Shown piece by piece: positions 1 through 64,000 of a stretch of DNA of 64,000 nucleotides. The stretch is taken from assembly GCA_963920595.1 (NCBI GenBank), contig OY986949.1, forward strand, positions 310,001 to 374,000, in the 5' to 3' direction. The notes under the pieces were generated by a model. That model did not search any database. It had not been told where the DNA came from and saw only the letters and a program-made list of their open reading frames with translations. Position numbers and translations under genes: made by a program. Numbering within the stretch: position 1 is the stretch's first letter; every line of letters begins with the position of its first letter. The stretch comes from Eimeria praecox. Taxonomy: Eukaryota.

Positions 1-3000
1 TGAGGAAGAGGATAAGATTCTGGAGATTATTAGAACACTGAAAAATAGACTGTACAGGCAGCAGCGGGCTCCAATCCTAAACGGTCAGCCTAGCACACGC
101 GTTCTCTAGTTTGGCTTGGCGCAAAGGGGTGACGAAGGACATTGCGTGCCCGACCGGCAACTGGTAAGCTCTGCCTTCTTTGACTGGGTCGCAAACGCGT
201 GGGCGCACTTGCTTAACGGCAAATAGTGCGTAGCATCAGGGCCGCAGCCATCCGACACACGATGCCATTTGTAGTAAGCCTGACTCTCGTTAATCGGGAG
301 CCGCCTCAAGACAACAACATTGCTAGCTGGCCCTTTCGTTGCTATTGCCTAAACGCTTCCCAACCTAAACATGCGGTATCCAGTTCCTCATTATTACTCG
401 CACCAGGTGCCCGGTGAGGCGCATATATTCTCACAGCAAATGCGAGTACGCACTCTGAAGTCCTCACAGGACATATTAGCGCTTTGGCAAAACTATTGAT
501 GCGGCGCACGCCACTAGGCATCGTGCACTCTGAACCAAACACGAGCGAAGATTTGCATAGTGAATAGATTCACATTCCTGATGAGAGTAGCATACTGTGT
601 TTTGCAGAGCCTGGTCGGCCTGGCAGTAAATGCGACGAAACCACATAAAGGCTAGGGAGCTCCCAGTCAACGAACGGTGCAAGTAGCGATCCTTCACTGT
701 CGATGCTTCCAACCCTTGCATTGCGTTGTTGGGCCATACACAGGTGTATCCGCATATGCACCCAAACATGCAAGCACGCAGGAGCATACAAACAAACAAA
801 CAACCCGGAATCGGGCTTCCATTGCATTATTGCCGCCCCAACACGAGCCGCAGTGGTCGGCCCTATCATCTGCGTGCTCACCTCCTGCGCAGATTCACGC
901 TTCCCTCAACTCCTCCCCACTCGGCTTTGAGCGCGTCTCCCAAGCGCTCGTCAACGTCCTTTGGGCTCCTACGATGTCGTTGGGTGAGAAGGTCGAGAAG
1001 GAGTTCTGTGGCATACAGCACGCCCCTGAGTGTCCAGCACCGCACGCAGCCACACTGAAGTGACCGAGCACCCAAACGGTCCAGAACGCACGGCTCCTCG
1101 TCCCCTAAAACACCGCACCAGTGCTGACGGATGCCACGCTGACCGATTCTTCGGAAGCAGGCCGGCTGCCTCTTTGCGTTATCTCCAACGTTCCGCAATG
1201 CGTACCTCCTGAATAGAACGCCAACCACCACTACTCACGGCAAAGCATGCTGCCTTGCACTCTCCCATCCACCACCCGTCAACTCCACGTAGCTCTTCGA
1301 TGCTTATCCCGCACCGCGCCTTCTTCTTACCACGTTTAATGCATCGAAGCGAATGAGACCCTCGGTCGAACGCCACCACATTTTATTTCTCATATCTGCA
1401 TCCGCCGGAATGACGTGCGTGCCTGCTAGGCACCCTGCCCACGGGAACGCAAACCCGCAAACCACCCTGCCACCATTCAGCAAATGCCATGAAAAGTATT
1501 GGGCGCGCACCCAACCACAGGCGCCTCCCACACAAAGCATATAAAACATCGTTTCGCCATTGCTGAGAATCCAGTCATCGTTGCCACCTGTGCTGCACTG
1601 CCATGCTGCTCTTCTACCTGCGCTGGCAACGAAAACACCTTCTGAATCACCATTTGAGTCCCGCTGAGGTAGCCACCTATACGCCGCCCCCTGGCGTCCA
1701 AACCCCAATCGATTAGCACATGCTCCTCCTCCTAGGTCAATGCAACGTCATGAGGTGATTCTAGCACTCTGTAGAACGTATAAAACAAGTTCCTTCCCCC
1801 AGAGTCACCTTGCAAATACAAAATTCCCTAAGCGCACCAACGACTCGTACAGTTCCTTCTACATTCTAGTCGACTAGCCAAACTTGCAATTCCTGCGCAT
1901 TTATCCCCAACACGTTCTCATTATACCTGCGCATCTATCGTTCTGTCTGGCGTCTGTCACGTAGCGAAAATACTTTGAACAGGCTTCGCCCACGTCATTA
2001 AGCGTCCATACTATTCCCTCAGCTCCTGCCTAGTGCGAGTATTCACCTTCCCCACGGCAGTTACAAACGGCTTTGCATATTTTTCCTGACCACATATCAA
2101 CGATTGATGCCTTGCTCCGCTTATTACCTAGCTCGCCGCTCGCCTCCTCGGCTATGGCAACCTGACGGATACACGCATTTCAATATCAGCAGTCTTTGCA
2201 TCCTCTTCATCCCTATGGGATTGACCCGCCGGATGTCCGAAGCGTATGTGTATGAACCATGCCGTCCACCCAGACCCAACACTCATCAATGATTGGATCT
2301 TGTGAAGGTTCTTCAGGTCCACAAGAAATGATAGAGTCAGCGATACCGAGCATGTAAGGATACGCCATTCCTTCTTCACTAATAACTCACCAGCTGCTAG
2401 CACATATGTGGCATTGCGACGTGATCTAGATCCCTGCAATTAATAGCAAGCAAGAGCTAGCCAAGTGCCACACGAAGAGACGCACATTCCCATTCTCCGG
2501 AATCGTGTTATCTGTCGCTGTTCATTGCTGCACCGTTCACAAAATAATCCCATTCTAGGGCCTTAAGGCACCTGCAATCTCGACTGCTGTTGCCACAAAC
2601 CATGCGTTACCACTGCAAATACGAAAACGTCAGATTCAAACCAAACGACGGCCTCTTATAGGACGGCGAAGACTACACTTAGCCACCTCGCGCTGTTCCG
2701 CTCCCAGATCAGACAACCCCGCTGGCTGCGCCAGCGCAGACCCGTCCCGCACATATTTACAAACGCATGCGGATCCCTGCCCTAGGGCAAGCCCTCTACT
2801 GTCCAGGGGCTGTACACGCACAAATATCCTTTTTAATTGGTAGCAGGTTTTGCCTTATGCTCAGCAACGCGATTTTTGCATGATGGCAGTGCAGGGTATT
2901 CCAGGGTGTATGCCCGAATCTCGGGTTTGCTCTGGAGATGGCGAAAAGGCTCCGCATAGTATCGGGTGGGCTTGCAAAGCTAGACAGACAGGAATCCCAG

Positions 3001-3190
3001 AGTTCATGAATGCATCCTTTAACCTCGCAAACTCAACAAATTCCTCTGCTTGTTTTGGGCAACCGTTGAAGTCAGCATGGTTGCTCTTAGAAGAGTCCGC
3101 TGCAAAAGCAGAAGTAGGAAGCCGTTGGCAGAATGAGCTTCTTGGACGACCACAACTCAGAATGTGGCATCTTCAAAGCCGAGCCCTTCG
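1..3190. repeat. Third copy of the same block (1-1030 matches 17697-18726; 1040-2530 matches about 20940-22470; diverged match to about 23115), without the 550-bp expansion
   Basis: The window begins TGAGGAAGAGGATAAGATTCTGG, as at 17697 and 24496; matching ORFs at 106/17802/24601 and 1477/21392. Confidence 0.93.
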
Positions 3191-5387
3191 TTGACCTTTA
3201 CGAGCCCTGACAGGAAAAAAGAGAACACTTTGTTTCCTTAGCTTTTGTCACTCTACCTTGCTGTATCGCCGCAGATCTCGCCAATTTCAAACCTGTCAAC
3301 GATGTCACCATGTTTTGCGTAGCCAACTGACAGCGTCCCTTAAGGACGGCCTTCTTCCATTCGAGTGCAATAAGCGTATGCGGCATTTTACACTTTGCTT
3401 TGCTCCCTGATTTGGCTGAGCATTTCCTTCCGCTTCAATCCCTGTACCCATACTCTCATTGCCCTGCCCAGTGCTGTTTTCCTGCGGATTCGCATGGAGG
3501 GCCATGCAGGCGCCCAATTCAGAACATCCCCAGCATAAAACACAACAAGAGTTGTGTCTGCGAAGCCACGCACTGTTGCCACGGTTGTCCTCGTACGCAT
3601 ATATACTCGAAATATCCGTTCTGGAGTCAAGCACCATAACCCAAGGGCGGCGTATGCGGCCACGTATATCAACCCACAAATTGACTATGTGAACGGGCAT
3701 TGCCATGTGATCCAGGCTCACAAATGTAGGAGATCTAGAACCCCGGCATGCCATATTAATCACTCAAATAGAAAACTTATCGTCGGTCGGCATGCACGCA
3801 CAAACTATGCTGTGCTGATGCGATACCGCCACCCAACTGGCCCTCTGGGAGTAAAGGGTAGCAGACATTAGAACGCATCCGTTTCCTGTACGCAACAGCT
3901 GCACGAATCACAGTCACGTCGTACCTGGATCCGCTGCAGTTACACCATCAAGCGTACCCCAGCGTAGGACAGTTGGTCGCCACCTCTCATCACTATTAGC
4001 ATCCTCATGCATATTCCACAACCTAGCCATTCGCTAGCTGAATGCTACTTTAACTCTGTATTCGAGCGGAGCATCTGTTCTAATTTTCAACGGGCATGAA
4101 GTACCCACCAATAGCTTGCATACCCCCGTGGCCACCCCAATGGAGCTCTTAACTCTGCAGGATAGCATTGCCGATGAAATCACCGCATCTGAAAGCCAAG
4201 AAGGCGATTGCGGCAAATAAGAAACACGCTACCAATGATGTTCGGGAGCCTGCAGGCTCGGGTGTACTTGCTGCCGCATACCACAGCATTCCTATATCCC
4301 ATCTATACTCCTTCAATTATCGTCGTGCCTAACAGTAAAGCGATTGCTGGAGTATGCAATGCTGAAGGAAACCCTGCTTTGCCAGCTGTACCGTCCTGGA
4401 CACCGAGGGTACTCTAGGCATTACCCCGCACCAAGCATTCCCTGCTTAAAATGGTGCCTCCACCCCTTCTGTTTAGAAGTAACTCATCCCTCTGCTCATC
4501 CTGATTAGCCTGTTGCCTTCAACACGCGTACATACAAACGACAAGCTACGGCACACTTCTGTACCCGAGCTGCGGTGGCCTCTGTAGGTGTATCGGTTCG
4601 TGGACATTAGGTTTCATTCATCCACATCAAAGCATCCAATCGCATTGTAGTGCATCGTCCGCTGATGGCCCCCAGGCTACCCACACGCTCAGCCGCTGCT
4701 TCCTTCAACGCAAACATTAAACTTTGAGTTTTTTATGGCCACATTCGATACACAGCATCGACTGCGTACCAACCGGCTGATAATCTGGGCTTCCTGTTGC
4801 TCGTCAGAAGCCATAAGCGCACTTCCTAAAGCACATGGTGCGTCTTATCAATGCAATAGAGATCCAATACACGATGCACGCTGGGTGGTTACTCGTCACT
4901 GCCTTCAAGGCAACAATATTTCACGTTGCTTGTTTAGATGCTCTCGTCTAACCGTTTGCCAACCCAAACTCCCAACTGTTTGCTCTTCAGGATTACCACC
5001 ATACAGTGGCCGACTACCAGACATTTGCCGGTGACGTGCACGGAGAGGCGTGAGGCGTAGGAAATGCGACTAGGGCGTCTGGAATCCTCGCACTAGAGCT
5101 TAGCGCTTGGAAAACGCGAATTATGCTGCGTATGCCACTAGGCATTGCACACTCTAAGCCAAACTCCCACAACCCCTTGCATTCCCAATAGCGTCACCTT
5201 CTTGTGAGCTGGCAACTGCGTCGTGAAGAGCCTGATCGGCCTGGCGGGAAATGCGGCATAACTGCATAAACGCTAGACGGGCCGCTGTTGTCGAACAGAG
5301 CACTCTTGGCCCCTTCACTGTTGATGATCGCCTCCCTCAACTCTTGTTTGGGTATATGCAGGTGAATGCACATGAGCACACAACGAT

Positions 5388-5473
<86 letters not shown>

Positions 5474-7904
5474 AAATATACACACACACATACACAAATA
5501 TACAAACAATCCGGCATCGAGCTTCCAATGCTTTATCGCTCCTTAGGAGGCGCGCAGTGAGGGCAGCTTCTGGGAGTCAGCCTTTGGAAATTTGACCTAA
5601 GCTCTCCAAAGAAGGGCAAATCCACGCCAACTTTTGTAGAGCTACACCAAGCAGCACGCAGTCAACTCCGATGCACGCAATCAATAGTGTTGCTCTTGCC
5701 CTGTCGCCTCTATCTGCAGCCGGTAGGTGAAAGAGCTCACGACCGTGGTTCATGGAGGAACAGGCCCCACTCCAGCTGGAATTCCGGCGGTCTGTTCATT
5801 CAAAACCAAGGACTGGGTTTGCGACCGCCTACCTCAGGGAGGCTGCTATGCCTTTGCTGCCCTCAGAAGAATTGAAGCAATGTATTGATAACATATCGAT
5901 CCTACGTACACAATGCTATAGCAGCTCGCTTTCTACGGGTATGATACCTTGCACAAAGCAAGCTGACGTGCACGTGTGCACCTCCATGAAGGCACCGCAT
6001 TTACAGCCCATTCTCCCCCAAGCGCTGTTAAATAGCACCGACAACGTCACCATACGCTTGTGGCTGTTTGGGTCAGCGCTAAGTGAAGAGAGAAAACAGC
6101 ATCCGCCTAGCTTCTGCGTATATATGCCTTCTCTTCTACTAAAAGCAACCACGCCCGTATGTACGCACTAGCTGAACAGTAAACGTGCTCACTGAGTGCT
6201 GTCAAAATGAAGTTCATCGTACCACGTGCCGCGACTTTACAATGCTGGCGCCGGTTATCCAAAATACAAACGATTTGAATTCCATGTCTCAACACAACCG
6301 AGTATGGCATAGCAAACGTTCGCATTCACCGTCTTGGCCTCAAACGTTGTCCATACTAAGTGTTTAATGCAACGCGTCAGTTCATATTAATGCTGAGACC
6401 ATGGAATTCGTAGTGTTGCAGCTGAATACCGTGTCCTCCAAATGTCAGTGACGCTGCAACCAAGTCAGGGCATCGTACGCTCTGTTCCAGGAGGACGTGG
6501 CGCTTGTAGTATCTGGATATCGAATCACTTTGTCTCGTATCCTACTCCCAGAAAGGCACCTGCTCTTCCCAATAACTCCAATCCATCGATCTACACCCCA
6601 AGCGGATCCCCGGAATCTACCATGGCACAAAGGTGTATGATGTGCCATTTATCGCTGCTTTAGCTTCGCCATTAGCTGGTGAAGTCCCTACACGAACATG
6701 AACAAAAATGCTTCAGACTAAACGTCTTGTGGGCACCCAGCGAACACACGTGAAGCAAGTGCCTTTCTGCGAAATCGTTTGACGGGAAGATCATTAGAAA
6801 CCCCTGCACGTGTCCCCATGCCAGTACAGCAACGTGACAGGATACAAAAGGCCTAACAAGCCACGAAGCCTTCACTGCCATACTTCATAACAACTCCACG
6901 GCACACCAATTAAAACTCAGCTGCGCGAATTCCAATACGGCCATTTACACCACCTAGGCAATATGCGTCACCAGTCGTATACTTGCTTCACAACAATATT
7001 GGCACTGGCACAGCAAGCGCCACAATGGGCGCTCAGCACCCAGCGACGCTGCAAATGGCTGCCTGCGTGTGTTCCTCGCACATATGCATCTGCCTTTGTT
7101 GCTGAAGGTAAATCCACCTGCTGCTAGTGGCTGCCACATCTTGCAGACAGTGGCATCATGCGTCCAACAAACACCTAATCCAACACTAGGCATTTGATTG
7201 TGGATGCGACCAGACGTATTCACCCTATCGTACGCCCTCACCGGTTCGGCCAGCCGCCACGCCGTGCCAACGAACATCATATGGGCAACGGGGTACAAAT
7301 ACACTTGATCTTTTTTCTGTGAAAGCACGCGGATGCCATTTAACTTCACTCCCTTAAGCGGAAGTGGTGCAATGCAGTAGAGGTCCAATACATGATGCAT
7401 GCTGGGTGGTTACTCGTCATGGCCTTCAAGGCAACAACTTTTCACGTTGCTTGTTTCGATGCTCTCGTCTAACCGTTTGCCAACCCAAACACCCAACTGT
7501 TTGCTGTTCAGTATTACCACCAGGCAGCGGCCGACCAGCATACACTGGCCAGCTAGCTGCACAAAGAGAGTATGAAATGCAACTAGGGCGTCTGGAGTCC
7601 TCACACCAGAGCTTAGTGCTTTCAGAACGCCAATTATGCTGCGCACGCCACTAGGCATCGTACACTCTAAGCCAAACGCCCACAACCCCTTGCTTTCCTA
7701 ATAGTTTTACCTTCTCATGAGCTGGCAAATGCGTCCTGAAGAGCCTGACTGGCCTGAGGGGAAATGTGGCATAACCCCATAGATGCTCGAATGGGCTGTT
7801 ATCCTCGAGCACAGCACTCAGGCCCCTTCACTGTTGATGATCGCCTCCCTCAACTCTTGTTAGGCTATATATAGGTAAATGCACATGCGCACACAAACAT
7901 GCAG

Positions 7905-7967
<63 letters not shown>

Positions 7968-10900
7968 TGCATACACACAGTCAGACATCGAGCTTCCTGC
8001 GTCCCTAGAAAGCCTGCCGTTGGGGACGATTCTGGGCGTCAGCCCACGCAAATTTGCTCTAAGCACTCGAAAAGAGCATAGCCTCAATCCTACTGGTCCA
8101 GACATCACAACACACTGCACACAACCAGTTTGCTTGCTATTGGCCTGCCTGCACTCTCTGCAGAAAGCAGATGCAAAAGCTCAAAAATGTTCTCCGCAGC
8201 TCAGGCTCCACCCTCGATGAATATCCAGGCGCTCGCTCCTTCGAAACAAGCACTAGGCTTGCGACAGAAATTTTCTCGTACACTGTCCACCCTCTCGTGT
8301 CTTAAACAACACCTAGGCATTCTCTTGAATAGCCATCCTTCCTACGCTTACGAAGGCATAATAGGTCGCTATGGACAAATATGACGTCTTACACCAAATA
8401 TGGTGACATGCACGTCTCCTCGCCCTTGCTAGCACCCGACGGAGAACCCAACTTCGACCTAGGCATCTGTTCGTTCGGACCAGCGCCACACGAAAAGGAA
8501 AGGCAGCACGGACTACCCGCCTATCTCCTGCACATAGAAGATCTCTGTGCTACTGAACGCCGAGGGGTGGCGTACCCCCGCACTACTTAAACAGTAAACA
8601 AGACATCTTGCCATTCTATTTATCTAGTCTATCCTACCACCCTCTGCAACTTTAAAATGCTGCCCACGGAATCGTCCAAAAACAAACATTGTTTGCGCCG
8701 CTTGCTTCGAGGTAATCGCCTAAGGTATGATCAACGTCTGCATTCAGTTTGGCTGCCGTCAAGCCTCCTATGCTCAATTGCTAGCAGACGCCTTTCGCGG
8801 TCCATGCATCAGCTGCATGGGCAGCATGTCTTCTATGCGAGACCAATTCGACGTTCTGTGAGCATATGTTGACCAGCTGCCAGCCCTTGTTTCTCCTTGC
8901 ATCCAAAACGCCCAACTGTGTCTTCCTGCCACACGAATCAAACGCCTACAAAAGCACAATCGCCGTCCCTGTTCATATCCATCTGATGCACCTGCTGCCC
9001 AGTCATATTCCGAAGCAAACAAACCCAAGTCCTCTCTCAGCAACGAAAGACCGCTACAAGCCCCCACTCTTACGCTACACAGATTGCGCGTTCTTCATGT
9101 GGAAACCGAAAAGCTCAAACGCCTGTACGCTGGCCTAGATGTCATTTGGTTCCCCCAAACGCAAGACGTGCAGGCGTAAGGTTTACACGCACGCCGTCCC
9201 GACATCCCAAAACAACGTACGCATCTCCCATGCAACTCGTTCCGTAGCAGGGTATGCTATGTGCTACATATGAGACGCTAAGGTGCCTAACGCCGCGACT
9301 GCATCAACACAAGTTTTGTCTCGTGCTGTGCGATCCACGGCAAATCGTTGCACAATGCCAACAGCACGCACACGTGGACCCACACACATCTGCGTAGACC
9401 TTCTGGAGCCATCCACAGCGCCTACGCAACAGCCACGGAAACGGAATCTCCAAACGCTTCTTCTGCAACGCAGCAGCGACCTGCACAATGCAAACGTGGG
9501 CGCTACATGCAGCAAAGGTACAAGTATCGGACACTCTGGTCTCGAAGAATCCAACGCCTTTCAACACAGACTAATCACGTCCCCAACCTGTCAACATACA
9601 CTGACGGCAGTTCGTCTTCGACGTAGCCACTAGACACATCTATGCACTAAACACATGCCTTGCCATGTTTGCGGAGTCCAGCATTTGTCTACTAGACCGC
9701 CAACTGTCCACACATGATGTTCATACGCACTCGCTTTAGAGCATCCAACCATACTGAAGCGGTGCTAGAGCAATTCAGTCCACGGCAAAATCTGTTGCCC
9801 ATACAACGGTGCGCTTTGTTCGGGTGTAAAGCACCATTATCACAGCGCGCAGCTTGCATCACATGGCACGGGATCTGTGCCCCATCGATGCGAAGAGTTC
9901 ATAACTGCCTGGGTAAAAATCCCATACCACCAGCCCGTGAGTGCGGTGCCTTGCACAGGTCACAGCTGCTGCACACAAGGTAGGTTATCGTACGCTCTGC
10001 TCCAGAACCACGTGGCACTAGTGTTGCATGGACATCATGCCTGTCTCAGTTTAGCTTTGGACTCCTCAAAAGAATGCACCTGCTCTCCCGGACAAGTCGC
10101 ACTTGTTGATCTGCAACCCAAACGGATCCCCGAAATCCGCTATGCAGCAAAGGCACATGCTTTTTATTTTATCGATTCTTTAGCGTTGTCATCTGTTGTT
10201 GAAGCCTTGACACTAAAGTAAATACCGACGCTTCAGCCTAAGCGTCTTGTGGGCACCCAGCGAACGAGCTTGAAGCAAAGGCCTTTCTGTGAAAACGTGT
10301 GCCGGGAAGAGCATGGCCGTGAACAGCACGTAGGCACTTGGCGTCACCGACCGTCTACTTGCGTCACAGAAATATTGGCACTGCGGCACAAATGAGCCAC
10401 AATACTCACGTAGAAACCAGAAACGCTGCAAATGAGCAGCTGTGTGCGCCCCTTGCTCATGTAGCTCTCCCAGATTCCTCTGGAGTAAATCCACCTGTTG
10501 TTAGCAGCTTCAACGCCTTGCAGACAGTGGCATCACGCGTCCAGCAAACACCTGATGCAGCACTACGCATTTGATTGCGGGTGTGACAAGAAGAATTCAG
10601 CCGAGCGTACGCCCTCCGTGGATGGGCTGGGCGAGATGCGGTGCCGAAGAACATCACATGGGCAGCGGGTTACTGATACCCTTTGCGGTCATTTTCTGGA
10701 AGCAGGCGAGTGCCATTTAGGCTCACTCGCTAAACCGGAAACGGTATGCCTCACCACTAGAGCAAAAACGCAATGCATGATGCACGCTAGATGGTTACTC
10801 GTCACGTCCTTCAAGGCAACAATATTTCATGTTGCTTGTTTAGACGCTATCGTCTAACCGTTTACAAACCCAAACTCCCAATCGTTTTCTCGTCATTAGT

Positions 10901-13900
10901 AGCACCATACAGTGGCCGACTACCGGACATTCGCCGGTACCGTGCACGCAGAGGCGTACAAAATGCGACTACGGCGTCTGTAGTCCTCCCACTAGAGCTT
11001 GGTGATTCGCGAACGCCAATTAATCTGCATACGCCGCTAGGCTTCGTACACTCTAAGCCAAACACCTACTACCCCTTGCACTCCCCATAGCGTCACTTTC
11101 TTGTGAGCTGGAAACTGCGTCGTAAAGAGCCTGATCGGCATAGCGGGCACTCCTGCATAACCGCATAGAGGCTAGAGAGGCTGCGGGAACAACGCACTCA
11201 GGGCCCTGTTGAAGATCGCCTCCCTCAACTCTTGTTAGGGCATATGCAGGTGAATGCACATCAGCACACAAGCATGCAGGTACACAGAGACACACACAAA
11301 TGCATACACACAATCAGACATCGAGCTTCCAATGCTTTATCCTCCCCAGGAGGCCTGCCGTGAGGGGCGATTCTGAGCCTTCAGCCCACGCAAATTTGAT
11401 CTAAGCACTCCAGACAAGACCATAGCCTCAATCCTACTGGCGCAGACATCACAACACACTGCACGCAACCAGTTTGCTTGCTATTGGCCTGCCTGCACTC
11501 TCTGCAGAAAGCAGATGCAAAAGCTCAAGAATGTTCTCCGCAGCTCAGGCTCCACCCTCGATGAATATCCAGGCGCTCGCTCCTTCGAAACAAGCACTAG
11601 GCTTGCGACAGAAATTTTCTCGTACACTGTCTACTCTCTCGTGTCTTAAACAACACCTTGACATTCTCTTGAATAGCCATCCTTCCTACGCTTACGAAGG
11701 CATAATAGGTCGCTATGGACAAATATGACGTCTTACACCAAATATGGTGACATGCACGTCTCCTCGCCCTTGCTAGCACCCGACGGAGAGCCCGCTCTGT
11801 CTAACACACCTTCAAGCCGCACACCCAACTTCGACCTAGGCATCTGTTCGTTCGGACCAGCGCCACACGAAAAGGAAAGGCAGCACGGACTACCCGCCTA
11901 TCTCCTGCACATAGAAGATCTCTGTGCTACTAAACGCCGAGGGGTGGCGTACCCCCGCACTACTTAAACAGTAAACAAGACATCTTGCCATTCTATTTAT
12001 CTAGTCTATCCTACCACCTTCTGCAACGTTAAAATGCTGCCCACGGAATCGTCCAAAAACAAACATTGTTTGCGCCGCTTGCTTCGAGGTAATCGCCTAA
12101 GGTATGATCAACGTCTGCATTCAGTTTGGCTGCTGTCAAGCCTCCTATGCTCAACTGCTAGCAGACGCCTTTCGCGGTCCATGCATCAGCTGCATGGGCA
12201 GCATGTCTTCTATGTGAGACCAATTCGACGTTCTGTGAGCATATGTTGACCAGTTGCCAGCCCTTGTTTCTCCTTGCATCCAAAATGCCCAACCGCGTCT
12301 TCCTGCCACACGAATCAAACGCCTACAAACGCACAATCGCCTTCCCCTGTTCATATCCATCTGATGCACCTGCTGCCCAGTCATATTCCGAAGCAAACAA
12401 ACCCAAATCCCCTCTAAGCAACGAAAGACCGCTACAAGCCCCCGTTCGTACGCTACACAAATTCCGCGTTCCTCATTTAGGAACCGCAAAAGCTCAAACG
12501 CCTCTACGTTGGCCTAGACGTCATTTCGTTCCACCAAACGCAAGACGCGCATGAGCAAGGTCTATTGATCCACAGCGAATCGCTGCACAGGGCGAACAGC
12601 GTGCACAGGTGGACCCACACACATCTGCGTAGACCTTCTGAAGCCATTCACAGCGCCTATGCAACAGCCACGAAAACGGAATCTCCCAGCGCCTCTTCTT
12701 CAACGCGCAATGCTCAACACACAGTGCTCTGCAAAATGCAAACGTGGACCCTACCATGCAACAAACGTACAAGCCTTTGACACTCTGGTCTTGAAGAATC
12801 CAACGCCTTCCATCCCAGACTAATCACGTCCTCCCCCTGTCCGCATACACTGAAGGCAGTTCGTTTTCGACGTAGCCGCTAGACGCATCTATGCATTCAA
12901 TACACGCCTCCCCGTGCTTGCGGAGTCCATCATTTGTCTGCTATACTGCCAATCGTCCACATATGATGCTCATACGCACTCGCTTTAGAGCATTCGGGCA
13001 TGCTGAAGCGGTGTTAGAACAGCTCAGCCCACGACAAAATCTGTTGCCCTTACAACGTTGCGCTTTTCTTCGGTTGGAAGGCAGCATTATCACAGCGCGC
13101 AGCTTGTATCACATGGCACGGGATCCACAAACCATCGCTAAGACCCGTCAAAACCCGCCTGGATAAAAGCCTTCATACCGCCAGCACCCTGTGTACGGTA
13201 TCTTGCACAGGCCACAGCTACCCCACGCAAGGTCGGGCAACATACGGTCTGCTCCAGAAGGACGCGGCACTAGCATTTTCTGTACATCAAATTAATTCAG
13301 TTATCATACGATCCCCCAGAACTGCAACGGGTTAGTGCACCGCGTGGCGTAGAAAGGGTGTCTAGTTCTTCTAGAGTACTCAAATCAGGGCCTAATGCCT
13401 TGGCAACACCAATTATGCTGCGCACGCCACTAGGCATCGTACACTCTAAGCCACGAACCCACGATGCCTTGCATAGCAAGTAGATTCACCTTCTTGTGAG
13501 CTGGCAACTGCGTTGTGAAGAGCCTGATTGGCCTGGCGGGAAATGTGGCATAAACATGTTAATGCTAGAATAGGCTGTTGCTCTCGAGCAGACCACTCAT
13601 GGGCCCTTCATTGTTGATGGTTGCTTCCCTTAACCGCGTCATTAGGCTATGCATAGATAGATGCACACGCGCGAACAAGTGCGAAGGCACACACGAACGC
13701 ACAAGCATGCACAAAAACTGCTTAGAAGCTTTTCAATGCTTTGTATGCCCCAGTACACCTGCTGTGAGGGCAGATTCTGGGCATCAGCCTACGCAAATTC
13801 GGCCTAAGCACTCCAGAGAAGAGCATACCCTTACTCCTACTGACCCAGACACCACAACACACTGCACGCAACCAGTTTGCTTGCCCTTGGTCTGTCTGCA

Positions 13901-16900
13901 CTGCCTGCAGAAGGCAGATGCAAAAGTTCAAGAGTGTGCTCTGCAGCTGAGGCTCCTGGAGGCTGGATATCCAGGAACCTAGTGCTTCACAACAAGCATT
14001 AAGTTTGCGGCAGAAATCTTCTCATACGCTGTGTAGACACCCTTATCTTTAAGAAAACCCAGGCATTCTCTTGAATAGCCATCCATCTTACGCTTACGAC
14101 GGTACACCAGTTGTGATGGGGTGCCCCTCTTCTCGCCCTTCCTAGCACCGTATGGATGGTCTGCCCTGCCTAAAGCACCGGTGCGCAGCACAGCCAACTT
14201 TAGCCTAGGCATCTGTTCGCTCGGAACAGCCCTACACAAAACGAAAAAGCAGCATTCCCTACCCGCCTGTACCCCGCACATAGAACGGTTCTGCGCTACG
14301 TAGAGAGATGGCATATCCTCGCACTAGCTAAACGTCAAGCAGGTGATTTCGCCGTTCCATTGATCCAGTCTATCCTACCACCCTCTGCAACTTTAAAATG
14401 CTGCCCACGGAATCGTCCAAAAACAAACATTGTTTGCGCCGCTTGCTTCGAGGTAATCGCCTAAGGTATGATCAACGTCTGCACTCAGTTTGGTTGCCGT
14501 CAAGCCTCCTATGCTCAATTGCTAGCAGACGCCTTTCGCGGTCCATGCATCAGCTGCATGGGCAGCATGTCTTCTATGCGAGACCGATTCGAAATTCTGT
14601 GAGCATATGTTGGCCAGATGCCAGCCCTTGTTTCTCCTTGCATCCAAAACGCCCAACCGCGTCTTCCTGCCACACGAATCAAACGCCTACAAAAGCGCAA
14701 TCGCCTTCCCCTGTTCATATCCATCTGATGCACCTGCTGCCCAGTCATGCTCCGAACCAAACAAACCCAAATCCTCTCTCAGCAACGAAAGACCGCTACA
14801 AGCCCCCGTTCGTACGCTACACAAATTCCGCGTTCCTCATTTAGGAACCGCAAAAGCTCAAACGCCTCTACGTTGGCCTAGACGTCATTTCGTTCCACCA
14901 AACGCAAGACGCGCATGAGCAAGGTCTATTGATCCACAGCGAATCGCTGCACAGGGCGAACAGCGTGCACAGGTGGACCCACACACATCTGCGTAGACCT
15001 TCTGGAGCCATTCACAGCGCCTATGCAACAGCCACGAAAACGGAATCTCCCAGCGCCTCTTCTTCAACGCGCAATGCTCAACACACAGTGCTCTGCAAAA
15101 TGCAAACGTGGACCCTACCATGCAACAAACGTACAAGCCTTTGACACTCTGGTCTTGAAGAATCCAACGCCTTCCTTCCATCCCAGACTAATCACGTCCT
15201 CCCCCTGTCTGCATACACTGAAGGCAATTCGTTTTCGACGTAGCCGCTAGACGCATCTATGCATTCAATACACGCCTCCCCGTGCTTGCGGAGTCCATCA
15301 TTTGTCTGCTATACTGCCAATCGTCCACATATGATGCTCATACGCACTCGCTTTAGAGCATTCGGGCATGCTGAAGCGGTGTTAGAACAGCTCAGCCCAC
15401 GACAAAATCTGTTGCCCTTACAACGTTGCGCTTTTCTTCGGTTGGAAGGCAGCATTATCACAGCGCGCAGCTTGTATCACATGGCACGGGATCCACAAAC
15501 CATCGCTAAGACCCGTCAAAACCCGCCTGGATAAAAGCCTGCATACCGCCAGCACCCTGTGTACGGTATCTTGCACAGGCCACAGCTACCCCACGCAAGG
15601 TCGGGCAACATACGGTCTGCTCCAGAAGGACGTGGCATTAGCATTGCCTGTACATCAAATTAATTCAGTTATCATCCGATCCCCCAGAAAAGCAACTTTT
15701 CAGTATCTGAAATGCGTTGATCTGCACCCCAAGCGTATCCCTGGAATCCAGCATGGCGCATAAAGAAATAGGCTGGGCCGTGTACCCTTGCATTTGCTTA
15801 CCACAAAGGCGAACAGAGTGCGCACAGATAAACACAGACGCTTCAGCCTCATCTTCGTATTTATACACAGCGACCGAGCTAGAACCAAGTGCCCTTCTGT
15901 GAAGTCGTTTAGAGGGGAGAGCATAGAACGTCTTTCCACGTGAGTTCAGCAACGGGATACCAAACGCCTAAAGATCCGCAACATGTGCTCTGTTATACTG
16001 CATGAAACAGCAGGTAAACCACTGCTACGGAATTGCCAACATCGCCGTTTGCAGCATCTAGCCAATACGCGTTACCAGTAATCGTTTGAGTTTAGATCGA
16101 TCCTGGCATTGCCACAGCATATGCGGAAACCGGGGCTGCGCTGCAAACAATCAGCTGGGTGCCTTTGTCGCCCATCTACCTGAGTCCTCGAAGGTAAATC
16201 TGCATGTTATTATGACCTTCAGTTTCTCGCGCACAATGATTTCACGCGTATACCCAGCATCCCGTGAAATCCCAAGCACTTTATTGGGCGCGTGACAGGA
16301 GGACGTCGGCCTAACACACACGCAGCCCTGCCAACGAATATGGCGAAGATGATACGCAGTGTCTCGTCTTATTTCTCTCTATGCAAGCGCATGGAATATA
16401 AGCACACTCGCTGAAAGGAAAGGGTAGGTTGCGTCAGTGCAGCAGGAATCGACTGGAGGATGGCAGCTTCAGTACCCCGAAGTCGGAACGATCCTGAATT
16501 GCATTATTTGCCACCTGCCCAGTATGTCGGGCCCGCTCACACCAAACCAAGAGCAAGTGTAGTGTATAACTGCATTTGCTTCAAACTAACGAAGATCATG
16601 TCAGCAGGCCACGTGTGAACCTCTTGCAAATAAGTTGGATGCAACGCTCTATCTGCACTTTCCGCCATTCTGTTTTACCGGCCTGCGCAGTGTGGGAGTC
16701 GTGAGGGAGGTTGCCTGCACCCTATAGCAAACGCGGAATCTGCAGCATAGCTGCGCCAAAACAGAAAATCCTAATCTTGAACTCGAAAGGTGTTGTTACG
16801 TTCTTTCGATAAGACGAACAGAAGACGCCTCATCCATCTTATCTGCTATGCCGACGGCTGCGTGCAATAATATGTCCTATCATTGAGCCTTTGGGCCCTT

Positions 16901-19900
16901 TGCTCTCCGCGTGAGATGTGAAGATGCCAAATACAAGCAATAACTGCACCCCCTTGACTGCAGGCCGCTAAATTTTAAGGAGGGCACATTTGGCGGAATC
17001 CGTACTGCTTGGCTGCAGCCTATGGTTCCACTTTTTTTCTTTCAACGGGGGAAGTTGCATCGAACATTTCACGTTGACGTGTGAACTTTTGCTTGATAAT
17101 GGCGGTTCACTGCGAGTTGGCTTGAATTGAAATTCTGGCCATGTAGCGTTCAGTTTTACAATGGACTGCCGTCAAAATGCACTCCCAAACAGCTTATCCA
17201 TCTACGAAACATGGCAACAAGGCACTCCAAACTTAGTTTCCAAAATCTGAGATAGCCAGGTGCCAGCTGATCACTTTCAACTCTGTATTCGCGCTGGGCA
17301 GCGGCTCTGGATTTCAATGGGCATGCAATATTCACTTGCACTTCACATATCCCCAGGGTCTCAGCAGCCAATTGCGTACCTCATTGCCTTCAGAAAGCGC
17401 AAATAAAAACGATATGCTACTGTGCACTTCTGTGAGCGAGTCATACTGGCCACTGTAGGTGAATCATTTCATCGAAATAGGTTTCGCTAATCCAAATCAA
17501 TACACGCAACTACACCAGCTTGGACAGAGGATATAAAGCACTGTCTTCCTCCCTCAACAAACCTCACAGCAAATGCCAAAACATTTATGAGTGTGGTGCA
17601 CCTTGCGCTGCCTTCCTGCAGGCAAGCCGCAAGATCAGGCGTGGCTTCCTTCAAAGCAATCTTTGAACTTGTGACGGCCCAATCCGCAAGGGCCTTTGAG
17701 GAAGAGGATAAGATTCTGGAGATTATTAGAACACTGAAAAATAGACTGTACAGGCAGCAGCGGGCTCCAATCCTAAACGGTCAGCCTAGCACACGCGTTC
17801 TCTAGTTTGGCTTGGCGCAAAGGGGTGACGAAGGGCATTGCGTGCCCGACCGGCAACTGGTAAGCTCTGCCTTCTTTGACTGGGTCGCAAACGCGTGGGC
17901 GCACTTGCTTAACGGCAAATAGTGCGTAGCATCAGGGCCGCAGCCATCCGACACACGATGCCATTTGTAGTAAGCCTGACTCTCGTTAATCGGGAGCCGC
18001 CTCAAGACAACAACATTGCTAGCTGGCCCTTTCGTTGCTATTGCCTAAACGCTTCCCAACCTAAACATGCGGTATCCAGTTCCTCATTATTACTCGCACC
18101 AGGTGCCCGGTGAGGCGCATATATTCTCACAGCAAATGCGAGTACGCACTCTGAAGTCCTCACAGGACATATTAGCGCTTTGGCAAAACTATTGATGCGG
18201 CGCACGCCACTAGGCATCGTGCACTCTGAACCAAACACGAGCGAAGATTTGCATAGTGAATAGATTCACATTCCTGATGAGAGTAGCATACTGTGTTTTG
18301 CAGAGCCTGGTCGGCCTGGCAGTAAATGCGACGAAACCACATAAAGGCTAGGGAGCTCCCAGTCAACGAACGGTGCAAGTAGCGATCCTTCACTGTCGAT
18401 GCTTCCAACCCCTGCATTGCGTTGTTGGGCCATACACAGGTGTATCCGCATATGCAACCAAACATGCAAGCACACAGGAGCATACAAACAAACAAACAAC
18501 CCGGAATCGGGCTTCCATTGCATTATTGCCGCCCCAACACGAGCCGCAGTGGTCGGCCCTATCATCTGCGTGCTCACCTCCTGCGCAGATTCACGCTTCC
18601 CTCAACTCCTCCCCACTCAGCTTTGAGCGCGTCTCCCAAGCGCTCGTCAACGTCCTTTGGGCTCCTAAGATGTCGTTGGGTGAGAAGGTCGAGAAGGATT
18701 TCTGTGACATACAGCACGCCCCTGAGTATCCAGCACTGCATGCAGCCACACTGAAGTGACCGAGCACCCAAACGGTCCAGAACGCAGCTTGTGTAAACAC
18801 TCGCACGGCTCCTCGCCCCCTAAAACATCGCACCAGTGCTGACGGATGCCACGCTGACCGATTCTTCGGAAGTAGGCCGGCTGCCTCTTTGCGTTATCTC
18901 CAGCGTTCCGCAATGCGTACCTCCTGTATAGAACGCCAACCACCACTACTCATGGCAAAACATGCTGCCTTGCACTCGCCCATCCACCACCCGTCAACTC
19001 CACGTGGCTCTCCGATGCTTATCCCGCACCGCGCCTTCTCCTTACCACGTTTAATGCACCGAAGCGAATGAGACCCTCGGTCGAACGCCACCACATTTTA
19101 TGTCTCATATCTGCATCCGCCGGAATGACGTGCGTGCCTGCTAGGCACCCTACCCACGGGAAAGGAACCCAGCAAGCACACCAGAGGACGCCAGACGCCT
19201 TCAACGTCCTCTGTGTTCCTTTAATGTGGTTGAGTGGGTTGAGAAGGATTTCTCTGACATGCAGCACGCCCCTGAGTATTCAGCACTGCATGCAGCCACA
19301 CTGAAGTGACCGAGCACCCAAACGGTCCAGAACGCAGCTTGTGCAAACACTCGCACTGCTCCGCGTCCCCTAAAACATCGCACCAGTGCTGACGGATGCC
19401 ACGCTGACCGATTCTTCGGAAGTAGGCCGGCTGCCTCTTTGCGTTATCGCCAACGTTCCGCAATGCGTACCTCCTGAATAGAACGCCAACCACCACTACT
19501 CATGGCAAAAAATGCTGCCTTGCACTCGCCCATCCACAACCCGTCAACTCCACGTGGCTCTCCGATGCTTATCCCGCACCGCGCCTTCTTCTTACCACGT
19601 TTAATGCACCGAAGCGAATGAGACCCTCGGTCGAACGCCACCACACTTTACGTCTCATGTCTGCATCCGCCGGAATGACGTGCGTGCCTGCTAGGCACCC
19701 TACCCACGGGAAAGGAACCCAGCAAGCACACCAGAGGCCGCCAGACACCTTCAACGTCCTCTGTGTTCCTTTAATGTGGTTGAGTGGGTTGAGAAGGATT
19801 TCTCTGACATGCAGCACGCCCCTGAGTATTCAGCACTGCATGCAGCCACACTGAAGTGGCCGAGCACCCAAACGGTCCAGAACGCAGCTTGTGCAAACAG

Positions 19901-22900
19901 TCTCACTGCTCCGCGTCCCCTAAAACATCGCACCAGTGCTGACGGATGCCACGCTGACCGATTCTTCGGAAGTAGTCCGGCTGCCTCTTTGCGTTATCTC
20001 CAACGTTCCGCAATGCGTACAGCTTGTATAGAACGCCAACCACCACTACTCATGGCAAAACATGCTGCCTTGCACTCGCCCATCCACCACCCGTCAACTC
20101 CACGTGGCTCTTCGATGCTTATCCCGCACCGCGCCTTCTTCTTACCACGTTTAATGCACCGAAGCGAATGAGACCCTCGGTCGAACGCCACCACACTTTA
20201 CGTCTCATGTCTGCATCCGCCGGAATGACGTGCGTGCCTGCTAGGCACCCTACCCACGGGAAAGGAACCCAGCAAGCACACCAGAGGCCGCCAGACACCT
20301 TCAACGTCCTCTGTGTTCCTTTAATGCGGTTGAGTAGGTTGAGAAGGATTTCTGTGACATACAGCATGCCCCTGAGTATTCAGCACTGCATGCAGCCACA
20401 CTGAAGTGACCGAGCACCCAAACGGTCCAGAACGCAGCTTGTGCAAACACTCGCACTGCTCCGCGTCCCCTAAAACATCGCGCCAGTGCTGACGGATGCC
20501 ACGCTGACCGATTCTTCGGAAGCAGGCCGGCTGCCTCTTTGCGTTATCGCCAACGTTCCGCAATGCGTACCTCCTGTATAGAACGCCAACCACCACTACT
20601 CATGGCAAAACATGCTGCCTTGCACTCGCCCATCCACCACCCGTCAACTCCACGTGGCTCTCCGATGCTTATCCCGCACCGCGCCTTCTTCTTACCACGT
20701 TTAATGCACCGAAGCGAATGAGACCCTCGGTCGAACGCCACCACACTTTACGTCTCATGTCTGCATCCGCCGGAATGACGTGCGTGCCTGCTAGGCACCC
20801 TACCCACGGGAAAGGAACCCAGCAAGCACACCAGAGGCCGCCAGACGCCTTCAATGTCCTCTGTGTTCCTTTAATGTGGTTGAGAAGGTTGAGAAGGATT
20901 TCTCTGACATGCAGCACGCCCCTGAGTATCCAGCACTGCATGCAGCCACACTGAAGTGACCGAGCACCCAAACGGTCCAGAACGCAGCTTGTGCAAACAC
21001 TCGCACGGCTCCTCGTCCCCTAAAACATCGCACCAGTGCTGACGGATGCCACGCTGACCGATTCTTCGGAAGCAGGCCGGCTGCCTCTTTGCGTTATCTC
21101 CAACGTTCCGCAATGCGTACCTCCTGAATAGAACGCCAACCACCACTACTCATGGCAAAAAATGCTGCTTTGCACTCTCCCATCCACCACCCGTCAACTC
21201 TGCGTAGCTTTCCCATGCTTATCCCGCGCCGCGCCTTCTGCTCACCATGTCTAATGCACCGAAGCGAATGAGACCCTTGGTCGAGGCCCACCATACTTTA
21301 CGTCTCATATCTGCATCCGCCGGAATGACGTGCGTGCCTGCTAGGCACCCTGCCCACGGGAACGCAAACCCGCAAACCACCCTGCCACCATTCAGCAAAT
21401 GCCATGAAAAGTATTGGGTGCGCATCCAACCACAGGCGCCTCCCACACAGAGCATATAAAACATCGTTTCGCCATTGCTGAGAATCCAGTCATCGTTGCC
21501 ACCTGTGCTGCACTGCCATGCTGCTCTTCTACCTGCGCTGGCAACGAAAACACCTTCTGAATCACCATTTGAGTCCCGCTGAGGTAGCCACCTATACGCC
21601 GCCCCCTGGCGTCCAAACCCCAATCGATTAGCACATGCTCCTCCTCCTAGGTCAATGCAACGTCATGAGGTGATTCTAGCACTCTGTAGAACGTATAAAA
21701 CAAGTTCCTTCCCCCAGAGTCACCTTGCAAATACAAAATTCCCTAAGCGCACCAACGACTCGTACAGTTCCTTCTACATTCTAGTCGACTAGCCAAACTT
21801 GCAATTCCTGCGCATTTATCCCCAACACGTTCTCATTATACCTGCGCATCTATCGTTCTGTCTGGCGTCTGTCAGGTAGCGAAAATACTTTGAACAGGCT
21901 TCGCCCACGTCATTAAGCGTCCATACTATTCCCTCAGCTCCTGCCTAGTGCGAGTATTCATCTTCCCCACGGCAGTTACAAACGGCTTTGCATATTTTTC
22001 CTGACCACATCAACGATTGATGCCTTGCTCCGCTTATTACCTAGCTCGCCGCTCGCCTCCTCGGCTATGGCAACCTGACGGATACACGCATTCCAATATC
22101 AGCAGCCTTTGCATTCCCTTCATCCCTATGGGATTGACCCGCCGGATGCCCGGAGCGTATGCGTACGGAACATGCAGTCCGCTGGGCATCGGCGTCCCAG
22201 ACCCAACACTCGTCAATGATTGGATCTTGTGAAGGTTGTGTGAAGGTTCTTCAGGTCCACAAGAAATGATAGAATCAGCGATACCGAGCAAGTAAGGATA
22301 CGCCACTACTCCTTCACTAATAACTCGCCAACTGCCAGGACAAGCATGGCACTGCGACGTGATCTAGACACCTGCAATTAATAGCAAGCAAGAGCTAGCC
22401 AAGTGCCACACGAAGAGATGCACATTCCCATTCTTCGGAATCATGCTATCCGTCGGTGTTTATTGCTGCACTGTTCACAAAATTATCTCGTGCTCGAGCC
22501 ACACGACACCTACCATCCCAATTACTGTTGCCACAAGGCATGCGGTACCACTGAAGATGCGCAAATGTCCTGATTCAAACCAAGCAACGGCCTCTTGTGC
22601 GCCAGAGTTTGCCATGTCTAGCGGCCTCACCTTTTTCCCACTGCCAGATCACCCAACCCTACTGGCTTCACCCTGCACCACTGCGGATCAGTCCTGCGAG
22701 TATTTACAAGCGCATGCGGCTTCCTATGTAGGAGCAGGACGCACACAAATGCTCTTGTTACGTTGTAGCAGGATTTGCTTTGTGCTCAACGATCTTATTG
22801 CTGCACACTGTCAGTGCAACTGATGGCGTATGCAGGAATATCGGGGTTGCTCTGCAGATGCCCAAACGGTCCCGCGACAGCATCGACTGGGCTTGTGAAC

Positions 22901-25900
22901 CTCAGCGCACAGGCTACCAAGAATACACGAGTGCACCGGTAGGCCTCGCAAACCCTACAGTCCCCGCTGCTTCCTTTCAGCTACTGTTGAAGTCGGCCTG
23001 GCTGCCTTTAGTGAAGGATGCTGTAGAAACAAAAGGCCATTGGCAGCTTGAGCTTCTTTGGGCAGCCACAACTCACAGTGCAACATCTACAAAAAACGCC
23101 TCTGGCAGGTCTATTTAAGAAGAGGAAGGCTAGTCGTTGGCCCTTTAGAATTCGCCGATTCGGCAAATAGGCGAGCTATGCTCGCTGCGAATTCGCTCTC
23201 TGTTTCGCACAGGAACCTAATATCAAGTATTGGGAACAGCCAGACGCTACAACGTCAATGCCGCAGCTTTCATTGCTTGAAGGACCATGATGTCGGTGCG
23301 CCTGCTGCTAACCACCACCAATCTTTCGAAATGGGGTAATTCGAGGGGGCGGGAGGAAGATTTCTGGAGGTTCCGAAAGATCAAGGAAGACACGGGTGAA
23401 GTACAAGCCACGTGAGAGCCTCTTGCAAATAAGTTGGATGCAACGCTCTATCTGCACTTTCCGCCATTCTGTTTTACCGGCCTGCGCAGTGTGGGAGTCG
23501 TGAGGGAGGTTGCCTGCACCCTATAGCAAACGCGGAATCTGCAGCATAGCTGCGCCAAAACAGAAAATCCTAATCTTGAACTCGAAAGGTGTTGTTACGT
23601 TCTTTCGATAAGACGAACAGAAGACGCCTCATCCATCTTATCTGCTATGCCGACGGCTGCGTGCAATAATATGTCCTATCATTGAGCCTTTGGGCCCTTT
23701 GCTCTCCGCGTGAGATGTGAAGATGCCAAATACAAGCAATAACTGCACCCCCTTGACTGCAGGCCGCTAAATTTTAAGGAGGGCACATTTGGCGGAATCT
23801 GTACTGCTTGGCTGCAGCCTATGGTTCCACTTTTTTTCTTTCAACGGGGGAAGTTGCATCGAACATTTCACGTTGACGTGTGAACTTTTGCTTGATAATG
23901 GCGGTTCACTGCGAGTTGGCTTGAATTGAAATTCTGGCCATGTAGCGTTCAGTGTTACAATGGACTGCCGTCAAAATGCACTCCCAAACAGCTTATCCAT
24001 CTACGAAACATGGCAACAAGGCACTCCAAACTTAGTTTCCAAAATCTGAGATAGCCAGGTGCCAGCTGATCACTTTCAACTCTGTATTCGCGCTGGGCAG
24101 CGGCTCTGGATTTCAATGGGCATGCAATATTCACTTGCACTTCACATATCCCCAGGGTCTCAGCAGCCAATTGCGTACCTCATTGCCTTCAGAAAGCGCA
24201 AATAAAAACGATATGCTACTGTGCACTTCTGTGAGCGAGTCATACTGGCCACTGTAGGTGAATCATTTCATCGAAATAGGTTTCGCTAATCCAAATCAAT
24301 ACACGCAACTACACCAGCTTGGACAGAGGATATAAAGCACTGTCTTCCTCCCTCAACAAACCTCACAGCAAATGCCAAAACATTTATGAGTGTGGTGCAC
24401 CTTGCGCTGCCTTCCTGCAGGCAAGCCGCAAGATCAGGCGTGGCTTCCTTCAAAGCAATCTTTGAACTTGTGACGGCCCAATCCGCAAGGGCCTTTGAGG
24501 AAGAGGATAAGATTCTGGAGATTATTAGAACACTGAAAAATAGACTGTACAGGCAGCAGCGGGCTCCAATCCTAAACGGTCAGCCTAGCACACGCGTTCT
24601 CTAGTTTGGCTTGGCGCAAAGGGGTGACGAAGGGCATTGCGTGCCCGACCGGCAACTGGTAAGCTCTGCCTTCTTTGACTGGGTCGCAAACGCGTGGGCG
24701 CACTTGCTTAACGGCAAATAGTGCGTAGCATCAGGGCCGCAGCCATCCGACACACGATGCCATTTGTAGTAAGCCTGACTCTCGTTAATCGGGAGCCGCC
24801 TCAAGACAACAACATTGCTAGCTGGCCCTTTCGTTGCTATTGCCTAAACGCTTCCCAACCTAAACATGCGGTATCCAGTTCCTCATTATTACTCGCACCA
24901 GGTGCCCGGTGAGGCGCATATATTCTCACAGCAAATGCGAGTACGCACTCTGAAGTCCTCACAGGACATATTAGCGCTTTGGCAAAACTATTGATGCGGC
25001 GCACGCCACTAGGCATCGTGCACTCTGAACCAAACACGAGCGAAGATTTGCATAGTGAATAGATTCACATTCCTGATGAGAGTAGCATACTGTGTTTTGC
25101 AGAGCCTGGTCGGCCTGGCAGTAAATGCGACGAAACCACATAAAGGCTAGGGAGCTCCCAGTCAACGAACGGTGCAAGTAGCGATCCTTCACTGTCGATG
25201 CTTCCAACCCCTGCATTGCGTTGTTGGGCCATACACAGGTGTATCCGCATATGCAACCAAACATGCAAGCACACAGGAGCATACAAACAAACAAACAACC
25301 CGGAATCGGGCTTCCATTGCATTATTGCCGCCCCAACACGAGCCGCAGTGGTCGGCCCTATCATCTGCGTGCTCACCTCCTGCGCAGATTCACGCTTCCC
25401 TCAACTCCTCCCCACTCAGCTTTGAGCGCGTCTCCCAAGCGCTCGTCAACGTCCTTTGGGCTCCTAAGATGTCGTTGGGTGAGAAGGTCGAGAAGGATTT
25501 CTGTGACATACAGCACGCCCCTGAGTATCCAGCACTGCATGCAGCCACACTGAAGTGACCGAGCACCCAAACGGTCCAGAACGCAGCTTGTGTAAACACT
25601 CGCACGGCTCCTCGTCCCCTAAAACATCGCACCAGTGCTGACGGATGCCACGCTGACCGATTCTTCGGAAGTAGGCCGGCTGCCTCTTTGCGTTACCTCC
25701 AGAGCCTCCCAGTGCGTACCCTCTGCGTGAAAGGCCAACCGCCACTACTCATGGCAAAAAATGCTGCCTTGCACTCTCCCATCCACCGCCTGTCAACTCT
25801 GCGTAGCTCTCCCATGCTCATCCTGCTCCGCGCCTTCTTCTTACCACGTTTAATGCACCAAAGCGAATGACGCCCTTGGCCTAACTCCACCACATTTTAT

Positions 25901-28397
25901 GTCTCATATCTGCATCCGCCGGAATGACGTGCGTGCCTGCTAGGCTCCCTGCCCACAGGAAAGCAAACGCGCAAACCACCCTGCGCCATTCACCAAACGT
26001 CATGATAAAGTATTGGGCACGCATCCAGCCACAGGCGCCACTCACACACGGCACTAAATATATGGGCATCGCTCATTTCGCACCGAACGCATGCAATACT
26101 GCATCTGGATACTGGATACATTCACATTTCGGAGAACAGACTGTTGCGCTTTGCATAGCCTCATCAACCAGGCAGTAAATGCGGCATAACCGCCTAAAGG
26201 CTAAGGAGCTCCTGTTCATCGAACGGTGCACGTAGGGGTCTTTCACGTTCGAAGCGTTCAACTTTTGAATTGCATGATTAGGCTATGCCTGTCGAGTATA
26301 TGGCCCGTGATGCAGAATTCTGGACGTCATTCCCAACAAATTTAAACATGACCCTCCAGATGAGGGCATAACCTGACTTCGACTTGACCAGAGGCGAAAA
26401 CCAACAGTGCGCAGCCAATCACGTGGTTAAACCCTCGTCTGCTCTGCACACAGCAGGTGGCCTCAAATTCTCAGCAACGCGCTTCAAAAAGGAACTGCCT
26501 CCACCCCGGCTGCCCCTTCAGGCGTCTCTTCCTTACATGAGCACGTTAAATTTGTGCTTGCGTGCATCAGGGAAACAGGTACGCCTCTCATGCCTTGAAG
26601 GACAGCGGGGCATTGTCCTGATAACGACGGAACCTGCGTTCACAACGCAATAGCTCGCAAACGACAGCCGCAGCTCCGTACAGCAAATATGTTGGCGTGC
26701 ATCTTTGCACTTCGCTACCAGCACCGCATGAATCGCTGGGTCCCCCTAAAGCGCAGGTAAGCAGCACAAGCAACCTCAACTTATCCTTGCACTCGTTTAT
26801 GCCAGCGCTCAGCGAAGAGAATAAGCAGCACGCACGTGTTTCCTTCACCTTTATGCCACCTCTGCTACTAAAGACAGAGGCGTCGCCTATGTACGCTCTC
26901 ATATGCACTCACTAGCTAGACGCCAAGCTACGCATTCACGTGCTGTACAAGTGAAAACTATCTTAACACCTTCTCCAACTTGGCAGTGCTCTATCTGGCT
27001 TCTCCCAACGAGAAAAATGTCATATGCCGCCTGCCCCAATGCCACCGACAACTGCATCCTTGAAGCCGCTTGCACCGCCATGGCTTTCTCAACTACTACA
27101 CATGTTAAATGGCTAAGCGAAAGCCTTTAATAGTACGTGCACCAGCTTCAAGTCCCACTGCAGCTTCACTTTAAGGATAGCAGAAGCCAGGTGTGCACAT
27201 GTTGCTCAACTGCTACCCATTATTCCCTAGCCATTTAAACAATCCAAGCACTCTATCCCGCCACATAAATCAAATATCTACATAACCGAAGTACCCCTCT
27301 ACCTCTTGCACCCATCTAGTTTACCTGGCGCTCACGCATGGGCCAGGGACACCAAAACGTAGTCCCCCCTCAACTAGGAAAGACTGGTGCAAGGCACCAG
27401 TCTTTTGGTTCACAACCACACTTTTTTGCGTCTTGGGGATAGGTTAAGTTCAAACCTCAAAGGTCTCTCCGCTGGCGTGGAAGTAGTGCGGTTCCCCCAA
27501 TGCAATACGCGCGTGTGTAACGTTCATACACACTCCGTTTCGAGCGCCCGAAACTACATGCATTAGATGCATTCCGAATGCAGTTCAGTCCGTAACGGGA
27601 TATGTTACAGATAGCGGCTAGGGGCCCTAGTGCCGCTGCCACGCCAACACAGCTTTCACCTTTCGTCCTGTGATTCGCCGATTCGCTGCGAGTCGAGGCG
27701 GAATATCAATAGGTGCACGCGTGGACCCGTACACATCCTTGCACGCATCTTTGCAGATTCCAGCGATCCTACGGAAGGGGAGTAAACATGGAATTTCCAA
27801 TCACCAATGCTGCAACGCACAGCGTTCGGCAAGTGTTAACCGTCGCATGCAGCCTAGGTACAAGCAGCCGAGCACTGTGGCCTCGTGGAAGGCAATTCCA
27901 TTCAAGCCAGCCAAATCACGTCTCTACCTCGAACCTATTTAGGAGTGGGGCAGTTTTCCTTGTGACGTAGCGGTGCCTCTATGCATGCAATTCCTGTCCT
28001 GTCATGTTTGTGATGCGCATTATTTTGGTTTGTCGTAATTCGGCTCGCTCCATAATAATGGTAATTGCATGCATTAGCTCTAGAGGTTTCGGCTACACTG
28101 CAGCGTTGCTGGAGCAAAGCAGTCCAGTCCACACTTACAACGTTGCGCTCTAGTAGCTTGTAGAGCCGCACCCGCGCAGCGCACACCTCGTGTCGCTTGT
28201 GGTGTGGCCAGAGGACGACGCAGGCAGGTCTGCCTGCCTGCGTAGAACTAAGCAGAACTAAGCACATCCACGTGAGTGCCTGCGCAGTACGTAATGGACG
28301 TGAGAGACTGCCACCAATTCATCCAGTATTGCTTCAGTGAAAACAGGCCATCAAATGCAAAGCCTTCTGCCTAAAAACGTCGAAGCAGCCGTACACC
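209..28397 (-). CDS. Second set of putative single-codon exons inside the duplicated left block (one gene, several paralogues or partly decayed copies; not resolvable)
   Basis: Examples: 209 CAA, 527 AGT, 882 GAG, 1206 GAG, 1423 CAG, 2391 CTG, 4823 GAA, 5151 AGT, 6169 CTA, 6479 AGC, 7664 AGT, 8155 AGA, 9731 CGA, 9994 AGC, 10727 CGA, 11050 AGT, 11499 AGA, 12980 CGA, 13246 ACC, 13443 AGT, 13902 GCA, 14325 CTA, 15614 ACC, 16408 CGA, 18921 GAG, 22329 TTG, 25377 GAG, 25720 AGG, 26913 CTA, 28395 GGT. AG and GT/GC are kept across diverged paralogous copies. Confidence 0.55.
4860..5650. repeat. Diverged repeat unit also found at about 7380-8130, 10780-11470, 13400-13870, 290-800 and 26080-26430
   Basis: Shared landmarks GGTTACTCGTCA..CCTTCAAGGCAACAA, GCCACTAGGCAT..CACTCTAAGCC and AGAGCCTGATCGGCCTGGC. 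Confidence 0.85.
5389..5468 (+). repeat. (CA)40 microsatellite
   Basis: Pure CA run read directly. Confidence 0.97.
7906..7965 (+). repeat. (CA)30 microsatellite
   Basis: Pure CA run at the position paralogous to 5389-5468. Confidence 0.97.
8076..9170. repeat. Duplicated segment, near-identical to about 11420-12550 (33-bp indel)
   Basis: Matching ORF-track entries at 8130/11474, 8381/11725 (11-aa indel) and 8657/12034/14398. Confidence 0.9.
12003..15690. repeat. Direct duplication of 12003-13322 at 14366-15690 (offset about 2364-2368)
   Basis: Near-identical ORF-track entries at 12243/14607, 12565/14929 and 12891/15259. Confidence 0.92.
16608..18895. repeat. Segmental duplication, near-identical to 23407-25694 (offset 6799)
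   Basis: Identical ORF-track entries at 17156/23955, 17587/24386, 17802/24601, 18373/25172, and direct sequence match. Confidence 0.95.
18690..21360. repeat. Tandem repeat with 550-bp period, about 5 copies
   Basis: CAATGCGTAC at 18911, 19461, 20011, 20561, 21111; the ORF track repeats at 18894/19444/19994/20544/21094. Confidence 0.95.
23407..25694. repeat. Segmental duplication, second copy of 16608-18895; diverged homology continues to about 26050
   Basis: Direct sequence identity at offset 6799. Confidence 0.95.
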
Positions 28398-29386
28398 CTG
28401 GTCCACGTAGCTGCAGCGCTTTGCACAGCAAGCAGATCGCGCGCCTACTACACGGGCGTCTACCTTCCGGATTGTTCGTTGCGGCGTTCATAAGGCAACA
28501 CCCCTCCATCTTTGCAAGCCCGTCCCGTGTCACCGTTTGGGTGCATCAAGTGTTTTAACGCAGTCACCCAGTTTTACACGCGCTCCACCATACTGGTAAA
28601 ACGTACCTTTAGCAAGGTAAAGTCCGCTTAAAGCGACCTCGCGCCTGCATTCACTGACAGCAACGATCATGGTCTCTGCTTGCTCTGGTGCATGCTTCAG
28701 GCCTGATCGACATCTTTGGCGCCTGCACAGACTGAATAAGCCAGTTGGCCCAGCAACCGTTTAAATCCCAGTGCAACGCACAGAGCAATTCATGGAGCGT
28801 TTATTCTACACTGCAGCTAACCACTCCACCCTAGCCAAACAGTGGCTAGGACTTCCCTGTGAATGGTCCTCTAAACGCCTGTTGACCGCTTCACTAGTTG
28901 TTGCAATTCCAGTCGTGATCGACTGCAGAACTATCGGCAGCTCGGGAAGTTTCTGATTTATATCTGCCCTCCTTTCAGATTCTCCTTCAGAAACCCAAAA
29001 ACCATTGCTTTTCCCCTACACGCGCAAGTGGCTGTCCAAGCTTTCCAAATAAGACCCTGCTCTAGAAGCTGCTATCGCTTGCTCCTGGTGCACTAATGCG
29101 AAGGGCTGGTGCCGGCCTAAAGCCCCCTTTGCTCGATAAGCGTCCAGCGAACTCGACGATGATCTGCGGAATCCTGCAGCTTGTTCAGAGTTAGAAGGAG
29201 CATGCAAGCAAACCTACAGTAGTGGAGAGCACACAGCGCTTGAACTGGCCTGCCGCTACGCACGGCCAGCTCGCCACCTGGCAACGGATTGGATAAACGC
29301 ATCGCTTGATGCTGAAGCGATGCTCGAATCCGACCCCTTGCCACCGCCGCACTCCTTGTGCGTAAGACGTTTCAGGGTCAGCTAGC

Positions 29387-29539
29387 TCAAGCGTTTGTTT
29401 CTGCAGCTATCGTTGCTGCGAGTGTTGGTACAGATGCATGTCGAGCGCGACCACTACTAACACGGAAGCTCCAACGTGTTGCAGACGGAAAGGCTTCCGT
29501 CGGCTCTCTGTTTCCCACGCAGTGGCTAGAGGGAAGCGA
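29387..29539 (-). CDS. Candidate conventional (possibly terminal) exon after the micro-exon array: SLPSSHCVGNREPTEAFPSATRWSFRVSSGRARHASVPTLAATIAAETNA*
   Basis: Strong pyrimidine-rich acceptor TTGTTTCTGCTTGTTTCTTGCTTTAG ending at 29540 on the minus strand, about 560 nt past the last 3-nt exon; phase-0 frame open for 50 codons to TGA at 29387-29389. No recognisable homology. Confidence 0.25.
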   Translation of the reverse strand, partial: SLPSSHCVGNREPTEAFPSATRWSFRVSSGRARHASVPTLAATIAAETNA

Positions 29540-30097
29540 CTAAAGCAAGAAACAAGCAGAAACAATCACAGGGGCGTGGTGAAGTTGAGGTAGCACAAGA
29601 AGCATTACGCCAGTATTTGCTGGCGCGTCGCACACTCAAACGCTTATGTTGCCTGCTAGAGCTCTACGTCCCCATCTCCTGGGGGGCGACGGTGCAGCGT
29701 CAGCCCTGGAAATTTCTTTGCAGCATTATGCACTCCCCGCCTCTAAAAGGCTTCCATCATTCCTATATTCACTAGTCCAGGATTCAACCAAATGAAAAGC
29801 GCATACTAAAAAAAGCGCAGTGCATATCGGAAGTATCAGCTCTTACTGAAAGAGCGTCTGCTACGCTCGCTTCATACGCGAAGAGCAAGCCGCACAGTGC
29901 ACCAAGACGCACATGAAATTCGCACATGCCATTTTGCAGAGCTCCTTTTCACAAAGCCAGCACTCTCAGACACTCTCTCCAGCATCTATCAGCTTTGACG
30001 CTCATGCAAGGCGTTGCTAGCCGTGCGCCGACGAACAATCACTCAGCCTTTTTCAACTGGCCGTCTAGCTCATTTCATTCGAGTACATCAAGCTTAC

Positions 30098-33000
30098 TGC
30101 CTGACCAGCACGAAGTCCCGCTTCCAGGTTTGCAGTACAGGTATATGAAGTAGATCACTTCATATTCATATTCGACGGGGCATGCAGCCTATACTTTGCT
30201 CTTACGCCCTTGTTCTCGCCCTAGGCCTATTAAATAGAGCGTACTGCCTGTTGCATGGCATCCCGTGAATTACACAGAAATCTTGTCTCCATTTCTGAAA
30301 TGTCAGTAGGCTACCTGTACTCAATTCCGATGCAAACAACTGAAAGACCCTCCATACGGCTGGGTGCAACAGACGGAGTGGCGGGGGGCTGCCATCAGGA
30401 CTCCCCTTAGAGCACTGGCATTTGCATGCGCTCGAACTTGATACCGCCTAAAATTCCTGCATACCAAGTCGGAAGCTCGCCCTATTTCTCTACGCCCTGT
30501 GTGTTGGCCACACGTACTAACTGTTGCACAGAAAACGCAAAACTCTACGCTGCTCTGCAGTTTGTCGTGTCTCCGAACAGCCTGTTAGGTTCTCATTAAG
30601 CTTACGTCCCCCAAAGTAAAGAATCATCTCAGTCACTTTCCCCTGTCTATTGGCTACAACCATCCGCACTGGCTGACGGAGGCGTGGGGAAGACTTTCCA
30701 GCCTTCCCAGCCATCCTCCGAGCCAAAGCAGACGCTCATGTTTGGAGCATGCAGCGTACTAGCTTATGCAAGAGGGTCGATTGTTCTTATTTTACATGCA
30801 TTCTATCCATTTCTTGCCGCTGCCTTGCATCCAGAATATTAATAGGCTGTGCATCGGTGAGACTGCTCATGAAAAAGATGTGTCTGAGATATGTGAAAAC
30901 ATCTCTGTCTATTCGTGGCCACTAATCACAAGGCGCTACTGAGCCCTCAATCTCGCTAGCGCAAAATGAGGAGGGAATCAGCTTTTGCTCGCATTCAAGG
31001 CCTTGCACGGGGAGTCAATATATAGTTTAAACGTACTGCCTATTGTATGAAATTTCCGCCTCGCGAAACAGCACAGTCTCATGCCTCAACCACGCTTTCC
31101 CAAATCCGTAAGCAGCATGCAGGAAATACTAATGTGCAATCTAAATATTTCAATTCAACAAAAAATGCCCAGAACAAGCAACAGCACGTCCTTACAGGAT
31201 CATCTTAAATTGATGCAAACGACACAATTCCTGCTCGAGTATTGGTAAGAGTTCAAACCTCCCAAGTACATCTGGGCTGCAGCTTAGATGAACAGTGCAC
31301 ACAGCTATATAGCTGACTAACGGATGTGACATACTTGCTTCAGTATGACGCATTCTCGAGCTTAGACCATCAGTGACACCTACTACACTCACCGTGTTGC
31401 AAAACCAACGTCACTTCCTCAACGCATCGAAATCTCCCTCCTTCAACGCTAGGCCCTCTTTAAATTTTCCAAGCTTCTTCTAAAGAGCAGCAAATCTCCC
31501 CAGTTGGCGTACCATACTGATTCTCTGCGGGCTCCTGGCCTCAGCTGCACCCTTTAACGCATGAGGCATTCGCATTAAAGCCATGCAGCACTTAGCGCCG
31601 GCTAGCAAGACTGCTTTGTTACACACTTGCTGTAACGAAGGCAATGTATCATCCCCCTAAAACGAGAATAATCTAGGTACGCTATCTCTGGTGGACGCTG
31701 CAGGGCATATTCATGGCACATCCCGCAACCCAATCTCTTATACGAGGGAAAGCCACAATGTACAGCAGCGGGTTAGAACTTCAGCTATTATTTCCACAGT
31801 CTCAATGCTCCTCATCGTAGTGATTAGTCGCACCATCTAGTATGTACCGCTGCTGAACCGCCATTATAGATTTTGGCATCTTGGCTATCAGCCGAATCGA
31901 AGCCTTGGGCTATCGCCTTGTCTGGCAGAAAACACAAAGGTCACTGCAAGACAACATTTCAGGGGGATATGGCGTTATAAGAAGGTAACAAACCAAAATT
32001 TTTGGGTTCACACGGTGCCTCTGTTGTATGTGCAGCACACAGTAAAGCGTGCGCTAGACGGCTTCCAACATTCGAGCTGCTGCTATAGTCAACGGCAAAA
32101 TTCTGGGATGCATGCCTCATAGGTCCTTCTTACCGCCTGATGCGTGCAATATACCTGCTATAACAAAGAATGCCTGGTCGTCGCTCTCAAGCATGCTCGC
32201 CTAATGCTTGATGCTCATAAATTTATGGCCCGTTTGGTTATTACTCCCCCAATCATGCATCAATCATGCGCTAGAAGTACAACCAACTACAAGAAGAGCG
32301 CTTCCGGCTAAAGCAATGCTCTAGCAGTGTAACCTGCATGAGCCTAAGCGTGCGTGAACCTGAAAACAGCCGTACGTCCTTTTTACACCATCGAATGACG
32401 GTTTACCCACCGTGGCTTGCCGGCAACCCAGCCGCGCTTCCCTCATGGATTTGACTGAAAGAGGCAATGCCAAGTATGGAGAGCAACATCTAGGCAACTG
32501 CTTGTTCCTCGAATTTCCACGTGATCAAGGGATTCTGATGTTAGCGTGAGGCAACTGAAGGGCACCCAGTCGGCCAGCTGCCTCATGCGCACTCTCTAAG
32601 TACCTTGCCACTATATCAAGCCTATTCTATACTGCACGGCACTAGTCCAATCCATTCGGTGAACTTTAGAGCAATATTCGAAGGGGCATGATGCTAGCTT
32701 CAATCATGTGGGGGGCGCTACAGCACTTCTTCCATATTTTGAGTGCTTTTAATGCATTCAACGCCTCCCAATTGATCTTCTGTTCCACGAGATTCATATC
32801 TTCCTCCATGATTCCAGAGTCCCAAGGCGTATTTGGCGGCTTACTGCCTGATGCACACAACCTCGGTAGTGTCCCCCCCTGCTTCGTAACCGTGGCGCCT
32901 TTGGTCGAACAGTTCGAATAGAACGGAAATGGAACTGTGCGGCGGCAAGGAGAAAAATCCTCAGACCAGCAGGGTTCTTGTTAAGGAGCTGAGCCGGCAG

Positions 33001-36000
33001 CGAACCACGTCGCGTCCAATCACAGTAAGACAATCCAGTTCAAATATACGTCCACTGAACGGCTCGTGCTCCCGCTGCAAAGAGCATGCTTTCAGAAATA
33101 TATATCCACTGAAATGCTTGTGTACAAGACCGGGGTTGGAATCATACTTTCTGGTAGGTCGCACTCCCGTCCCCCCCATGGCACATGGGCACGCCGGTTT
33201 CTCACCTGTTAGCCATTCCGCGACTGCTGAGCGCGCGAACAGATAGCATCTTGTGGCACCATTGACCGCTGAAAGATGCATCAGATTGTTATGGTCAAAA
33301 ATGCGCCGCGTGTTTGGCCATAACAATCTGATGCATCTTTCATCCTATTCGCATGCCAGAAACATGACAGGTTCTGAATGCTGAAGGCAGCTCTGCCGCA
33401 AAGCAAATAAAATGCTGCATATTTAAAGCATGCACGCGTGAAATACAACTTCGTCTAGAATTTACGCGTACCTCCTGATGCATGCCATTGCTGCGTTGCA
33501 ACGATCTGCAGTCCCTCTCTCTCCCTTTCGGAGCCACACAATTATTGTACAAAACAGGAAATTTATCAAATAATAAACGCAAATGCTGCCAGTAGCCATG
33601 CCATCTATGAAACATTGAATATTGAATTGTTGAGATGCCATGCTCACCCGCTGATATACCATAGGATTTTAGTTCTCTCGCCGCGTGCTGCAGTTCCAGA
33701 ATCAGCCTAAATGTTTCGGCCTGCGCGGATCCCACGAACAACAGCGACGCACAAAACTGCTAAATTGCCCCTCCGCCAGACGTTATGCTCGCTAAAAGTT
33801 TTTCAGGCCCATTCCTTCTGATGGACCACTGAGAACATCTGTTTTCTCAGCCAATTCAGCCGTCCACGGGCTATGCGGTTCACACATACCTCCTAATGTG
33901 CAGCACTCCCCTTATGGTGCATGCCCCACTGTCTGAGCGAGCTTTTGAAGAAGCCCACCTTACTGGATAGCGAAGCCGGTTCTCGTAAGCAGGCTGCCAC
34001 AATTCTGCTGAAATGAAAGGTCGCCTTGCGTTTCAGAAATGCTTCGGGATCTCTGTATATGCCCATTTAACAAACAAAAGGGTGTGGGCAAGCACCATGG
34101 AGATCGTCGCACCCTCTGATGCATTGCAAGCCTACTGAACCTCGATGTGCGCTCATCAATTCACATCAGCAACAGGATCATAGACCAGCGTACGTGTAAA
34201 CAAGAACCTTCAGTCGCACAACAGCGCTTTTGGAACAAGGGTACTGGCGTTACCTCTGCCAGCCGCATGCCAGTGTCCCTTTACTGACGTGGTGCGCCTC
34301 TGCAAACACATTTGGTGGTTGGATGCCTCGAATGCATTGCTGGAGAGCTTACCAGCTTATGCACACCGCTTTGCCTACTCCACAACGCACATTGTCTACG
34401 CACATTTCAGAGGCACATCCATGATGGATGCCCAGTTCACGCCCCCGGAACCTGAATTCGGTCCAAAACGACGTCACTCAGCCTATGCATTAAACAACAT
34501 GTTCGTCGCGATCGAGGACGGTACGCCCGCCTCCTGTGCGTGGTAGGATGCGTTGAGCTATGCAGCAGTAGCACCGATGGAATTCTTGTTCACGCCGTAC
34601 TGCCTGGTGCAAGAAGCGCTTGTACACTCATTGCACTCTTGTACCACAAGTCTTTCGAAGCACATCCCTAGTCAAAATTTACAAAACGCAGGAGAATAAT
34701 CCCGCAGGGGCAAACGGTGCGCTTGAGAAGGTCCGCCAAAGACGCTGCAAGCTGCAGCAATCATGCGCTTCATCTGAAAGGCCATAGGATCTTGACTGCT
34801 TGGAACATTCTCGCTTCGCAGGTCTTAAAGTCAGTCGTACTGCCTAATGCATGGCACTATTACTCGCACCTATTGAACTTCCCCCAGCATCATCTTCGCC
34901 TGCCACAGCAAGAAGGCAGTTTCTCACCGGCAGAGCCCAAGAATACTCAAAAGAAAAGTTGTGACTTAATTTACCACACGCTGTGTCACTCTCGCTTTGG
35001 CAGTATATACACTTACACAGTCCTATAGGGATAAGGGAGAGCACGACGTATTTTAAGCGGCATCACAGCATGTCGTGTGCGCCTTACCAACAGCCTGCGC
35101 TCACCTCCTGAGTCATCACAGTCCAGCTGTACCGCCGTGCGCGGTGACGTCTAGCCTTGAATTGCCTCGCAAGATGCCAACGCGGTTGCTACCGGTCAAT
35201 CACCACGAGCGAACCTGCACGCAAGGTTCGGCAACTCCTGGAAAACTAACAGCTTGCCTCTCAAGCATGCAGGAGGTCCGCTGACACTGAATGCCTGCGG
35301 GAAGCTTTATTAACTACCAACAAGGCGCGGCATGCAAGACGCCCGGCTGTGGCCTACTAGCTGATGTAAACCACCTTCTTGCTGTAGAGCCTTACATCAA
35401 CTCGCGATTTATTAGCCGTTGGCAACCCATATTATAAATGCGCCAGCGGCTACGTATCGCAGTCCAACCAGATTGGTGCTCGCCTGGAACATGCAGCATT
35501 ACCATTTTGGCATATGATGCCCTACCACTTTCCCTCTTGCACCCAGGGCACTCATTTGGGATGCTATCTGCCTACCGAAGCCTGTTTTAACACTAAGCGT
35601 CCTTGAAAATCAGTTCAGTTAGCAGCATACTGTCTGGTAAGCCACACCCCCTGCACCGGCACAGCACATCCACAGCTCATCCCCTTTGGCCACGCCAACC
35701 TTCCCCTCCAGCATCTGCTGGCAAGGTGTACCGAGAAACCATATGTGATAAAGAAGTGGCACAAGTGTCCTAAACGCAGTACCGCTCTGTGTGGCAAGCG
35801 CCTCACATTCAGACCCCAAAACAGTTAGGGAAAACGCACTACCTTGCTCATGCACGTGGTTGAGAGTCCGAGCGTACGCCCTGTGAACGATCACGAAGCA
35901 GCGCTCAAATGTAGCGCTTTAATCAAGCACGCCGGAAACTCACCCCATTGCCCGTTTCCATGCAACTACGAAACAGCGTACTGCCTAATGCATACAAAAC

Positions 36001-39000
36001 GCAGGGCATTCATTTGGACCTCTGCTATCCACCAACAACCTGCACCTTGGTAGTCAAACTACTATTAGGGAAGGCGAATTGTGTTGCCATCATAATGCTT
36101 GAGAAGTGAGGTGCTTGGAGTGCGGAACAGTACTTTCGCAATTAGCATCCCCTCCCTAAACGAAGTGCTGCAGCATTAGTACTTGGGCGTCTCAGCATTT
36201 ACAGTAAATTTAACAGCAACACCAGTGCAAGTGTTCTATATATCACGCGCACATCCTGGCCCACGAGGATACTGCACCACCATAAGTCAAGCCAGATCCT
36301 AGCATTCCACGCGCAGCTGCACAGAATACACTTGCTTTGAATACAAAAGGCGCGGTACTGCTTTTCATTAAGAGCTAGAATGCACGGAACATCTAGTTGA
36401 TGCAGCAATATTTCTTTCCAGAGCAACTACTCCACCTGTAGGCTAATAATGCCACTAGTCAACTGTGTCATATGTGCCATTTGAAGTTCCCCAAGACCAA
36501 CCTTCGCAGGCGCGGTCTAATGGCAACGCGCACTGCCTAATGCATTATAATGCGTTGGTGTCATTTCTATGCTACAGAATCAGCATAGCGGCCTGAAAGT
36601 AACGCACGCCCATTGCCGACACTACTCCTAAGCACTGCTGGGAAAAATTCGTTTACGCACTTCCAGTCTCTTCTGCCAGTCCTCTGAAACCTTTAGCTAT
36701 TCAGCGCACCAACTGCACCCAATTTTTATTTGCTTACTATGCTACTCACGTAAACATACTCTACATATTGAGCGTACTGCCTGGAGCACCGAGCCCATCA
36801 GCCGTATGCCCGTCGTGTGCGACGAATGTAGCTACTAGAAAAGGTGCAAGTGGCATGTTTGGACAAACTGAATGAAATGCTAGCATCCAATCGGCAGATA
36901 GCCAAACATCTGCCTGTGCTCGCTATACCCCGGCAATATCACGAGCCCATCAAGAACCTCATCCTGCTGAGTGCTTCACGGAAAACTGCTTATGCAAGGG
37001 GCTGACTAACGAGCGTACCGCCTACCACATGATTTCTCGATGCATGCAGGCTCTCTACATGCGTTTTTTAGACCATGGTCCCTGCAATCTCGTTAAGCGA
37101 GCACACTAGAGGTCAACCGTACTTGCTGGTGAATGCGATTCCCCTGGATGGTGCGTGCAAGGTGCTCAGAAGCCAGCCACGAAATGACACACTTCCAGCT
37201 AAGCCTCCACGGACCAAGCGTTTGAGAAACTAAGCAGCAACAGTACCTGGAGGGCTCGCGAGGTGTAAAATCGTTTTCCCCATGGAGGCATCCAGATGCT
37301 GGTTTACCGATGCAAGTACCTCTTACAGCACTCAATTATTAAACAGTCGTCGCGCCGGCATGTATCTAGTGTCCAAACGCACTGCCTGGTGCATAGCAGC
37401 ACAATGACACTAAATGCTCCGGTATCGAACACGCTTCCCCACGCATGCATGTGCGCTTGTAGAAGCGAAGGCTCATCTACTACTAAATGCAGGCGTATTT
37501 AAGCATTCCGATATGCTAGATAGCAATGATCAACACCTCAAACTACTGCAGTGCTTGAAGTGTTACGAAGCACAAATCATGGGCGTGACACGCGCACGCC
37601 AACGAAGTTCATGCGTGTTTCCCCAGTATGGGACGTATAGCAACCACTAAATTCGACAGTGAAATCAACCCTTATCAGCCATCGTCCGCAAATTGGCATA
37701 CACCTGCAGCACTTGTGATAACCAGATGCTGCACACATGACGGCTCACTCGACTACTGCCATGAGGCATTATAACAGAAGCTCCCCCCAGAAATCCCGGC
37801 GCCGCGTCGCGCTTTTAAATTTCTTCAATCACTTGAGTTTGCAACTCTCAGCGGCCCTTGCACTTAGCCTTACATCACCTCTTCAAAGCAATGATGTCCC
37901 TAAAACGTGCACCAGCTTCTTCAGCTCACAGCCACACAGAAGCATGTTCCGGGAACTGTCCAACGCACCCGCAAGATAACACAATAGCACGTAGTTGGCC
38001 ACTTACCCCTTACAAAATGCTCACGCAGATAGACTACGCTTCAAACGCACTGCCTGGTGATGCACGCCATTCCAGGGAAGGCGGCCACAGCTGGCCGCAC
38101 AAGGCATGCCATGGGCATGCAGAACCCCGCCTGCTTACCCACGCTTGCTTATACCACATGGCCCTGCTTCAGGAGGAGCAAAGTCTACCAGGCCACCTAC
38201 GTAGTGCGCTAATGGCGATTGTGCTTACTTCCTAGTTCAGATTGATATCCCAGAGGAAGTGGCTGCCTTGTGCTTTAACCGTACCCCTCAACCCACATCC
38301 CAGGTTCCCAATGGGCATGCTTCCGGTGCAACCGCGTACGGCCAAACAAAACAGTGCCACAAATGTGTAACTGCACCTTTCCTTGAACGGCACAGAGGCC
38401 GCGAGCCACAACCTCCTGGCCAGATCAAAGGCATTCTAGTACCCAGGAGCCTGTACAGCAGGCTTCGTCCATTTCGACGCGCAGCATAGGCGTACTCGCT
38501 GAGGCATGGCAATAGAGGTCCTGCAATCTATGCACAAGGCTTGTCTTTTCACAAACACATGTTTTGCCCTATGCATTAAAAGTGTGTGCAGTTTGAGCTG
38601 GATAATGTTCGATGATATACGACCACAAAATAACCCCAAATCCCTATAGACTTTATACACAGATAACCCTTCTATTTGGCATTCCGTCGAAGCGCCTGGC
38701 CAGAATTTGTTCCACCTTCAGCGATCCCCTAGTCGGCCATTTCATCTGTACCGTACATTCGGAACTTACCGCCTAGTCCATGCACTCCCGTAGTTTGAAT
38801 GAGCCTTCAACCTCGCATGCGATCCGCACTTCAGAAACAAACGAAATCAAGAATCGAAGCGTACCCTCTGAAGAATGCCTTTTATTTAGTTGCATGAGAC
38901 CATACGGCCCTTTTACTGACTGTGGCATGTCGCTCACACACATGTCGCTTACACAAGATGGACAAGATAACGCACATTCGTGAAATGTGAATCTCTTGTG

Positions 39001-42000
39001 ACGGTGTGCTTGGCCCCTACGTTTCCTGGCAGTGTCAAACATGCTGCGATCTTTGCACTTCAACTGCATGCGCCGTCGGTTTTGTCAACACAGTTTAGGG
39101 ACCGAACACCAAACATACTTTCTAATGGGTGGCACTAGCCAATATCGATGCTTGCAGATAGCGTCCCACATCCGCTCCTCCCACGGTTGACTGCCCAACA
39201 CAGCATGTCTAGTGTGAAACAAGGCACTCAAGACTCGACTGGTCGGAAGATGCTGGGGAGCACCCATAGCGGGCTCCAACTCGCACTTGCATGCGTGCAA
39301 CACTGCAGAAGATCACCGATACCAGGCCACTATCGCAAGTTTGGAGCAATGGAGATTCTGCGGTAATGAATAGGAAGACGTGGGGATCGTAGCCAAGCAT
39401 TCGGTGTGAGCCTGTGGGGAACGGTCTCGAGTGCAGGTTTTGGTGACAGTAGCAAATATTTAAGTGAGAACATTGAGGACTGAAGTAGAGAAGGGTCCCA
39501 TGTGGACAGCAATTGGGCATCGGCTAGCGGGCCCTAAGCGAAAGCATAGCTGCGGGAATTTCGGGGCTTTGCTGCCCTCGTAGTTCGCGAAAGGGAGCCG
39601 GGATAATATTCCTGAGCCAAAACGCTGATACGTTACGGTGGCGTGAATGAAATCGTCGACGCAGGCGGGTGCAACGGGAAGCGTTGTCTTTGCTTGTTAA
39701 CAACCTCTTCACATATATATCCTGCAATCAGACTGTATGGGGACAGGTTTGAGAGGTTGGTAGAGTTTCCTGGCTTTCTGGGAGTCCGGTTAGATTTCCC
39801 TAGCATCCTCTCTGATACATCCTTGCTTGAGCATAGTGAAGAAAACAAACCTACCGCCTTTTTGTGCAGTGCATACGCCTATCAATTTAGTCGGCTGACA
39901 TTTGCACGCGGCCACCCATTCGAGTCGCCGAATCACCGGTGTTGCAATCACTATCCTGCCGGCATAGCCTCCACCATACACAATTTTTGGAGGGCACGCC
40001 TACTGCCTGATACGTGACGCGCAAATACCGCAAGAGCGTGCTCATTAATAATACACACAATGCCGCCAGTGCATTCAGCAGGCCAGCACTGCACTCACCA
40101 GAGCCTCACAAATTGCAGCCCCAAGCATACAGCGCCACACAACCGGCGGGGAGAGGGCTTTGCAGATGTGTAGTGCCCTGTCCCGGCGTCTGCAGCACTG
40201 GAGCCACAATTTAACACAGCAAAGCACTCTTCAGTAATTCCGTAGACTCCTGGAAGCCCTTTGAGCTACGGAGTTTTGCATCGTGCATTTTGCGCATGCT
40301 CACGTCCTGAATCCTCAGTGCCAGCTCCCGCCTCACGGCGGTCTTGCTCGTGTTTGCCACTAAGCCCCTCTTAAAAACACTCAGTGGCCTGCACTAGCCA
40401 TTATGCACCGGCAATTTAGAGGATGCGGGTGCAAATCGCTAACAACCAGCAGCTCCCCCTTGCACTCGCGCAACACTGTCGATTTTGCCTTGGGATTTCC
40501 CTAGCATCCTTATACTCTAGGATAAATACGTGCTTGGGCGTAATGAAGCGAAGAAACCTACCGCCTTTTTGTGTAGCTCATGCGCCTATCACTTTAGTCG
40601 CCTGAAGTTTGCAGGCGGCCACATATTCGAGGCGCCAAATTCCCGGTCTTGCAAACATGATGATTTTGAGTACTAACGATAACTGTAATAGGGAATAACT
40701 TGCATGAGCGGCTCAGCCGCGCGATGCCCATCAGCTGGCTGTAGACCGTTGAGAACACCAAACTACAGCCTTCCCGAGCATCCACTGTTAGGGTGCAATC
40801 TCTATGCTGCCGACATAGCCCGCACCATATACGATTTTTGGAGGCCAAGCCTACTGCCTGATACGTGACGCGCAAATACAGCAAGAGCGTGCTCATTAAT
40901 AATACACACAATGCCGCCAGTGCATTCAGCAGGCCAGCACTGCACTCACCAGAGCCTCACAAATTGCAGCCCCAAGCATACAGCGCCAAACAACCGGCGG
41001 GGAGAGGGCTTTGCAGATGTGTAGTGCCCTGTCCCGGCGTCTGCAGCACTGGAGCCACAATTTAACACAGCAAAACACTCTTCAGTAATTCCGTAGACTC
41101 CTGGAAGCCCTTTGAGCTACGGAGTTTTGCATCGTGCATTTTGCGCATGCTCACGTCCTGAATCCTCAGTGCCAGCTCCCGCCTCACGGCGGTCTTGCTC
41201 GTGTTTGCCACTAAGCCCCTCTTAAAAACACTCAGTGGCCTGCACTGGCCATTATGCACGGGCAATTTAGAGGATGCGGGTGCAAATCGCTAACAACCAG
41301 CAGCTCCCCCTTGCACTCGCGTAACACTGTCGATTTTGCCTTGGGATTTCCCTAGCATCCTTATACTCTAGGATAAATACGTGCTTGGGCGTAATGAAGC
41401 GAAGAAACCTACCGCCTTTTTGTGTAGCTCATGCGCCTATCACTTTAGTCGCCTGAAGTTTGCAGGCGGCCACATATTCGAGGCGCCAAATTCCCGGTCT
41501 TGCAAACATGATGATTTTGAGTACTAACGATAACTGTAATAGGGAATAACTTGCATGAGCGGCTCAGCCGCGCGATGCCCATCAGCTGGCTGTAGACCGT
41601 TGAGAACACCAAACTACAGCCTTCCCGAGCATCCACTGTTAGGGTGCAATCTCTATGCTGCCGACATAGCCCGCACCATATACGATTTTTGGAGGCCAAG
41701 CCTACTGCCTGATACGTGACGCGCAAATACAGCAAGAGCGTGCTCATTAATAATACACACAATGCCGCCAGTGCATTCAGCAGGCCAGCACTGCACTCAC
41801 CAGAGCCTCACAAATTGCAGCCCCAAGCATACAGCGCCAAACAACCGGCGGGGAGAGGGCTTTGCAGATGTGTAGTGCCCTGTCCCGGCGTCTGCAGCAC
41901 TGGAGCCACAATTTAACACAGCAAAACACTCTTCAGTAATTCCGTAGACTCCTGGAAGCCCTTTGAGCTACGGAGTTTTGCATCGTACATTCTGCGCATG

Positions 42001-45000
42001 CTCACGTCCTGAATCCTCAGTGCCAGATTCCGCCTCATGGCGCTCGTGCGCGTATTTGTGAGTCAGCCCCTACCAAAACCATCTAGTGGCTTGTATTAGC
42101 CGCTGTGAGTCAGAGACGAAGGGACGGAAGGAGGAACCGGCACGGTTAGGACGTGCGGCATTTAACGTCTCAATCTCGCTGATCGGTTTTGCACCTGAAA
42201 TCTTCGCATATCAGCTATGAAGTTTCAGACTGATCGTTTATACCAGCTTGTGCATGGAGGATATTCCCGAACTGTGAATTCGCATTCAAGCGCCTTCTGC
42301 GACAGCTGCTTCTTCGTGGCCTACAATAGATCCACAACACGTACAGGTGACAACTGCAGAGATGCTGAGTTAGCAAACCACATACCTGTGAAGCATGTGT
42401 AAGGCGCCACAGCAGATGGTTAATATGATCCAAAGCTCTCTACGCTAGCAAGGCTGCATGCTACCTGGAAAGCCGTCACTGCTTCCTGTGCAAAAGGCAC
42501 ACACTCACACATCATCAGGACCTAAACTCAATCATTCGTCCCAACTCGCTATATTCTGTCGGGAAGACAATGCCCTTCTTGCGGAATGACCAACGTAATC
42601 AAAGGATTCCCCAGGATGGCTTGGTATCAATCTTTTATCAATCTTTACACGCGTTCGCGGGGAATTGTGCTTCCATGCGAAGCAGCGATTTACCGTGCTG
42701 CGCGCTGCACTGAAACCCTAATTGCATGCAATAAGGGTAACATATGGTTGCTGAAGCTTGAATGGCTCCTCAATTACAGCCTGCTGCTCAACCACCCCCT
42801 TGAACACACAAAGACACGGGCGTGAAGCAGAGGCCGCGAGCAGCTCTCTACTGTCAGCTGCTAGAGACAGAAACGTTCAAGATAGCAGCTACAGATTTGT
42901 GACGGACATCTTGTGTTGCCAAATGCCATTCAACACGTTTCTCACTTTTGTAATTAAAAAAGCATGCTTCCTAAATCACCGCTTAGAGAGACACCACATC
43001 AATGCCAGTCTCACCGGCTAGCGATTTGGATCATCAAAAGTGCACGCCCGTGTCTGGGAGGAAGCCAGCCTTCACTGGATACGCTTCCATCATTCGCTTC
43101 CGTTATGAAATGGCCTCTATTAAAGGAGCCCTAAATTGCGCAGGTATTCAAGCTGTTCCCGAAATACAGGCGAATGATAAAGCTAGGAATCAAACCTAAT
43201 CGCCAGCTAAAAGTCTGACAAAGCTGCATCCGAGCACAGAAAAATTCATAAATAAACGAGACACAGGAGTAATTCCTCTGCGCACTGCCATTAGTTCTCC
43301 TGAGTGAGCCACACAGCCCTACGGCATGGTGCTTCAAGTGAACAAACATTCATTTGAAGCGCACGACTGTAGGGAGGCGCTTGCCCATGATTGGTCCCAT
43401 TACAGGGATTAAGCGTACTGCCTGCTATGCGGTACACCCGTGATGCCACAAATGCAGCACCCTTCTGCATTTGTTCACAGTTCCTTAATGAAGTACCAAC
43501 CTCTCTGCAAGCTTGAGTGCCAGCATCCTTACTGGAAAAGGGTAATACCCAATAAAACCCCTGTGAGGCTTGGGGACCGTTGTCCTGCAGGCAAACGTTG
43601 TGCCTCTCATGTTTTACACCCCTCAACGTCAACGTCACTTTGCCCTCTTTTTAAAAGAATCTGGCATTTAAATTGCTTTCATGCAAAACCCTGTATAGGA
43701 AGCGAAAGAAAATGCTGGATCTTTAACATCAAGCTTCCATACATGCCTGAATGTGAACGGCGACCCGATGAATGCTGCAAAACCCACGGCAGCCCAATGC
43801 ACCAAACGACGCCCCTCAGACCAGTAAGGAAGGCGTACATCTCAACACGCATTGCATTAAGCTTCTGGTCTGGCACAATGTGCTAGAGGTTCTTGTTCGG
43901 TCGCTTCATCTTCGGGCCAAGACCCGCCCTGGCAAGTAAGCCAGGAACTGGAGAAGATCAGCTGCATGGTCAGTAGGTCGGTGCTGCTTTTTTTCCTATT
44001 TCTCTGGCATACTTCACCCTCTACCGATTTTAGGCGTAGGAAGAGACTCGCTGCTCAGCCAAACCACTGCTCGCAGCTCTATATTTGAAGAAATGAGCAG
44101 TCGTCAAGTGCTGCTGTGCCTTGTCGGGAATAACGTGACAGTCATTCAGACCAAGCGCAATACGCGTCTAACGACAAAGGAGCTTGGGAGCACCCATGCA
44201 GCCAAAGTAAAGGCCCTTGAAGCCGTTTTCTGCAATCGCTAACTACCCTTTCACGTTCATCATATGCGCTGCGCATGACGTAATATTCAGTCACGCCCCT
44301 GCAGAATGAGCGCATGCTTCGGCCTCCTTATTTGCGCTCAAGCATGCCCTGTGAATAATAGCCAGGGCGAATATTCCCTGACATCCCTTCTTTCTATGGA
44401 AATGTGCTCCTTATAAAGCAAACGCAATCGGCTGCTTCGATTTTGCCGCCAGAAGACAAAAGCATTCGAAAGGATGAACGTGCTAAAAACCTCCTAGTGT
44501 GTAGCGTTTGCGCATTATCATTCGCTTGCTCGTAGGCGCGGCGGGCGCACACGCCGCCGCGCCTACGCACGCCGCAAATTTGCCACTGTTCAAGTGTGAT
44601 ATTTGCACTCACTCTCTGTTGCTTGCATGATACTCATAGAGCGGCGAACCATGCCAAAGTAAATATCTTACTGAGCCTGTCGGAAAGCCCATGATTCCTA
44701 TTATGTGTCTCAGACACTACTTAAAAAGGCAATATATGTATTGAAATCATCTATTCTTCCATTCAATTAGCCGGTTGAAACCATGCAGCCGCTTATCTTT
44801 ATGCCTCACGTTTGCAGCCCTGCGCAGCCTGTACTCTCATCACTGCTCAAGCACTGAGTGCTGCTGCACGCAAGGAGTATCAGCAAATAAAGACGTGGAG
44901 GCTCTCCGAAAGCGTCAACGCGGACATATTTCCACCAATGACCTTGTCAATCGAACGTTTCAGATTGGCTAGTTGAAGGCTGCTCTACAGAACACAAACC

Positions 45001-48000
45001 GGAAAATTCAAAGTGACGGCAACTTAGCCACGTTCTGCAATATCCGCATACAGGACGTGCTGGAGCAAGCAAGTCGTTCCAACAAACAACTCCCTATAGG
45101 CTCATCATATGTGAAGGGTGAATCTGCAGGCTTGGATCTGGAGCAGTTCGCGGGACAACTTCCTGTCCTATATCGTTCACAGTGCGTACCTTACGCATTG
45201 GATTATACGAATCATTAGCTGGCTGGCGAGGCGGATTGCTTGCCGTTGCAACTCACGTCCTGGAAAATGGTACACGTAATACAGTTGAAGCTGCTATCTA
45301 ATGAACAAACAGTTCAGAGAAATGGTACACTACAGTTCTCTCCAACTGTTGTAGCTTCTCCCGTAGCAAAGCCTCAGTTTTCATGCCGCTTTTTCGCCGC
45401 CCTGCAAGGTCTCCTCGCACGGTCAGCCTGCAATTCCATTATCATCTAGTATCCGCTGAAGCACTATTTGTGAGCATCGTGCAGGGAGGAAGCCTACTTC
45501 CTGTTGAATGGGTTAAACCATCACTTTTATTTGCCAGGCATACCACCCAAGGAAGCAGAGAGCTTCACTCACAATGTGTTAGCATGAATTCACGCATGCG
45601 ACGTCTGCATTCAATTAAACTGTGGTCATCGTCTGCATTCGTAGGCGCATTCCTCTTTCCCCATAGCCCAAGTGACATTGTCGATTCATGCATGCCCACA
45701 GGCTAGGCATTAAGCTTGGAGAAGCCGCCTATGTAAAAAGCCTGAATATCACGCCTACGTCCTGCTTGTCAGTGCGCCTGTCGAGCACTGTTCCTCTTTC
45801 GTTCTGCCCTACGCAAGCTGAAACCCAAGCGTAGCCTCACGAAATCGGTGCGGACAGACGAACATTCCTGCTCGCTTCTACACACACAGAGTTCCACCGC
45901 TTCGCCTCGCACCCTGGAGTGTATCAAATGCCGCTGGCATCTTGTGTCGTAGGGGGTGTGCATGTCTAGTAATTAGTATACGTACTGCCTAATCAATCAG
46001 CTTCCCCTAGCGCTGGAGACGTCCGCGCTCAAATTACTCTCAAAAACGCCGTGCCAAATGGCAGTGCTTCAGGAACATGTTAGAGCAGGCGTTGCATATG
46101 TTATCAATTATTAAATGATCGTGAGCACGAAAGCAGCAGCAGCAAGGTGTCCCAGGTACGCAGCACAAGATATTTCTAGTTGAGGTCTCACAGTGTTAGT
46201 TGCGTTATCAACACTATCCCGGCCCTTGCAAACTAGGAGGTCAGTTAGCAAGCCTTCAGGCGCCCCTGGAGCACTCAAAAGTGGTTTGGAGCCAGTGCAT
46301 ACTCTCTGAAGCACGAGCATTCCGAGTGCCCTCAGTGCAAACCGCTTCTCACCAGGCATTCATTATCGTCATGCGCATCGTTGTCTGTCCGCGTCTTGAA
46401 CCCAGGTGAGGGGGCAGATATTAACAGGCGGCGTTGGTAAGGGTTGGTCCCAACCCTCAGCTAATACACAACCAATCGCCCCATGAATGCATGACACGCT
46501 TACACAGTGTCAAAGATCTTCTGAATACATGTATATACATGCCTAGCTCCCAAATGCTTTGAAAGCATCCCAAGAACGACCAGCACATAATGCAGGCTTA
46601 CTGCCTGATGCATGACACCCCCACACTAGACGTGTGCCCGCGTGGCGGCCGCATGCCCTAGCATCACGCCACGCCTACTCTAGAAGAAGTGCGGATATTC
46701 GTGTGCAAACAATTCTAACTCGACGTTCCTCGAGCATACGGCTTCAGTACCATTCTCCTGCGCTGCCACCCACCGAAAATGCTCTCCCCTTCGTCCCGAA
46801 TTCCACGCATTTTAAAGCTTGACTCACCAGTGTGGTGGCACGTATCTTGACACTCACAGCCTAAGGCACGATGCTTCCACACTACAAGTGTATATGCCTG
46901 GTCTGTCTATCTGCTCGCTGCGGTTCCGCAATTCCACAGTGTGACTTATCAGGGAGCAACACACGCATACACTGAAGAAGTAAAGGTAAACTTGCGTTGG
47001 CAAGCGGTATAATTGAAGCTTGGGAGTTAGTTTCCAGGTAAGGTGTCAAACATACTTCCTGACGCACGAAATCCCGAAGCCTGCACGATTCATTCCATCA
47101 CTCACCCCTGCTTCACAGTTCCCAACGCAGGCCACTTGTTGAAGGTGGCCACACACGCATGAATCGAGCTCAGCAGGTGAGGCGGCATCTGCTCAGCTTT
47201 GTGCCGCTTTCAGTTCACGAATCACATTATGGACGATTCCGCACACCTGCACTGACGCCCCAAAGCTCTCCGTTACCTCCGAACAAGTGCTCGTCCATTC
47301 ATTCAAGAGCTCAAGCCTACTGCCTGGTTCAGTGCAGTTTTCCTTTGTTGGCATGCACGCACGCGTGCCACTCGTCCAAATAAATTGGTTACCATACAGA
47401 GCTTCCCAGGCAAACAGTATAGCGTGGGGAAACACCTATCAGGACAGCAGACGCTTCCGGTACGTGCTCTTGCAGGCTTTCGAATACATTGCAGCTAAAC
47501 CAGCCAGCACTGGATAATTTCAGAAGCCTATTCGAGCTTTCACATGTTACGAAACACCTCGTGAAAATTGTCAGATATGTGACGGACTGTCTGATAAGCA
47601 AGTATCATGTAGGGATAGCGTGCGTACTTGCCTTCTACCTCTTCAGCCTATCGCTGGCCGTGCACGCTAATGCTCCAGGCAAACGCCAGAGGCCTTACTT
47701 AATCTGTGGCCTTGAGTACAGATGTGCCTAGGATCCGCATCAGTGACATCCTGCAGGCACTGTGGCACAACGTCTGGCACCATCAGAACACAGAGAGCGA
47801 GCATCATTTCAGGGGCCTGGCGCAATCGTCAGTTTAATTTCAGAAAGCAGGCTAAACTCACTGCCTGGAGAATAACACTTTGAGATACTCCCGTACAGCC
47901 TTGAAGCTGGCGAGTTTCTCGTCCGTCGGCCGCACCGCCCAGGCACACGCTCAACCTATCCTTTGCCGATAGGCAAAAGTGGTTAGAGCGCAGTGATCAT

Positions 48001-51000
48001 GAAATACCTGCCTGAGAAATTAAACTAATTGCTTGTCTACACTGCTCCGACTCCACCGAACAAGTTTTCTGTTTAAATACGAAACACGCGCACCATCTGA
48101 TTAACGATAATCAATATAAAAGGCTGCCTCACCGTGGTCTCGGCAGAGAATGCGCTTGGAAAATGTAGAAGCACCCTCGTCAACGCACCACTGCTGACCC
48201 ATCTGTCAGCTCAAACACTTAACCATCCACGGCAGGCCACTAAAGACCCTGAAGTATCTAATTGGATCCACAGAGCGAAGCATCAGCGTTTGCCGCTTGC
48301 TGAAACGTACCGCCTGATGCGCAGCACCCGCCTACTGCCACAAAACACGCTGGCATCTTCTTTATCCTCCATACCATCAGGTTTAATCTGCTTGACCAAA
48401 TGCAGGCTCGTTTCAAACCAATAAACCGTCTGCATGTAGGATGAAACACGCTGGCATTTGATACTTTTCGCCTTCCCATTGGCACGCGCCTCAGTGCTGA
48501 ACTGTGGCACACTTGTTGAAGAGCCTCATCACGTTTTACTTCGTCCCCAGAACTAATCGCGGAAATCGGAATAAGCGCAACTATAGTACATAATTCATAG
48601 ATCTTATTCACAGTCGTAGCGTATGGGCAAAAACCTGCATGATAGCAAGCATACTGCCTGATGCATGGGACTAATCCGATGCCACATTTTATGCTGGTTT
48701 TCTATATGTGAGGCGTCCGACAGTGGGGAGAATTCAGTCCATCAGTCGCAAATGCCTCTAATAATATCCATTTCTTGCCCTCTATGTGAGAAGGTAGGCC
48801 TGGTCAATCCCCCATGCGTTCAAAACACCAAGGATTGAAAAAGCATCGCGGTGAAGCCGCAGTATGGCATCCAAGACAGTAGTTATATGCAGCATGCGGG
48901 GGTCGAACATACATCCTAGTGCATGGCACGAACTTGCTGCATAGGCATGCAGCACTAGTCGATGGTTCTGCCTATTTCCCGCACGTCACACATAAACGTC
49001 CTAACCGGCCTTAAGCACTGACAAAGCTAAGCGGGGCCAACGAACATTGTGCCTACAAGTGATGCGCCATCTTCTGCAGCCAGCTAGGGCCGCTTTTCTC
49101 TGTGCTCCATTCGCGGCAACACTCCCACAGAATAGTATGCGAGGCCTGGCCATTTCAACTTGTTTTCTGGGCAATCGTTTTGGTCTTACACCAGCATGCA
49201 CGCCTACCGCCTGATGCGTAACCCTCGCGCATTGCCACAGCGCAGGGCGTCTGCCATAGAGTAAGCCGGGCCTTCTTATAAAAAAGCTTTCACTGTAAAG
49301 TGGTAAACCCATTAATCAAAAGGGCGAACGAGCAAGAGAGGCCATTCTCAAATCAAGTAATCAAGATAATCAAAAGCATTCAAGCACCGGCGGGAAATCC
49401 CCAACGCTATTGTCGGTCAACGTAGGACTCTTCAAGGTGCGCAAACTGCGGCGCAAGCGTACTGCCTGACATAGAGCAGTCTACTACTACCGCAGTGCTT
49501 GCTGCGTGCTACGCATCAGCCACAGCTTCGCAAAGCGCACCCAAGGTGCCTGCCTTTATTCCATTGTGTCTCTTCCCACCCATCGTGAACAAACAAACAA
49601 TGGACTGCATAATTGCAGCGTCGTGTCCTCATTTTAACAGACTCCTCAAATCTGCGTACAAACATGGTCAAGCACTCTTGCTGCAGTTTTCCGATGTGCT
49701 CAGCCTAGACGTGAAGCGTACAGCCTGATGCATCACGAAGCATAAAGGGTGTGTGCCACCACGCTTGATGCCCGTGTAGTCTAATACAAACGTGCAGACA
49801 ACATTTTATAGGGGGAATAAAACTAAAATTCAGTAGAACAGGAAGACTCTCTTTGCGTGCAGAGTACTCCAACATTACAGTCCCGGTGCTGTTAAGTTGC
49901 CACACGTAACCGACAACACCCATAACCGATAACGCCCAAAACAGATGTACTGTTATTGGTGGTAAACCTTACCGCCTAATGCAAAAGCCTTTCACATAGC
50001 TGTAGTGTATATTTGATCCTTTCAGTTAGCCACACCTCTGGTGTCCGCACTCGATTCTGATGAGGAAGCTCAGGCGCAGTGGTGAATAACCACCCTAAGC
50101 ATGTGGTATGTGGGGAGAGGCCTAGCACCACCGCTATATTCCCATACTGCTTTTTGCAAATGGATTTAAAGGAATCCCACATTGCAGGGCCCCCAAACAC
50201 GGCCCCTGCTTTCCCAATTACCCTCCAGCCGCTGCCTGCGCTCAGGGTTTAAAGGTCAAGCGTACTTGCTGTTGTATAGCATTCCAGACTACCACGCTGC
50301 ACGTCGACACTTGAAGCATACGCACCGCTCTCATTGCTGATGGGCACGTTTTGTTACCAAGGATCAGTTTCAGCTGGTGCCTTGCATCCTGATTGGCTCT
50401 AGTATTCAATGAGGCGCATTTAGCAGTCTTTTGTCTCCTACAAATTTTAAAGTACAGTATGCCTTCGCATTTAGACGTCACTCCTACCACCTGAAGTATC
50501 ACATCCCCCTTCGGCTCGGTGAACACATGCACTTCATTCGTCAGTGAAGAGTCAGTAGCCATTCGAGGTGCACACACATTCATAATCGTCCCAGTTAGCA
50601 AAGGCTGCACTGCCAAATGCTTAGGAGTCCACGGCACCCCCACACTTTAGTTGGGTGGCAACGAAGATGTCCCCCAGCAGCTGCTTCTACCTCACCCGCC
50701 TGTAGGGTAACCGTACTACCTAGTTGATAAATACCTCTACTTTCCACTGTACGGCAATGCATTCCATCATTCAACCATTCCTTTGGGTAACAAAGTGCTC
50801 GTTCGGGAGCATCCATCCCCAATCATCTAATCCCGTGTGTCACGTGCAAGCACTGAATCTCAGGATAGTGCATTATTGTGAAAATGCCAATAACGTAATC
50901 ATAACAACGTCGCACGCTCCATCTATCTTCTAATTAAACTTCCAGGAATCCCGCATTTACGCGTACTGTCTGCATGACGCTTGCATCTTGACAAGATTTC

Positions 51001-54000
51001 CCCCTGTTCATTACTTTGTAGTCAGCCTCACATAATCAGCAAAATGAAGTACTCCTGCAAGGCTAAAACCTACGTGAATTCGACTTCCAACAAACGATAT
51101 GTCCACTCCCTGCCGGTGCAGATTAATAAGCATTGATACTATCTCTGGAAAATACAGTAGGCACTGCAAGGCTTTACACTTTCGCTGGAAGCCTGCTAGG
51201 CTTGCGGCTCACTCCAACACGCCAGATTAATTAGGCTATTGCCTATATGTAACATGTGCTGACGGTGAGGCAAAACGAACCTCCTGTAAAACGAATATCT
51301 GCCATGTGGCTTGTTTCTTGTCAGCATGCATGGCAGTTCCAGACAAATGCAAGCATGATCTGGCACGTTATTGGCCTACCTACCACGCTGATGTACTTGA
51401 GCTCTGTCGCCACTATTCCAAATGATTCAACAGGGGTGTTGGTAGACAGTCCAGCGAACGTGCTGACCAAATAGCTCTCACACACGACACTCGAGCCTAA
51501 AAGGCAGCCACCTAGGTTTTTGAGAGGTAGGGGAAAGCACGGGAAGAAGGCTTTATTTGGGACAAATAAAATCCCCAGTGAAACAATATTTTCAAGATGC
51601 ATGATATAATCCTGCACGTTTTGGTAAGCAGATGTTAAAATGCAGTGAACAGAGTGCGCGTCCCCCTGCTGCCTACAGGGCATTGTCATCAGCAGGCATC
51701 CGCGTCTCCATCATACTACATTGTTAGTCGCACTTTGTGGTCCATATAATACGCAAATGAAACCCTCAAGGTTTTATTGCCTGCTAGACAGTGCCAACGT
51801 GCTGACAATGAAAATGCCGCGTTCGCGTATGCAGGCTCCCGCGAACGCGGCAGAATCACGCAAGGATGCCACAACCCAGATTTGGGAATGCGACTATCGT
51901 CTTTACCTCGTTTCACCTGCCATCCGCCTCGAATGCCTTTAGCCATCATCTGCCTATGCTGCAGCATCGCGCCGCACGCTCCTCCTCACACTTTCCCGTA
52001 AGCGCATTATCTCCCTGTGCTTAGCATAGACAATTTCATCCCACAAACCCTGACGCCTACTATCTACGTATAAACACATTCCAGTCCGGCACTACTCCTC
52101 TTGCGGCTTTCTGTCAGTTTTTGGTGAATGCAGGACCGGGCTGCTATGGAGGGACTTCACAGCTAACGCATCGCAGGAACATAATCTGCCGTCCGACAAC
52201 TTCACTAGAATATGGATAGGAGGCTTTTTGCGGAAAGCGCACTTTCTGTAGAGCATTGATTTACCAAGTATTGGGCTCTACTGGATCAGATGCTTCAATG
52301 AACCACATCCTGATTCCGACGGAGTTGCCACCACTAAGGATATTTCTCCTTTTAATTTATCTTCAAACAGTGAAGTTCCTTTTACCTGGTTGGAGGCGCC
52401 ATTGCCAGCACATACATTCACTGATCTCTATATAAAAGGCAACACAAGCCCCACGAAGCGCCGGGCTAGACGGAAGGCTCATGATAACCTACTACATTAC
52501 TGTCTGCTGCATCACTGTCCACAGTCCTTGTAAGTGAATCCCTCGCCGCCACCTAGGACGTTAAACCTGCCTGATCCAACTTGGAAACAGCGTCGCAGAA
52601 GCTTGGGGTTTCAATTCGGTTACGCAAAACCTTGGACACCCTCGCAATCTTGCTGGTACAGTGTAAGCGAAAATATTCATTCCGGAGCACTCTACCCATA
52701 CGTCTCCCCTCGCAAGCTACCAAGGCGCCACCAACTGTGTTTATTGTTTTGGTCCGGCAGAAAACCCCATAGCGCAGCGTGGCGTGCCTGTGAAACTTAC
52801 AGCCTGTGCAAGTGGCAAGATTTGACGCGCTCTTGCATGCATGCATGCTCTATCTGAAAGGTATAAATGCATGCGACTGTGTCCACCCGCTTGCTTCAAC
52901 ATTGGCGCTCAGTCTCTAAAGTGTACTAGAAATCTGTTCCTTTTTACGCAGCTACGCACTGCCTGCAGCTCCGAAATCCCCTTTCGGTTCGCACCGCAAG
53001 CAGTGTAAACAAGCAGTGTGGCAATGACTGTTGCTGCAACGAGTCATTTATTTCCACCGCTGTCTGTGTAGCCGTAACCTGGCTCAAGGGCAACGGTCCG
53101 CCGGAAGTATCGAAACGCAGCAGCATGCGGAAGTCTCGAGCGGAACATTCTACAGGACGCCCACACTTTGTGTAGGTAACCCCGCATATGCTCACCATCT
53201 AGAGGCATGAGGAATTGTGCTACACATCTAAATGGGCTCATGCAGGCGGTACTGCACCACGGCTTCTAACGCATTCGCAACAAAGATCGTTCAACGCATT
53301 GCTACATACCAAGGACAGACTCTTCAGGGCTGGCCCCAACTGCCAAAGAGTGGTATTTAATATGCCTAAACTGCTCCAGTTCCCCAAAATGTTTCTGCAC
53401 CGCTGTAGCCTCGCCAGACCACTATGCGGATAGAAGCGCCAGCACGCCGATTTAACCAAGAATGGGTTGATGCGACTCACTACCCTATAATCTATGGCAG
53501 CTGCAGCATACTTCCTGCACAAACGTTATGCCGCGCAGTTGTGTTCCGAATAGGTGAGGCCAATACCCAATCCTTCACAATAAATATGCCAACCATTCAT
53601 CAACGCGTAGGCTGACGGACTCGTTGTATAGCAGCCACGCAGCTTGTCATCATAGCAGTGCTGATCCTTGCTTGATCATACTGCCTGCATCACGATATCT
53701 GTGAACTACATGCTGCAGAATTCAGCCAAACTATACGACAATGATACGGCGGGAAACGGCGTTACAGAGCTTTCGTCACGCTGCTTCCGCTTGGCCTCAC
53801 TGGTTGTACCATACTTTTAACCTTGCCAATGAAGACGTGTTTATCATGTCCTTGCCTGGCTTCTACACGTAAAGGCCCGTCTATCTCAACCAAGAAGCAA
53901 CCGGCATGCATTGCTAGACGCCCTAGCCTGCGAACCGTGGGAACTCCCGTATGTACTGGCGCATCGTTTCATGCAGACGCCCTCGCTAGAGCCACAAGCC

Positions 54001-56127
54001 GCTCTGCTGCATCTCCCTGCACAGCGCTGCTTGTTATCCTATACCGGGACTTCAGGCGCCGTACATTGAAAATGCGTGGAAAACGTGGAGGGCACGCGCT
54101 ACAGTTAAAGCCGGGAGGCACTCTGTTGATTCGTGTACCATGCAGCACACAATCGTGCTCAAGCAGAGCGTTCACTGTTCGTTGAGCGGCTACCACTGCT
54201 TGCTACTGCGGTTTATAGGGGGAGGCCCCGTACTGGTAATATGATGCCTCACGGGCAATTTTTCAAGTTTCCGCTGTTCCCCCAAACCCTGATAATTAGC
54301 ATTCCCGATATAGCTTCGCCCCCTACCCTACCGCTTGCCTACATTCTGTGTAGCATGAGGTCGGATTGTACGGCTATTCGTGCGCTGATATTCATATACA
54401 TGCTTTAGTTCCCATACTGCCAATATACCAGCAATGCCTTGCGCAGTCAGAGGACAATGAGCGCAACAGAGTGGTTGACCTGTTCAAGGCTAACGCTATA
54501 ACCCTCCTGAGCAAGCACGCACTTTCTGTAGCAGCATAAATGTGTACTGGATGCTGCAAAGCTGAGCCCAAATGCGCGAGAAAGGTACAGTCAGATATAC
54601 CGTTTGCAGCAGCTTCCACGATGAGCTCAGTTGATCCAATGCGTCATATCATGCTTCCACCGCTGCCAAAGGTGGGAGCCCTTTGCCTCAACTGGCTCTT
54701 AGCCACCAAAACCCCTCCATCGCACTCGGGATGCGAGTGGTAGTACGCGCACACAGCGGCATACCAATCTTCAACCCTCGATTTTGTAAATCGTACAAAC
54801 TCGCACATGTTCTGCAACACCGCTCCGTGCAGAAACCCACGCTAGAGCCGCGGGTGGGATTCTGCTCCATCACCCTCTATTACCACGCCTGGTGTTCTAT
54901 ACAGCACCTCTGAACCATTTGGTCCAAAACGTTCTGAACACCGCACTCTGTACCAATAAACACGTACTTCCTGCGGAGAACGCCTGCCACTGCGCGGCAA
55001 TCGCTGGTTTCAAGCCCCTGTGATGCACAGCTGCCTTCACATTTCGGGTAGATTCTTCAGGGCGTCCTATACAATAGCAAACTCCAGTCTAACTGCATAT
55101 ATCGGTTCTTGTGGTCATTAACTAGAGGCGTCTACAGGCCACTGACATCTATGAGCGTACTGTTGTCACAGAAGTCTTGCAGCACAAACACGTTCGAGGA
55201 TCACAAACGCAGCTTTGACGCCATGTCAGCGTTCCCACCTACAAAGAGCGTGAACTTCCCCAAGTACGCGCAAGGGACGGAACATCCACTGCATACTGCC
55301 TGTGTAGGAAGATACCAGAGTGCAAGTCCAGAGGCAAAACTCTAAAACCCCCATACAACCCACACTCTCTGCATCGGCCGCTTTGAGACTTTCCAGGGCT
55401 GCACTCTCCAAGCGGGTTCCGCAAGGAGGACGCCTAGCGCTCTATGAAGCTCACCAGCCATTCTTAAACACCAGCAAACGCTTGTAAGTCATCCTGACAC
55501 AATATATGTCAAGCTCGCTTACGCCTACATTGGGAGTCCATTTGCCTGCATGGTTCGTGGACAGCCTAACTAACATTCACACAGCAACTGCCACGGATGA
55601 GCGAACTTGTTGCAATGGTTTGTAATATGCCTAATTCAACTACAGCGAGCGGTCAACCTAACCTAACTCTGCACAGCAACGGCTAGTATTCATCGTTCGA
55701 TGCGCAAAACACAGCCAAAAAGGAGAGCAAAGCTGAGCAAAGCTATTGTGCACGTATAGTAAAAACTCGCGAAGCAAATGTAAAGTCACATAATTGAACC
55801 TGGTGTGAGCTCTGTCACGTACCAAAAAGCAAAACCCTGCCTACCGTACTCTTCCTCTCCCACCAGTTCACGGACAAAACAACGGTCATAGACAATCTGG
55901 ATGGCCAATATGACACAGTGCAGCATAGCGACGCTGCTGTGGACATTTGCGAGCCGCCGGGAAGTATGCAACGAAATGCTGTTTAGAAGTGAGGCGTTAG
56001 GCCGCTCCTGGTCCCGTGATGCTCTATGTTTGACACCAGACCACGGCAAATGTAGGCACCCCCCCATCTTCCACTTCGCGGTAGGTTCAGCAAGCGTGCA
56101 CTACAGACAGTACCGCAATCTTACTTC
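30098..56127 (-). CDS. Putative micro-exon gene segment made of about 85 single-codon (3-nt) exons; predicted Ala/Glu/Arg/Asp-rich alpha-helical low-complexity protein (partial; termini not located)
   Basis: Minus-strand AG|NNN|GT sites, given as lowest coordinate and codon in transcript order: 56125 GAA, 55297 GCA, 54968 GAA, 54523 AAA, 54343 AAT, 53682 GCA, 53512 GAA, 53196 ATG, 52960 GCA, 52801 GCT, 52501 ACA, 52243 AAA, 52061 ATA, 50967 ACA, 50717 GTA, 50488 GTG, 50266 CAA, 49973 GCG, 49722 GCT, 49463 GCA, 49208 GCG, 48913 GAT, 48655 GCA, 48311 GCG, 48094 ATG, 47862 GCA, 47588 ACA, 47321 GCA, 47056 GAA, 46858 GCT, 46602 GCA, 46303 AGA, 45986 GCA, 45759 GAC, 45498 GAA, 45257 GAC, 44613 AGA, 43419 GCA, 43015 CCG, 42778 GCT, 42006 GAC, 41706 GCA, 41413 GCG, 41155 GAC, 40855 GCA, 40562 GCG, 40304 GAC, 40004 GCA, 39855 GCG, 39119 AAA, 38865 AGG, 38770 GCG, 38496 CGA, 38229 GAA, 38051 GCA, 37383 GCA, 37123 CAA, 37019 GCG, 36778 GCA, 36534 GCA, 36253 GAT, 35982 GCA, 35840 GTA, 35631 ACA, 35358 CTA, 35105 GAG, 34841 GCA, 34601 GCA, 34353 CTG, 34113 AGG, 33890 GAG, 33648 CGG, 33472 GAG, 32845 GCA, 32593 AGA, 32376 GAC, 32134 GCG, 31834 ATG, 31627 CAA, 31335 CAA, 31037 GCA, 30760 CTA, 30518 TTA, 30245 GCA, 30098 GCA. 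A few may be chance matches and some exons are probably missed in the gaps. Confidence 0.72.
39790..42100. repeat. Tandem repeat with 851-bp period (about 2.5 near-identical copies plus a diverged, shortened partial copy)
   Basis: CCTACTGCCTGATACGTGACGCGCAAATAC recurs at about 39999, 40850 and 41701; the ORF track repeats at 40014/40865/41716 and 40594/41445. Confidence 0.95.
44531..44567. other. Perfect 14-bp GC-rich inverted repeat (hairpin) with a 9-nt loop
   Basis: CGTAGGCGCGGCGG (44531-44544) and its reverse complement CCGCCGCGCCTACG (44554-44567). Confidence 0.85.
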
Positions 56128-58274
56128 CTGTGTCGAAAGAGGCTATTATGCACGCACACCCGCCTAGTATACTAGTATATAGTATAATAATAGCACACTA
56201 GGCAGCTGCCCTGCAGCTGGCCTTCTTCACGAGTCTAGGGAGAGGCAGATCCCAACCAACGTAAACCGCGTCGTCCATGTCCACGCAATGCAAAATCACT
56301 GGGGTATTTGGAGTGCTTCACTGAGTCGGGAACAACAGGGGACGCGTAGCTATGGAACTTTTCAGAGCATACCCAAATGACGCAACGGATTGTGCCATGC
56401 ATTTAACTCGGCTGTAGCGGGATTGGCAAGCCACACGGCTTCAATTGTTGAGCGTACACGGCAATACACACGCCATAGGCCTTCATTGCGGGGTTAGCTC
56501 CCTAGAGTCGGTGGGCAGTGAAACGTTGTCGAACTGCTACCAGACTGCTTCATTGTATGTAAAGCGCCACTCCAGCATATTTTCTTTTTCTTGCCGAACT
56601 ATACTTCACTTAACCCCCAGCTGTCTTGATATCGTGCGTGTATTCACAAACGAATGCACTATGCGCAGTGGGCGGGCTGAATGCCCCGTCACCCTGATTC
56701 AAGGGGAAGCCACACGACTTTACAAGACGCACGGTATAAACAGGCCGCTTGTAGTACTAGCTTATTCTACCTACATCCCCCTGCGCAAACGTGCGGCACG
56801 TGCATGTATACAACTCAAACGGCTGCAAGCACTGCGAAAGCTGCTCGCCCGACCATCTGCCAAGCCAGCAAAGCTGCTCCCAGATAAGACTGCTAGAACA
56901 GCGATGCATGAGCTCTCGTGCCAATTTAGGAACGAATATACAACAAGGGCAAATAGAACACTGCACAGCTTGACGCAGAAAGCGTACTTCGCACAAAGCT
57001 AGTCCAGGTTGATCATCAACCCACGGTCTGAAGTTACGGGCATGCCACGAGCAATATAGAAGAAATAAAAAGGCATTCCTGCTAGCGCATTTCCAAGGCG
57101 GGTCTGAATATAATTTGTCGGTAAGGGCGAAACTATCGTTTGGTAAATTAGGTTGCTCTTGTATCCAGCTAGTCACTGTCACTACGTCAAATTACCCAGG
57201 ATCGCAAAGAGGGGCTCACCCGTAAGCAAGAGCTGACTAAGCAAACGTTCACACACCAACCGTCATACGCTTTTCAGTGCATCACTCCGACTGCTGCGAC
57301 CCATAAATTGACTAATTGCACGCCTTCGTGGGGCATTCATGTAGCTTTATTCACATGGATTGCGTTTTTTAATCTCGAGGAAGGGCAAGGCAGTGCCAGG
57401 GTTGTTCTCCAAAACGCAGATCAACCGCTTGCCTCCTCATGCAGCAAGACGTACAATTTAGCTGCATCCCTTAGGACGATATTGCTTAGCCGGAGCTCTC
57501 CTGCACGATGCCTCTACGGCGATATGGTTTAGCAGAGCAAGATAATGCCGACATACTTCTACAGCCATGGACTTCTTAGGACTGCATCGAACGTTTCATG
57601 CGGACAAACAGCCGTTAGAGCATCTGCTTAGGGGTGAATCCTTCACGAGACGCATTTGCCAGAGGCTCTGCGTCATATGGCATACCATGCAGGATGCATT
57701 AGCAAAGAACCGCTGAATACTGTTCTTCCTTACACACGACAACCTACCGCTGACAGTAACAGCACAAACGCTTGGAGGCGGAGCGTGCCGTTGATAAATG
57801 GTTGTCACTTCTAGAAAAAGAAGGCCCTCCTACCCTCCCACTATTGCATGAATCAACTGGATTTCGAACTCTGCGGCTGGCGGCTCCGCGCTTACCGTCA
57901 TCCTGCGAACTGCATCCGGTAGCAACCCACCATCTGATGCGCAGCAATACGACAAGCTTCATTAAGTTGTCGTGCCCCTCTGGAACACGTGCTCCACTGG
58001 AAAGGGAAGCATCTGCGTAAAAGTGTAACAGAAGGCATCCCTATCAAACCTTTCGCCGTGGATAGCCCAATTCCCCATGAGACCTGGAAATTTTGCCATA
58101 CCGTAGACAAGCTAAAGCCTAAACACCAAGGTCGTGCATCATGGACTGCCGCAGCCACTTCGAGACTTGAGCTCTGCTGGGCATTATATGAGAAGGCGTA
58201 TAAATAGCCTCTGACACTTAAAATTCACACTCAGGCTCTGTGCAACTTCCACAACCTCATCGAGTTGAACTCAC

Positions 58275-61200
58275 GAGCTGCTCAATGCAGTGTCCCACAA
58301 GATCCGCAGATAAGCTCTAAGTGGTCTAGGGCTTGCTTCGTCGGAGACCAGGGAAGGACAGAAGGGCCGTCAAACGTTCCTACTACAGCTCTTCAAGACG
58401 CGCATTCTGGGCTTCTACCTCAACATCAGCCAGATCGGGCACACTCTTGAACGCTTGGTGCACCTGCAGCCTAGACTGCCGGCATCACGGATTGCAGGCC
58501 TATCTGGAAATTGGCGCATCTCTCTCCTCTCAACTACACGGAGATGGAATACCTGAAAGCATGTATGCACTAATTAACGCCCCTCAGGAGATGCAATATC
58601 AAGGGATGCCCTCATTTTGCCCTCTTCTGTTGGAAGAAGCAGTAACTTCGGTGGAGACCAAAGTTAAACGTGTTTACAATTTCCATCTCGAGCCTTAAAG
58701 TGTTCGCCGTCATGTCAACCCAACCAAATGCGGCCGTCGGTTTTAGGATAAGAATTATGTGGGGCAAAGTGTCTAAAAGCAGAACGAGTGAATTTCCATT
58801 TCCCCTACGTCTAGCACCAAGCCATCATATCGCAGCCTTCACTGCCTCGAGGCGCGCTATGCCTATAAATGAAGTCATCCACAGACCAGCCCAGCTTTTT
58901 CCCATGTTATTCCAGCACTACTCTTGCATTTCAAGGAACAAATCTGGAAGCGCACAGCCTGGGGCAATCCATGTACACAGGAGCTGCCTGCTCTTCGTGA
59001 TTTTCCGAAGTAACCGAGCTTTCACAGAGAAGTGCATCGCTGCCGCCTCGACGATGCAGTGTGCAGACGCACTGAGCCAGAAGTCTCATGAGCGCGCAAA
59101 GGCGATTTCAGACCGTCGACTCCTCCAATTCTATAACACATTCTTAACTCTGACTGCATAACTAATCCGAAGTTGGTATGGGGCACCCTTCGATCACAAT
59201 GTGGTCACGGAAAGAAGAATGAGAGGCGGCTGCGACAGCAGTACTGCCCCTTCTGCCAGGCAGCCTGCGTACCCTGTAGGCGTGCTAAGACAGCAAAACT
59301 TTCGGCTTGCGCTGTGAGTTGAGATCGGCTTGTCTAATATGTAACACTTCAGTTAACAAAACTGCCCAATGGCGGCGACGCACATAAAATTACGGATGAG
59401 ACCATCGATCGCGTAAATGGACTTGGAGATTGTTACGGCCCTCAGATGGAGTAGGCGGAGTCTGCAAATAAAACGATACCTTTGCACGTACCCATCGGAG
59501 CCCCCAGCCGCTTAGTGAGGGAAAACCCACCGTGATATCTTATACTGACACTCCACTGTAATGCATGGCTATAGGTCAGCTTCCTACCTGGGGTGAAGCT
59601 GCACGTCCATTCATGTCTACCCACACTCTGGATAATGCCCAAATGGAAGTCACGCCTGAGATTAAGAGCATGCTTATCAAGCAGGGCTCTTTCATATCCT
59701 TTCCACGGCATGGACGTGGCACACAGCACGGTTCCCCTTGTGGCCAACGTCAAGCCAACAAAAAGGCATACTACTACAACTGCTGCTGTAGGCACCTAAG
59801 TAAGGTGCTTCACAGCTGCACAAGTGGATTTCTTACTGATCACTTCTCCCCTGCAGCCTGCCAGCCCTCGGTTCACCGAGACAAAGAACCAACCGTCGGT
59901 TTTGACCTTTCTGGAGAGCAGAAGCCAAGGAACTATAACGACAGTCAATGCAATTACTTCTTTAACCGGTTCCCTTCGGGAGAGGAACAACAGTCAACGG
60001 AATATGCTATCTACTGGTAGCATCTGTTCACCCATGAGTCAATCTTGAGGTCTCATCTCATGGTGGGTTAGACGCGCCAAGAAACACGCAGCTTTTCCCG
60101 GGAGAGGGCACGGAATTCGCACTGCCACAATGAATCTTGCATTCACCGAAGTGTGCTGCCTTCTTGAGCAAACACAGAAGCCTTCCGAGAGAGAAACCGT
60201 AGCCCTCAGTTGTCCTGTCCATCTCTATACAGAGGAGAGCTGGTGCATTCTTGCATGCTTTGAAACGTGACGCACTCGCTGCTCTTTGACAGAGCCCAGC
60301 AGGTCTTCTCTACCCTAGGAAGACGTACATAATACTTCCATAGCTGTGGAAGACAAATGACTCAACTGCCATAGCTCCATGAGCAAGTCCCCGTAAGTTA
60401 GTGACTGTGCTGAGACGGGGCTTGAAAGCCATCTCTGTTCCAGCACCCAGCCCGGTATGCGCGAAGAATACGCCAGTTGTGCTTAAAGCTTGCGCGGCAG
60501 TGCACATTATGCATACGCTCGTCTGCCTGGCTTATGCATGCGGCAATAAAAATCGAATGTCAGGGGGGGCTAGCCTGGCTGTACAACTTCTCAACTGCAA
60601 ATATATGTTTACAGATGCAGTCCACGAAAGCGTCCCTGTCTAATTAGCAGTTATGCGCCACCACCAAAACGCCTCTGGTGCTTCGTCCTTCCGGTAAAAA
60701 TACCGCTGGAATCTACTAATGCGGCCAAACTGGTGTCAAACGTGCTCGTTTTCTCTTAGTGCATAAATGAGCAATCATGCAGTGGGAAAGGACTGCTTAT
60801 CATCCAACGATTTCGAGTCACAGGGTTGCCTTATGTAGCCAAATCAGGTTTGTAAGGCCCAAACTAGAGACAAAACTGAAAGGCAAGAAGCAAGCATCCC
60901 GTAACGCAGACCCATATACCTGCTCCTGCCCGAACAACACTGCAGTACCCGCCAACGAACTCGTACGCGCATTCTTTACGAACAAGCGGTTGACATACTT
61001 CCTGAAGAGGCGCATTACCATGTGGCACATAGCGTTCGTCGGTATCAGCGTCGCTCCACAAACACTTGCATTCGTCCTGCGGCCCACAAGCAATGAAGTA
61101 ATTCGATCAGGCCAGTTCCCCACCGATCCGTGTGAGAGGTCGCTGAAACTCCAGTGACTGGCGTTGTGTCTGGCTCCATGAACAACACAACATGCTGCAC

Positions 61201-63249
61201 ATGCAAGAACATTCTTATTCGCTTGCAGCCGTCTTGACAAGATGCAGAGGCATCTCAAAGCACAGTATAGGCCGGGCTCAGCCAGAATCACTGGCAGCAG
61301 GCGTAAAGAGGTCATTCAATACTCAATACCGGCTGGCACGTACGCAGTTTGCAACCACTGGTCCAGTATGCGTAAATGACAGAATTTACATGAGCTCCAG
61401 AGAGAGGAAACCTAAATCTAGCGCCGCTAGTCGCCTACATCCGGCCTGCCACAGGGCACAAGTGCAATGTTGGTAGTTCGCGTTGCGCAGCGCTGCAAGA
61501 GAAACGGCAGAAAACGTCTGCAACACTGGCTAACAGCAGCAAATAGAGGGTCAGCACAGGTTAGAGGCATAATGCCAGCAAATAACTTTCAGCAGCAATA
61601 GGTACCCACCGTCTATAGTTCAGATGAAGTCAGAAGCAACATTAGAAAATCCCCCGCCACCACATTTACAGCCACTTCTGCCGGGACTCAGCGTCACTTC
61701 AAATATTCACCATTGCGCAGCACTAACGGACGTTAGTAATTCATCTGCACGGTGACGTTCTAGAATGATTTAAGGCGCACCCACATGGATTCGGTTTGTG
61801 AACTCTCCAACCGCTGTGCAGATACAACAGCAGATACACACCCCACGATGCCACAACGTATGCGTCAACAGAGTAATTTTCAGCGCGTGAAAATGTCACG
61901 TTCCAAAGCTAAGCAAGAAGCAAAGGTGGGTTACAGTTCAAACGAAGACACTGCAACAAACGGACATGCAGTCGCACTTATACTTAGTCACTGCAAGCCT
62001 GAACTGCAATCTCTCAAAGGCGCTTCCGTAATTTCCTTGCACAATCAAAGTCTGTCCAAAGGCTGCTGCAGGCTATTACTTTATCTCCCCACATCAGCTA
62101 CGTCAGGTGCGGTATGCAGCAGCAACCCACGGTCTGAGTCAAATTGGCACCATAAGACGGCAGGCGACGGCTTGCAGCGTTGCGAGCCACCGCGAGCTAA
62201 GTATGCTGCATTGTGCACCACAACAAATCGAGCAGCCAAACGCTCGATGACATTCACGTGTGGACATATCCAATCGCTCCAACCAAAATACCACTTTTCA
62301 GCACAACAAACTACTACGCGAGACCAAAAATAGCAAGAATGGAAAAGCGGCGCAGACCAGCCAATCAAGCATAGACCCGGCAGGCTGACCAAGGAGCACC
62401 AAAATATTCTTTTCGTGAGTTCGCTGTGCGCGAACCCATAAAACGGATACTGTGCAACTGCCGTGGTGCCTGGACTATGTTATTTTGCCTGAAGCCTTAA
62501 CAGCCTTCATTGAAGCTCCGCGTTTCCCGCCTGCCCACCCTGTCCCTTCGCTTCTACACGCATCTACAGCCACCACCATCTTCTACAAGCAAAACTTACA
62601 CACTGCAAGGGGTAGAAGCGTGCTAACGCACATGGCTGCATGACGCCCCAAGACGTAAGTCACTGCCACGCCCCGCAGAGCCTATACGCTATGCTAACAC
62701 TCTCGCCGCATCTTCTCCAAAGCCCCGCAGTAACCCCCCACACACGCCAGGTAGCTTGCCGTCCCGGGAAAATGTGGATCGCTCGAAACATGGCCCGCAG
62801 GACCCCAACGGTGCCGAACTATACCTGCAGTTGCATACAAGCCTCCCGCCCAAGCTCAATTGAAGTCCCATGATCTTACACAAAAACCGCCGTCATAAGT
62901 GCAGATGCGCAATGTTTGCTCCGTCGACGCAAGCACGATTTGGGGATTTTCGCAGGGGCCGAACACCTTCCCGCCCTTTAAACCTTCTTTGACGTGCTCC
63001 TTTTGCAGCCCAACCCATGACGCTAAACTTCGACACAACAGTGTGGACGCTGCCGTAGGCCACCGCCAGTATAAAGAAACATTCCCCTTCCATATATGGC
63101 TTGCCGGATTCCCATACACAAACGGCACGTAACGGACGCTGTCCAGCTGAGCATGGACCCCGCGTAGCTGGGCTGTTCACAAGCCCTGACGCAACCTGCA
63201 AACAGATCCCTGACTCAGGCGACTCCGCATCTGCATCTGCACTTACGCG
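58275..63249 (-). CDS. Possible upstream 3-nt exons of the same micro-exon gene, with longer introns
   Basis: YAG|NNN|GTRNG at 63247 CGC, 62600 TGT, 61610 ACG, 60999 GAA, 60276 CGA, 58956 GCT, 58275 CTC. Density is much lower than in the core array and closer to chance. Confidence 0.35.
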
Positions 63250-64000
63250 CTGAAACACAAAGCCTATATTTCAAATGCGGCATAAGCTGTCCTGACCACG
63301 TCACTATTCGCGCAAAACGCAGAGCACGTATGCTAGTGCAGGGCAATACTGTGTGCCATCTCTCCAACAAAAGGATGTTAACAACTTCCGCAGCGAGCGA
63401 ACGAAAAGGGAAAACACAAGACACTACAGGAACCCCTGCCAGCATCATCCCAGCAACAGCAGCACACCAGCCATACGACGCGAAGGCGATGCCAGACATT
63501 CAGCAAGCCGCATTAACTCTGCAATCCCAGAAGCAAGGAACCAAGCGCAACTAACCCTTCTGCTCTGCAGCTGATATATCATATCGCCTCTCATATTCAC
63601 CTTTTCACGACGCTGAGCAGACTAAGAGCTCGAGGCGTCGGCTTTAGGCCGTTACACAGCAATGCAAACACTTGCAACGACACACTGCAAAACCAGCAGG
63701 TCCACTCTCCTGACTCCAGCATCCTGCCGACGTGAACTGCTCGATAGCTACCTTATTAGAACGTCTGCCGTAAACGCCACAGCCCCATATCAACCGCTAA
63801 CTCCAGAGAAGTTCGTATCTTTATAACGCAGGTTCATACGTGCCCAAGGAGGAAGGGAACTTCTAAAGCTGCATTTCCGTGCCGCGAGCCACGCTCTAAT
63901 CGCGGGCCCATATTAAGTGTCATGAGGCTTCAAGTCTTCGCACATCCTGCATTGCGCCAAATCATGATCTGCCACTTCCCCTGCAGTAAGCATGCGCATT

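Follow-up and report, generated by a model that had tools for sequence, protein, structure and literature searches.

Architecture of the duplicated block

The left part of the window (the whole 64,000-nucleotide stretch of DNA analysed here) is a nested mosaic of tandem duplications carrying candidate 3-nt exons, hereafter slots, and it lies beside a dense array of similar candidates on the same strand. The duplicated block extends from position 1 to about 28400. The main features, with the evidence that defines them, are as follows.

1..28400, minus strand: left block, nested tandem-duplication mosaic with candidate 3-nt exons (self-BLAST, slot list)
4720..6640, minus strand: unit D, without the middle part of the unit (self-BLAST, unit alignment)
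7250..10160, minus strand: unit C (unit alignment, contig depth)
10620..13340, minus strand: unit B, an A/C crossover chimera
13345..15780, minus strand: unit A of the 2.4-3.3 kb repeat (self-BLAST, unit alignment)
18647..21449, minus strand: five tandem units of 550 nt, with one F7 position apiece (self-BLAST, slot list)
23404..25974, minus strand: 2.57-kb block with 98% identity to 16605-19175 (self-BLAST)
26040..28560, minus strand: unit Z, the most diverged copy (about 58-60%), single copy (self-BLAST, unit alignment, depth, slot list)
30098..56127, minus strand: dense array, with about 86 candidate exons of 3 nt, alanine-rich and stop-free in phase 0

Sparser 3-nt candidates continue beyond the dense array, out to 63946.

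Many copies within the left block are 94-98% identical by self-BLAST, which marks their duplication as recent. Part of the 2.57-kb block (24496-25974) is found again at 1-1460. Unit B matches A at 97-100% as far down as about 12500, and matches C at 97-99% between about 12200 and 11500. Contig depth in DNA run X1 rises with the number of copies present in the window (about 50, 99.5 and 131 for one, two and three copies), and the contigs over unit C reach 282-329, roughly six-fold the single-copy level in X1 and X3, which suggests further near-identical copies beyond the assembled block. Recent copies, the chimeric unit and contig depth thus all bear out an earlier proposal that the block is actively duplicating. 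Run X4 gave little coverage beyond unit C. A sequencing-run search with positions 4000-13900 listed four matching runs with no RNA run among them, a result that says nothing about expression.

Candidate slots and their paralogues

The first-pass annotation had quoted 14 sites, giving for each slot the last base of its triplet on the minus strand. All 14 read as written on that strand, and self-BLAST identifies the quoted slots as paralogous. The range assigned to them, 209..16410, was too narrow, as one of these sites (25720) falls outside it. The slots and slot positions of the left block, all on the minus strand, are:

209..211 (−): F1 slot CAA; near-identical copies at 17905-17907 and 24704-24706
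4823..4825 (−): F1 slot GAA
7350..7352 (−): F1 slot GGA, donor without +5 G
10727..10729 (−): F1 slot CGA
16408..16410 (−): F1 slot CGA, in a copy that lacks an upstream AGT slot
527..529 (−): F2 slot AGT, GC donor; copies at 18223-18225 and 25022-25024
5151..5153 (−): F2 slot AGT, donor without +5 G
7664..7666 (−): F2 slot AGT
11050..11052 (−): F2 slot AGT
13443..13445 (−): F2 slot AGT
26075..26077 (−): F2 position, both AG and GT gone
8155..8157 (−): F3 slot AGA, weak family, donor without +5 G
11499..11501 (−): F3 slot AGA
13902..13904 (−): F3 slot GCA
5711..5713 (−): F3 position, GT gone
26441..26443 (−): F3 position, GT gone, register uncertain by two bases
6479..6481 (−): F4 slot AGC
9994..9996 (−): F4 slot AGC
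13246..13248 (−): F4 slot ACC
15614..15616 (−): F4 slot ACC
28395..28397 (−): probable F4 slot GGT, placed by collinearity; local identity of 0.46-0.53 is at noise level
9731..9733 (−): F5 slot CGA; copies at 12980-12982 and 15348-15350
28075..28077 (−): F5 position, GT gone
6169..6171 (−): F6 slot CTA, absent from the first-pass list
14325..14327 (−): F6 slot CTA
26913..26915 (−): F6 slot CTA, 59% identity to the remaining intact copies
8584..8586 (−): F6 position, AG shifted one base (2-nt gap); likewise 11961-11963, one event
1206..1208 (−): F7 slot GAG; copies at 18921-18923, 19471-19473, 20571-20573 and 21121-21123
25720..25722 (−): F7 slot AGG
20021..20023 (−): F7 position, AG shifted one base (2-nt gap); identity of this copy to intact ones 93-97%
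882..884 (−): F8 slot GAG; copies at 18578-18580 and 25377-25379 are 99-100% identical, so uninformative
2391..2393 (−): F10 slot CTG; copy at 22329-22331 is TTG with a GC donor

At the F3 slot 8155..8157, the high-depth contig (X1, X3) has another middle base, with AG and GT the same in the rows shown.

An AG acceptor and a GT or GC donor with a purine at +3 and G at +5 are intact at 39 of 46 positions in nine families, although the +5 G is missing from 5 of the 39; none of these intact slots is a stop codon (0/39). The persistence of AG, GY and the 3-nt gap noted previously therefore holds for most positions and fails at seven (26077, 5713, 26443, 28077, 11963, 8586 and 20023), none of which had been listed. 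The TTCTGCAG slot (F3) illustrates both outcomes, being intact in copies that are 79-96% alike and lost in both copies that are about 60% alike. In unit Z, F6 and probably F4 were kept, whereas F2, F3 and F5 were lost. The distance of about 320 nt to the AGT slot is 314-328 nt in six of seven F1 copies, 16408 being the exception.

The reported codon changes are present in five families, altering the residue (in phase 0) in F1, F3, F4 and F7 and synonymous in F10, at few sites in all; the triplet is identical among intact copies of F2, F5 and F6. A triplet that changes freely is not what we find overall, as across all families it was kept at 0.80-0.88 compared with 0.63-0.70 predicted by the flanks.

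Splice-type signals outlast their flanks

We scored every AG-N(k)-GT site of the left block for retention in diverged paralogous pairs against the expectation from flank identity, with 257 control families covering spacers 1-20 on both strands. The eight 3-nt families kept AG, GY and their spacing in 0.63 of diverged pairs compared with 0.21 expected, whereas the controls showed 0.223 compared with 0.225 expected (resampling p=0.00085 for the 3-nt excess). Splice positions thus exceed neighbouring columns when judged against matched controls, the comparison on which the first-pass annotation had staked its reading. Deep retention was seen in 5 of 8 three-nt families and 45 of 257 controls (Fisher p=0.007), and the excess was stable across three identity windows (p<=0.0008) and with GT-only donors (0.004-0.013). 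Two further results point the same way. With a site-scoring matrix trained on the dense array to the right, 12 three-nt sites in the 18,189 non-redundant bases of the left block scored at least 9, compared with a mean of 2.2 for other spacers. Positions that played no part in slot picking also exceeded background (acceptor −13..−4, p=0.0005; donor +4, +6..+8, p=0.0007), in copies that are not independent. Because non-independent copies inflate them, we set aside the raw 3-nt site count of the left block (41 versus 27±4) and a pairwise retention test (30/44 versus 12.9).

We give little weight to the idea that the slots have nothing to do with splicing and are short conserved DNA motifs, such as transcription-factor sites, or chance survivors of segmental duplication. 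Triplets are often conserved along with their flanks, as a short motif would give, the F2 block is conserved across about 35 nt, the independent 3-nt families (8) are no more numerous than those of other spacers (5-14), and only 8-10 families enter the test. However, identically picked controls lack any excess, which is confined to the 3-nt spacing and to the strand on which the dense array lies. In F1 and F4 the triplet varies at positions 1-2 between a fixed AG and GT, which are invariant in 5/5 and 4/4 lineages, respectively, compared with just 0.21 and 0.19 of ungapped flank columns. The two donor changes, in F2 and F10, are moreover to GC, the tolerated variant.

At finer resolution the picture is less even. 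The expected +5 G peak is partial, with a column value of 0.73 compared with 0.61 in the flank (p=0.016-0.08) and no G at 7352, 5153 or any copy of the F3 slot. A 4-nt site next to F2 comes close to the 3-nt slots in retention (0.83), single-column peaks at −6, −13, −25 and −26 are as high as the splice columns, and the deepest pairs align at 0.46-0.57, with aligner noise at 0.50. Collectively, the data support the view that selection has acted on splice-type dinucleotides at 3-nt spacing in the left block; the retention signal is carried mainly by four families, F1, F2, F4 and F6.

Such selection may also lie in the past. We consider it unlikely, but less so than the motif explanation, that the slots are decaying relics: once-real exons that were selected while the deep copies diverged, in a block that still duplicates and today consists for the most part of unspliced DNA, either intronic or downstream. 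Weak acceptors and low slot density fit decay, as does the loss of 7 of 46 positions, recent losses at 20023 and 8586/11963 included, and the excess retention stems from old splits and gives no date for the selection. Yet no known copy of F1 or F4 has lost its signal, even over the deepest splits, and a live array with dispensable single residues would show losses too.

Relation to the dense array

The dense array holds 109 3-nt sites compared with 25±5 in shuffles, and spacers of 4-30 nt show no comparable enrichment. Its 86 candidates contain no stop in phase 0, compared with six and three in the other phases. In the whole window, 3-nt candidates come to about 86 + 39 + 10, and the spacers between them measure 200-2400 nt. 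A single contig without differences spans 26045-31407, bridging the left block and the dense array. The two arrays differ in style: median spacing is 454 nt between the 39 intact left-block slots versus 260 nt in the dense array, median acceptor scores are −1.4 versus 2.5, acceptors are of the TTY type in 16/25 and TGCA in 0/25 on the left versus TGCA in 21/74 in the dense array, and alanine accounts for 1/39 versus 34/86 codons.

These differences in acceptor style and residue make-up could mean that the 2.4-3.3 kb units are small micro-exon genes in their own right and form a separate tandem family, as had been suggested earlier. The unit size and the slot order F4-F5-F6-F3-F2-F1, which repeats from unit to unit, would suit such a family, as would the extra copies indicated by depth and a ten-codon frame ending in TAA after the F2 acceptor in 4/5 lineages. 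Nevertheless, the five aligned unit copies share no start, stop, signal peptide or longer exon, units are cut and fused at arbitrary points (13340, 6400), and indels between copies are multiples of three in just 20 of 122 cases. A gene family is therefore improbable in our judgement, and the sequence is probably better described as one very long gene. Whether the left block is the downstream part of the dense array's gene rather than a separate gene is, in our assessment, evenly balanced.

Searches for other exons and elements

Unit alignment and exon scans recovered no start or terminal exon in the window, and no ordinary exon was found in the 64 kb. A scan for hydrophobic exons running from ATG to a donor turned up no conserved candidate that was convincing; the window may not reach as far as the 5′ end. 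Three branch-point patterns were not enriched in either array. Three longer candidates were rejected: a 33/34-nt exon (8982, 12360, 14724) differs in length among copies, a 78-nt exon (28684-28607) is open solely out of phase 0, and a hydrophobic open reading frame (822/18518/25317) overlaps TG-rich sequence and has lost its ATG in unit D. A Pfam scan of 83 of the 113 open reading frames of at least 100 amino acids, leaving out near-duplicate and microsatellite frames, gave five weak matches, none at the cut-off; with no transposon domain among the 83, a mobile element was set aside. Two spaced array motifs searched for in metagenome contigs hit two loci, both bacterial-looking duplicated coding DNA, and were put down to chance.

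An LSU rRNA fragment identifies the source as a eukaryote. GC content is about 51%; schistosome DNA, by comparison, is AT-rich. The motif TGCATGCA occurs 11 times versus 0.9 expected by base composition, and 4 times versus 3.9 under a second-order model (28501-64000). A published study places this motif in repeat-rich segments (PMC3505466), and it offers weak support for a coccidian origin. Simple repeats are scarce (four in the simple-repeat listing), which fits an Eimeria-type repeat-poor segment and no more (PMC4199364).

A proposed very long gene of one-codon exons

The explanation we favour, with some confidence, is that the left-block slots are phase-0 one-codon exons of a very long gene, gained by tandem duplication and lost singly. 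Tandem duplication would add residues to the gene and splice-site decay would remove them one at a time. Because the gene would be about 99% intron and every exon a whole codon, almost any unequal crossover should be frame-safe, and because the frame is safe and the loss or skipping of a slot would cost one residue, slot birth and death would be cheap. By analogy with schistosome micro-exon genes, the likeliest product is a secreted or surface protein that is variable and of low complexity.

Gene finders and standard read aligners would miss genes made up of 3-nt exons, and annotated genomes could therefore lack an entire class of variable proteins. The paralogous block offers evidence, from sequence alone, that both splice sites of a 3-nt exon are maintained by selection, and points to a possible growth route for such a gene, which would duplicate without loss of frame and shed residues singly. 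The block also opens to testing the question of how a spliceosome would join more than 100 such exons in a row. Should the organism prove to be an animal parasite, the product would be a candidate variable antigen.

Comparison with known micro-exon systems

Plants and animals have micro-exons, 1-15 nt long and flanked by ordinary GT-AG sites, that annotation usually overlooks (PMC8831610). The candidates here resemble them in combining tiny exons with GT-AG sites, but the known cases are described there as single among ordinary exons, with 9 nt the commonest length in flowering plants (PMC8831610).

In its way of working, the predicted gene resembles the micro-exon genes of schistosomes. Very small symmetric exons, separated by long introns, make up most of the coding sequence of those genes, which show frequent recent duplication and variable products (PMC4350168, PMC10526429, PMC4015677); here the exons are predicted from sequence. 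Isoforms made by skipping exons and a high dN/dS in the mature region are further traits of schistosome micro-exon genes. Recent lineage-specific duplication, a hallmark of those genes, is also found here, in the 94-98% identical copies, chimeric unit B and raised depth. The same literature gives them 10-20 exons of 6-81 nt (3-81 in the abstract), mostly 15 nt, with an N-terminal signal peptide (PMC10526429), and describes them as restricted to flatworms. By contrast, that exon-size pattern is absent here, all candidates being 3 nt and numbering well over 100 in 64 kb; no signal-peptide exon was identified, and duplication involves blocks of exons rather than whole genes. We tentatively propose, as a possibility more doubtful than the one-codon exons themselves, that the 64-kb window is part of one gene with one amino acid per exon in a protist parasite, with about 135 codons seen and more in unassembled copies. 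Unequal crossover, turnover of splice sites and exon skipping would alter the length and sequence of its protein one residue at a time. Such a gene would represent the micro-exon strategy of schistosomes, reached by convergence and carried to a greater extreme.

Slots and duplications in the left block

Self-comparison resolved the first ~28,400 nt of the window (the left block) as a mosaic of duplications:

Units A (13345-15780), B (10620-13340), C (7250-10160), D (4720-6640) and Z (26040-28560): five copies of a 2.4-3.3 kb unit, 58-86% overall identity
1.46-kb block: three copies, 95-97% identity
2.57-kb block: two copies, 98% identity
550-nt units: five

All 14 AG-NNN-GT sites quoted in the first-pass annotation were found as written on the minus strand, each coordinate marking the triplet's last base. 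They sort by self-comparison into paralogous slot families F1, F3, F4 and F7, and further families comprise F2 (the AGT slot), F5, F6, F8 and F10. The splice dinucleotides and 3-nt gap, said to persist, do so at 39 of 46 paralogous positions across the nine families and are lost at seven: F2, F3 and F5 in unit Z, F3 in D, F6 in a loss common to B and C, and F7 in one 550-nt unit. Two independent acceptor losses, at 20023 and 8586/11963 (minus strand), have AG shifted by one base, with a 2-nt gap and then an intact donor. Intact slots read in phase 0 give mostly Glu, Ser, Arg and Leu and no stops (0/39), consistent with each being a candidate phase-0 exon of one codon.

The first kilobase of unit B is 97-100% like A, and its later part is 97-99% like C in a region where A and C are >20% apart, a pattern that we read as a trace of unequal crossover or conversion. 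Contig depth, in itself no copy number, was calibrated internally by blocks of counted copies. In DNA sequencing run X1, depth was 44-57 over single-copy parts, 99.5 over the block present twice and 131 over the one present three times. Contigs covering unit C reached 282-329 and showed 19 differences across 730 nt. Depths in run X3 (about 500, 1043, 1530 and 2950) gave the same ratios, which suggests about six near-identical copies of unit C, most of them outside the window. The high-depth unit C contig has another middle base at triplet 8155-8157 (among the 40 of 130 differences listed). Of the indels between unit copies, 20 of 122 are multiples of three. CA microsatellites lie at matching points of units D (5389-5496) and C (7906-7965); A and B have a short one or none there.

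Selection on splice-type signals

AG-NNN-GT[AG]NG occurs 41 times in the left block compared with 27 ± 4 in 30 shuffles, but duplicated copies are non-independent and a family-wise test was therefore used in place of this raw count. Every [ACT]AG-N(k)-GT[AG]NG site (k = 1-20, both strands) was grouped into families, and we scored whether AG, GY and spacing were kept in diverged paralogues with 50-85% flank identity. Among the eight 3-nt families on the minus strand, 0.63 of pairs retained all three, compared with 0.21 expected from flank identity, whereas the fraction in 257 control families was 0.223 (0.225 expected; resampling P = 0.00085 for 3-nt versus control). At ≤70% identity, retention was seen in 5 of 8 and 45 of 257 families, respectively (Fisher P = 0.007). 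Other identity windows gave P ≤ 0.0008 and strict GT 0.004-0.013; single elements gave 0.02-0.045 (AG), 0.015-0.08 (GT) and 0.016-0.08 (+5 G). Because the 3-nt families exceed flank expectation and matched controls do not, splice positions are better kept than neighbouring sequence, the opposite of what the first-pass annotation had named as evidence against selection.

The control result also makes it improbable that the slots are non-splicing motifs or chance matches, although triplet retention over all families (0.80-0.88 versus 0.63-0.70 expected) is compatible with coding constraint and also with some other sort of short motif. AG and GT are invariant in F1 (five lineages) and F4 (four lineages; post hoc chance 0.0009 and 0.0012, respectively), with about one-fifth of ungapped flank columns invariant. 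Between them, triplet bases 1-2 vary, as anticipated for a changing codon, but the triplet is fixed in F2, F5 and F6.

The expected conservation peaks at AG, GY and +5 G were borne out as the AG/GY excess in the family test but not in the averaged column profile, where some flank peaks are as high as splice columns. Independent 3-nt families (8) are no more numerous than those of other spacers (5-14). Alignment of the deepest paralogue pairs is close to the 0.50 noise level of the aligner, and the assignment of 28397 to F4 thus rests on collinearity. F3, the TTCTGCAG slot, is poor evidence because it is intact only in copies 79-96% alike and lacks +5 G. F6 (AG-CTA-GT), absent from the first-pass list, is kept in three copies merely 59-60% alike. 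An LSU rRNA fragment (described below) marks the sequence as eukaryotic. GC content (about 51%), an abundance of TGC/GCA and few simple repeats tentatively point to a coccidian such as Eimeria, but the TGCATGCA signal disappears under a second-order model.

When 18,189 non-redundant bases of the left block were scored with a matrix trained on the neighbouring dense array, 12 three-nt sites reached ≥9 (mean 2.2 for other spacers); at positions not used for picking, left slots scored above random sites and well below the dense array. Collectively, these sequence comparisons partly confirm the first-pass observation and partly support its interpretation. The splice-site selection signal is real but modest in size, and lies in a block that has duplicated recently, beside a very strong one-codon array.

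The adjacent dense array

The stronger finding is the dense array (30098-56127, minus strand). Positions 29001-64000 hold 109 AG-NNN-GT-type sites on the minus strand compared with 25 ± 5 in shuffles, 13-43 for other spacers and 12 on the plus strand. Within 28501-56200, the 86 scored candidates read as whole codons give 0 stops versus 6 and 3 in other phases, and 34 of 86 are alanine triplets. The acceptor consensus is TGCATYAG, with TGC in 33 of 74 versus 184 of 890 in background, reminiscent of the UGC enhancer that neural micro-exons of animals have. One difference-free X1 contig spans 26045-31407, and the two arrays are therefore truly adjacent. Features in and around the dense array are as follows:

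28607-28684 (minus), between the arrays: 78 nt with the strongest acceptor-donor pair outside 3-nt slots (10.3 and 10.2), open in one non-zero phase only
34352-34708: second X1 contig, depth 13 versus 37, with 30 differences over 359 nt and with slots 34603 and 34355 inside it; its source is either a diverged paralogue or another strain or species
39495-39835 (plus): degenerate eukaryotic LSU rRNA fragment (Rfam RF02543, E = 5e-19), antisense within the array and next to the 851-nt triplication
39943-42101: 851-nt unit of this recent triplication, 2.5 near-identical copies, three slots per unit
56201-64000 (minus): ~10 sparser 3-nt candidates, spaced 340-1900 nt, continuing to the window's end, so that the locus probably runs past it

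One long gene or a gene family

No start exon, terminal exon or longer exon common to unit copies was found, and a Pfam scan of 83 ORFs gave no family at its cut-off. The first-pass annotation had suggested a second micro-exon array or a gene family. Left slots do differ from the dense array in residues, acceptor style (a short pyrimidine run rather than TGCA) and spacing (median 454 versus 260 nt), but with no start or stop per unit we consider a gene family very unlikely and favour exon-block duplication inside one long gene. In such a gene nearly every crossover would land in an intron, keeping frame, and decay or skipping at any one slot would cost a single residue, which would explain both free block growth and the seven losses. 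We judge the left-block slots to be probably live exons; that the block is a decaying relic seems unlikely. Chances are about even that this long gene is the alanine-rich dense-array gene. By analogy, its product may be a secreted or surface protein that is variable and of low complexity.

Comparison with known micro-exon genes

Our search of the main texts of open-access papers found none on micro-exons in Eimeria and, among the matches listed, none on 3-nt exon arrays; the listed matches for micro-exon and Toxoplasma included none on such arrays by title or abstract start. The nearest known system is the schistosome MEG family, described in passages of two reports as flatworm-restricted, with very small symmetric exons, alternative splicing, a signal peptide and recent duplications (PMC4350168), and with 10-20 such exons per gene of 6-81 nt, mostly 15 (PMC10526429). 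The locus is predicted from sequence to work likewise. It is not classed as a MEG, because all candidates here are 3 nt and fail the MEG exon-size pattern. The locus would instead represent a variant, not met in our search, of micro-exon gene architecture.

Follow-up and report, generated by a model that had tools for sequence, protein, structure and literature searches.

A one-strand ladder of about 97 putative single-codon exons over some 34 kb of a 64-kb window

The closest described counterparts of the locus are the nank genes of Tuber melanosporum, in which codon-sized mini exons are described as numbering in the tens and undergoing alternative splicing (PMC13449251 and PMC4986451, both citing the 2012 original, PMID 22289772). 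In Schistosoma mansoni, micro-exon genes (MEGs) have 10−20 exons, mostly of 15 bp (3 or 6 to 81 bp), together with a signal peptide; the exons, set between introns of 0.1−5 kb, are missed by gene finders (bioRxiv 10.1101/2023.06.21.545858). Isolated 3-nt microexons occur in mouse Ncam and Drosophila TnT (PMC8042270), and microexons have also been described in plants (PMC8831610). At very short exons, the spliceosome faces a steric problem (PMC10250204). Recursive splicing makes use of ratchet points, which are zero-length AG-GT junctions (PMC8605326). A literature search, covering mainly the main texts of articles outside subscription journals, turned up no comparable array beyond that of truffles, nor any in an apicomplexan.

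The window analysed here, a stretch of 64,000 nt, carries on its minus strand a ladder of acceptor and donor motifs separated by exactly 3 nt. The first-pass annotation was aware of no gene in which single-codon exons follow one another by the dozen, a statement contradicted by the truffle nank genes as described. As in these, a single gene would contain codon-sized exons in an unbroken series of several tens, a series seen here at the DNA level only, and frame-neutral skipping would be possible. It differs in its host, which is probably not a fungus, in its size of about 97 exons in 34 kb, in its long and unrelated introns and in its predicted low-diversity, helical coding. The 64 kb, past which the gene probably extends, yielded no NACHT or ankyrin exon. 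With the MEGs, the ladder shares the succession of short, frame-symmetric exons, their lengths multiples of 3 and the introns longer, but its units number about 97, four to five times as many, and all are 3 nt. Exon length and the resulting steric problem for the spliceosome are common to isolated 3-nt microexons, yet those sit between normal exons, whereas here every neighbour is 3 nt too. Ratchet points likewise juxtapose acceptor and donor along a long transcription unit; here, in contrast, k=0 was not enriched (6 versus 84 at k=3), and a codon would remain after every step. New in this locus are the size of the ladder, its long, fully diverged introns and the probably coccidian-like host. 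The features, in plus-strand coordinates, are as follows.

30098..56127, minus strand: core ladder, with 76 strict and 9 relaxed sites making up about 85 putative 3-nt exons; the spacing has a median of about 257 nt and falls within 200−350 nt in 62 of 84 gaps
57025..63946, minus strand: upstream extension with 12 further strict 3-nt sites, mostly 470−900 nt apart, up to the window edge
32845..32847, minus strand: putative 3-nt exon TGCATCAG-GCA-GTAAGC
33472..33474, minus strand: putative 3-nt exon TGCATCAG-GAG-GTACGC
45257..45259, minus strand: putative 3-nt exon TTTTCCAG-GAC-GTGAGT
46602..46604, minus strand: putative 3-nt exon TGCATCAG-GCA-GTAAGC
48913..48915, minus strand: putative 3-nt exon TGCACTAG-GAT-GTATGT
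39943..42101, minus strand: tandem-duplicated 851-bp block, about 2.5 copies, 92−97% identical
39495..39835, plus strand: degenerate eukaryotic LSU rRNA fragment within one intron (Rfam RF02543)
1..30000, minus strand: downstream region containing 26 strict 3-nt sites; segmental duplication spans 1 to about 26,300

To count the sites, the region 30,000−56,200 was scanned for YAG-N(k)-GTRNG. On the minus strand, k=0 to 15 gave 6, 9, 10, 84, 11, 12, 7, 16, 5, 5, 5, 7, 8, 5, 12 and 8 matches, respectively, so that 84 strict sites at k=3 stood against 5−16 at every other spacing. The plus strand gave 2−8 matches per k, with 4 at k=3. The strand-specific spike proposed in the first-pass annotation was therefore present, and its five quoted acceptor-triplet-donor examples all lie where it had placed them, its position numbers denoting the last exon base on the plus strand. 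Its count of about 74 strict matches was too low, the actual count being 84, and its chance expectation of about 6 was roughly a twofold underestimate of the 11−12 obtained here. An order-2 Markov null gave 10.9±3.7 sites at k=3 (maximum 21, 60 runs), and independence of the YAG and donor counts gave 12.4; under an order-5 Markov null the value was 18.2±4.0 (maximum 28). About 72 of the 84 strict sites are thus in excess of chance. Scanning exon sizes from k=0 to 60 revealed no enrichment at any size other than 3.

The spacing was also regular. Of 70 gaps, 41 were 200−350 nt long, compared with 20% under random placing. Weaker k=3 sites occupied the double-length gaps, at their midpoints: of 12 gaps measuring 440−700 nt, 9 had their best relaxed k=3 site near the midpoint (two of these being repeat copies), as against 20 of 84 for the control spacings k=1, 2 and 4−9. 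For the exon model, eight of the 84 strict sites were removed (weak flanks or too near a neighbour) and nine relaxed sites were added, giving 85 in the interval and matching the figure of about 85 exons proposed earlier. The interval 30098..56127 itself holds the core of the ladder; what had been missed was its upstream continuation, with 12 strict minus-strand k=3 sites in 56,200−64,000 where about 3 were expected. The full model thus comprises 97 putative exons over about 34 kb (85 core and 12 upstream). At the upstream sites, AG was found within −14 to −4 in 2 of 12 cases compared with 154 of 263 other YAG, although the core flank model alone did not separate these sites from controls (p=0.10). 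The 5' end of the putative gene probably lies beyond 64,000.

GTRNG and YAG belong to the search pattern itself; the AG-free zone and the other flank positions lie outside it. A leave-one-out flank score over such positions was 6.0 bits for the k=3 sites and −2.1 bits for pairs at other k (n=84 and 94, p=5e-18). AG occurred within −14 to −4 of the acceptor at 15 of 80 ladder sites compared with 487 of 872 other YAG (p=1e-10), and no depletion of AG was seen at −40 to −16 (1.86 versus 1.78 per site). The branch-like motif RCTRAY started at −56 to −53 in 9 of 85 sites, with no more than 2 in each of 47 other bins; it is present in only about one-tenth of sites. No polypyrimidine tract appeared in the acceptor profile. 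The U2-type features found were a GT donor (R at +3, G at +5), a YAG acceptor and an AG-free zone beside it. A TGC consensus was observed at −8 to −6 before the acceptors, and UGC near the acceptor is also found in SRRM4-dependent microexons; TGC is enriched generally in this DNA, and the likeness is a lead only. Among the triplets themselves, A was found at the third position in 52 of 96 and C at the middle position in 43 of 96. Exons usually end in AG, so the triplets are not mere splice consensus. The flanks behave as real splice sites. Several sequence features on which the first-pass annotation had not drawn, namely the AG-free zone, the branch-like peak, the flank signal, the midpoint fillers and the one open phase, lend good support, short of proof, to its reading of one codon per putative exon.

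Read in phase 0, the 96 strict triplets contained no stop codon, compared with four in phase 1 and two in phase 2, where shuffling gave 4.8 and 3.9, respectively. The full 97-triplet model was also free of stops in phase 0. As only 0.3−1.1 phase-0 stops are expected by chance, this is weak on its own. The predicted phase-0 peptide is rich in Ala, Glu, Arg and Asp, with Ala at 37 of 97 positions. Helix-forming residues accounted for 63 of 84 in the uncurated set, compared with 49.9 under a column shuffle (p=0.0004) and 53.8 under a local trinucleotide-bias null (p=0.02). When GCN triplets were removed the excess vanished (30 versus 28.1 of 49), and therefore it rests on alanine, which could reflect an ancestral GCA unit. 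No amphipathic periodicity was detected (p>0.06 at all five angles). Opposite charges were in excess at i+3 (11 versus 1, p=0.0015), at one of eight spacings and in the curated set only. Evidence of selection on the predicted peptide is moderate. The 64-kb window yielded neither a start codon nor a terminal or conventional exon; candidates for the last exon include an acceptor with TAA directly after it at 43,531. Fifty of its open frames, picked by length or protein-like composition, gave no Pfam match at the curated cut-off and five below it (E 0.02−0.09), and two frames compared with a protein atlas gave no usable match.

The putative introns range from 92 nt upward with a median of 270, and 86 of 89 contain an in-frame stop. 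Their interiors had a similarity of 69.6, compared with 66.0−67.7 for unrelated window DNA (sd 12.5), with no trend with distance; no diagonal exceeded the permutation null, and no ancient homology was detected between introns or between the halves of the ladder. A small intron-similarity excess (20.8 versus 19.4) was of the size expected from base composition. The DNA had been described as otherwise non-repetitive, which holds generally, the exception being the 851-bp unit present in about 2.5 copies at 39,943−42,101; only within this block are the monomers mutually alignable. Given introns without clear homology outside this one recent triplication, the ladder is not a young satellite. Two strict exons lie in the block, probably along with a third whose acceptor is AAG, and the recent duplication of the block shows how the ladder grows.

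In the downstream region, 26 strict 3-nt sites were present, a number that includes many copies, compared with an expectation of about 16. With a stricter filter, which also drops AG-containing triplets, no k=3 peak was seen in 1..30000. Among diverged downstream duplicates, the donors of 3-nt sites kept GT or GC in 42 of 42 pairs, the pairs not being mutually independent, compared with 487 of 641 other donor-like words. The entire AG-NNN-GY unit was no better kept than at other spacings (37 of 42 versus 84 of 104), and in some copies the AG was gone. With some uncertainty, this region may be a sparser or decaying continuation of the ladder.

Without any splicing, the same regular, one-strand spacing could arise if an ancient satellite of about 257 bp, now degenerate, had kept a conserved DNA-binding box. 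GCATGC (75 versus 15.5) and TGCATGCA (12 versus 0.9), the latter an ApiAP2 site, are both enriched in this DNA, and true satellites do match the motif: a metagenome motif scan gave at least 118 loci, and of the 117 scored, 113 had near-identical flanks. The monomers of the ladder, in contrast, cannot be aligned, and their flank score was 8.5−9 of 40 compared with 30−40 in most metagenome loci. The four scored loci that were not tandem repeats held 4−11 sites and no window-like ladder, and among the loci listed (at least 118) none matched the window by blastn. Moreover, donor, acceptor, AG-free zone and branch-like motif stand in spliceosomal order, and the parts that look invariant are the AG and GT flanking a variable triplet. 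We consider a satellite box extremely improbable. Splicing of the exons into a non-coding RNA, or a reading in phase 1 or 2, is in our view very unlikely; it would suit the moderate amino-acid-level evidence and a start and stop not located in the window, but an enrichment confined to k=3 among k=0 to 60 fits frame keeping, and phases 1 and 2 hold stops at about the shuffled rate.

Potentially, the same exons could act as a combinatorial diversifier like the truffle nank genes or schistosome MEGs, with most transcripts skipping different subsets to give variant receptor or surface proteins. Every exon is frame-neutral, splice-site strength varies widely, with weak AAG acceptors at several filler sites, Tuber offers a precedent, and by its signatures the host is probably a parasite-like lineage. 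Against this stand the low codon diversity (37 of 97 Ala) and the old, unrelated introns, with no sign of continuing homogenisation outside one block; nor was an NLR domain or signal-peptide exon found within the window. Such a role is judged unlikely. A single-codon-exon gene that was once spliced and is now dead or dying would explain the rRNA fragment inside one intron, the irregular core gaps of up to 1,194 nt near 42−45 kb, the acceptors lost in downstream duplicates and the gene ends not found in the window. This is very improbable on the remaining evidence, as the splice signals are still sharp despite saturated introns, 62 of the 84 core gaps are regular and none of the 97 triplets is a stop.

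We favour, as reasonably probable from these sequence features, that the ladder of about 97 sites is the middle of one protein-coding gene with single-codon exons, encoding a predicted Ala- and charge-rich alpha-helical stalk. Each spacer would be a U2 intron, and the introns would be recognised singly, across the intron, since 3 nt of exon leave no room for the 3' and 5' splice-site complexes to be held together. Most exons would be included, so that every splicing step lengthens the mRNA by a codon; skipping an exon would cost one residue and leave the frame unchanged. The ladder would have grown as blocks of intron plus codon were copied in tandem, at a time remote enough for the intron interiors to have lost all clear similarity; selection would meanwhile have retained the splice signals, the 3-nt length and the Ala-rich coding bias. 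More tentatively, and with somewhat less than even expectation, the locus may be an ancient gene, spliced constitutively, that gives each of about 100 or more residues in a row, and perhaps each residue of the protein, an exon of its own. Such a gene would be less than 1% coding, with individually diverged introns, and would be a stable architecture, as opposed to a young repeat, in a non-fungal, probably coccidian-like lineage, possibly with a dedicated microexon signal made up of TGCAT ahead of the acceptor and a branch point near −52.

If spliced, the ladder would be an extreme natural test of joining exons too short for recognition, with about 96 consecutive steps of three bases each. Long reads would allow the order of intron removal and the rates of error and skipping to be measured directly, as well as the cost, about 34 kb of transcript per 290 or so coding bases. 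Diversity generation is the role described for the truffle arrays; the present array, old, with introns unrelated to one another and with a helical reading of low diversity, suggests that such ladders can also persist as ordinary structural coding sequence. A motif-spacing scan finds such ladders, making genome-wide surveys cheap, and these could reveal missing genes. If the reading as an ancient constitutive gene is true, such genomes hide a gene class invisible to every annotation pipeline.

A search of sequencing runs listed only two for this DNA, both DNA runs of one sample, a result without bearing on expression. They covered 30 of 30 bins of 36,500−56,400, with error-free contigs of up to 5.7 kb, and the ladder is therefore not an assembly artefact. 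The runs also include a minor version, about 8−15% diverged from the window. The changes listed, an uncontrolled subset with 40 of the 1,144 substitutions and 12 of the 57 indels, included none in an AG-NNN-GT core. The exon at 46,860, the one that a closer comparison covered in full, was unchanged from −3 to +11 in the minor version, the nearest changes being at −4 and +12, which for this single exon would occur about one time in four by chance. The two runs may be the source of the window itself. The rRNA fragment at 39495..39835 matched Rfam RF02543 with E=5e-19 (E=1e-46 on the local stretch), and the LSU rRNA alignment continues left to about 39,310. In the same runs, contig depth in the bin containing this fragment was about 60-fold above that of the ladder locus.

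Both strands were scanned for YAG-N(k)-GTRNG, with k, the number of nucleotides between acceptor and donor, running from 0 to 15. Within 30,000-56,200 the minus strand contained 84 sites at k=3 compared with 5-16 at each other k, and the plus strand contained 2-8 sites per k. The first-pass annotation had proposed about 85 single-codon exons here, which agrees with the exon model of the interval, and its five quoted example sites were all exact. The minus-strand spike that it proposed looking for at k=3 was seen; its count of about 74 strict sites was too low, as was its chance figure of 6, since the k=3 controls gave 10.9±3.7 (order-2 Markov), 18.2±4.0 (order-5 Markov, which partly learns the motif) and 12.4 (independent YAG and donor counts). 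The observation of recurring acceptor-triplet-donor sites is confirmed and extended: a further 12 strict 3-nt sites were present upstream at 57,025-63,946 (~3 expected). In region 1-30,000 there were 26 against ~16 expected, a count inflated by segmental duplications, and it is uncertain whether these belong to the ladder, as the minus-strand run of sites is called here.

The stretch 36,500-56,400 was reproduced by two DNA runs from one sample. Both runs also contained a lower-depth second version, ~8-15% diverged, corresponding to another strain, species or paralogue. Raised depth and loose contig ends near 48,675, just upstream of exon 48,657, suggest either a dispersed short repeat or a site of insertion.

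Predicted single-codon exons of the ladder, all on the minus strand. Each number is the first base of the exon in plus-strand coordinates, the exon extending two bases downward. Relaxed sites are marked.
63946, 63249, 62602, 62133, 61612, 61001, 60278, 59627, 58958, 58277, 57933, 57027: minus strand, upstream exons, strict
56127, 55299, 54970, 54525, 54345, 53684, 53514, 53198, 52962, 52803: minus strand, core exons, strict
52503 (relaxed), 52245, 52063, 50969, 50719, 50490, 50268, 49975, 49724: minus strand, core exons, otherwise strict
49465, 49210, 48915, 48657, 48313, 48096, 47864, 47590 (relaxed): minus strand, core exons, otherwise strict
47323, 47058, 46860, 46604, 46305, 45988, 45761, 45500, 45259: minus strand, core exons, strict
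44615, 43421, 43017, 42008, 41708, 41415 (relaxed): minus strand, core exons, otherwise strict
41157, 40857, 40564 (relaxed), 40306, 40006, 39857 (relaxed): minus strand, core exons, otherwise strict
39121, 38867, 38772, 38498, 38231, 38053, 37385, 37125, 37021, 36780: minus strand, core exons, strict
36536, 36255, 35984, 35880, 35633, 35360, 35107, 34843, 34603, 34355 (relaxed): minus strand, core exons, otherwise strict
34115, 33892, 33650, 33474, 33150, 32847, 32595, 32378 (relaxed): minus strand, core exons, otherwise strict
32136, 31836, 31629, 31337 (relaxed), 31039, 30762 (relaxed), 30520, 30247, 30100: minus strand, core exons, otherwise strict

Eight of the 84 sites (55368, 45702, 41991, 36712, 35650, 33932, 30672 and 30516) were left out as probable chance matches on the basis of flank score or nearness to a neighbour. 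Site 39857 was entered through homology with two other repeat copies, not by the midpoint test. The model probably contains a few errors, in both directions. No other exon length was enriched for k=0..60, and no conventional exon was recognised in the window. The core's widest gap holds, at 43,531 (minus strand), a good acceptor with TAA directly after it and no donor. This is possibly an alternative or true last exon, which would divide the ladder in two; it may also be due to chance, because 27 such acceptor-plus-stop words occur in 26-64 kb.

Four splice tests draw on information outside the search pattern. In a leave-one-out flank model, the k=3 sites scored 6.0 bits (n=84) and pairs at other k -2.1 (n=94; p=5e-18). 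True acceptors are expected to show an AG-free zone, and AG at -14..-4 was found in 15 of 80 core sites (four repeat copies omitted) against 487 of 872 other YAG (p=1e-10), with 2/12 for upstream and 6/26 for downstream sites. Nine of 85 sites had a branch-like RCTRAY starting at -56..-53, and each of 47 other bins accounted for no more than two. Site spacing was regular (median 257 nt), with 41 of 70 gaps measuring 200-350 nt against 20% under random placing. Of 12 gaps measuring 440-700 nt, 9 had their best relaxed 3-nt site at 0.42-0.58 of the gap; for other exon lengths midpoint placing was 20/84, part of these using the same donors. Three features count against splicing. The acceptor profile had no polypyrimidine tract, with a TGCAT consensus in its place, and most sites lacked a clear branch motif. 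Simple scanning from a branch point at -52 predicts AG depletion at -40..-16, and none was found.

Interpretation of the triplets as exons is likely right, with splicing predicted from these sequence signals; that they are a DNA motif with no part in splicing is the reading given least credence. Phase 0 contained no stops in 96 strict triplets, and phases 1 and 2 contained 4 and 2, close to shuffled means; a non-coding ladder, or one read in another phase, appears highly improbable. The 97-residue model comprises 37 Ala, 10 Glu, 9 Asp, 9 Arg, 7 Thr, 1 Pro and 1 Gly among its residues. Helix formers made up 63 of 84 residues in the uncurated set, against 49.9 (p=0.0004) or, given local trinucleotide bias, 53.8 (p=0.02), and the excess was gone with all GCN triplets removed (30 vs 28.1). 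Gln was encoded by CAA only (3) and Lys by AAA only (4); CAG and AAG were both absent, as would be predicted if AG-final triplets competed as acceptors, but the absence was not significant (p=0.13). No amphipathic period was detected, and a tendency to charge alternation was seen in the curated set only. Since this amino-acid evidence is moderate, the strongest coding argument is that exactly three bases were kept at ~85 sites despite introns diverged past recognition. A relic is improbable.

A 3-nt exon is probably too short to have U1 and U2 complexes on both its sides simultaneously, according to the steric argument made for microexons (PMC10250204), so recognition would run from one end of an intron to the other and the introns would be removed in turn. 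Once one flanking intron had been removed, the codon would be the mere end of a longer exon, and a branch point near -52 would hold U2 off the exon. The architecture and signals are observed, and we infer the order of intron recognition. An in-frame stop was present in 86 of 89 introns, and retention of almost any intron would stop translation. Skipping an exon would drop one helix residue with small effect, and the architecture would be tolerable for that reason. A ladder serving to diversify the protein by skipping is unlikely, if worth considering; mostly included exons encoding a helical stalk is the probable reading.

The ladder is no young repeat. In the whole window, Tandem Repeats Finder returned only four short arrays. 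Forty core intron interiors had no better alignment scores among themselves (69.6) than with block-shuffled or outside DNA (66.0-67.7; sd ~12.5), and similarity had no trend with distance; flanks of same-codon exons showed no extra likeness to each other, and no diagonals rose above the permutation null. The exception was an 851-bp block at 39,943-42,101, whose copies are 92-97% identical with three exon positions each, a recent case of growth via block duplication. A degenerate LSU rRNA fragment (39,310-39,835, plus strand) lies inside an intron, adjoining the last copy of this block; it marks the host as eukaryotic and is usable as a lineage marker.

GCATGC was enriched (75 vs 15.5 expected), as was TGCATGCA (12 vs 0.9 expected), reported as an apicomplexan AP2 binding motif (PMC4117751). 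U2 GU-AG introns are described as the main type in apicomplexans (PMC12015288). The rRNA letters and donor words have a coccidian look; the host is probably coccidian-like, though possibly a green alga. One observation speaks against such a host: most apicomplexans are reported to have polyT close to the acceptor (PMC2483917), and the ladder is without it.

Schistosome micro-exon genes are described with 10-20 exons, mostly of 15 bp (10.1101/2023.06.21.545858), and the ladder differs from them in both exon size and exon number. Its likeness to the truffle arrays (Tuber melanosporum nank genes) is one of layout, which by itself does not make the ladder a member of that family. Because such arrays, micro-exon genes and isolated 3-nt exons (PMC8042270, PMC8831610) are on record, the kind is already known and novelty is lower than first claimed; the literature searched yielded no case that had ~100 units, none whose introns were long and unrelated, and none from an apicomplexan-like host.

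Among the metagenome matches listed for a three-exon motif, 113 of 117 scored loci were tandem repeats with near-identical flanks, a warning that satellites can imitate the ladder pattern. A metagenome locus on contig Ga0307516_10053193 (1,420-3,960, minus strand) consists of ~32 tandem 81-bp units, each made of a single variable codon and a 78-nt near-identical intron-like spacer, pyrimidine-rich in its 3' half. These codons give a long hydrophobic stretch and then four arginines, resembling a membrane anchor, and the locus has the look of a young single-codon-exon array of independent origin. L075, L004, L070 and other loci of the same metagenome group carry a 64-65-bp tandem repeat that fits the acceptor-triplet-donor motif and could be a plain satellite or another array. 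L075 has 66 such sites, and most of their triplets read Thr or Ala.

A 73-nt near-perfect hairpin (33,270-33,342; self-match 90%) lies inside an intron, with weak miRNA-like Rfam scores far under threshold. Window positions 1-26,300 contain nested segmental duplications with sparse 3-nt sites: 550-bp tandem units, 2.4-3.4 kb blocks and, at distances of 6.8 and 17.7 kb, near-identical copies. One site there kept its acceptor in 7/7 copies, with the donor alternating between GT and GC, and other duplicated sites had lost the AG. A 104-residue open frame in a duplicated block (24,290-24,601, plus strand, opposite to the ladder) had no match in Pfam or the protein atlas; it has a protein-like helical end, a copy at 17,491-17,802 and a partial copy at the window start.

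Follow-up and report, generated by a model that had tools for sequence, protein, structure and literature searches.

The closest described systems are the micro-exon genes (MEGs) of Schistosoma, Echinococcus and Hymenolepis (PMC10526429; PMC7653826). The introduction of one account gives MEG exons as 6–81 bases long, mostly 15, its abstract as 3–81, and the introns as short at both ends of the gene and longest in the centre (PMC10526429). A working definition asks for at least seven exons, at least half of them below 70 bases and divisible by three, in runs of at least four (PMC7653826). MEGs give rise to isoforms by skipping of exons, and their products are secreted. Isolated exons of 1–3 bases are described from mouse Ncam and Drosophila troponin T (PMC8042270), plants have microexons of 1–15 bases whose flanking introns are removed consecutively (PMC8831610), and 3-base exons are reported from Amphidinium carterae (PMC12584245). 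A literature search covering main texts, mostly outside subscription journals, returned no report of a long run made up entirely of 3-base exons. Two further phenomena are relevant: recursive splice sites, in which AG and GT adjoin with zero bases between them inside very long introns, and introner elements, families of similar introns that bring about mass intron gain and share their intron ends.

We find that the minus strand of the window, by which we mean the whole 64-kb stretch of DNA analysed, carries a long series of triplets, each enclosed between a splice acceptor and a splice donor. These triplets probably belong to a spliced minus-strand gene in which ~80–90 consecutive residues each lie on their own predicted 3-base exon between phase-0 GT-AG introns, and which would encode an alanine-rich, charged helical rod. 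The run and its ends are laid out as follows.

30098..50969, minus strand: dense run of 67 predicted 3-base phase-0 exons, from the flank parse and length scan
52061..56127, minus strand: less regular 5′ part with 12 sites, spaced 156–825 bases, acceptors mostly RCAG
57025..63946, minus strand: upstream extension with 12 strict 3-base sites, ~340–900 bases apart, mostly ~650
62090..64000, no strand assigned: high-copy stretch, from contig depth, carrying four of the upstream 3-base sites
29843..29845, minus strand: candidate stop codon right after an acceptor, 252 bases past the last donor

The motif YAG-NNN-GTRNG has 130 matches in the window, 122 on the minus strand and 8 on the plus strand, and none of 100 dinucleotide shuffles reached this number (34.6 ± 5.9 matches). 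Between 30.1 and 56.1 kb an acceptor and a donor stand three bases apart at 84 sites on the minus strand (~10 expected by chance) and at 4 on the plus strand, against 5–22 minus-strand sites for each of the 30 other lengths in the range 0–30. Enrichment is thus confined to length 3 and to one strand; lengths 6 and 9 show none, nor do GC donors at length 3. The proposal that 3-base units with splice signals extend across 30098..56127 is therefore borne out. Tandem Repeats Finder finds no array in the run, which is consequently not a satellite. Contigs from two runs of one sample match the window with no difference and no gap, in pieces of up to 7,253 and 5,754 bases, in a comparison that covered stretches other than 39,901–44,099, where the 851-base triplicate lies, and used runs that may be the window's own source. 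Since these contigs agree, the pattern of 3-base sites is not an assembly artefact. Among the 40 best-supported differences of each comparison (beyond which there were 113 and 1,064 more), the alignment of the DNA contigs to the window showed no intron-shaped joints. A search of sequencing runs for 26,100–36,000 listed these two runs of DNA and none of RNA, which says nothing about expression. A diverged second version of the locus, differing by roughly 10%, is present in the same two DNA runs.

A chain parse scored by the flanks alone, and blind to the triplets, gave 73 sites; removal of 5 with atypical donors and addition of 11 rule-based sites left 79 between 30,100 and 56,127. With no length prior imposed, 33 of 70 intervals fall at 190–350 bases, the overall spacing is roughly 250 bases, and the longest unbroken chain is 29 residues. 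Translation of this parse agrees almost residue for residue with the peptide of the initial annotation, whose string on recount holds the 85 residues and 37 Ala claimed for it. Most of its sites are shared; we left out the weaker or closely spaced ones at 52503, 47590, 42780, 39857, 38772, 37021 and 35842, and added a Lys at 33150 that had been overlooked and fills one of its gaps. That the peptide contains no stop and no Gly stands for the parse but not for a permissive scan, which adds a weak-donor stop triplet at 31382 and, out of step with the regular spacing, triplets for Gly at 35880 and 35650.

The array does not begin at 56,127, since the 12 further strict sites carry it to 63,946, with 6 length-3 sites against 2.3 at other lengths between 56 and 60 kb and 7 against 0.7 between 60 and 64 kb. 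Introns in the dense run are mostly 190–350 bases and its triplets specify Ala, Glu, Arg, Asp, Lys, Gln, Leu and Met; those of the extension specify Asp, Arg, Cys, Thr, Glu, Ser, Ala, Leu and Met. The total run is at least 34 kb, and the gene start likely lies outside the window. Contig depth over the high-copy stretch is 3–14 times baseline in X1 and up to ~40 times in X2. At the 3′ end, the 252 bases to the candidate stop equal the modal intron length, its acceptor is weak (score 2.2), and 44 of 879 intron YAGs precede a stop; as a stop codon of the gene it is no more than suggestive. The 64-kb window yielded neither a long exon nor a start codon, no exon for a signal peptide and no clear last exon, and the 12 long gaps of the run gave no convincing candidate for an exon of another length.

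The 64 kb without a long coding exon, and a minus-strand excess of G over C that runs through the whole window and fits one long transcribed unit, would also suit a non-coding transcript, or splicing stepping stones of a recursive-like or decoy kind whose three bases are removed or left untranslated. We consider this very unlikely, given that the triplets follow the genetic code, that stepping stones are superfluous in introns as short as 250 bases, and that AG and GT adjoin at 6 sites against the 84 at length 3. This scarcity of length 0, and introns of ~260 bases, also separate the run from recursive splice sites as they are known.

The run shares with MEGs consecutive tiny (here predicted) exons divisible by three, much longer introns, a frame that any skipping would keep, resistance to annotation and expansion by tandem duplication. 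Set beside the MEG working definition it would qualify, with 79 successive 3-base exons, all of them predicted, and 29 in the longest unbroken stretch. It differs in that all predicted exons are 3 bases long and the run is 80–90 long; the spread of MEG exon lengths has no counterpart here, where length 3 alone is enriched. Within the window, outside which the 5′ end lies, the introns shorten towards the 3′ end, from ~650 bases upstream to ~260 downstream, and may thus differ from MEG introns, which are longest centrally. As judged from its sequence, the run would work like the micro-exon genes of flatworms, but in a far more extreme form. The isolated microexons show that an exon of a single codon can be included by spliceosomes, which remove the flanking introns consecutively, but those are single exons and here we predict a long chain. 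With introner elements the locus has in common many introns with shared ends. However, 51 of the introns score like shuffles of themselves (mean local score 20.3 against 19.9) and show no family similarity, only local tandem copies resembling each other, and random insertion would have left exons of 6 and 9 bases too, which are not enriched. As the introns are unrelated, the 40% of GCN triplets cannot be due to simple recent copying. No branch-point consensus is prominent in 79 introns (YTRAY 25 vs. 23, CTRAY 17 vs. 9).

The absence of stops in phase 0 had been offered as an argument for coding, but it is expected by chance (0 against 0.35, P = 0.65). Both of the cited stops in frame +1 are present, yet the 5 in total are no more than in shuffled order (5.3), and they rule out frame +1 only. 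Frame +2 is nearly open, with 1 stop against 2.0 expected (P = 0.34), and this stop falls at a gap where the weak site 52503 would remove it. Translation in this frame, with phase-1 introns and a Ser/Arg/Gly-rich product, is nevertheless highly improbable: its stops are no fewer than chance would give, and no coupling links the last base of a triplet with the first base of the next exon, the pair that phase 1 would make codon positions 1 and 2 (P = 0.41).

The case for phase 0 and for selection on the protein, as initially annotated, is supported by column shuffles, mutual information within exons and the third base of Asp codons. Among 73 non-redundant triplets, column shuffles predict 9.1 for Gly, Pro or stop against 1 observed, and 44.8 helix formers against 60 (both P ≤ 5e-5). 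Without GCA (n = 51) the depletion and the excess persist (P = 0.007 and P = 0.003); without all GCN (n = 44) Gly, Pro, Ser, Cys, His, aromatic and stop triplets together number 1 against 5.5 (P = 0.005), and the helix-former excess by itself is not significant (P = 0.14). Tests over the 23 distinct codons give P = 0.03–0.15. Mutual information between triplet positions 1 and 2 was equalled in 0 of 10,000 shuffles and is also raised between positions 2 and 3 (P = 0.03), but is not significant across exons (P = 0.3–0.6). Asp triplets end in a pyrimidine in 6 of 15 cases against 3 of 39 in four-fold boxes (P = 0.01), a significance lost without GCA (3 of 17, P = 0.24). The sites, their strand and spacing, their splice-like flanks and the non-random triplets are established here. 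Purines are preferred at the last base, Gln is written as CAA only and Lys as AAA only, and triplets ending in AG are absent (1.95 expected), which is not significant alone (P = 0.11).

Alternatively, the 3-base exons could be spliced but the protein barely constrained or diversifying, the Ala bias stemming from a GCA founder cassette and splice preferences, and the product being no selected helix but a variable protein, of low complexity or on the surface, that exists in many isoforms made by skipping. The acceptor motif shared by Ala exons (14 of 25 against 7 of 36 of the others, P = 0.006) speaks for this; it fits common ancestry or splice compensation, and bears out an earlier caveat that GCN bias may reflect ancestry or splicing. 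So does the periodicity, where the proposed coiled coil did not reach significance: in the 29-residue run P is 0.09–0.14 at 102.9 degrees, 0.06–0.07 at 100 degrees and 0.06–0.14 for helical moment and salt bridges, and two shorter runs show no helical moment. On the other hand, the depletion of Gly, Pro and Ser survives removal of GCA or of all GCN, and the triplets do not fit decay from GCA. Neutral decay predicts Thr 8.8, Val 8.8, Gly 3.7, Ser 3.8, Arg 1.3 and Asp 0.6, where we observe 2, 2, 0, 0, 7 and 6. We therefore think weak constraint unlikely for the run, and return to it with the duplicated sequences, which are as follows.

39793..42101, minus strand: tandem triplication of an 851-base unit with three introns and three triplets (Asp, Ala, Ala)
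39290..39750 (approximate), plus strand: eukaryotic large-subunit rRNA gene fragment, inside intron 40006–39121
18578..21123, minus strand, outside the run: 550-base tandem unit in five copies, with one acceptor–Glu triplet–donor site per copy
209..28397, minus strand, outside the run: nested segmental duplications with sparse 3-base sites, 56–98% identical

The 851-base copies are 92–97% identical (80% at the end of the third), and the triplication is recent. The copy of the 550-base unit at 20023 has lost its acceptor. Between diverged copies within 209..28397 the AG and GT/GC of 3-base sites are retained; these sites may belong to the same gene as the run or make up a second one. Of 25 diverged cells, 12 retain AG and GT at spacing 3, against 0–30% at other spacings, and three further cells switch from GT to GC. 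Within the triplets, positions 1 and 2 are conserved at 0.65 and 0.61 against 0.61 in the flanks and position 3 is unchanged in 23 of 23 pairs, in a comparison of 8 hand-picked families with about 7 change events, one of them synonymous. Such a pattern is the opposite of phase-0 purifying selection and suggests that splicing governs position 3, and the mostly non-synonymous changes count against tight protein constraint there. These changes, and the loss of 3-base sites in several copies, favor weak constraint, but the downstream sites differ in make-up from the run and may be another gene. In the region 22.4–24.6 kb, three candidate plus-strand reading frames match 0 Pfam families, and comparison with a diverged copy gave no conserved long exon. 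No homologous locus was found outside this genome; when metagenomes were scanned for a consensus motif of 19 bases, 0 of 12 loci showed a 3-base excess, 12 being about the number expected from a rough chance estimate.

The rRNA fragment has very high contig depth and a divergent sequence with pairing retained, and the intron that holds it, between sites 40006 and 39121, is unusually long (882 bases). Besides this fragment, a hairpin element lies inside an intron. Both could be expected if the locus were dead, the remains of a pseudogene or of an old tandem repeat with leftover splice-like motifs, as could the gaps without a site and the broken sites downstream. We give this little credence: the insertions lie in introns, and 70 or more acceptor–donor pairs are exact though similarity between introns is undetectable, which requires selection until recently.

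We favor the single-codon gene, and suggest that it would be spliced by intron definition, with every intron recognised by itself and removed one after another, so that a 3-base exon would need no recognition alone. The run would have grown by tandem duplication of intron-plus-codon cassettes, a process that the 851-base and 550-base repeats appear to show under way, after which the introns would have diverged past recognition and the splice signals persisted. A protein filter on the triplets would admit helix formers and Asp but no Gly, Pro or Ser, and a splicing filter would select a purine at the last base, with CAA and AAA usage avoiding a second AG before the donor. An exon skipped, lost or duplicated would change the product by a whole residue and never shift the frame, and the helix is for this reason likely a spacer or stalk, variable in length and face. 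We are evenly divided on whether there is a gene or gene family with more than 100 consecutive residues, possibly near the whole protein, each on a separate 3-base exon, with 90 or more introns spliced faithfully and evolving by gain, loss and skipping of single residues; exons would make up under 1% of the DNA under such an architecture.

If true, the locus would be an extreme of exon–intron structure. Some 80 chained single-codon exons would be neither recognisable as exons nor mappable by ordinary RNA aligners, and such genes would thus be invisible to annotation. How the spliceosome maintains order and fidelity when exons are not defined would become testable, as would tandem duplication of intron-plus-codon cassettes as a genuine path to mass intron gain and protein growth. 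The length of the helix would be tunable by single residues through splicing, in what would be a digital, codon-by-codon gene architecture.

We find that the pattern of 3-base sites is real and strange. Between 30,098 and 56,127 the minus strand carries 84 sites at which an acceptor and a donor enclose exactly three bases, against 5–22 at 30 other lengths and 4 length-3 sites on the plus strand; over the window, YAG-NNN-GTRNG has 130 matches, of which 122 fall on the minus strand, whereas 100 shuffles give 34.6 ± 5.9. The donors are GTRNG, frequently followed by CT or CTT, and the acceptors are YAG, at times AAG, frequently with TGCA just before and with no pyrimidine tract. When the intervals from one strict site to the next are taken without any prior on their length, 33 of the 70 measure 190–350 bases. 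A chain parse scored on the flanks only gave 73 sites, which became 79 once five with atypical donors were removed and 11 rule-based ones added; 48 of its 60 intervals lie at 190–350 bases, partly by construction because the parse includes a spacing prior. The initial annotation had joined the triplets in phase 0 into an Ala-rich peptide, and this parse yields a nearly identical one. The predicted exon sequence totals 237 bases, or 0.9% of 26 kb. Two runs of one sample, which may be the window's own source, gave contigs that matched it in pieces up to 7,253 bases with zero differences, 39,901–44,099 being excluded from the comparison. The window is eukaryotic DNA, about 50% G+C with G exceeding C on the minus strand over its whole length; none of its reading frames is long (194 codons at most between stops), and the region of the run holds no satellite.

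The triplets were tested as codons on 73 non-redundant copies, six duplicated copies having been taken out, by shuffling within each of the three columns, which preserves any per-position splice preference. Gly, Pro and stop together occur once against 9.1 expected, and helix formers 60 times against 44.8 (both P ≤ 5e-5); without GCA (n = 51) the values are P = 0.007 and P = 0.003. Without all GCN (n = 44), disfavoured residues (Gly, Pro, Ser, Cys, His, aromatic or stop) number 1 against 5.5 expected (P = 0.005), and the helix-former excess alone is not significant (P = 0.14); restriction to the 23 distinct codons gives P = 0.03–0.15. A model of neutral decay from GCA fits the triplets poorly: it predicts too many Thr, Val, Gly and Ser residues and too few Arg, Asp, Glu, Lys and Gln. 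Coupling is found within triplets, between positions 1 and 2 and between 2 and 3, and not between triplets of different exons, which speaks for the proposed phase 0 and against frame +2, nearly open though it is. Pyrimidine endings occur where Asp needs them (6 of 15) and are rare where the third base is free (3 of 39, P = 0.01; without GCA, P = 0.24). The stop-codon arguments first offered for phase 0 carry little weight. Since helical periodicity is borderline in a 29-residue run (P = 0.06–0.14) and absent in two shorter runs, the suggested helix rests on residue composition, and a coiled coil is a possibility.

The run extends beyond its first description. A further 12 strict 3-base sites lie upstream on the minus strand at 57,025–63,946, spaced about 650 bases apart, with more varied and less Ala-rich triplets; 60–64 kb holds 7 length-3 sites against 0.7 at other lengths. 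As the run continues to 63,946, the start of the gene would lie outside the window. At the other end, a candidate stop codon directly follows an acceptor 252 bases, the modal distance, downstream of the last donor; this acceptor is weak and several alternatives are possible. In patches over 34,050–58,100 the sample also contains a minority version, with about one-fifth of the depth of the main one and a divergence of about 10%, and 62,090–64,000, which carries four 3-base sites, has many diverged copies. Both could reflect a paralogue, a second strain or a tandem block, and for the high-copy stretch a gene family is also possible.

Downstream of the run, the first 28 kb (1–28,400) consist of nested duplications of 56–98% identity, in units of 550 bases and about 2.4, 3.4, 6.8 and 17.7 kb, which carry sparse conserved 3-base sites with GT/GC donor switches. 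AG and GT at spacing 3 are preserved between diverged copies in 12 of 25 cells, against 0–30% at 12 other spacings, and three additional cells keep AG while GT becomes GC; the preservation at spacing 3 supports selection on splicing. Several copies of the sites are broken. In 23 pairs from eight hand-picked families (about seven events, one synonymous), triplet positions 1 and 2 change as fast as the flanks and position 3 never, the opposite of what purifying selection on codons would give; these sites may belong to a different gene. Since splicing is thus able to hold the third base, the argument that synonymous sets indicate coding is weakened. A 9-base AG-to-GT motif, which may be a complete exon or just the end of one, is kept between copies of about 58–60% identity:

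28,139–28,147, minus strand, 9-base AG-to-GT motif
15,422–15,430, minus strand, 9-base AG-to-GT motif
13,054–13,062, minus strand, 9-base AG-to-GT motif
9,805–9,813, minus strand, 9-base AG-to-GT motif

CA microsatellites occupy homologous places of two duplicated units (5,389–5,496 and 7,906–7,965). Exon-like short open frames at 22,368–24,580 on the plus strand were rejected: they match no Pfam family and are not conserved in the diverged copy.

With regard to origin, the 51 regular introns of the run are no more alike than shuffles, which sets it apart from a young repeat and from an introner family. We explain the exclusive length of three by tandem duplication of intron-plus-codon cassettes. 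At 39.8–42.1 kb a unit of 851 bases that includes three triplets stands in three tandem copies, and at 18.6–21.4 kb a 550-base unit with one triplet stands in five. An acceptor motif is common to Ala exons (14 of 25, against 7 of 36 others; P = 0.006). One intron owes its great length to a fragment that landed inside it, its pairing largely kept:

about 39,290–39,750, plus strand, part of a eukaryotic large-subunit rRNA gene of divergent sequence

Another intron contains a 73-base near-perfect inverted repeat (33,270–33,342) resembling a small hairpin element, and two introns of the 5′ part share a 114-base stretch at 65% identity (53,933–54,044 and 54,789–54,902), perhaps left by an old duplication.

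Single 3-base exons are already known (PMC8042270, PMC12584245); in the literature searched, with most subscription journals outside its scope, we found no report of a long run made up of them. The predicted exons come under a working definition given for micro-exon genes, a class known from flatworms (PMC7653826), but their lengths do not follow the profile of schistosome micro-exon genes (PMC10526429). For these two reasons we liken the run to such genes in its working and do not class it among them.

We regard it as highly probable that, in one form or another, splicing brings the sites into a coding message, and the predicted gene with one codon per exon, its introns in phase 0, is the likely reading. 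The sites, their strand and spacing, the triplet statistics and the duplications are observed; how such a gene might work is inferred. The run would be spliced by intron definition with neighbouring introns removed consecutively, as is reported for single plant microexons (PMC8831610). Single residues could then be gained, lost or skipped without damage to the frame, and the product may be a helical spacer or stalk.

Follow-up and report, generated by a model that had tools for sequence, protein, structure and literature searches.

An array of candidate three-nucleotide exons

Between positions 30098 and 56127 of the 64,000-nt stretch of DNA analysed here (the window), the minus strand carries a series of candidate 3-nt exons flanked by splice signals. 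Searching this interval for YAG-NNN-GTRNG returned 84 sites, against 9.1±2.9 (largest 17) in 200 dinucleotide shuffles, confirming the one-codon array that an initial annotation had proposed; its first and last candidate exons fall exactly at 56127 and 30098. The excess belongs to a single exon length. On the minus strand of the main array the remaining 39 lengths within 0–39 nt gave 5–22 sites framed by YAG and GTRNG, none of them being enriched, which leaves a length-3 excess of about 81 sites, and neither GC donors nor zero-length AG/GT sites showed enrichment. The strict sites are strongly strand-biased (84 minus versus 4 plus), include no stop codon among their 84 triplets and typically lie ∼255 nt apart, gaps of 190–350 nt making up 54% of those in the array compared with 22±4.5% under random placement (largest 42%, 10,000 draws). 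A chain built from sites only contained 87 exons, with phase 0 open and the other phases holding 5 and 1 stops. An edited chain of 88 exons takes in three AAG-GCG sites, two of them in place of low-scoring CAC picks; block scores and periodicity were computed on the unedited chain, the Ala count and skip products on the edited one. The main array (30098..56127) thus comprises about 80–88 predicted phase-0 exons of 3 nt, separated by introns mostly of 151–360 nt (75 of 87), with a coding fraction of 1% of its 26 kb.

The interval given in the initial annotation was correct as far as it went but too short. Upstream, at 57025..63946 on the minus strand, lie 12 more 3-nt candidate exons, 344–906 nt apart and with another residue mix (12 sites versus 2.8±1.9, largest 9, in 200 shuffles); at scores above 9 this extension has 11 length-3 sites versus 0–5 at other lengths. 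Lengths other than 3 are inconspicuous both in the upstream part and in the gaps. The outermost site, 63946, is 54 nt short of the window end, and the 5′ end of the gene likely lies beyond it. Altogether there are about 80 to 95 triplets with AG before and GTRNG after them. They probably represent the exons, one codon each, of one old gene coding for protein.

The main array is not uniform. Its best-resolved block (45257..50969, minus strand) has 23 consecutive 3-nt exons 198–344 nt apart and a mean site score of 17.2. The 3′ block (30098..35633, minus strand) matches it in number, with 23 exons of 3 nt in unbroken succession; its Leu and Met residues recur at about the spacing of a helix, a periodicity that is nominal only (p 0.04–0.14). 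The 5′ block (50970..56127, minus strand; 17 exons) has weaker, partly uncertain sites, with a mean score of 10.6 versus 14.4–17.2 in the four remaining blocks. In a sparse minus-strand stretch (42009..45256) only 44615 and 43421 entered the chain, reflecting either introns of 641–1410 nt, of which the main array has seven, or missed or decayed exons; no longer exon emerged there. At the 3′ end, a candidate terminal exon starts at 29843..29845 (minus strand), where an in-frame TAA stands straight after an acceptor scoring only 3.9, across a 252-nt intron. Nine of the 13 acceptors listed behind the last exon meet a stop within five codons and two open with one, and a stop near 29845 apparently closes the array.

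Differences between blocks could mean that ∼100 introns slow or gate maturation of the transcript (detained introns), or that whole blocks, the weak 5′ one for example, are turned on or off according to life stage, with products in a few length classes rather than a combinatorial cloud. The low score of the 5′ block and the 1% coding fraction would fit such control, as would the delayed flanking introns at 50 of 69 plant microexons described in the cited part of PMC8831610. However, information outside positions −11 to +8 of the sites is near zero, with no block-specific regulatory motif, and the weak block may simply contain more false picks; we consider this explanation improbable.

Splice-site classes and the predicted peptide

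The initial annotation took heterogeneous site strength, in particular three weak donors, as evidence of graded exon inclusion. The three donors exist, directly behind triplets that end at 52501, 42778 and 47588, but a real class of weak donors was not confirmed. Canonical GTRNG donors number 94 at length 3 versus 9–20 at other lengths, whereas non-canonical donors number 87 versus 64–103, and good acceptors paired with a weak GT donor 8 versus 0–14 at lengths 4–12. A selection on AG-GCN-GT only yields 44 donors, of which 37 are canonical; the other seven are within the 5–22 seen at other lengths. The site excess therefore sits wholly in the canonical class, with weak donors at chance level, and the argument for graded inclusion loses this footing. 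Two of the three are favoured only by spacing, since each splits a double-length gap: the ACA triplet at 47588..47590 (donor GTCCGT; neighbours 274 and 267 nt away) is probably a real exon by position alone, and the ACA triplet at 52501..52503 (donor GTAATG; neighbours 300 and 258 nt away) a plausible one on the same basis. The GCT triplet at 42778..42780 (donor GTAATT), absent from the chain and in a poorly resolved stretch, is indistinguishable from chance; all three are on the minus strand. AAG acceptors, also cited as a sign of heterogeneity, are real but few: before strong donors there are 7 at length 3 versus 0–1 at lengths 4–12. They precede the exons at 41415, 40564, 39857, 34355, 32378, 31337 and 30762, and three of the seven are copies of a single site. 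Site scores spread somewhat more widely (SD 4.5) than draws from the matrix (3.7), a matrix trained on the array sites themselves and not on ordinary introns of the organism. The base usual just before a donor is G; here the last exon base is A in 59% of exons. With one standard signal type predominating, inclusion rather than shuffling is the likely fate of most exons.

The product is likely an Ala/Glu/Arg-rich α-helical rod, also containing Asp, as predicted from the codons. Among 56 strong exons (60 minus four duplicates), Pro, Gly, Ser and stop codons are absent where 7.5±1.7 were expected, a result reached by none of 20,000 position-wise permutations, and on a helix-propensity scale the composition is helix-favouring. 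Codons one step from GCA tell the same story, GCG (5), GAA (3), GCT (2), ACA (2) and GTA (1) being present and CCA, TCA, GGA and GCC absent. This avoidance of helix breakers, which we count in support of our preferred explanation, suggests constraint at the protein level. Descent from a few founder codons could account for some of this bias. The peptide would carry little information: Ala takes 36 of 88 codons, and the 88 single skips give 70 distinct products, 18 duplicating another. Register-dependent patterns in the all-included product (heptad, i,i+3/4 charge, hydrophobic moment) were nominally below 0.05 in 2 of 15 tests, namely salt bridges in one block (p 0.006) and the large-hydrophobic moment in another (p 0.042). 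No Pfam family, NACHT and ankyrin domains included, was found in the 20 frames tested of the 75 with at least 110 amino acids, and no signal peptide or membrane-anchor exon inside the window, the 5′ end lying outside it.

Every exon is, as the initial annotation noted, frame-symmetric, which follows by construction from a length of 3 nt in phase 0, and skipping any subset would stay in frame and helical and is hence possible. On that basis it was proposed that many exons are skipped independently at intermediate rates, the family of single-residue deletions being the selected and perhaps antigenic product, for instance at an interface with host or non-self. Besides symmetry and helix compatibility, the enriched AAG acceptors and the weaker 5′ block speak for this model, as does the computed 1% of full-length product that 95% inclusion would leave over 88 exons; there are also precedents in the cited portions of work on Tuber nank genes (PMC4986451) and Schistosoma micro-exon genes (MEGs; PMC4015677). 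A further, weak hint of a coccidian-like parasite comes from TGCATGCA, which occurs 24 times versus 2.0 expected on both strands, a motif reported to be specific to certain apicomplexans. Against the model stand the chance-level weak donors, the Ala content and the redundancy of 18 of 88 single skips, the failure to find a signal peptide or membrane-anchor exon in the window, which does not reach the 5′ end, and codons that are the same in duplicated copies (below). We regard it as rather unlikely, and more doubtful still the full proposition of a parasite gene whose ∼100 consecutive one-codon exons, spliced in many combinations, give a cloud of helical proteins that vary in register and in which single residues they lack.

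Duplication, divergence and age of the array

At 39793..42101 on the minus strand lies a recent 851-bp tandem triplication. Each unit has three introns and three 3-nt exons, GAC, GCA and GCG; towards its end the third copy is shorter and about 80% alike. None of 72 site and codon positions differs between copies, versus 65 of 1,394 other positions; about 4 site or codon differences would be expected (P about 0.02, the comparisons between copies not being independent). Codons are thus identical between duplicated copies. Elsewhere the introns are mutually unrelated: only 5 of 2,775 intron pairs exceeded the shuffled maximum, all within the triplication. As sites and residue class are retained among unrelated introns, the array appears old and maintained. 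A single transposon-like intron family as its origin found no support, the introns being unrelated. Exons 39857 and 39121 are separated by a 733-nt intron that contains, on the plus strand at 39495..39835, a degenerate fragment of eukaryotic LSU rRNA (Rfam RF02543, 86.9 bits, E 5.3e-19). Contig depth over this fragment is very high, and a search of it against plasmids gave no match.

This rRNA fragment, together with the seven long gaps and the want of a firm terminal exon, might indicate a dead or dying array (a pseudogene) or a non-coding repeat relic resembling splice sites. Such a relic is hard to reconcile with strong sites among mutually unrelated introns, the strict strand bias, the stop-free triplets and the avoided helix breakers. 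Moreover, the 80%-alike copy keeps its sites, with 0 of 12 site positions changed versus 26 of 146 others. We judge this explanation very improbable.

Two sequencing runs, from one sample of one study, covered all 30 bins of 28700–48600, introns included, and none of the three joints listed over this interval has splice-type ends; both runs behave as DNA. No RNA run was listed, which says nothing on expression. The reads include a second sequence type, about 90% alike, for which none of 16 listed differences outside repeats falls in a site window, only about 0.6 being expected (3.7% of positions). A three-exon pattern, with two matches in the window, matched three metagenome loci, all unrelated: two are minisatellites of short period and the third is a bacterial repeat gene.

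Proposed stepwise splicing and comparison with known systems

The account we favour, with somewhat more confidence than doubt, is that one old gene of one-codon exons undergoes stepwise, mostly inclusive splicing to yield the predicted helical rod. Because a 3-nt exon cannot carry both splice-site complexes simultaneously, each ∼255-nt intron would be recognised as a unit by intron definition and the introns excised one after another, every excision fusing one codon onto a growing exon. The array may have grown by tandem duplication of intron-plus-codon units, with sites and residue class preserved and the older introns since diverged past recognition. With 88 exons in series some skipping is hard to avoid, inclusion of 99% each leaving 41% full length by calculation, and the seven introns of 641–1410 nt suggest that a distance of two ordinary introns is within reach of the machinery, which makes skipping feasible. 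Under mostly inclusive splicing, skipping would be a low per-exon leak rather than a selected generator of diversity, strongest in the low-scoring 5′ block, at AAG acceptors and at the two or three weak donors; it would yield a graded series of in-frame products, each lacking a few residues, a loss the protein could bear. A helix-only residue set suits a skipping-tolerant design equally well. The wider score spread, the weaker 5′ block and A rather than G before most donors count against the inclusive reading, and the one published codon-sized array is reported, in the part of PMC4986451 cited, as alternatively spliced.

If splicing is inclusive, the spliceosome joins about 90 consecutive 3-nt exons at >99% accuracy each, and the array, whose introns differ in sequence, site score and position, lends itself as a natural experiment on intron definition and the order of splicing. 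If it is combinatorial, single-residue protein variation would occur on a scale exceeding that of MEGs and truffle genes, making this the finest-grained splicing-based variation system known. Because only 1% is coding and there is no frame to match, such genes escape ordinary gene finders and read aligners, and further one-codon-exon genes may remain unannotated. Among the papers searched, mostly open-access, none described an array of this kind in an apicomplexan or one this long.

MEG exons are several codons long, whereas each exon detected here is one codon. All coding exons detected in 30098–63946 are 3 nt and symmetric, which recalls the cited account of Schistosoma MEGs (PMC4015677), whose tiny symmetric exons, droppable without frameshift, form up to 75% of coding sequence; these mostly carry a 5′ signal peptide, appear secreted and have up to seven skip variants per gene among the transcripts cited. 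The Tuber nank genes described in 2012 likewise have several codon-sized exons in one gene, alternatively spliced according to the cited text (PMC4986451), but encode NLR-like receptors, in contrast to the low-complexity helix of about 80–95 exons here with no Pfam family in 20 of 75 frames. Isolated plant and animal microexons of 1–15 nt share the constraint of being too short for the machinery at both sites simultaneously, and among them the cited sections of PMC8831610 give both constitutive cases, with stronger site motifs in human brain, and regulated ones; RPS24 is reported to have a regulated exon of 3 nt. According to the same sections, such microexons stand singly or in pairs between ordinary exons, whereas here about 90 follow one another in series.

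Sites, spacing and extent of the array

Counting YAG-N(k)-GTRNG on the minus strand between 29.5 and 56.5 kb gives 84 occurrences at k=3, compared with 5–22 at each other k within 0–39, four at k=3 on the plus strand of the same region and 9.1±2.9 (maximum 17) at k=3 in 200 shuffled sequences. When CAG, TAG or AAG acceptors were counted, canonical sites numbered 94; subtracting the mean for other lengths (∼13) leaves about 81 genuine sites. The outermost sites, at 56127 and 30100–30098, bear out the bounds proposed in the initial annotation, and 54% of inter-site gaps measure 190–350 nt (22±4.5% under random placement). An exon chain picked solely by site score and spacing contains 87 exons and is open in phase 0, the two other phases having 5 and 1 stops. 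The evidence for this striking architecture is good.

The array acceptors (30098–56127, minus strand) share an extended consensus near ATGCATCAG; neither a pyrimidine tract nor a clear branch motif was found at them. The final base is A in 59% of array exons; this A and the donor G together form an additional AG, four bases past the acceptor. Twelve further candidate 3-nt exons lie upstream (57025–63946, minus strand; 12 versus 2.8±1.9), 344–906 nt apart, and the gene start is therefore likely to fall beyond the window. Their spacing is about twice that of the main array, their residue mix differs (Arg, Thr, Cys, Ser, Leu) and among them, at 57933 (−), is an ATG with a strong acceptor ahead. 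Acceptors 3′ of the last exon reach a stop within five codons in 9 of the 13 listed, and a candidate terminal exon on the minus strand, preceded by a 252-nt intron, has TAA as the first codon after its acceptor.

Probable coding character and retention of splice sites

The 84 strict triplets include 33 for Ala, 9 for Glu, 8 for Arg and 7 for Asp, with no stops. None of 56 strong, de-duplicated exons specifies Pro, Gly, Ser or stop, where permuting bases within codon positions predicts 7.5±1.7, and zero was reached in none of 20,000 permutations; part of this avoidance could reflect an origin of the exons from a small set of founder codons. Compared pairwise, 75 introns show relatedness in only 5 of 2,775 cases, all inside an 851-bp triplication. 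The copies of that triplication differ at none of 72 positions in sites and codons and at 65 of 1,394 others. Array introns have thus diverged while splice sites were retained, a pattern that would be absent from a dead array. A relic is a very improbable reading of the locus. Within this window, to which the check was confined, the triplication (three exons per unit) illustrates a way in which an array of this kind can grow. A degenerate LSU rRNA fragment (39495–39835, plus strand) is inserted antisense in an array intron and marks the DNA as eukaryotic.

Inclusion or skipping of the exons

Since a microexon cannot carry both splice-site complexes simultaneously, as stated in PMC8831610, splicing would proceed by intron definition across the ∼255-nt introns, with codons merged stepwise. 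The introduction of the same paper ascribes stronger motifs to constitutive human microexons. The uniform canonical donors are consistent with inclusion, and mostly inclusive splicing with some leak is, on balance, probable. Control of splicing in blocks or in time seems distinctly unlikely.

The initial annotation proposed instead that exons are skipped combinatorially to diversify the protein, citing frame symmetry, AAG acceptors and weak donors. The symmetry holds, in that every exon subset would keep both the reading frame and the helix; the seven longest introns (641–1410 nt) suggest that a two-intron span is reachable, and the calculated full-length share falls to 41%, 17% and 1% at 99%, 98% and 95% inclusion per exon. 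The AAG acceptors are also genuine (7 versus 0–1), one being intact within a copy otherwise about 80% alike. All three cited weak donors are present, but as a class they are at chance level: a good acceptor with a weak donor occurs 8 times at length 3 versus 0–14 at lengths 4–12, and non-canonical donors 87 versus 64–103 times, whereas canonical donors number 94 versus 9–20. Selection by AG-GCN-GT alone yields a canonical donor in 37 of 44 cases. Two of the three weak-donor triplets, 47590 and 52503, each divide a double-length gap and may be genuine exons. Site scores have an SD of 4.5 versus 3.7 for draws from the site matrix, mainly due to a weaker 5′ block, and 2 of 15 tests for register-dependent design in the complete predicted product fell nominally below 0.05. 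Diversification by skipping is a hypothesis for which the cited support does not hold, and selected combinatorial skipping is, in our judgement, doubtful. Its product would moreover be poor material for antigenic variety, because it is Ala-rich (36 of 88 residues), 88 single skips yield 70 distinct proteins and codons in duplicated copies are unchanged.

Surrounding sequence and known systems

The minus strand of 1–29800 carries nested duplications (550 bp, seven times; ∼2.4 kb, three times; offsets 6.8 and 17.7 kb), with CA microsatellites within duplicated units at 5389–5496 and 7906–7965. In some diverged copies AG-NNN-GTRNG sites are kept and the triplet altered (ACC/AGC at 15616, 13248, 9996 and 6481; AGG/GAG at 25722 and its copies). 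This is possibly a second microexon gene, but the 18 families at length 3 that are left by de-duplication, versus 8–16 at other lengths, do not establish one. Over 28700–48600, two sequencing runs that behave as DNA both contain a second sequence type, about 88–90% alike and at ∼1/5 to 1/3 of the main depth, which would come from a paralogous locus, another strain or a related species. TGCATGCA, termed peculiar to a subset of apicomplexans in PMC3505466, occurs 24 times over the two strands together versus 2.0 expected; because TGCA and GCATGC are likewise enriched, the excess is a weak hint at a coccidian-like parasite. Minus-strand G-over-C skew is 0.11–0.16 across 1–64000, as if one-directional transcription spanned the whole window.

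Of three metagenome loci matched by a three-exon pattern, two (L001:1–1543 and L003:1–1674) are 17-bp and 15-bp minisatellites and one is a bacterial repeat gene, all unrelated to the array; the minisatellite units imitate AG-NNN-GT and give rise to false microexon calls in such scans. No related metagenome locus and no look-alike of the stretch at 28.6–40.6 kb were found, and a literature search largely confined to openly accessible papers found no array of such length and none from an apicomplexan. Schistosoma micro-exon genes (MEGs) are defined, in the review PMC4015677, by small symmetric exons, a signal peptide, skip variants and secretion, and the Tuber nank genes are described in PMC4986451 as having codon-sized microexons whose alternative splicing leads to diversification. 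In its structural features, and to that extent only, the locus is built like a MEG or a nank array: its predicted exons share with MEGs the two structural features of small size and symmetry, and with nank genes their codon size.

What the first reader, a model, noticed from the sequence alone, without database searches (positions are those of the whole stretch)
39790..42100. An 851-bp tandem repeat that adds just three amino acids (D-A-A) per copy
Seen: each unit carries three 3-nt exons, GAC (42006/41155/40304), GCA (41706/40855/40004) and GCG (41413/40562/39855), giving DAADAADAA. The diverged last unit has a much shorter intron (spacing 149 versus 293) yet keeps both flanking sites. Inference: a recent snapshot of how the array grows, by unequal crossover of exon-intron cassettes, which always stays in frame.
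Basis: partly seen in the sequence, partly recalled or inferred. Interest (0 to 1): 0.76.

Follow-up and report, generated by a model that had tools for sequence, protein, structure and literature searches.

The report
Gene spelled one codon per exon
A real three-copy 851-base repeat lies inside a regular chain of about 60 three-base islands flanked by splice signals, which likely are one-codon exons of a helical protein that likely lengthened by copying exon-intron cassettes; no RNA was available to confirm the splicing.

Summary
The repeat is real: 2.7 units of 851 bp. Its head-to-tail junction stands in all 3 runs laid (2 studies) at about twice single-copy depth. All nine triplets lie where reported. 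The GAC and GCA sites are good; the GCG site has a weak AAG acceptor and a rival 24-nt form, so "D-A-A" is unproven. The middle copy is a hybrid of two older units about 80% alike, the expected product of unequal crossover. The larger result: the repeat sits within a minus-strand chain of acceptor-triplet-donor sites (94 versus 4 on the other strand, null 13-17). About 60 are spaced about 255 bp apart between 30 and 51 kb, have no stop codon and are 90% helix-forming codons. Best reading: a gene, probably coccidian, written largely one codon per exon. No RNA could be obtained, so splicing, phase and gene ends are inferred. Closest in print: truffle nank codon-sized exons and schistosome micro-exon genes. 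The scan's notes report similar unconfirmed chains in other genomes.

The parts
39793..42101 (-). Tandem array of 2.7 units of 851 bp, each with three candidate 3-nt exons and three introns
   Evidence: junction and depth in DNA runs
41250..42100 (-). Copy 1 (its first 114 bp are of the older type, 79% like copies 2 and 3)
40399..41249 (-). Copy 2, hybrid: start like copy 3 (113/114), tail like copy 1 (448/450); likely crossover product
39793..40398 (-). Copy 3, tail about 80% like copies 1-2, with a 144-bp gap in the intron between the GCA and GCG sites
42006..42008 (-). Candidate 3-nt exon GAC (CAG acceptor, GTGAGC donor); copies at 41155-41157 and 40304-40306
   Evidence: score 4.0
41706..41708 (-). 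Candidate 3-nt exon GCA (CAG acceptor, GTAGGC donor); copies at 40855-40857 and 40004-40006
   Evidence: score 9.8-11.3
41413..41415 (-). Candidate 3-nt exon GCG (weak AAG acceptor, GTAGGT donor); copies at 40562-40564 and 39855-39857. Rival form: 24-nt in-frame exon from a TAG acceptor (41413-41436, 40562-40585, 39855-39878)
   Evidence: (score 1.0; the copy-3 site was left out of the computed chain)
45257..50969 (-). Upstream block of the chain: 23 candidate 3-nt exons; 19 of 20 gaps between high-scoring sites are 190-350 bp
30098..39121 (-). Downstream block of the chain: 35 candidate 3-nt exons in the computed chain, a few of them weak
29843..29845 (-). Possible terminal exon start: CAG acceptor followed directly by TAA, 255 bp after the last triplet (1 of 9 possible acceptors in that range)
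42102..45256 (-). Unresolved gap in the chain: only 3 strict triplet sites; longer exons, long introns or a boundary between two genes
39300..39770 (+). Fragment of eukaryotic large-subunit rRNA, antisense to the chain, inside the intron after copy 3 (explains its 733-bp length)
50970..63946 (-). Further 3-nt sites upstream: 13 in 51-57 kb and 12 in 57-64 kb (about 2.5 expected each); from 56.1 to 63.9 kb evenly spaced about 650 bp; same or another gene

Best explanation
The 851-bp repeat is a real three-copy duplication inside a regular chain of about 60 acceptor-triplet-donor sites that likely form a spliced protein-coding gene with one codon per exon, and the middle copy likely arose by unequal crossover between two older copies. 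Shown: the repeat, its junction in DNA runs, its mosaic of old and new segments, and the strand-, length- and spacing-specific chain. Inferred steps: (1) each intron of about 250 nt is recognised across the intron, since a 3-nt exon is too short to be recognised across the exon, and removal from the 5' end would leave a long spliced stretch upstream at every step; (2) the triplets are read as whole codons and give an Ala-rich, Asp/Glu/Arg/Lys-studded alpha-helix of at least 60 residues; (3) because every exon is 3 nt, gain, loss or skipping of any cassette keeps the frame, so unequal crossover changes helix length by a few residues at no cost; here a two-unit allele became a three-unit allele, likely adding Asp-Ala-Ala; (4) the organism is likely a coccidian apicomplexan.
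For: (26.1-64 kb, copies 2-3 masked): 94 YAG-NNN-GTRNG on minus, 4 on plus, 5-25 for each of the 60 other lengths 0-60; Markov nulls mean 12.7-17.0, maximum 25 in 180 simulations; of 76 minus-strand AG-(Ala/Glu/Asp codon)-GT sites, 52 also have -3 Y, +3 R and +5 G, against 1 of 12 on plus; 19 of 20 and 20 of 29 gaps are 190-350 bp (null means 4.6 and 6.5; P 5e-5 each); best chains of 23 and 43 triplets score 250 and 362, against at most 12.3 for six other lengths and the plus strand under the same model; 55 of 61 triplets code helix formers (39.0 after shuffling the three positions; none of 20000 shuffles reached 55), 0 breakers or stops (9.8 expected); on the uncurated pattern list 51 of 61 (37.5). 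The last base is A in 38 of 61, not the G expected of a bare donor signal (splice consensus recalled). Leu and Arg each use codons of both boxes; 0 of 88 listed differences of a roughly 10%-diverged minority sequence type fall in the -3..+6 cores (null 3.9, P 0.04). for the repeat. TGCATGCA 12 times vs about 1 expected; PMC3505466 (passages) calls this octamer peculiar to a subset of apicomplexans.
Against: No transcript evidence at all. The splice model was trained on this chain's own sites, so absolute scores are circular; only the controls are fair. The conservation test is weak: 80 of 543 substitution rows were shown, P 0.04 for the core and 0.23 for the -14..+12 window, and the ends of the diverged contigs do not gather at exon sites (read by eye). 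One shifted reading of the downstream block is also free of stops, so phase 0 is not anchored. Absence of stops alone is not significant (P 0.06 for random triplets). No start exon or convincing signal peptide was found; the 42.1-45.2 kb gap and gaps of 445-670 bp are unresolved; one gap has only 4- and 5-nt candidates or a weak donor (47.3-47.9 kb). The GCG site of the repeat is among the weakest of the chain. One 3-nt site in the separate 550-bp array has lost its triplet form. Dominance of GCA could reflect descent from one repeated unit, not protein-level selection.
Confidence: 0.7

Rival explanations
1. The triplets are real exons but are alternatively spliced, as in truffle nank and schistosome micro-exon genes: the gene makes a pool of helices differing by single residues, and weak sites such as the repeat's GCG (AAG acceptor, or its 24-nt form) are often skipped, so a unit does not simply add Asp-Ala-Ala. 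This overlaps with the best explanation and differs in purpose.
For: Site scores range from -1.7 to 15.7; two acceptors of equal strength for the third exon; any skip keeps the frame; both published precedents are alternatively spliced (PMC4986451, PMC4350168, passages).
Against: The listed differences of the diverged sequence type avoid the triplets (0 of 88), with no sign of fast change in them; all nine triplets of the repeat are unchanged across segments only about 80% alike; AAG acceptors recur at 5 of 59 regularly spaced sites.
Confidence: 0.35
2. The sites are functional or recently functional splice signals but make no protein as predicted: stepwise (recursive-like) splicing points of a long intron or non-coding RNA, a shifted reading phase, or a decaying pseudogene.
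For: No start exon found; one shifted frame is open; unresolved gaps; an rRNA fragment inserted in an intron; no Pfam match in 97 of 97 genomic ORFs tested.
Against: The triplets vary like codons (synonymous families, 55 of 61 helix formers, 0 stops), which bare splice points would not need; a recursive site has no bases between AG and GT (recalled), and length 0 is not enriched (7 vs 10).
Confidence: 0.2
3. The sites are a dispersed motif or the remnants of an ancient repeat of about 255 bp with no role in splicing.
For: The acceptor side is enriched for TGCA(T) (22 of 59), the core of an abundant apicomplexan motif; even spacing is what an old tandem repeat would leave.
Against: Introns outside the 851-bp array show no pairwise similarity while AG, GT, -3 Y, +3 R and +5 G persist around a variable core of exactly 3 nt; one strand only.
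Confidence: 0.07

Closest known systems
[quoted passage not shown] 2012; not held; seen only as cited in passages of PMC4986451 and PMC13449251)
   Same: Tens of codon-sized exons in one gene; frame kept on any gain, loss or skip.
   Different: Fungal NLR genes with NACHT and ankyrin domains and shown alternative splicing. Here no such domain was found, the triplets seem to make up all of the coding region that can be traced, introns are about 250 nt and mostly unrelated, and the host is likely a coccidian.
Schistosome micro-exon genes, MEGs (10.1101/2023.06.21.545858 and PMC4350168, passages)
   Same: Most of the coding region in very small symmetric exons; parasite; missed by automatic annotation.
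   Different: MEGs have 10-20 exons, mostly 15 bp (3 or 6 to 81 bp), introns 0.1-5 kb, a signal peptide, and are specific to Schistosomatidae. Here about 60 or more exons of exactly 3 nt; no signal peptide found.
Isolated 3-nt microexons: Ncam, Drosophila troponin T (PMC8042270, passages); cytohesin-1 and RPS24 (search listing only)
   Same: Show that spliceosomes include 3-nt exons.
   Different: Single cassette exons among ordinary exons, not long consecutive chains.
Internal tandem duplication of symmetric exon-intron cassettes by unequal crossover (general mechanism, recalled)
   Same: Head-to-tail units that include introns, a hybrid middle copy, frame preserved.
   Different: The payoff here is predicted to be about 3 residues for 851 bp, about 1% coding.

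Membership tests
Tuber nank codon-sized exon genes | Tens of consecutive codon-sized exons | tested here: met
   At DNA level only: chains of 23 and 43 sites
Tuber nank codon-sized exon genes | NACHT and ankyrin domains | tested here: not met
   0 of 97 genomic ORFs of 100 aa or more gave a Pfam hit at E 0.01 (97 of the 113 listed); exons outside the window or shorter ORFs not excluded
Tuber nank codon-sized exon genes | Alternative splicing of the mini-exons | not testable with these tools
   No RNA holder listed
Schistosome MEGs | Most coding sequence in small symmetric exons | tested here: inconclusive
   True of the traceable part; gene ends and the 42-45 kb gap unresolved
Schistosome MEGs | Exons mostly 15 bp, 10-20 per gene | tested here: not met
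   Only length 3 is enriched among 0-60; about 60 sites
Schistosome MEGs | N-terminal signal peptide | tested here: inconclusive
   Three weak ATG candidates in 42-64 kb, none convincing; the start may lie outside the window
Schistosome MEGs | Host in Schistosomatidae | tested here: inconclusive
   Organism coded; GC about 51% and TGCATGCA excess point to a coccidian, by inference
Tandem exon-intron cassette duplication by unequal crossover | Head-to-tail copies including introns, present in genomic DNA | tested here: met
Tandem exon-intron cassette duplication by unequal crossover | Hybrid copy joining the start of one parent unit to the end of the other | tested here: met
Tandem exon-intron cassette duplication by unequal crossover | Duplicated exons are included in mRNA in frame; two-unit allele exists or existed | not testable with these tools
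   No RNA; only two samples laid

The most novel reading that the evidence does not exclude
A parasite gene whose coding region is written almost wholly one codon per exon: 60 to 90 consecutive 3-nt exons over 20-35 kb, about 99% intron, invisible to gene finders and read mappers, one of a hidden family, tuning the length of an Ala-rich helix residue by residue through cassette duplication caught here in the act.
Probability: 0.5. Interest if true: 0.85.

Novelty: new variant of a known kind. Interest (0 to 1): 0.7.

Why it matters
If confirmed, it is one of the most extreme gene layouts described: a protein assembled from dozens of single codons, in a lineage where my searches found no microexon gene in print. 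Such genes leave no ORF and no mappable read junction, so a class of parasite proteins could be missing from current annotations. It would test directly how a spliceosome handles long runs of 3-nt exons (order of intron removal, skipping rate), and the triplicated cassette gives a dated example of one-step, frame-safe growth. The repeat taken alone is an ordinary unequal-crossover product.

Tried and rejected
No whole genome is held. Run search: 3 runs, no RNA holder listed; all three behave as DNA with flat depth and no spliced joints; this says nothing on expression. Assembly artefact: rejected. Unexplained detail: the copy-3 letters at 40029 and 40138 were not seen in any of the 3 runs and that at 40224 only in X3; contigs drop variants, so this is undecided. 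Plain coding repeat: rejected. Pfam on 97 genomic ORFs: no hit. Homologue search with the ORF 17491-17802 among longer proteins: 0 of 152 candidates scored, so no protein anchor or organism name. Surface-antigen (SAG)-like motifs recalled from memory: nothing convincing. An older fourth unit upstream of copy 1: not above shuffles (164 matches vs mean 158, maximum 171). Branch-point motif: only a modest CTRA peak 50-60 nt upstream (13 of 59 vs 1-6 in other bins). A loose-end motif from an off-locus contig is not in the window. The predicted spliced protein was not searched or folded, so its family and structure stay open. For the conservation count I dropped 10 of the 40 substitution rows and 1 of the 7 indel rows shown (rRNA fragment and between-copy differences); all 40 and 12 rows shown were used. 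Literature: 9 searches; none gave a chain of 3-nt exons in an apicomplexan; Iotti 2012 itself is not held; no supplements were read, and subscription papers are not covered.
Full report
Observation. Self-comparison gives a period of 851 bp from 39943 to 42090 (97.4%), a third partial copy to 39793, and all nine AG-triplet-GT sites at the reported places on the minus strand. Spacing GCA to GCG is 293 in copies 1-2 and 149 in copy 3 because of a 144-bp gap. The unit cannot be coding as plain DNA (851 mod 3 = 2; 26-33 stops per frame).

The repeat is real. Three public runs hold the region (two studies, X1 and X3 one sample, X2 possibly the source). Laid on a stretch with one period, all three show a joint going back from 40790 to 39943 with the three missing letters. 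Junction contigs lie at 1.8-2.1 times and the shared core at 2.7-3.1 times single-copy depth in X1 and X2, as three copies predict; contig depth is a rough guide only. X1 holds both letters at 40471 in equal depth (459 of 911), so copies 1 and 2 are distinct. The copy-3 letters at 40029 and 40138 were not seen.

How it arose. Segment identities: start of copy 1 vs copy 2, 90/114; start of copy 2 vs copy 3, 113/114; middle 287/287 and 284/287; tail of copy 1 vs copy 2, 448/450; tail of copy 2 vs copy 3, 39/48 and 130/155 around the gap. So two old units about 80% alike existed, their middle is homogenised, and copy 2 joins the start of the second to the tail of the first. That is the expected product of one unequal crossover in the middle segment (inference); 3 differences in 564 bp make it recent.

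The larger object. In 26.1-64 kb with copies 2-3 masked, YAG-NNN-GTRNG occurs 94 times on the minus strand and 4 on the plus; every other core length from 0 to 60 gives 5-25; Markov nulls give 12.7-17.0. Signal positions not used to pick sites follow along: 52 of 76 vs 1 of 12. Sites are evenly spaced: 19 of 20 gaps in 45.2-50.7 kb and 20 of 29 in 30-39.2 kb are 190-350 bp (P 5e-5); median intron 253 nt. A chain model trained on this strand's own sites (hence circular in absolute score) finds 23 and 43 triplets scoring 250 and 362, against at most 12.3 for other lengths and the plus strand. Introns outside the repeat are unrelated to each other. The long intron after copy 3 holds about 470 bp of antisense large-subunit rRNA. 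An acceptor followed by TAA lies 255 bp after the last triplet, but it is 1 of 9 candidates. The 42.1-45.2 kb gap is unresolved. The excess goes on upstream (13 and 12 sites vs about 2.5), with a second even spacing of about 650 bp (CV 0.24, P 5e-5).

Are the triplets codons? Of 61 chain triplets, 55 code helix formers (Ala, Glu, Leu, Met, Gln, Lys, Arg, Asp) against 39.0 after shuffling positions, and none is a stop or helix breaker against 9.8; the uncurated list gives 51 of 61 against 37.5. In a 59-site list Ala is 25, and Leu and Arg use both codon boxes. Against this: no stops alone is P 0.06, one shifted frame is also open, no start exon was found, and GCA dominance might be inherited from a founding unit.

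Conservation. The runs hold a minority sequence type about 10% diverged at 0.2-0.3 of the main depth. Of 88 listed differences, 0 fall in -3..+6 of a site (null 3.9, P 0.039), 1 in -8..+8 (6.2, P 0.036), 6 in -14..+12 (9.4, P 0.23). Only 80 of 543 substitution rows were displayed and 11 rows were dropped (see Tried and rejected), so this is modest support. Four short matches from contigs of other loci (23-38 nt) each cover a whole site (chance 0.035-0.10 each), a hint that such sites exist elsewhere in this genome and in a low-depth organism, though shared splice consensus alone could give such matches.

The third exon. Its AAG acceptor scores -3.7 to -4.3, like the TAG acceptor 21 nt upstream that would give a 24-nt open exon. 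AAG acceptors occur at 5 of 59 evenly spaced sites, so the 3-nt form is plausible, but the residues added per unit (2, 3 or 10) need RNA.

Mechanism (inferred). Short uniform introns are recognised across the intron and removed in turn, so 3-nt exons need no recognition of their own; all-3-nt exons make every duplication, loss or skip frame-neutral; unequal crossover then tunes an Ala-rich helix by a few residues. The organism is likely a coccidian (GC about 51%; TGCATGCA 12 vs about 1; PMC3505466 passages); no call names it.

Comparison. Truffle nank genes have tens of alternatively spliced codon-sized exons (citing passages in PMC4986451 and PMC13449251; original not held). Schistosome MEGs have 10-20 symmetric exons, mostly 15 bp (passages). 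Isolated 3-nt exons are known (passages; listing). This gene works like them but fails their defining features (domains, exon size). Nine searches found no such chain in an apicomplexan. The scan's own notes list similar unconfirmed chains in other genomes and nothing on this DNA; they gave the truffle lead and are not evidence.

Verdict. Observation confirmed; interpretation partly supported; the repeat is an ordinary crossover product inside an extraordinary, still unconfirmed one-codon-per-exon gene. New variant of a known kind; interest 0.70.

Noticed in passing
window 39300-39770 (+): Degenerate large-subunit rRNA fragment inserted antisense in the intron right after copy 3.
   Followed up: partly
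window 18647-21381: Second tandem array, period about 550 bp, 5 units, each with one AG-GAG-GT site; in the unit at 20023 the site is changed at three of four bases and no longer a triplet site; related copies at 25722 (AGG) and 1208.
   Followed up: partly
window 1-26050: Nested segmental duplications (2.56 kb at 98% between 16605-19164 and 23404-25963; several 0.5-1.7 kb blocks at 75-96%), no Pfam hit; a few 3-nt sites recur in paralogous places.
   Followed up: partly
window 56125-63946 (-): Thirteen 3-nt sites evenly spaced about 650 bp, a second spacing regime.
   Followed up: partly
window 30000-50850, runs X1-X3: A minority sequence type about 10% diverged at 0.2-0.3 of main depth, with the same letters in both studies: a second haplotype or related species in the samples.
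   Followed up: partly
window 48644-48675, 49705-49742, 31614-31639, 37372-37394: Contigs from other loci match only short islands centred on triplet sites; possible paralogous or orthologous chains.
   Followed up: partly
window 33270-33342: A 73-bp inverted repeat (90%) within an intron; weak Rfam miRNA-precursor match far below threshold.
   Followed up: no
window 1-64000: GC skew has the same sign in all 32 bins, as one-directional transcription of the minus strand would give.
   Followed up: no
window 5389-5496 and 7906-7965: Two CA microsatellites at paralogous positions of the duplicated blocks.
   Followed up: no
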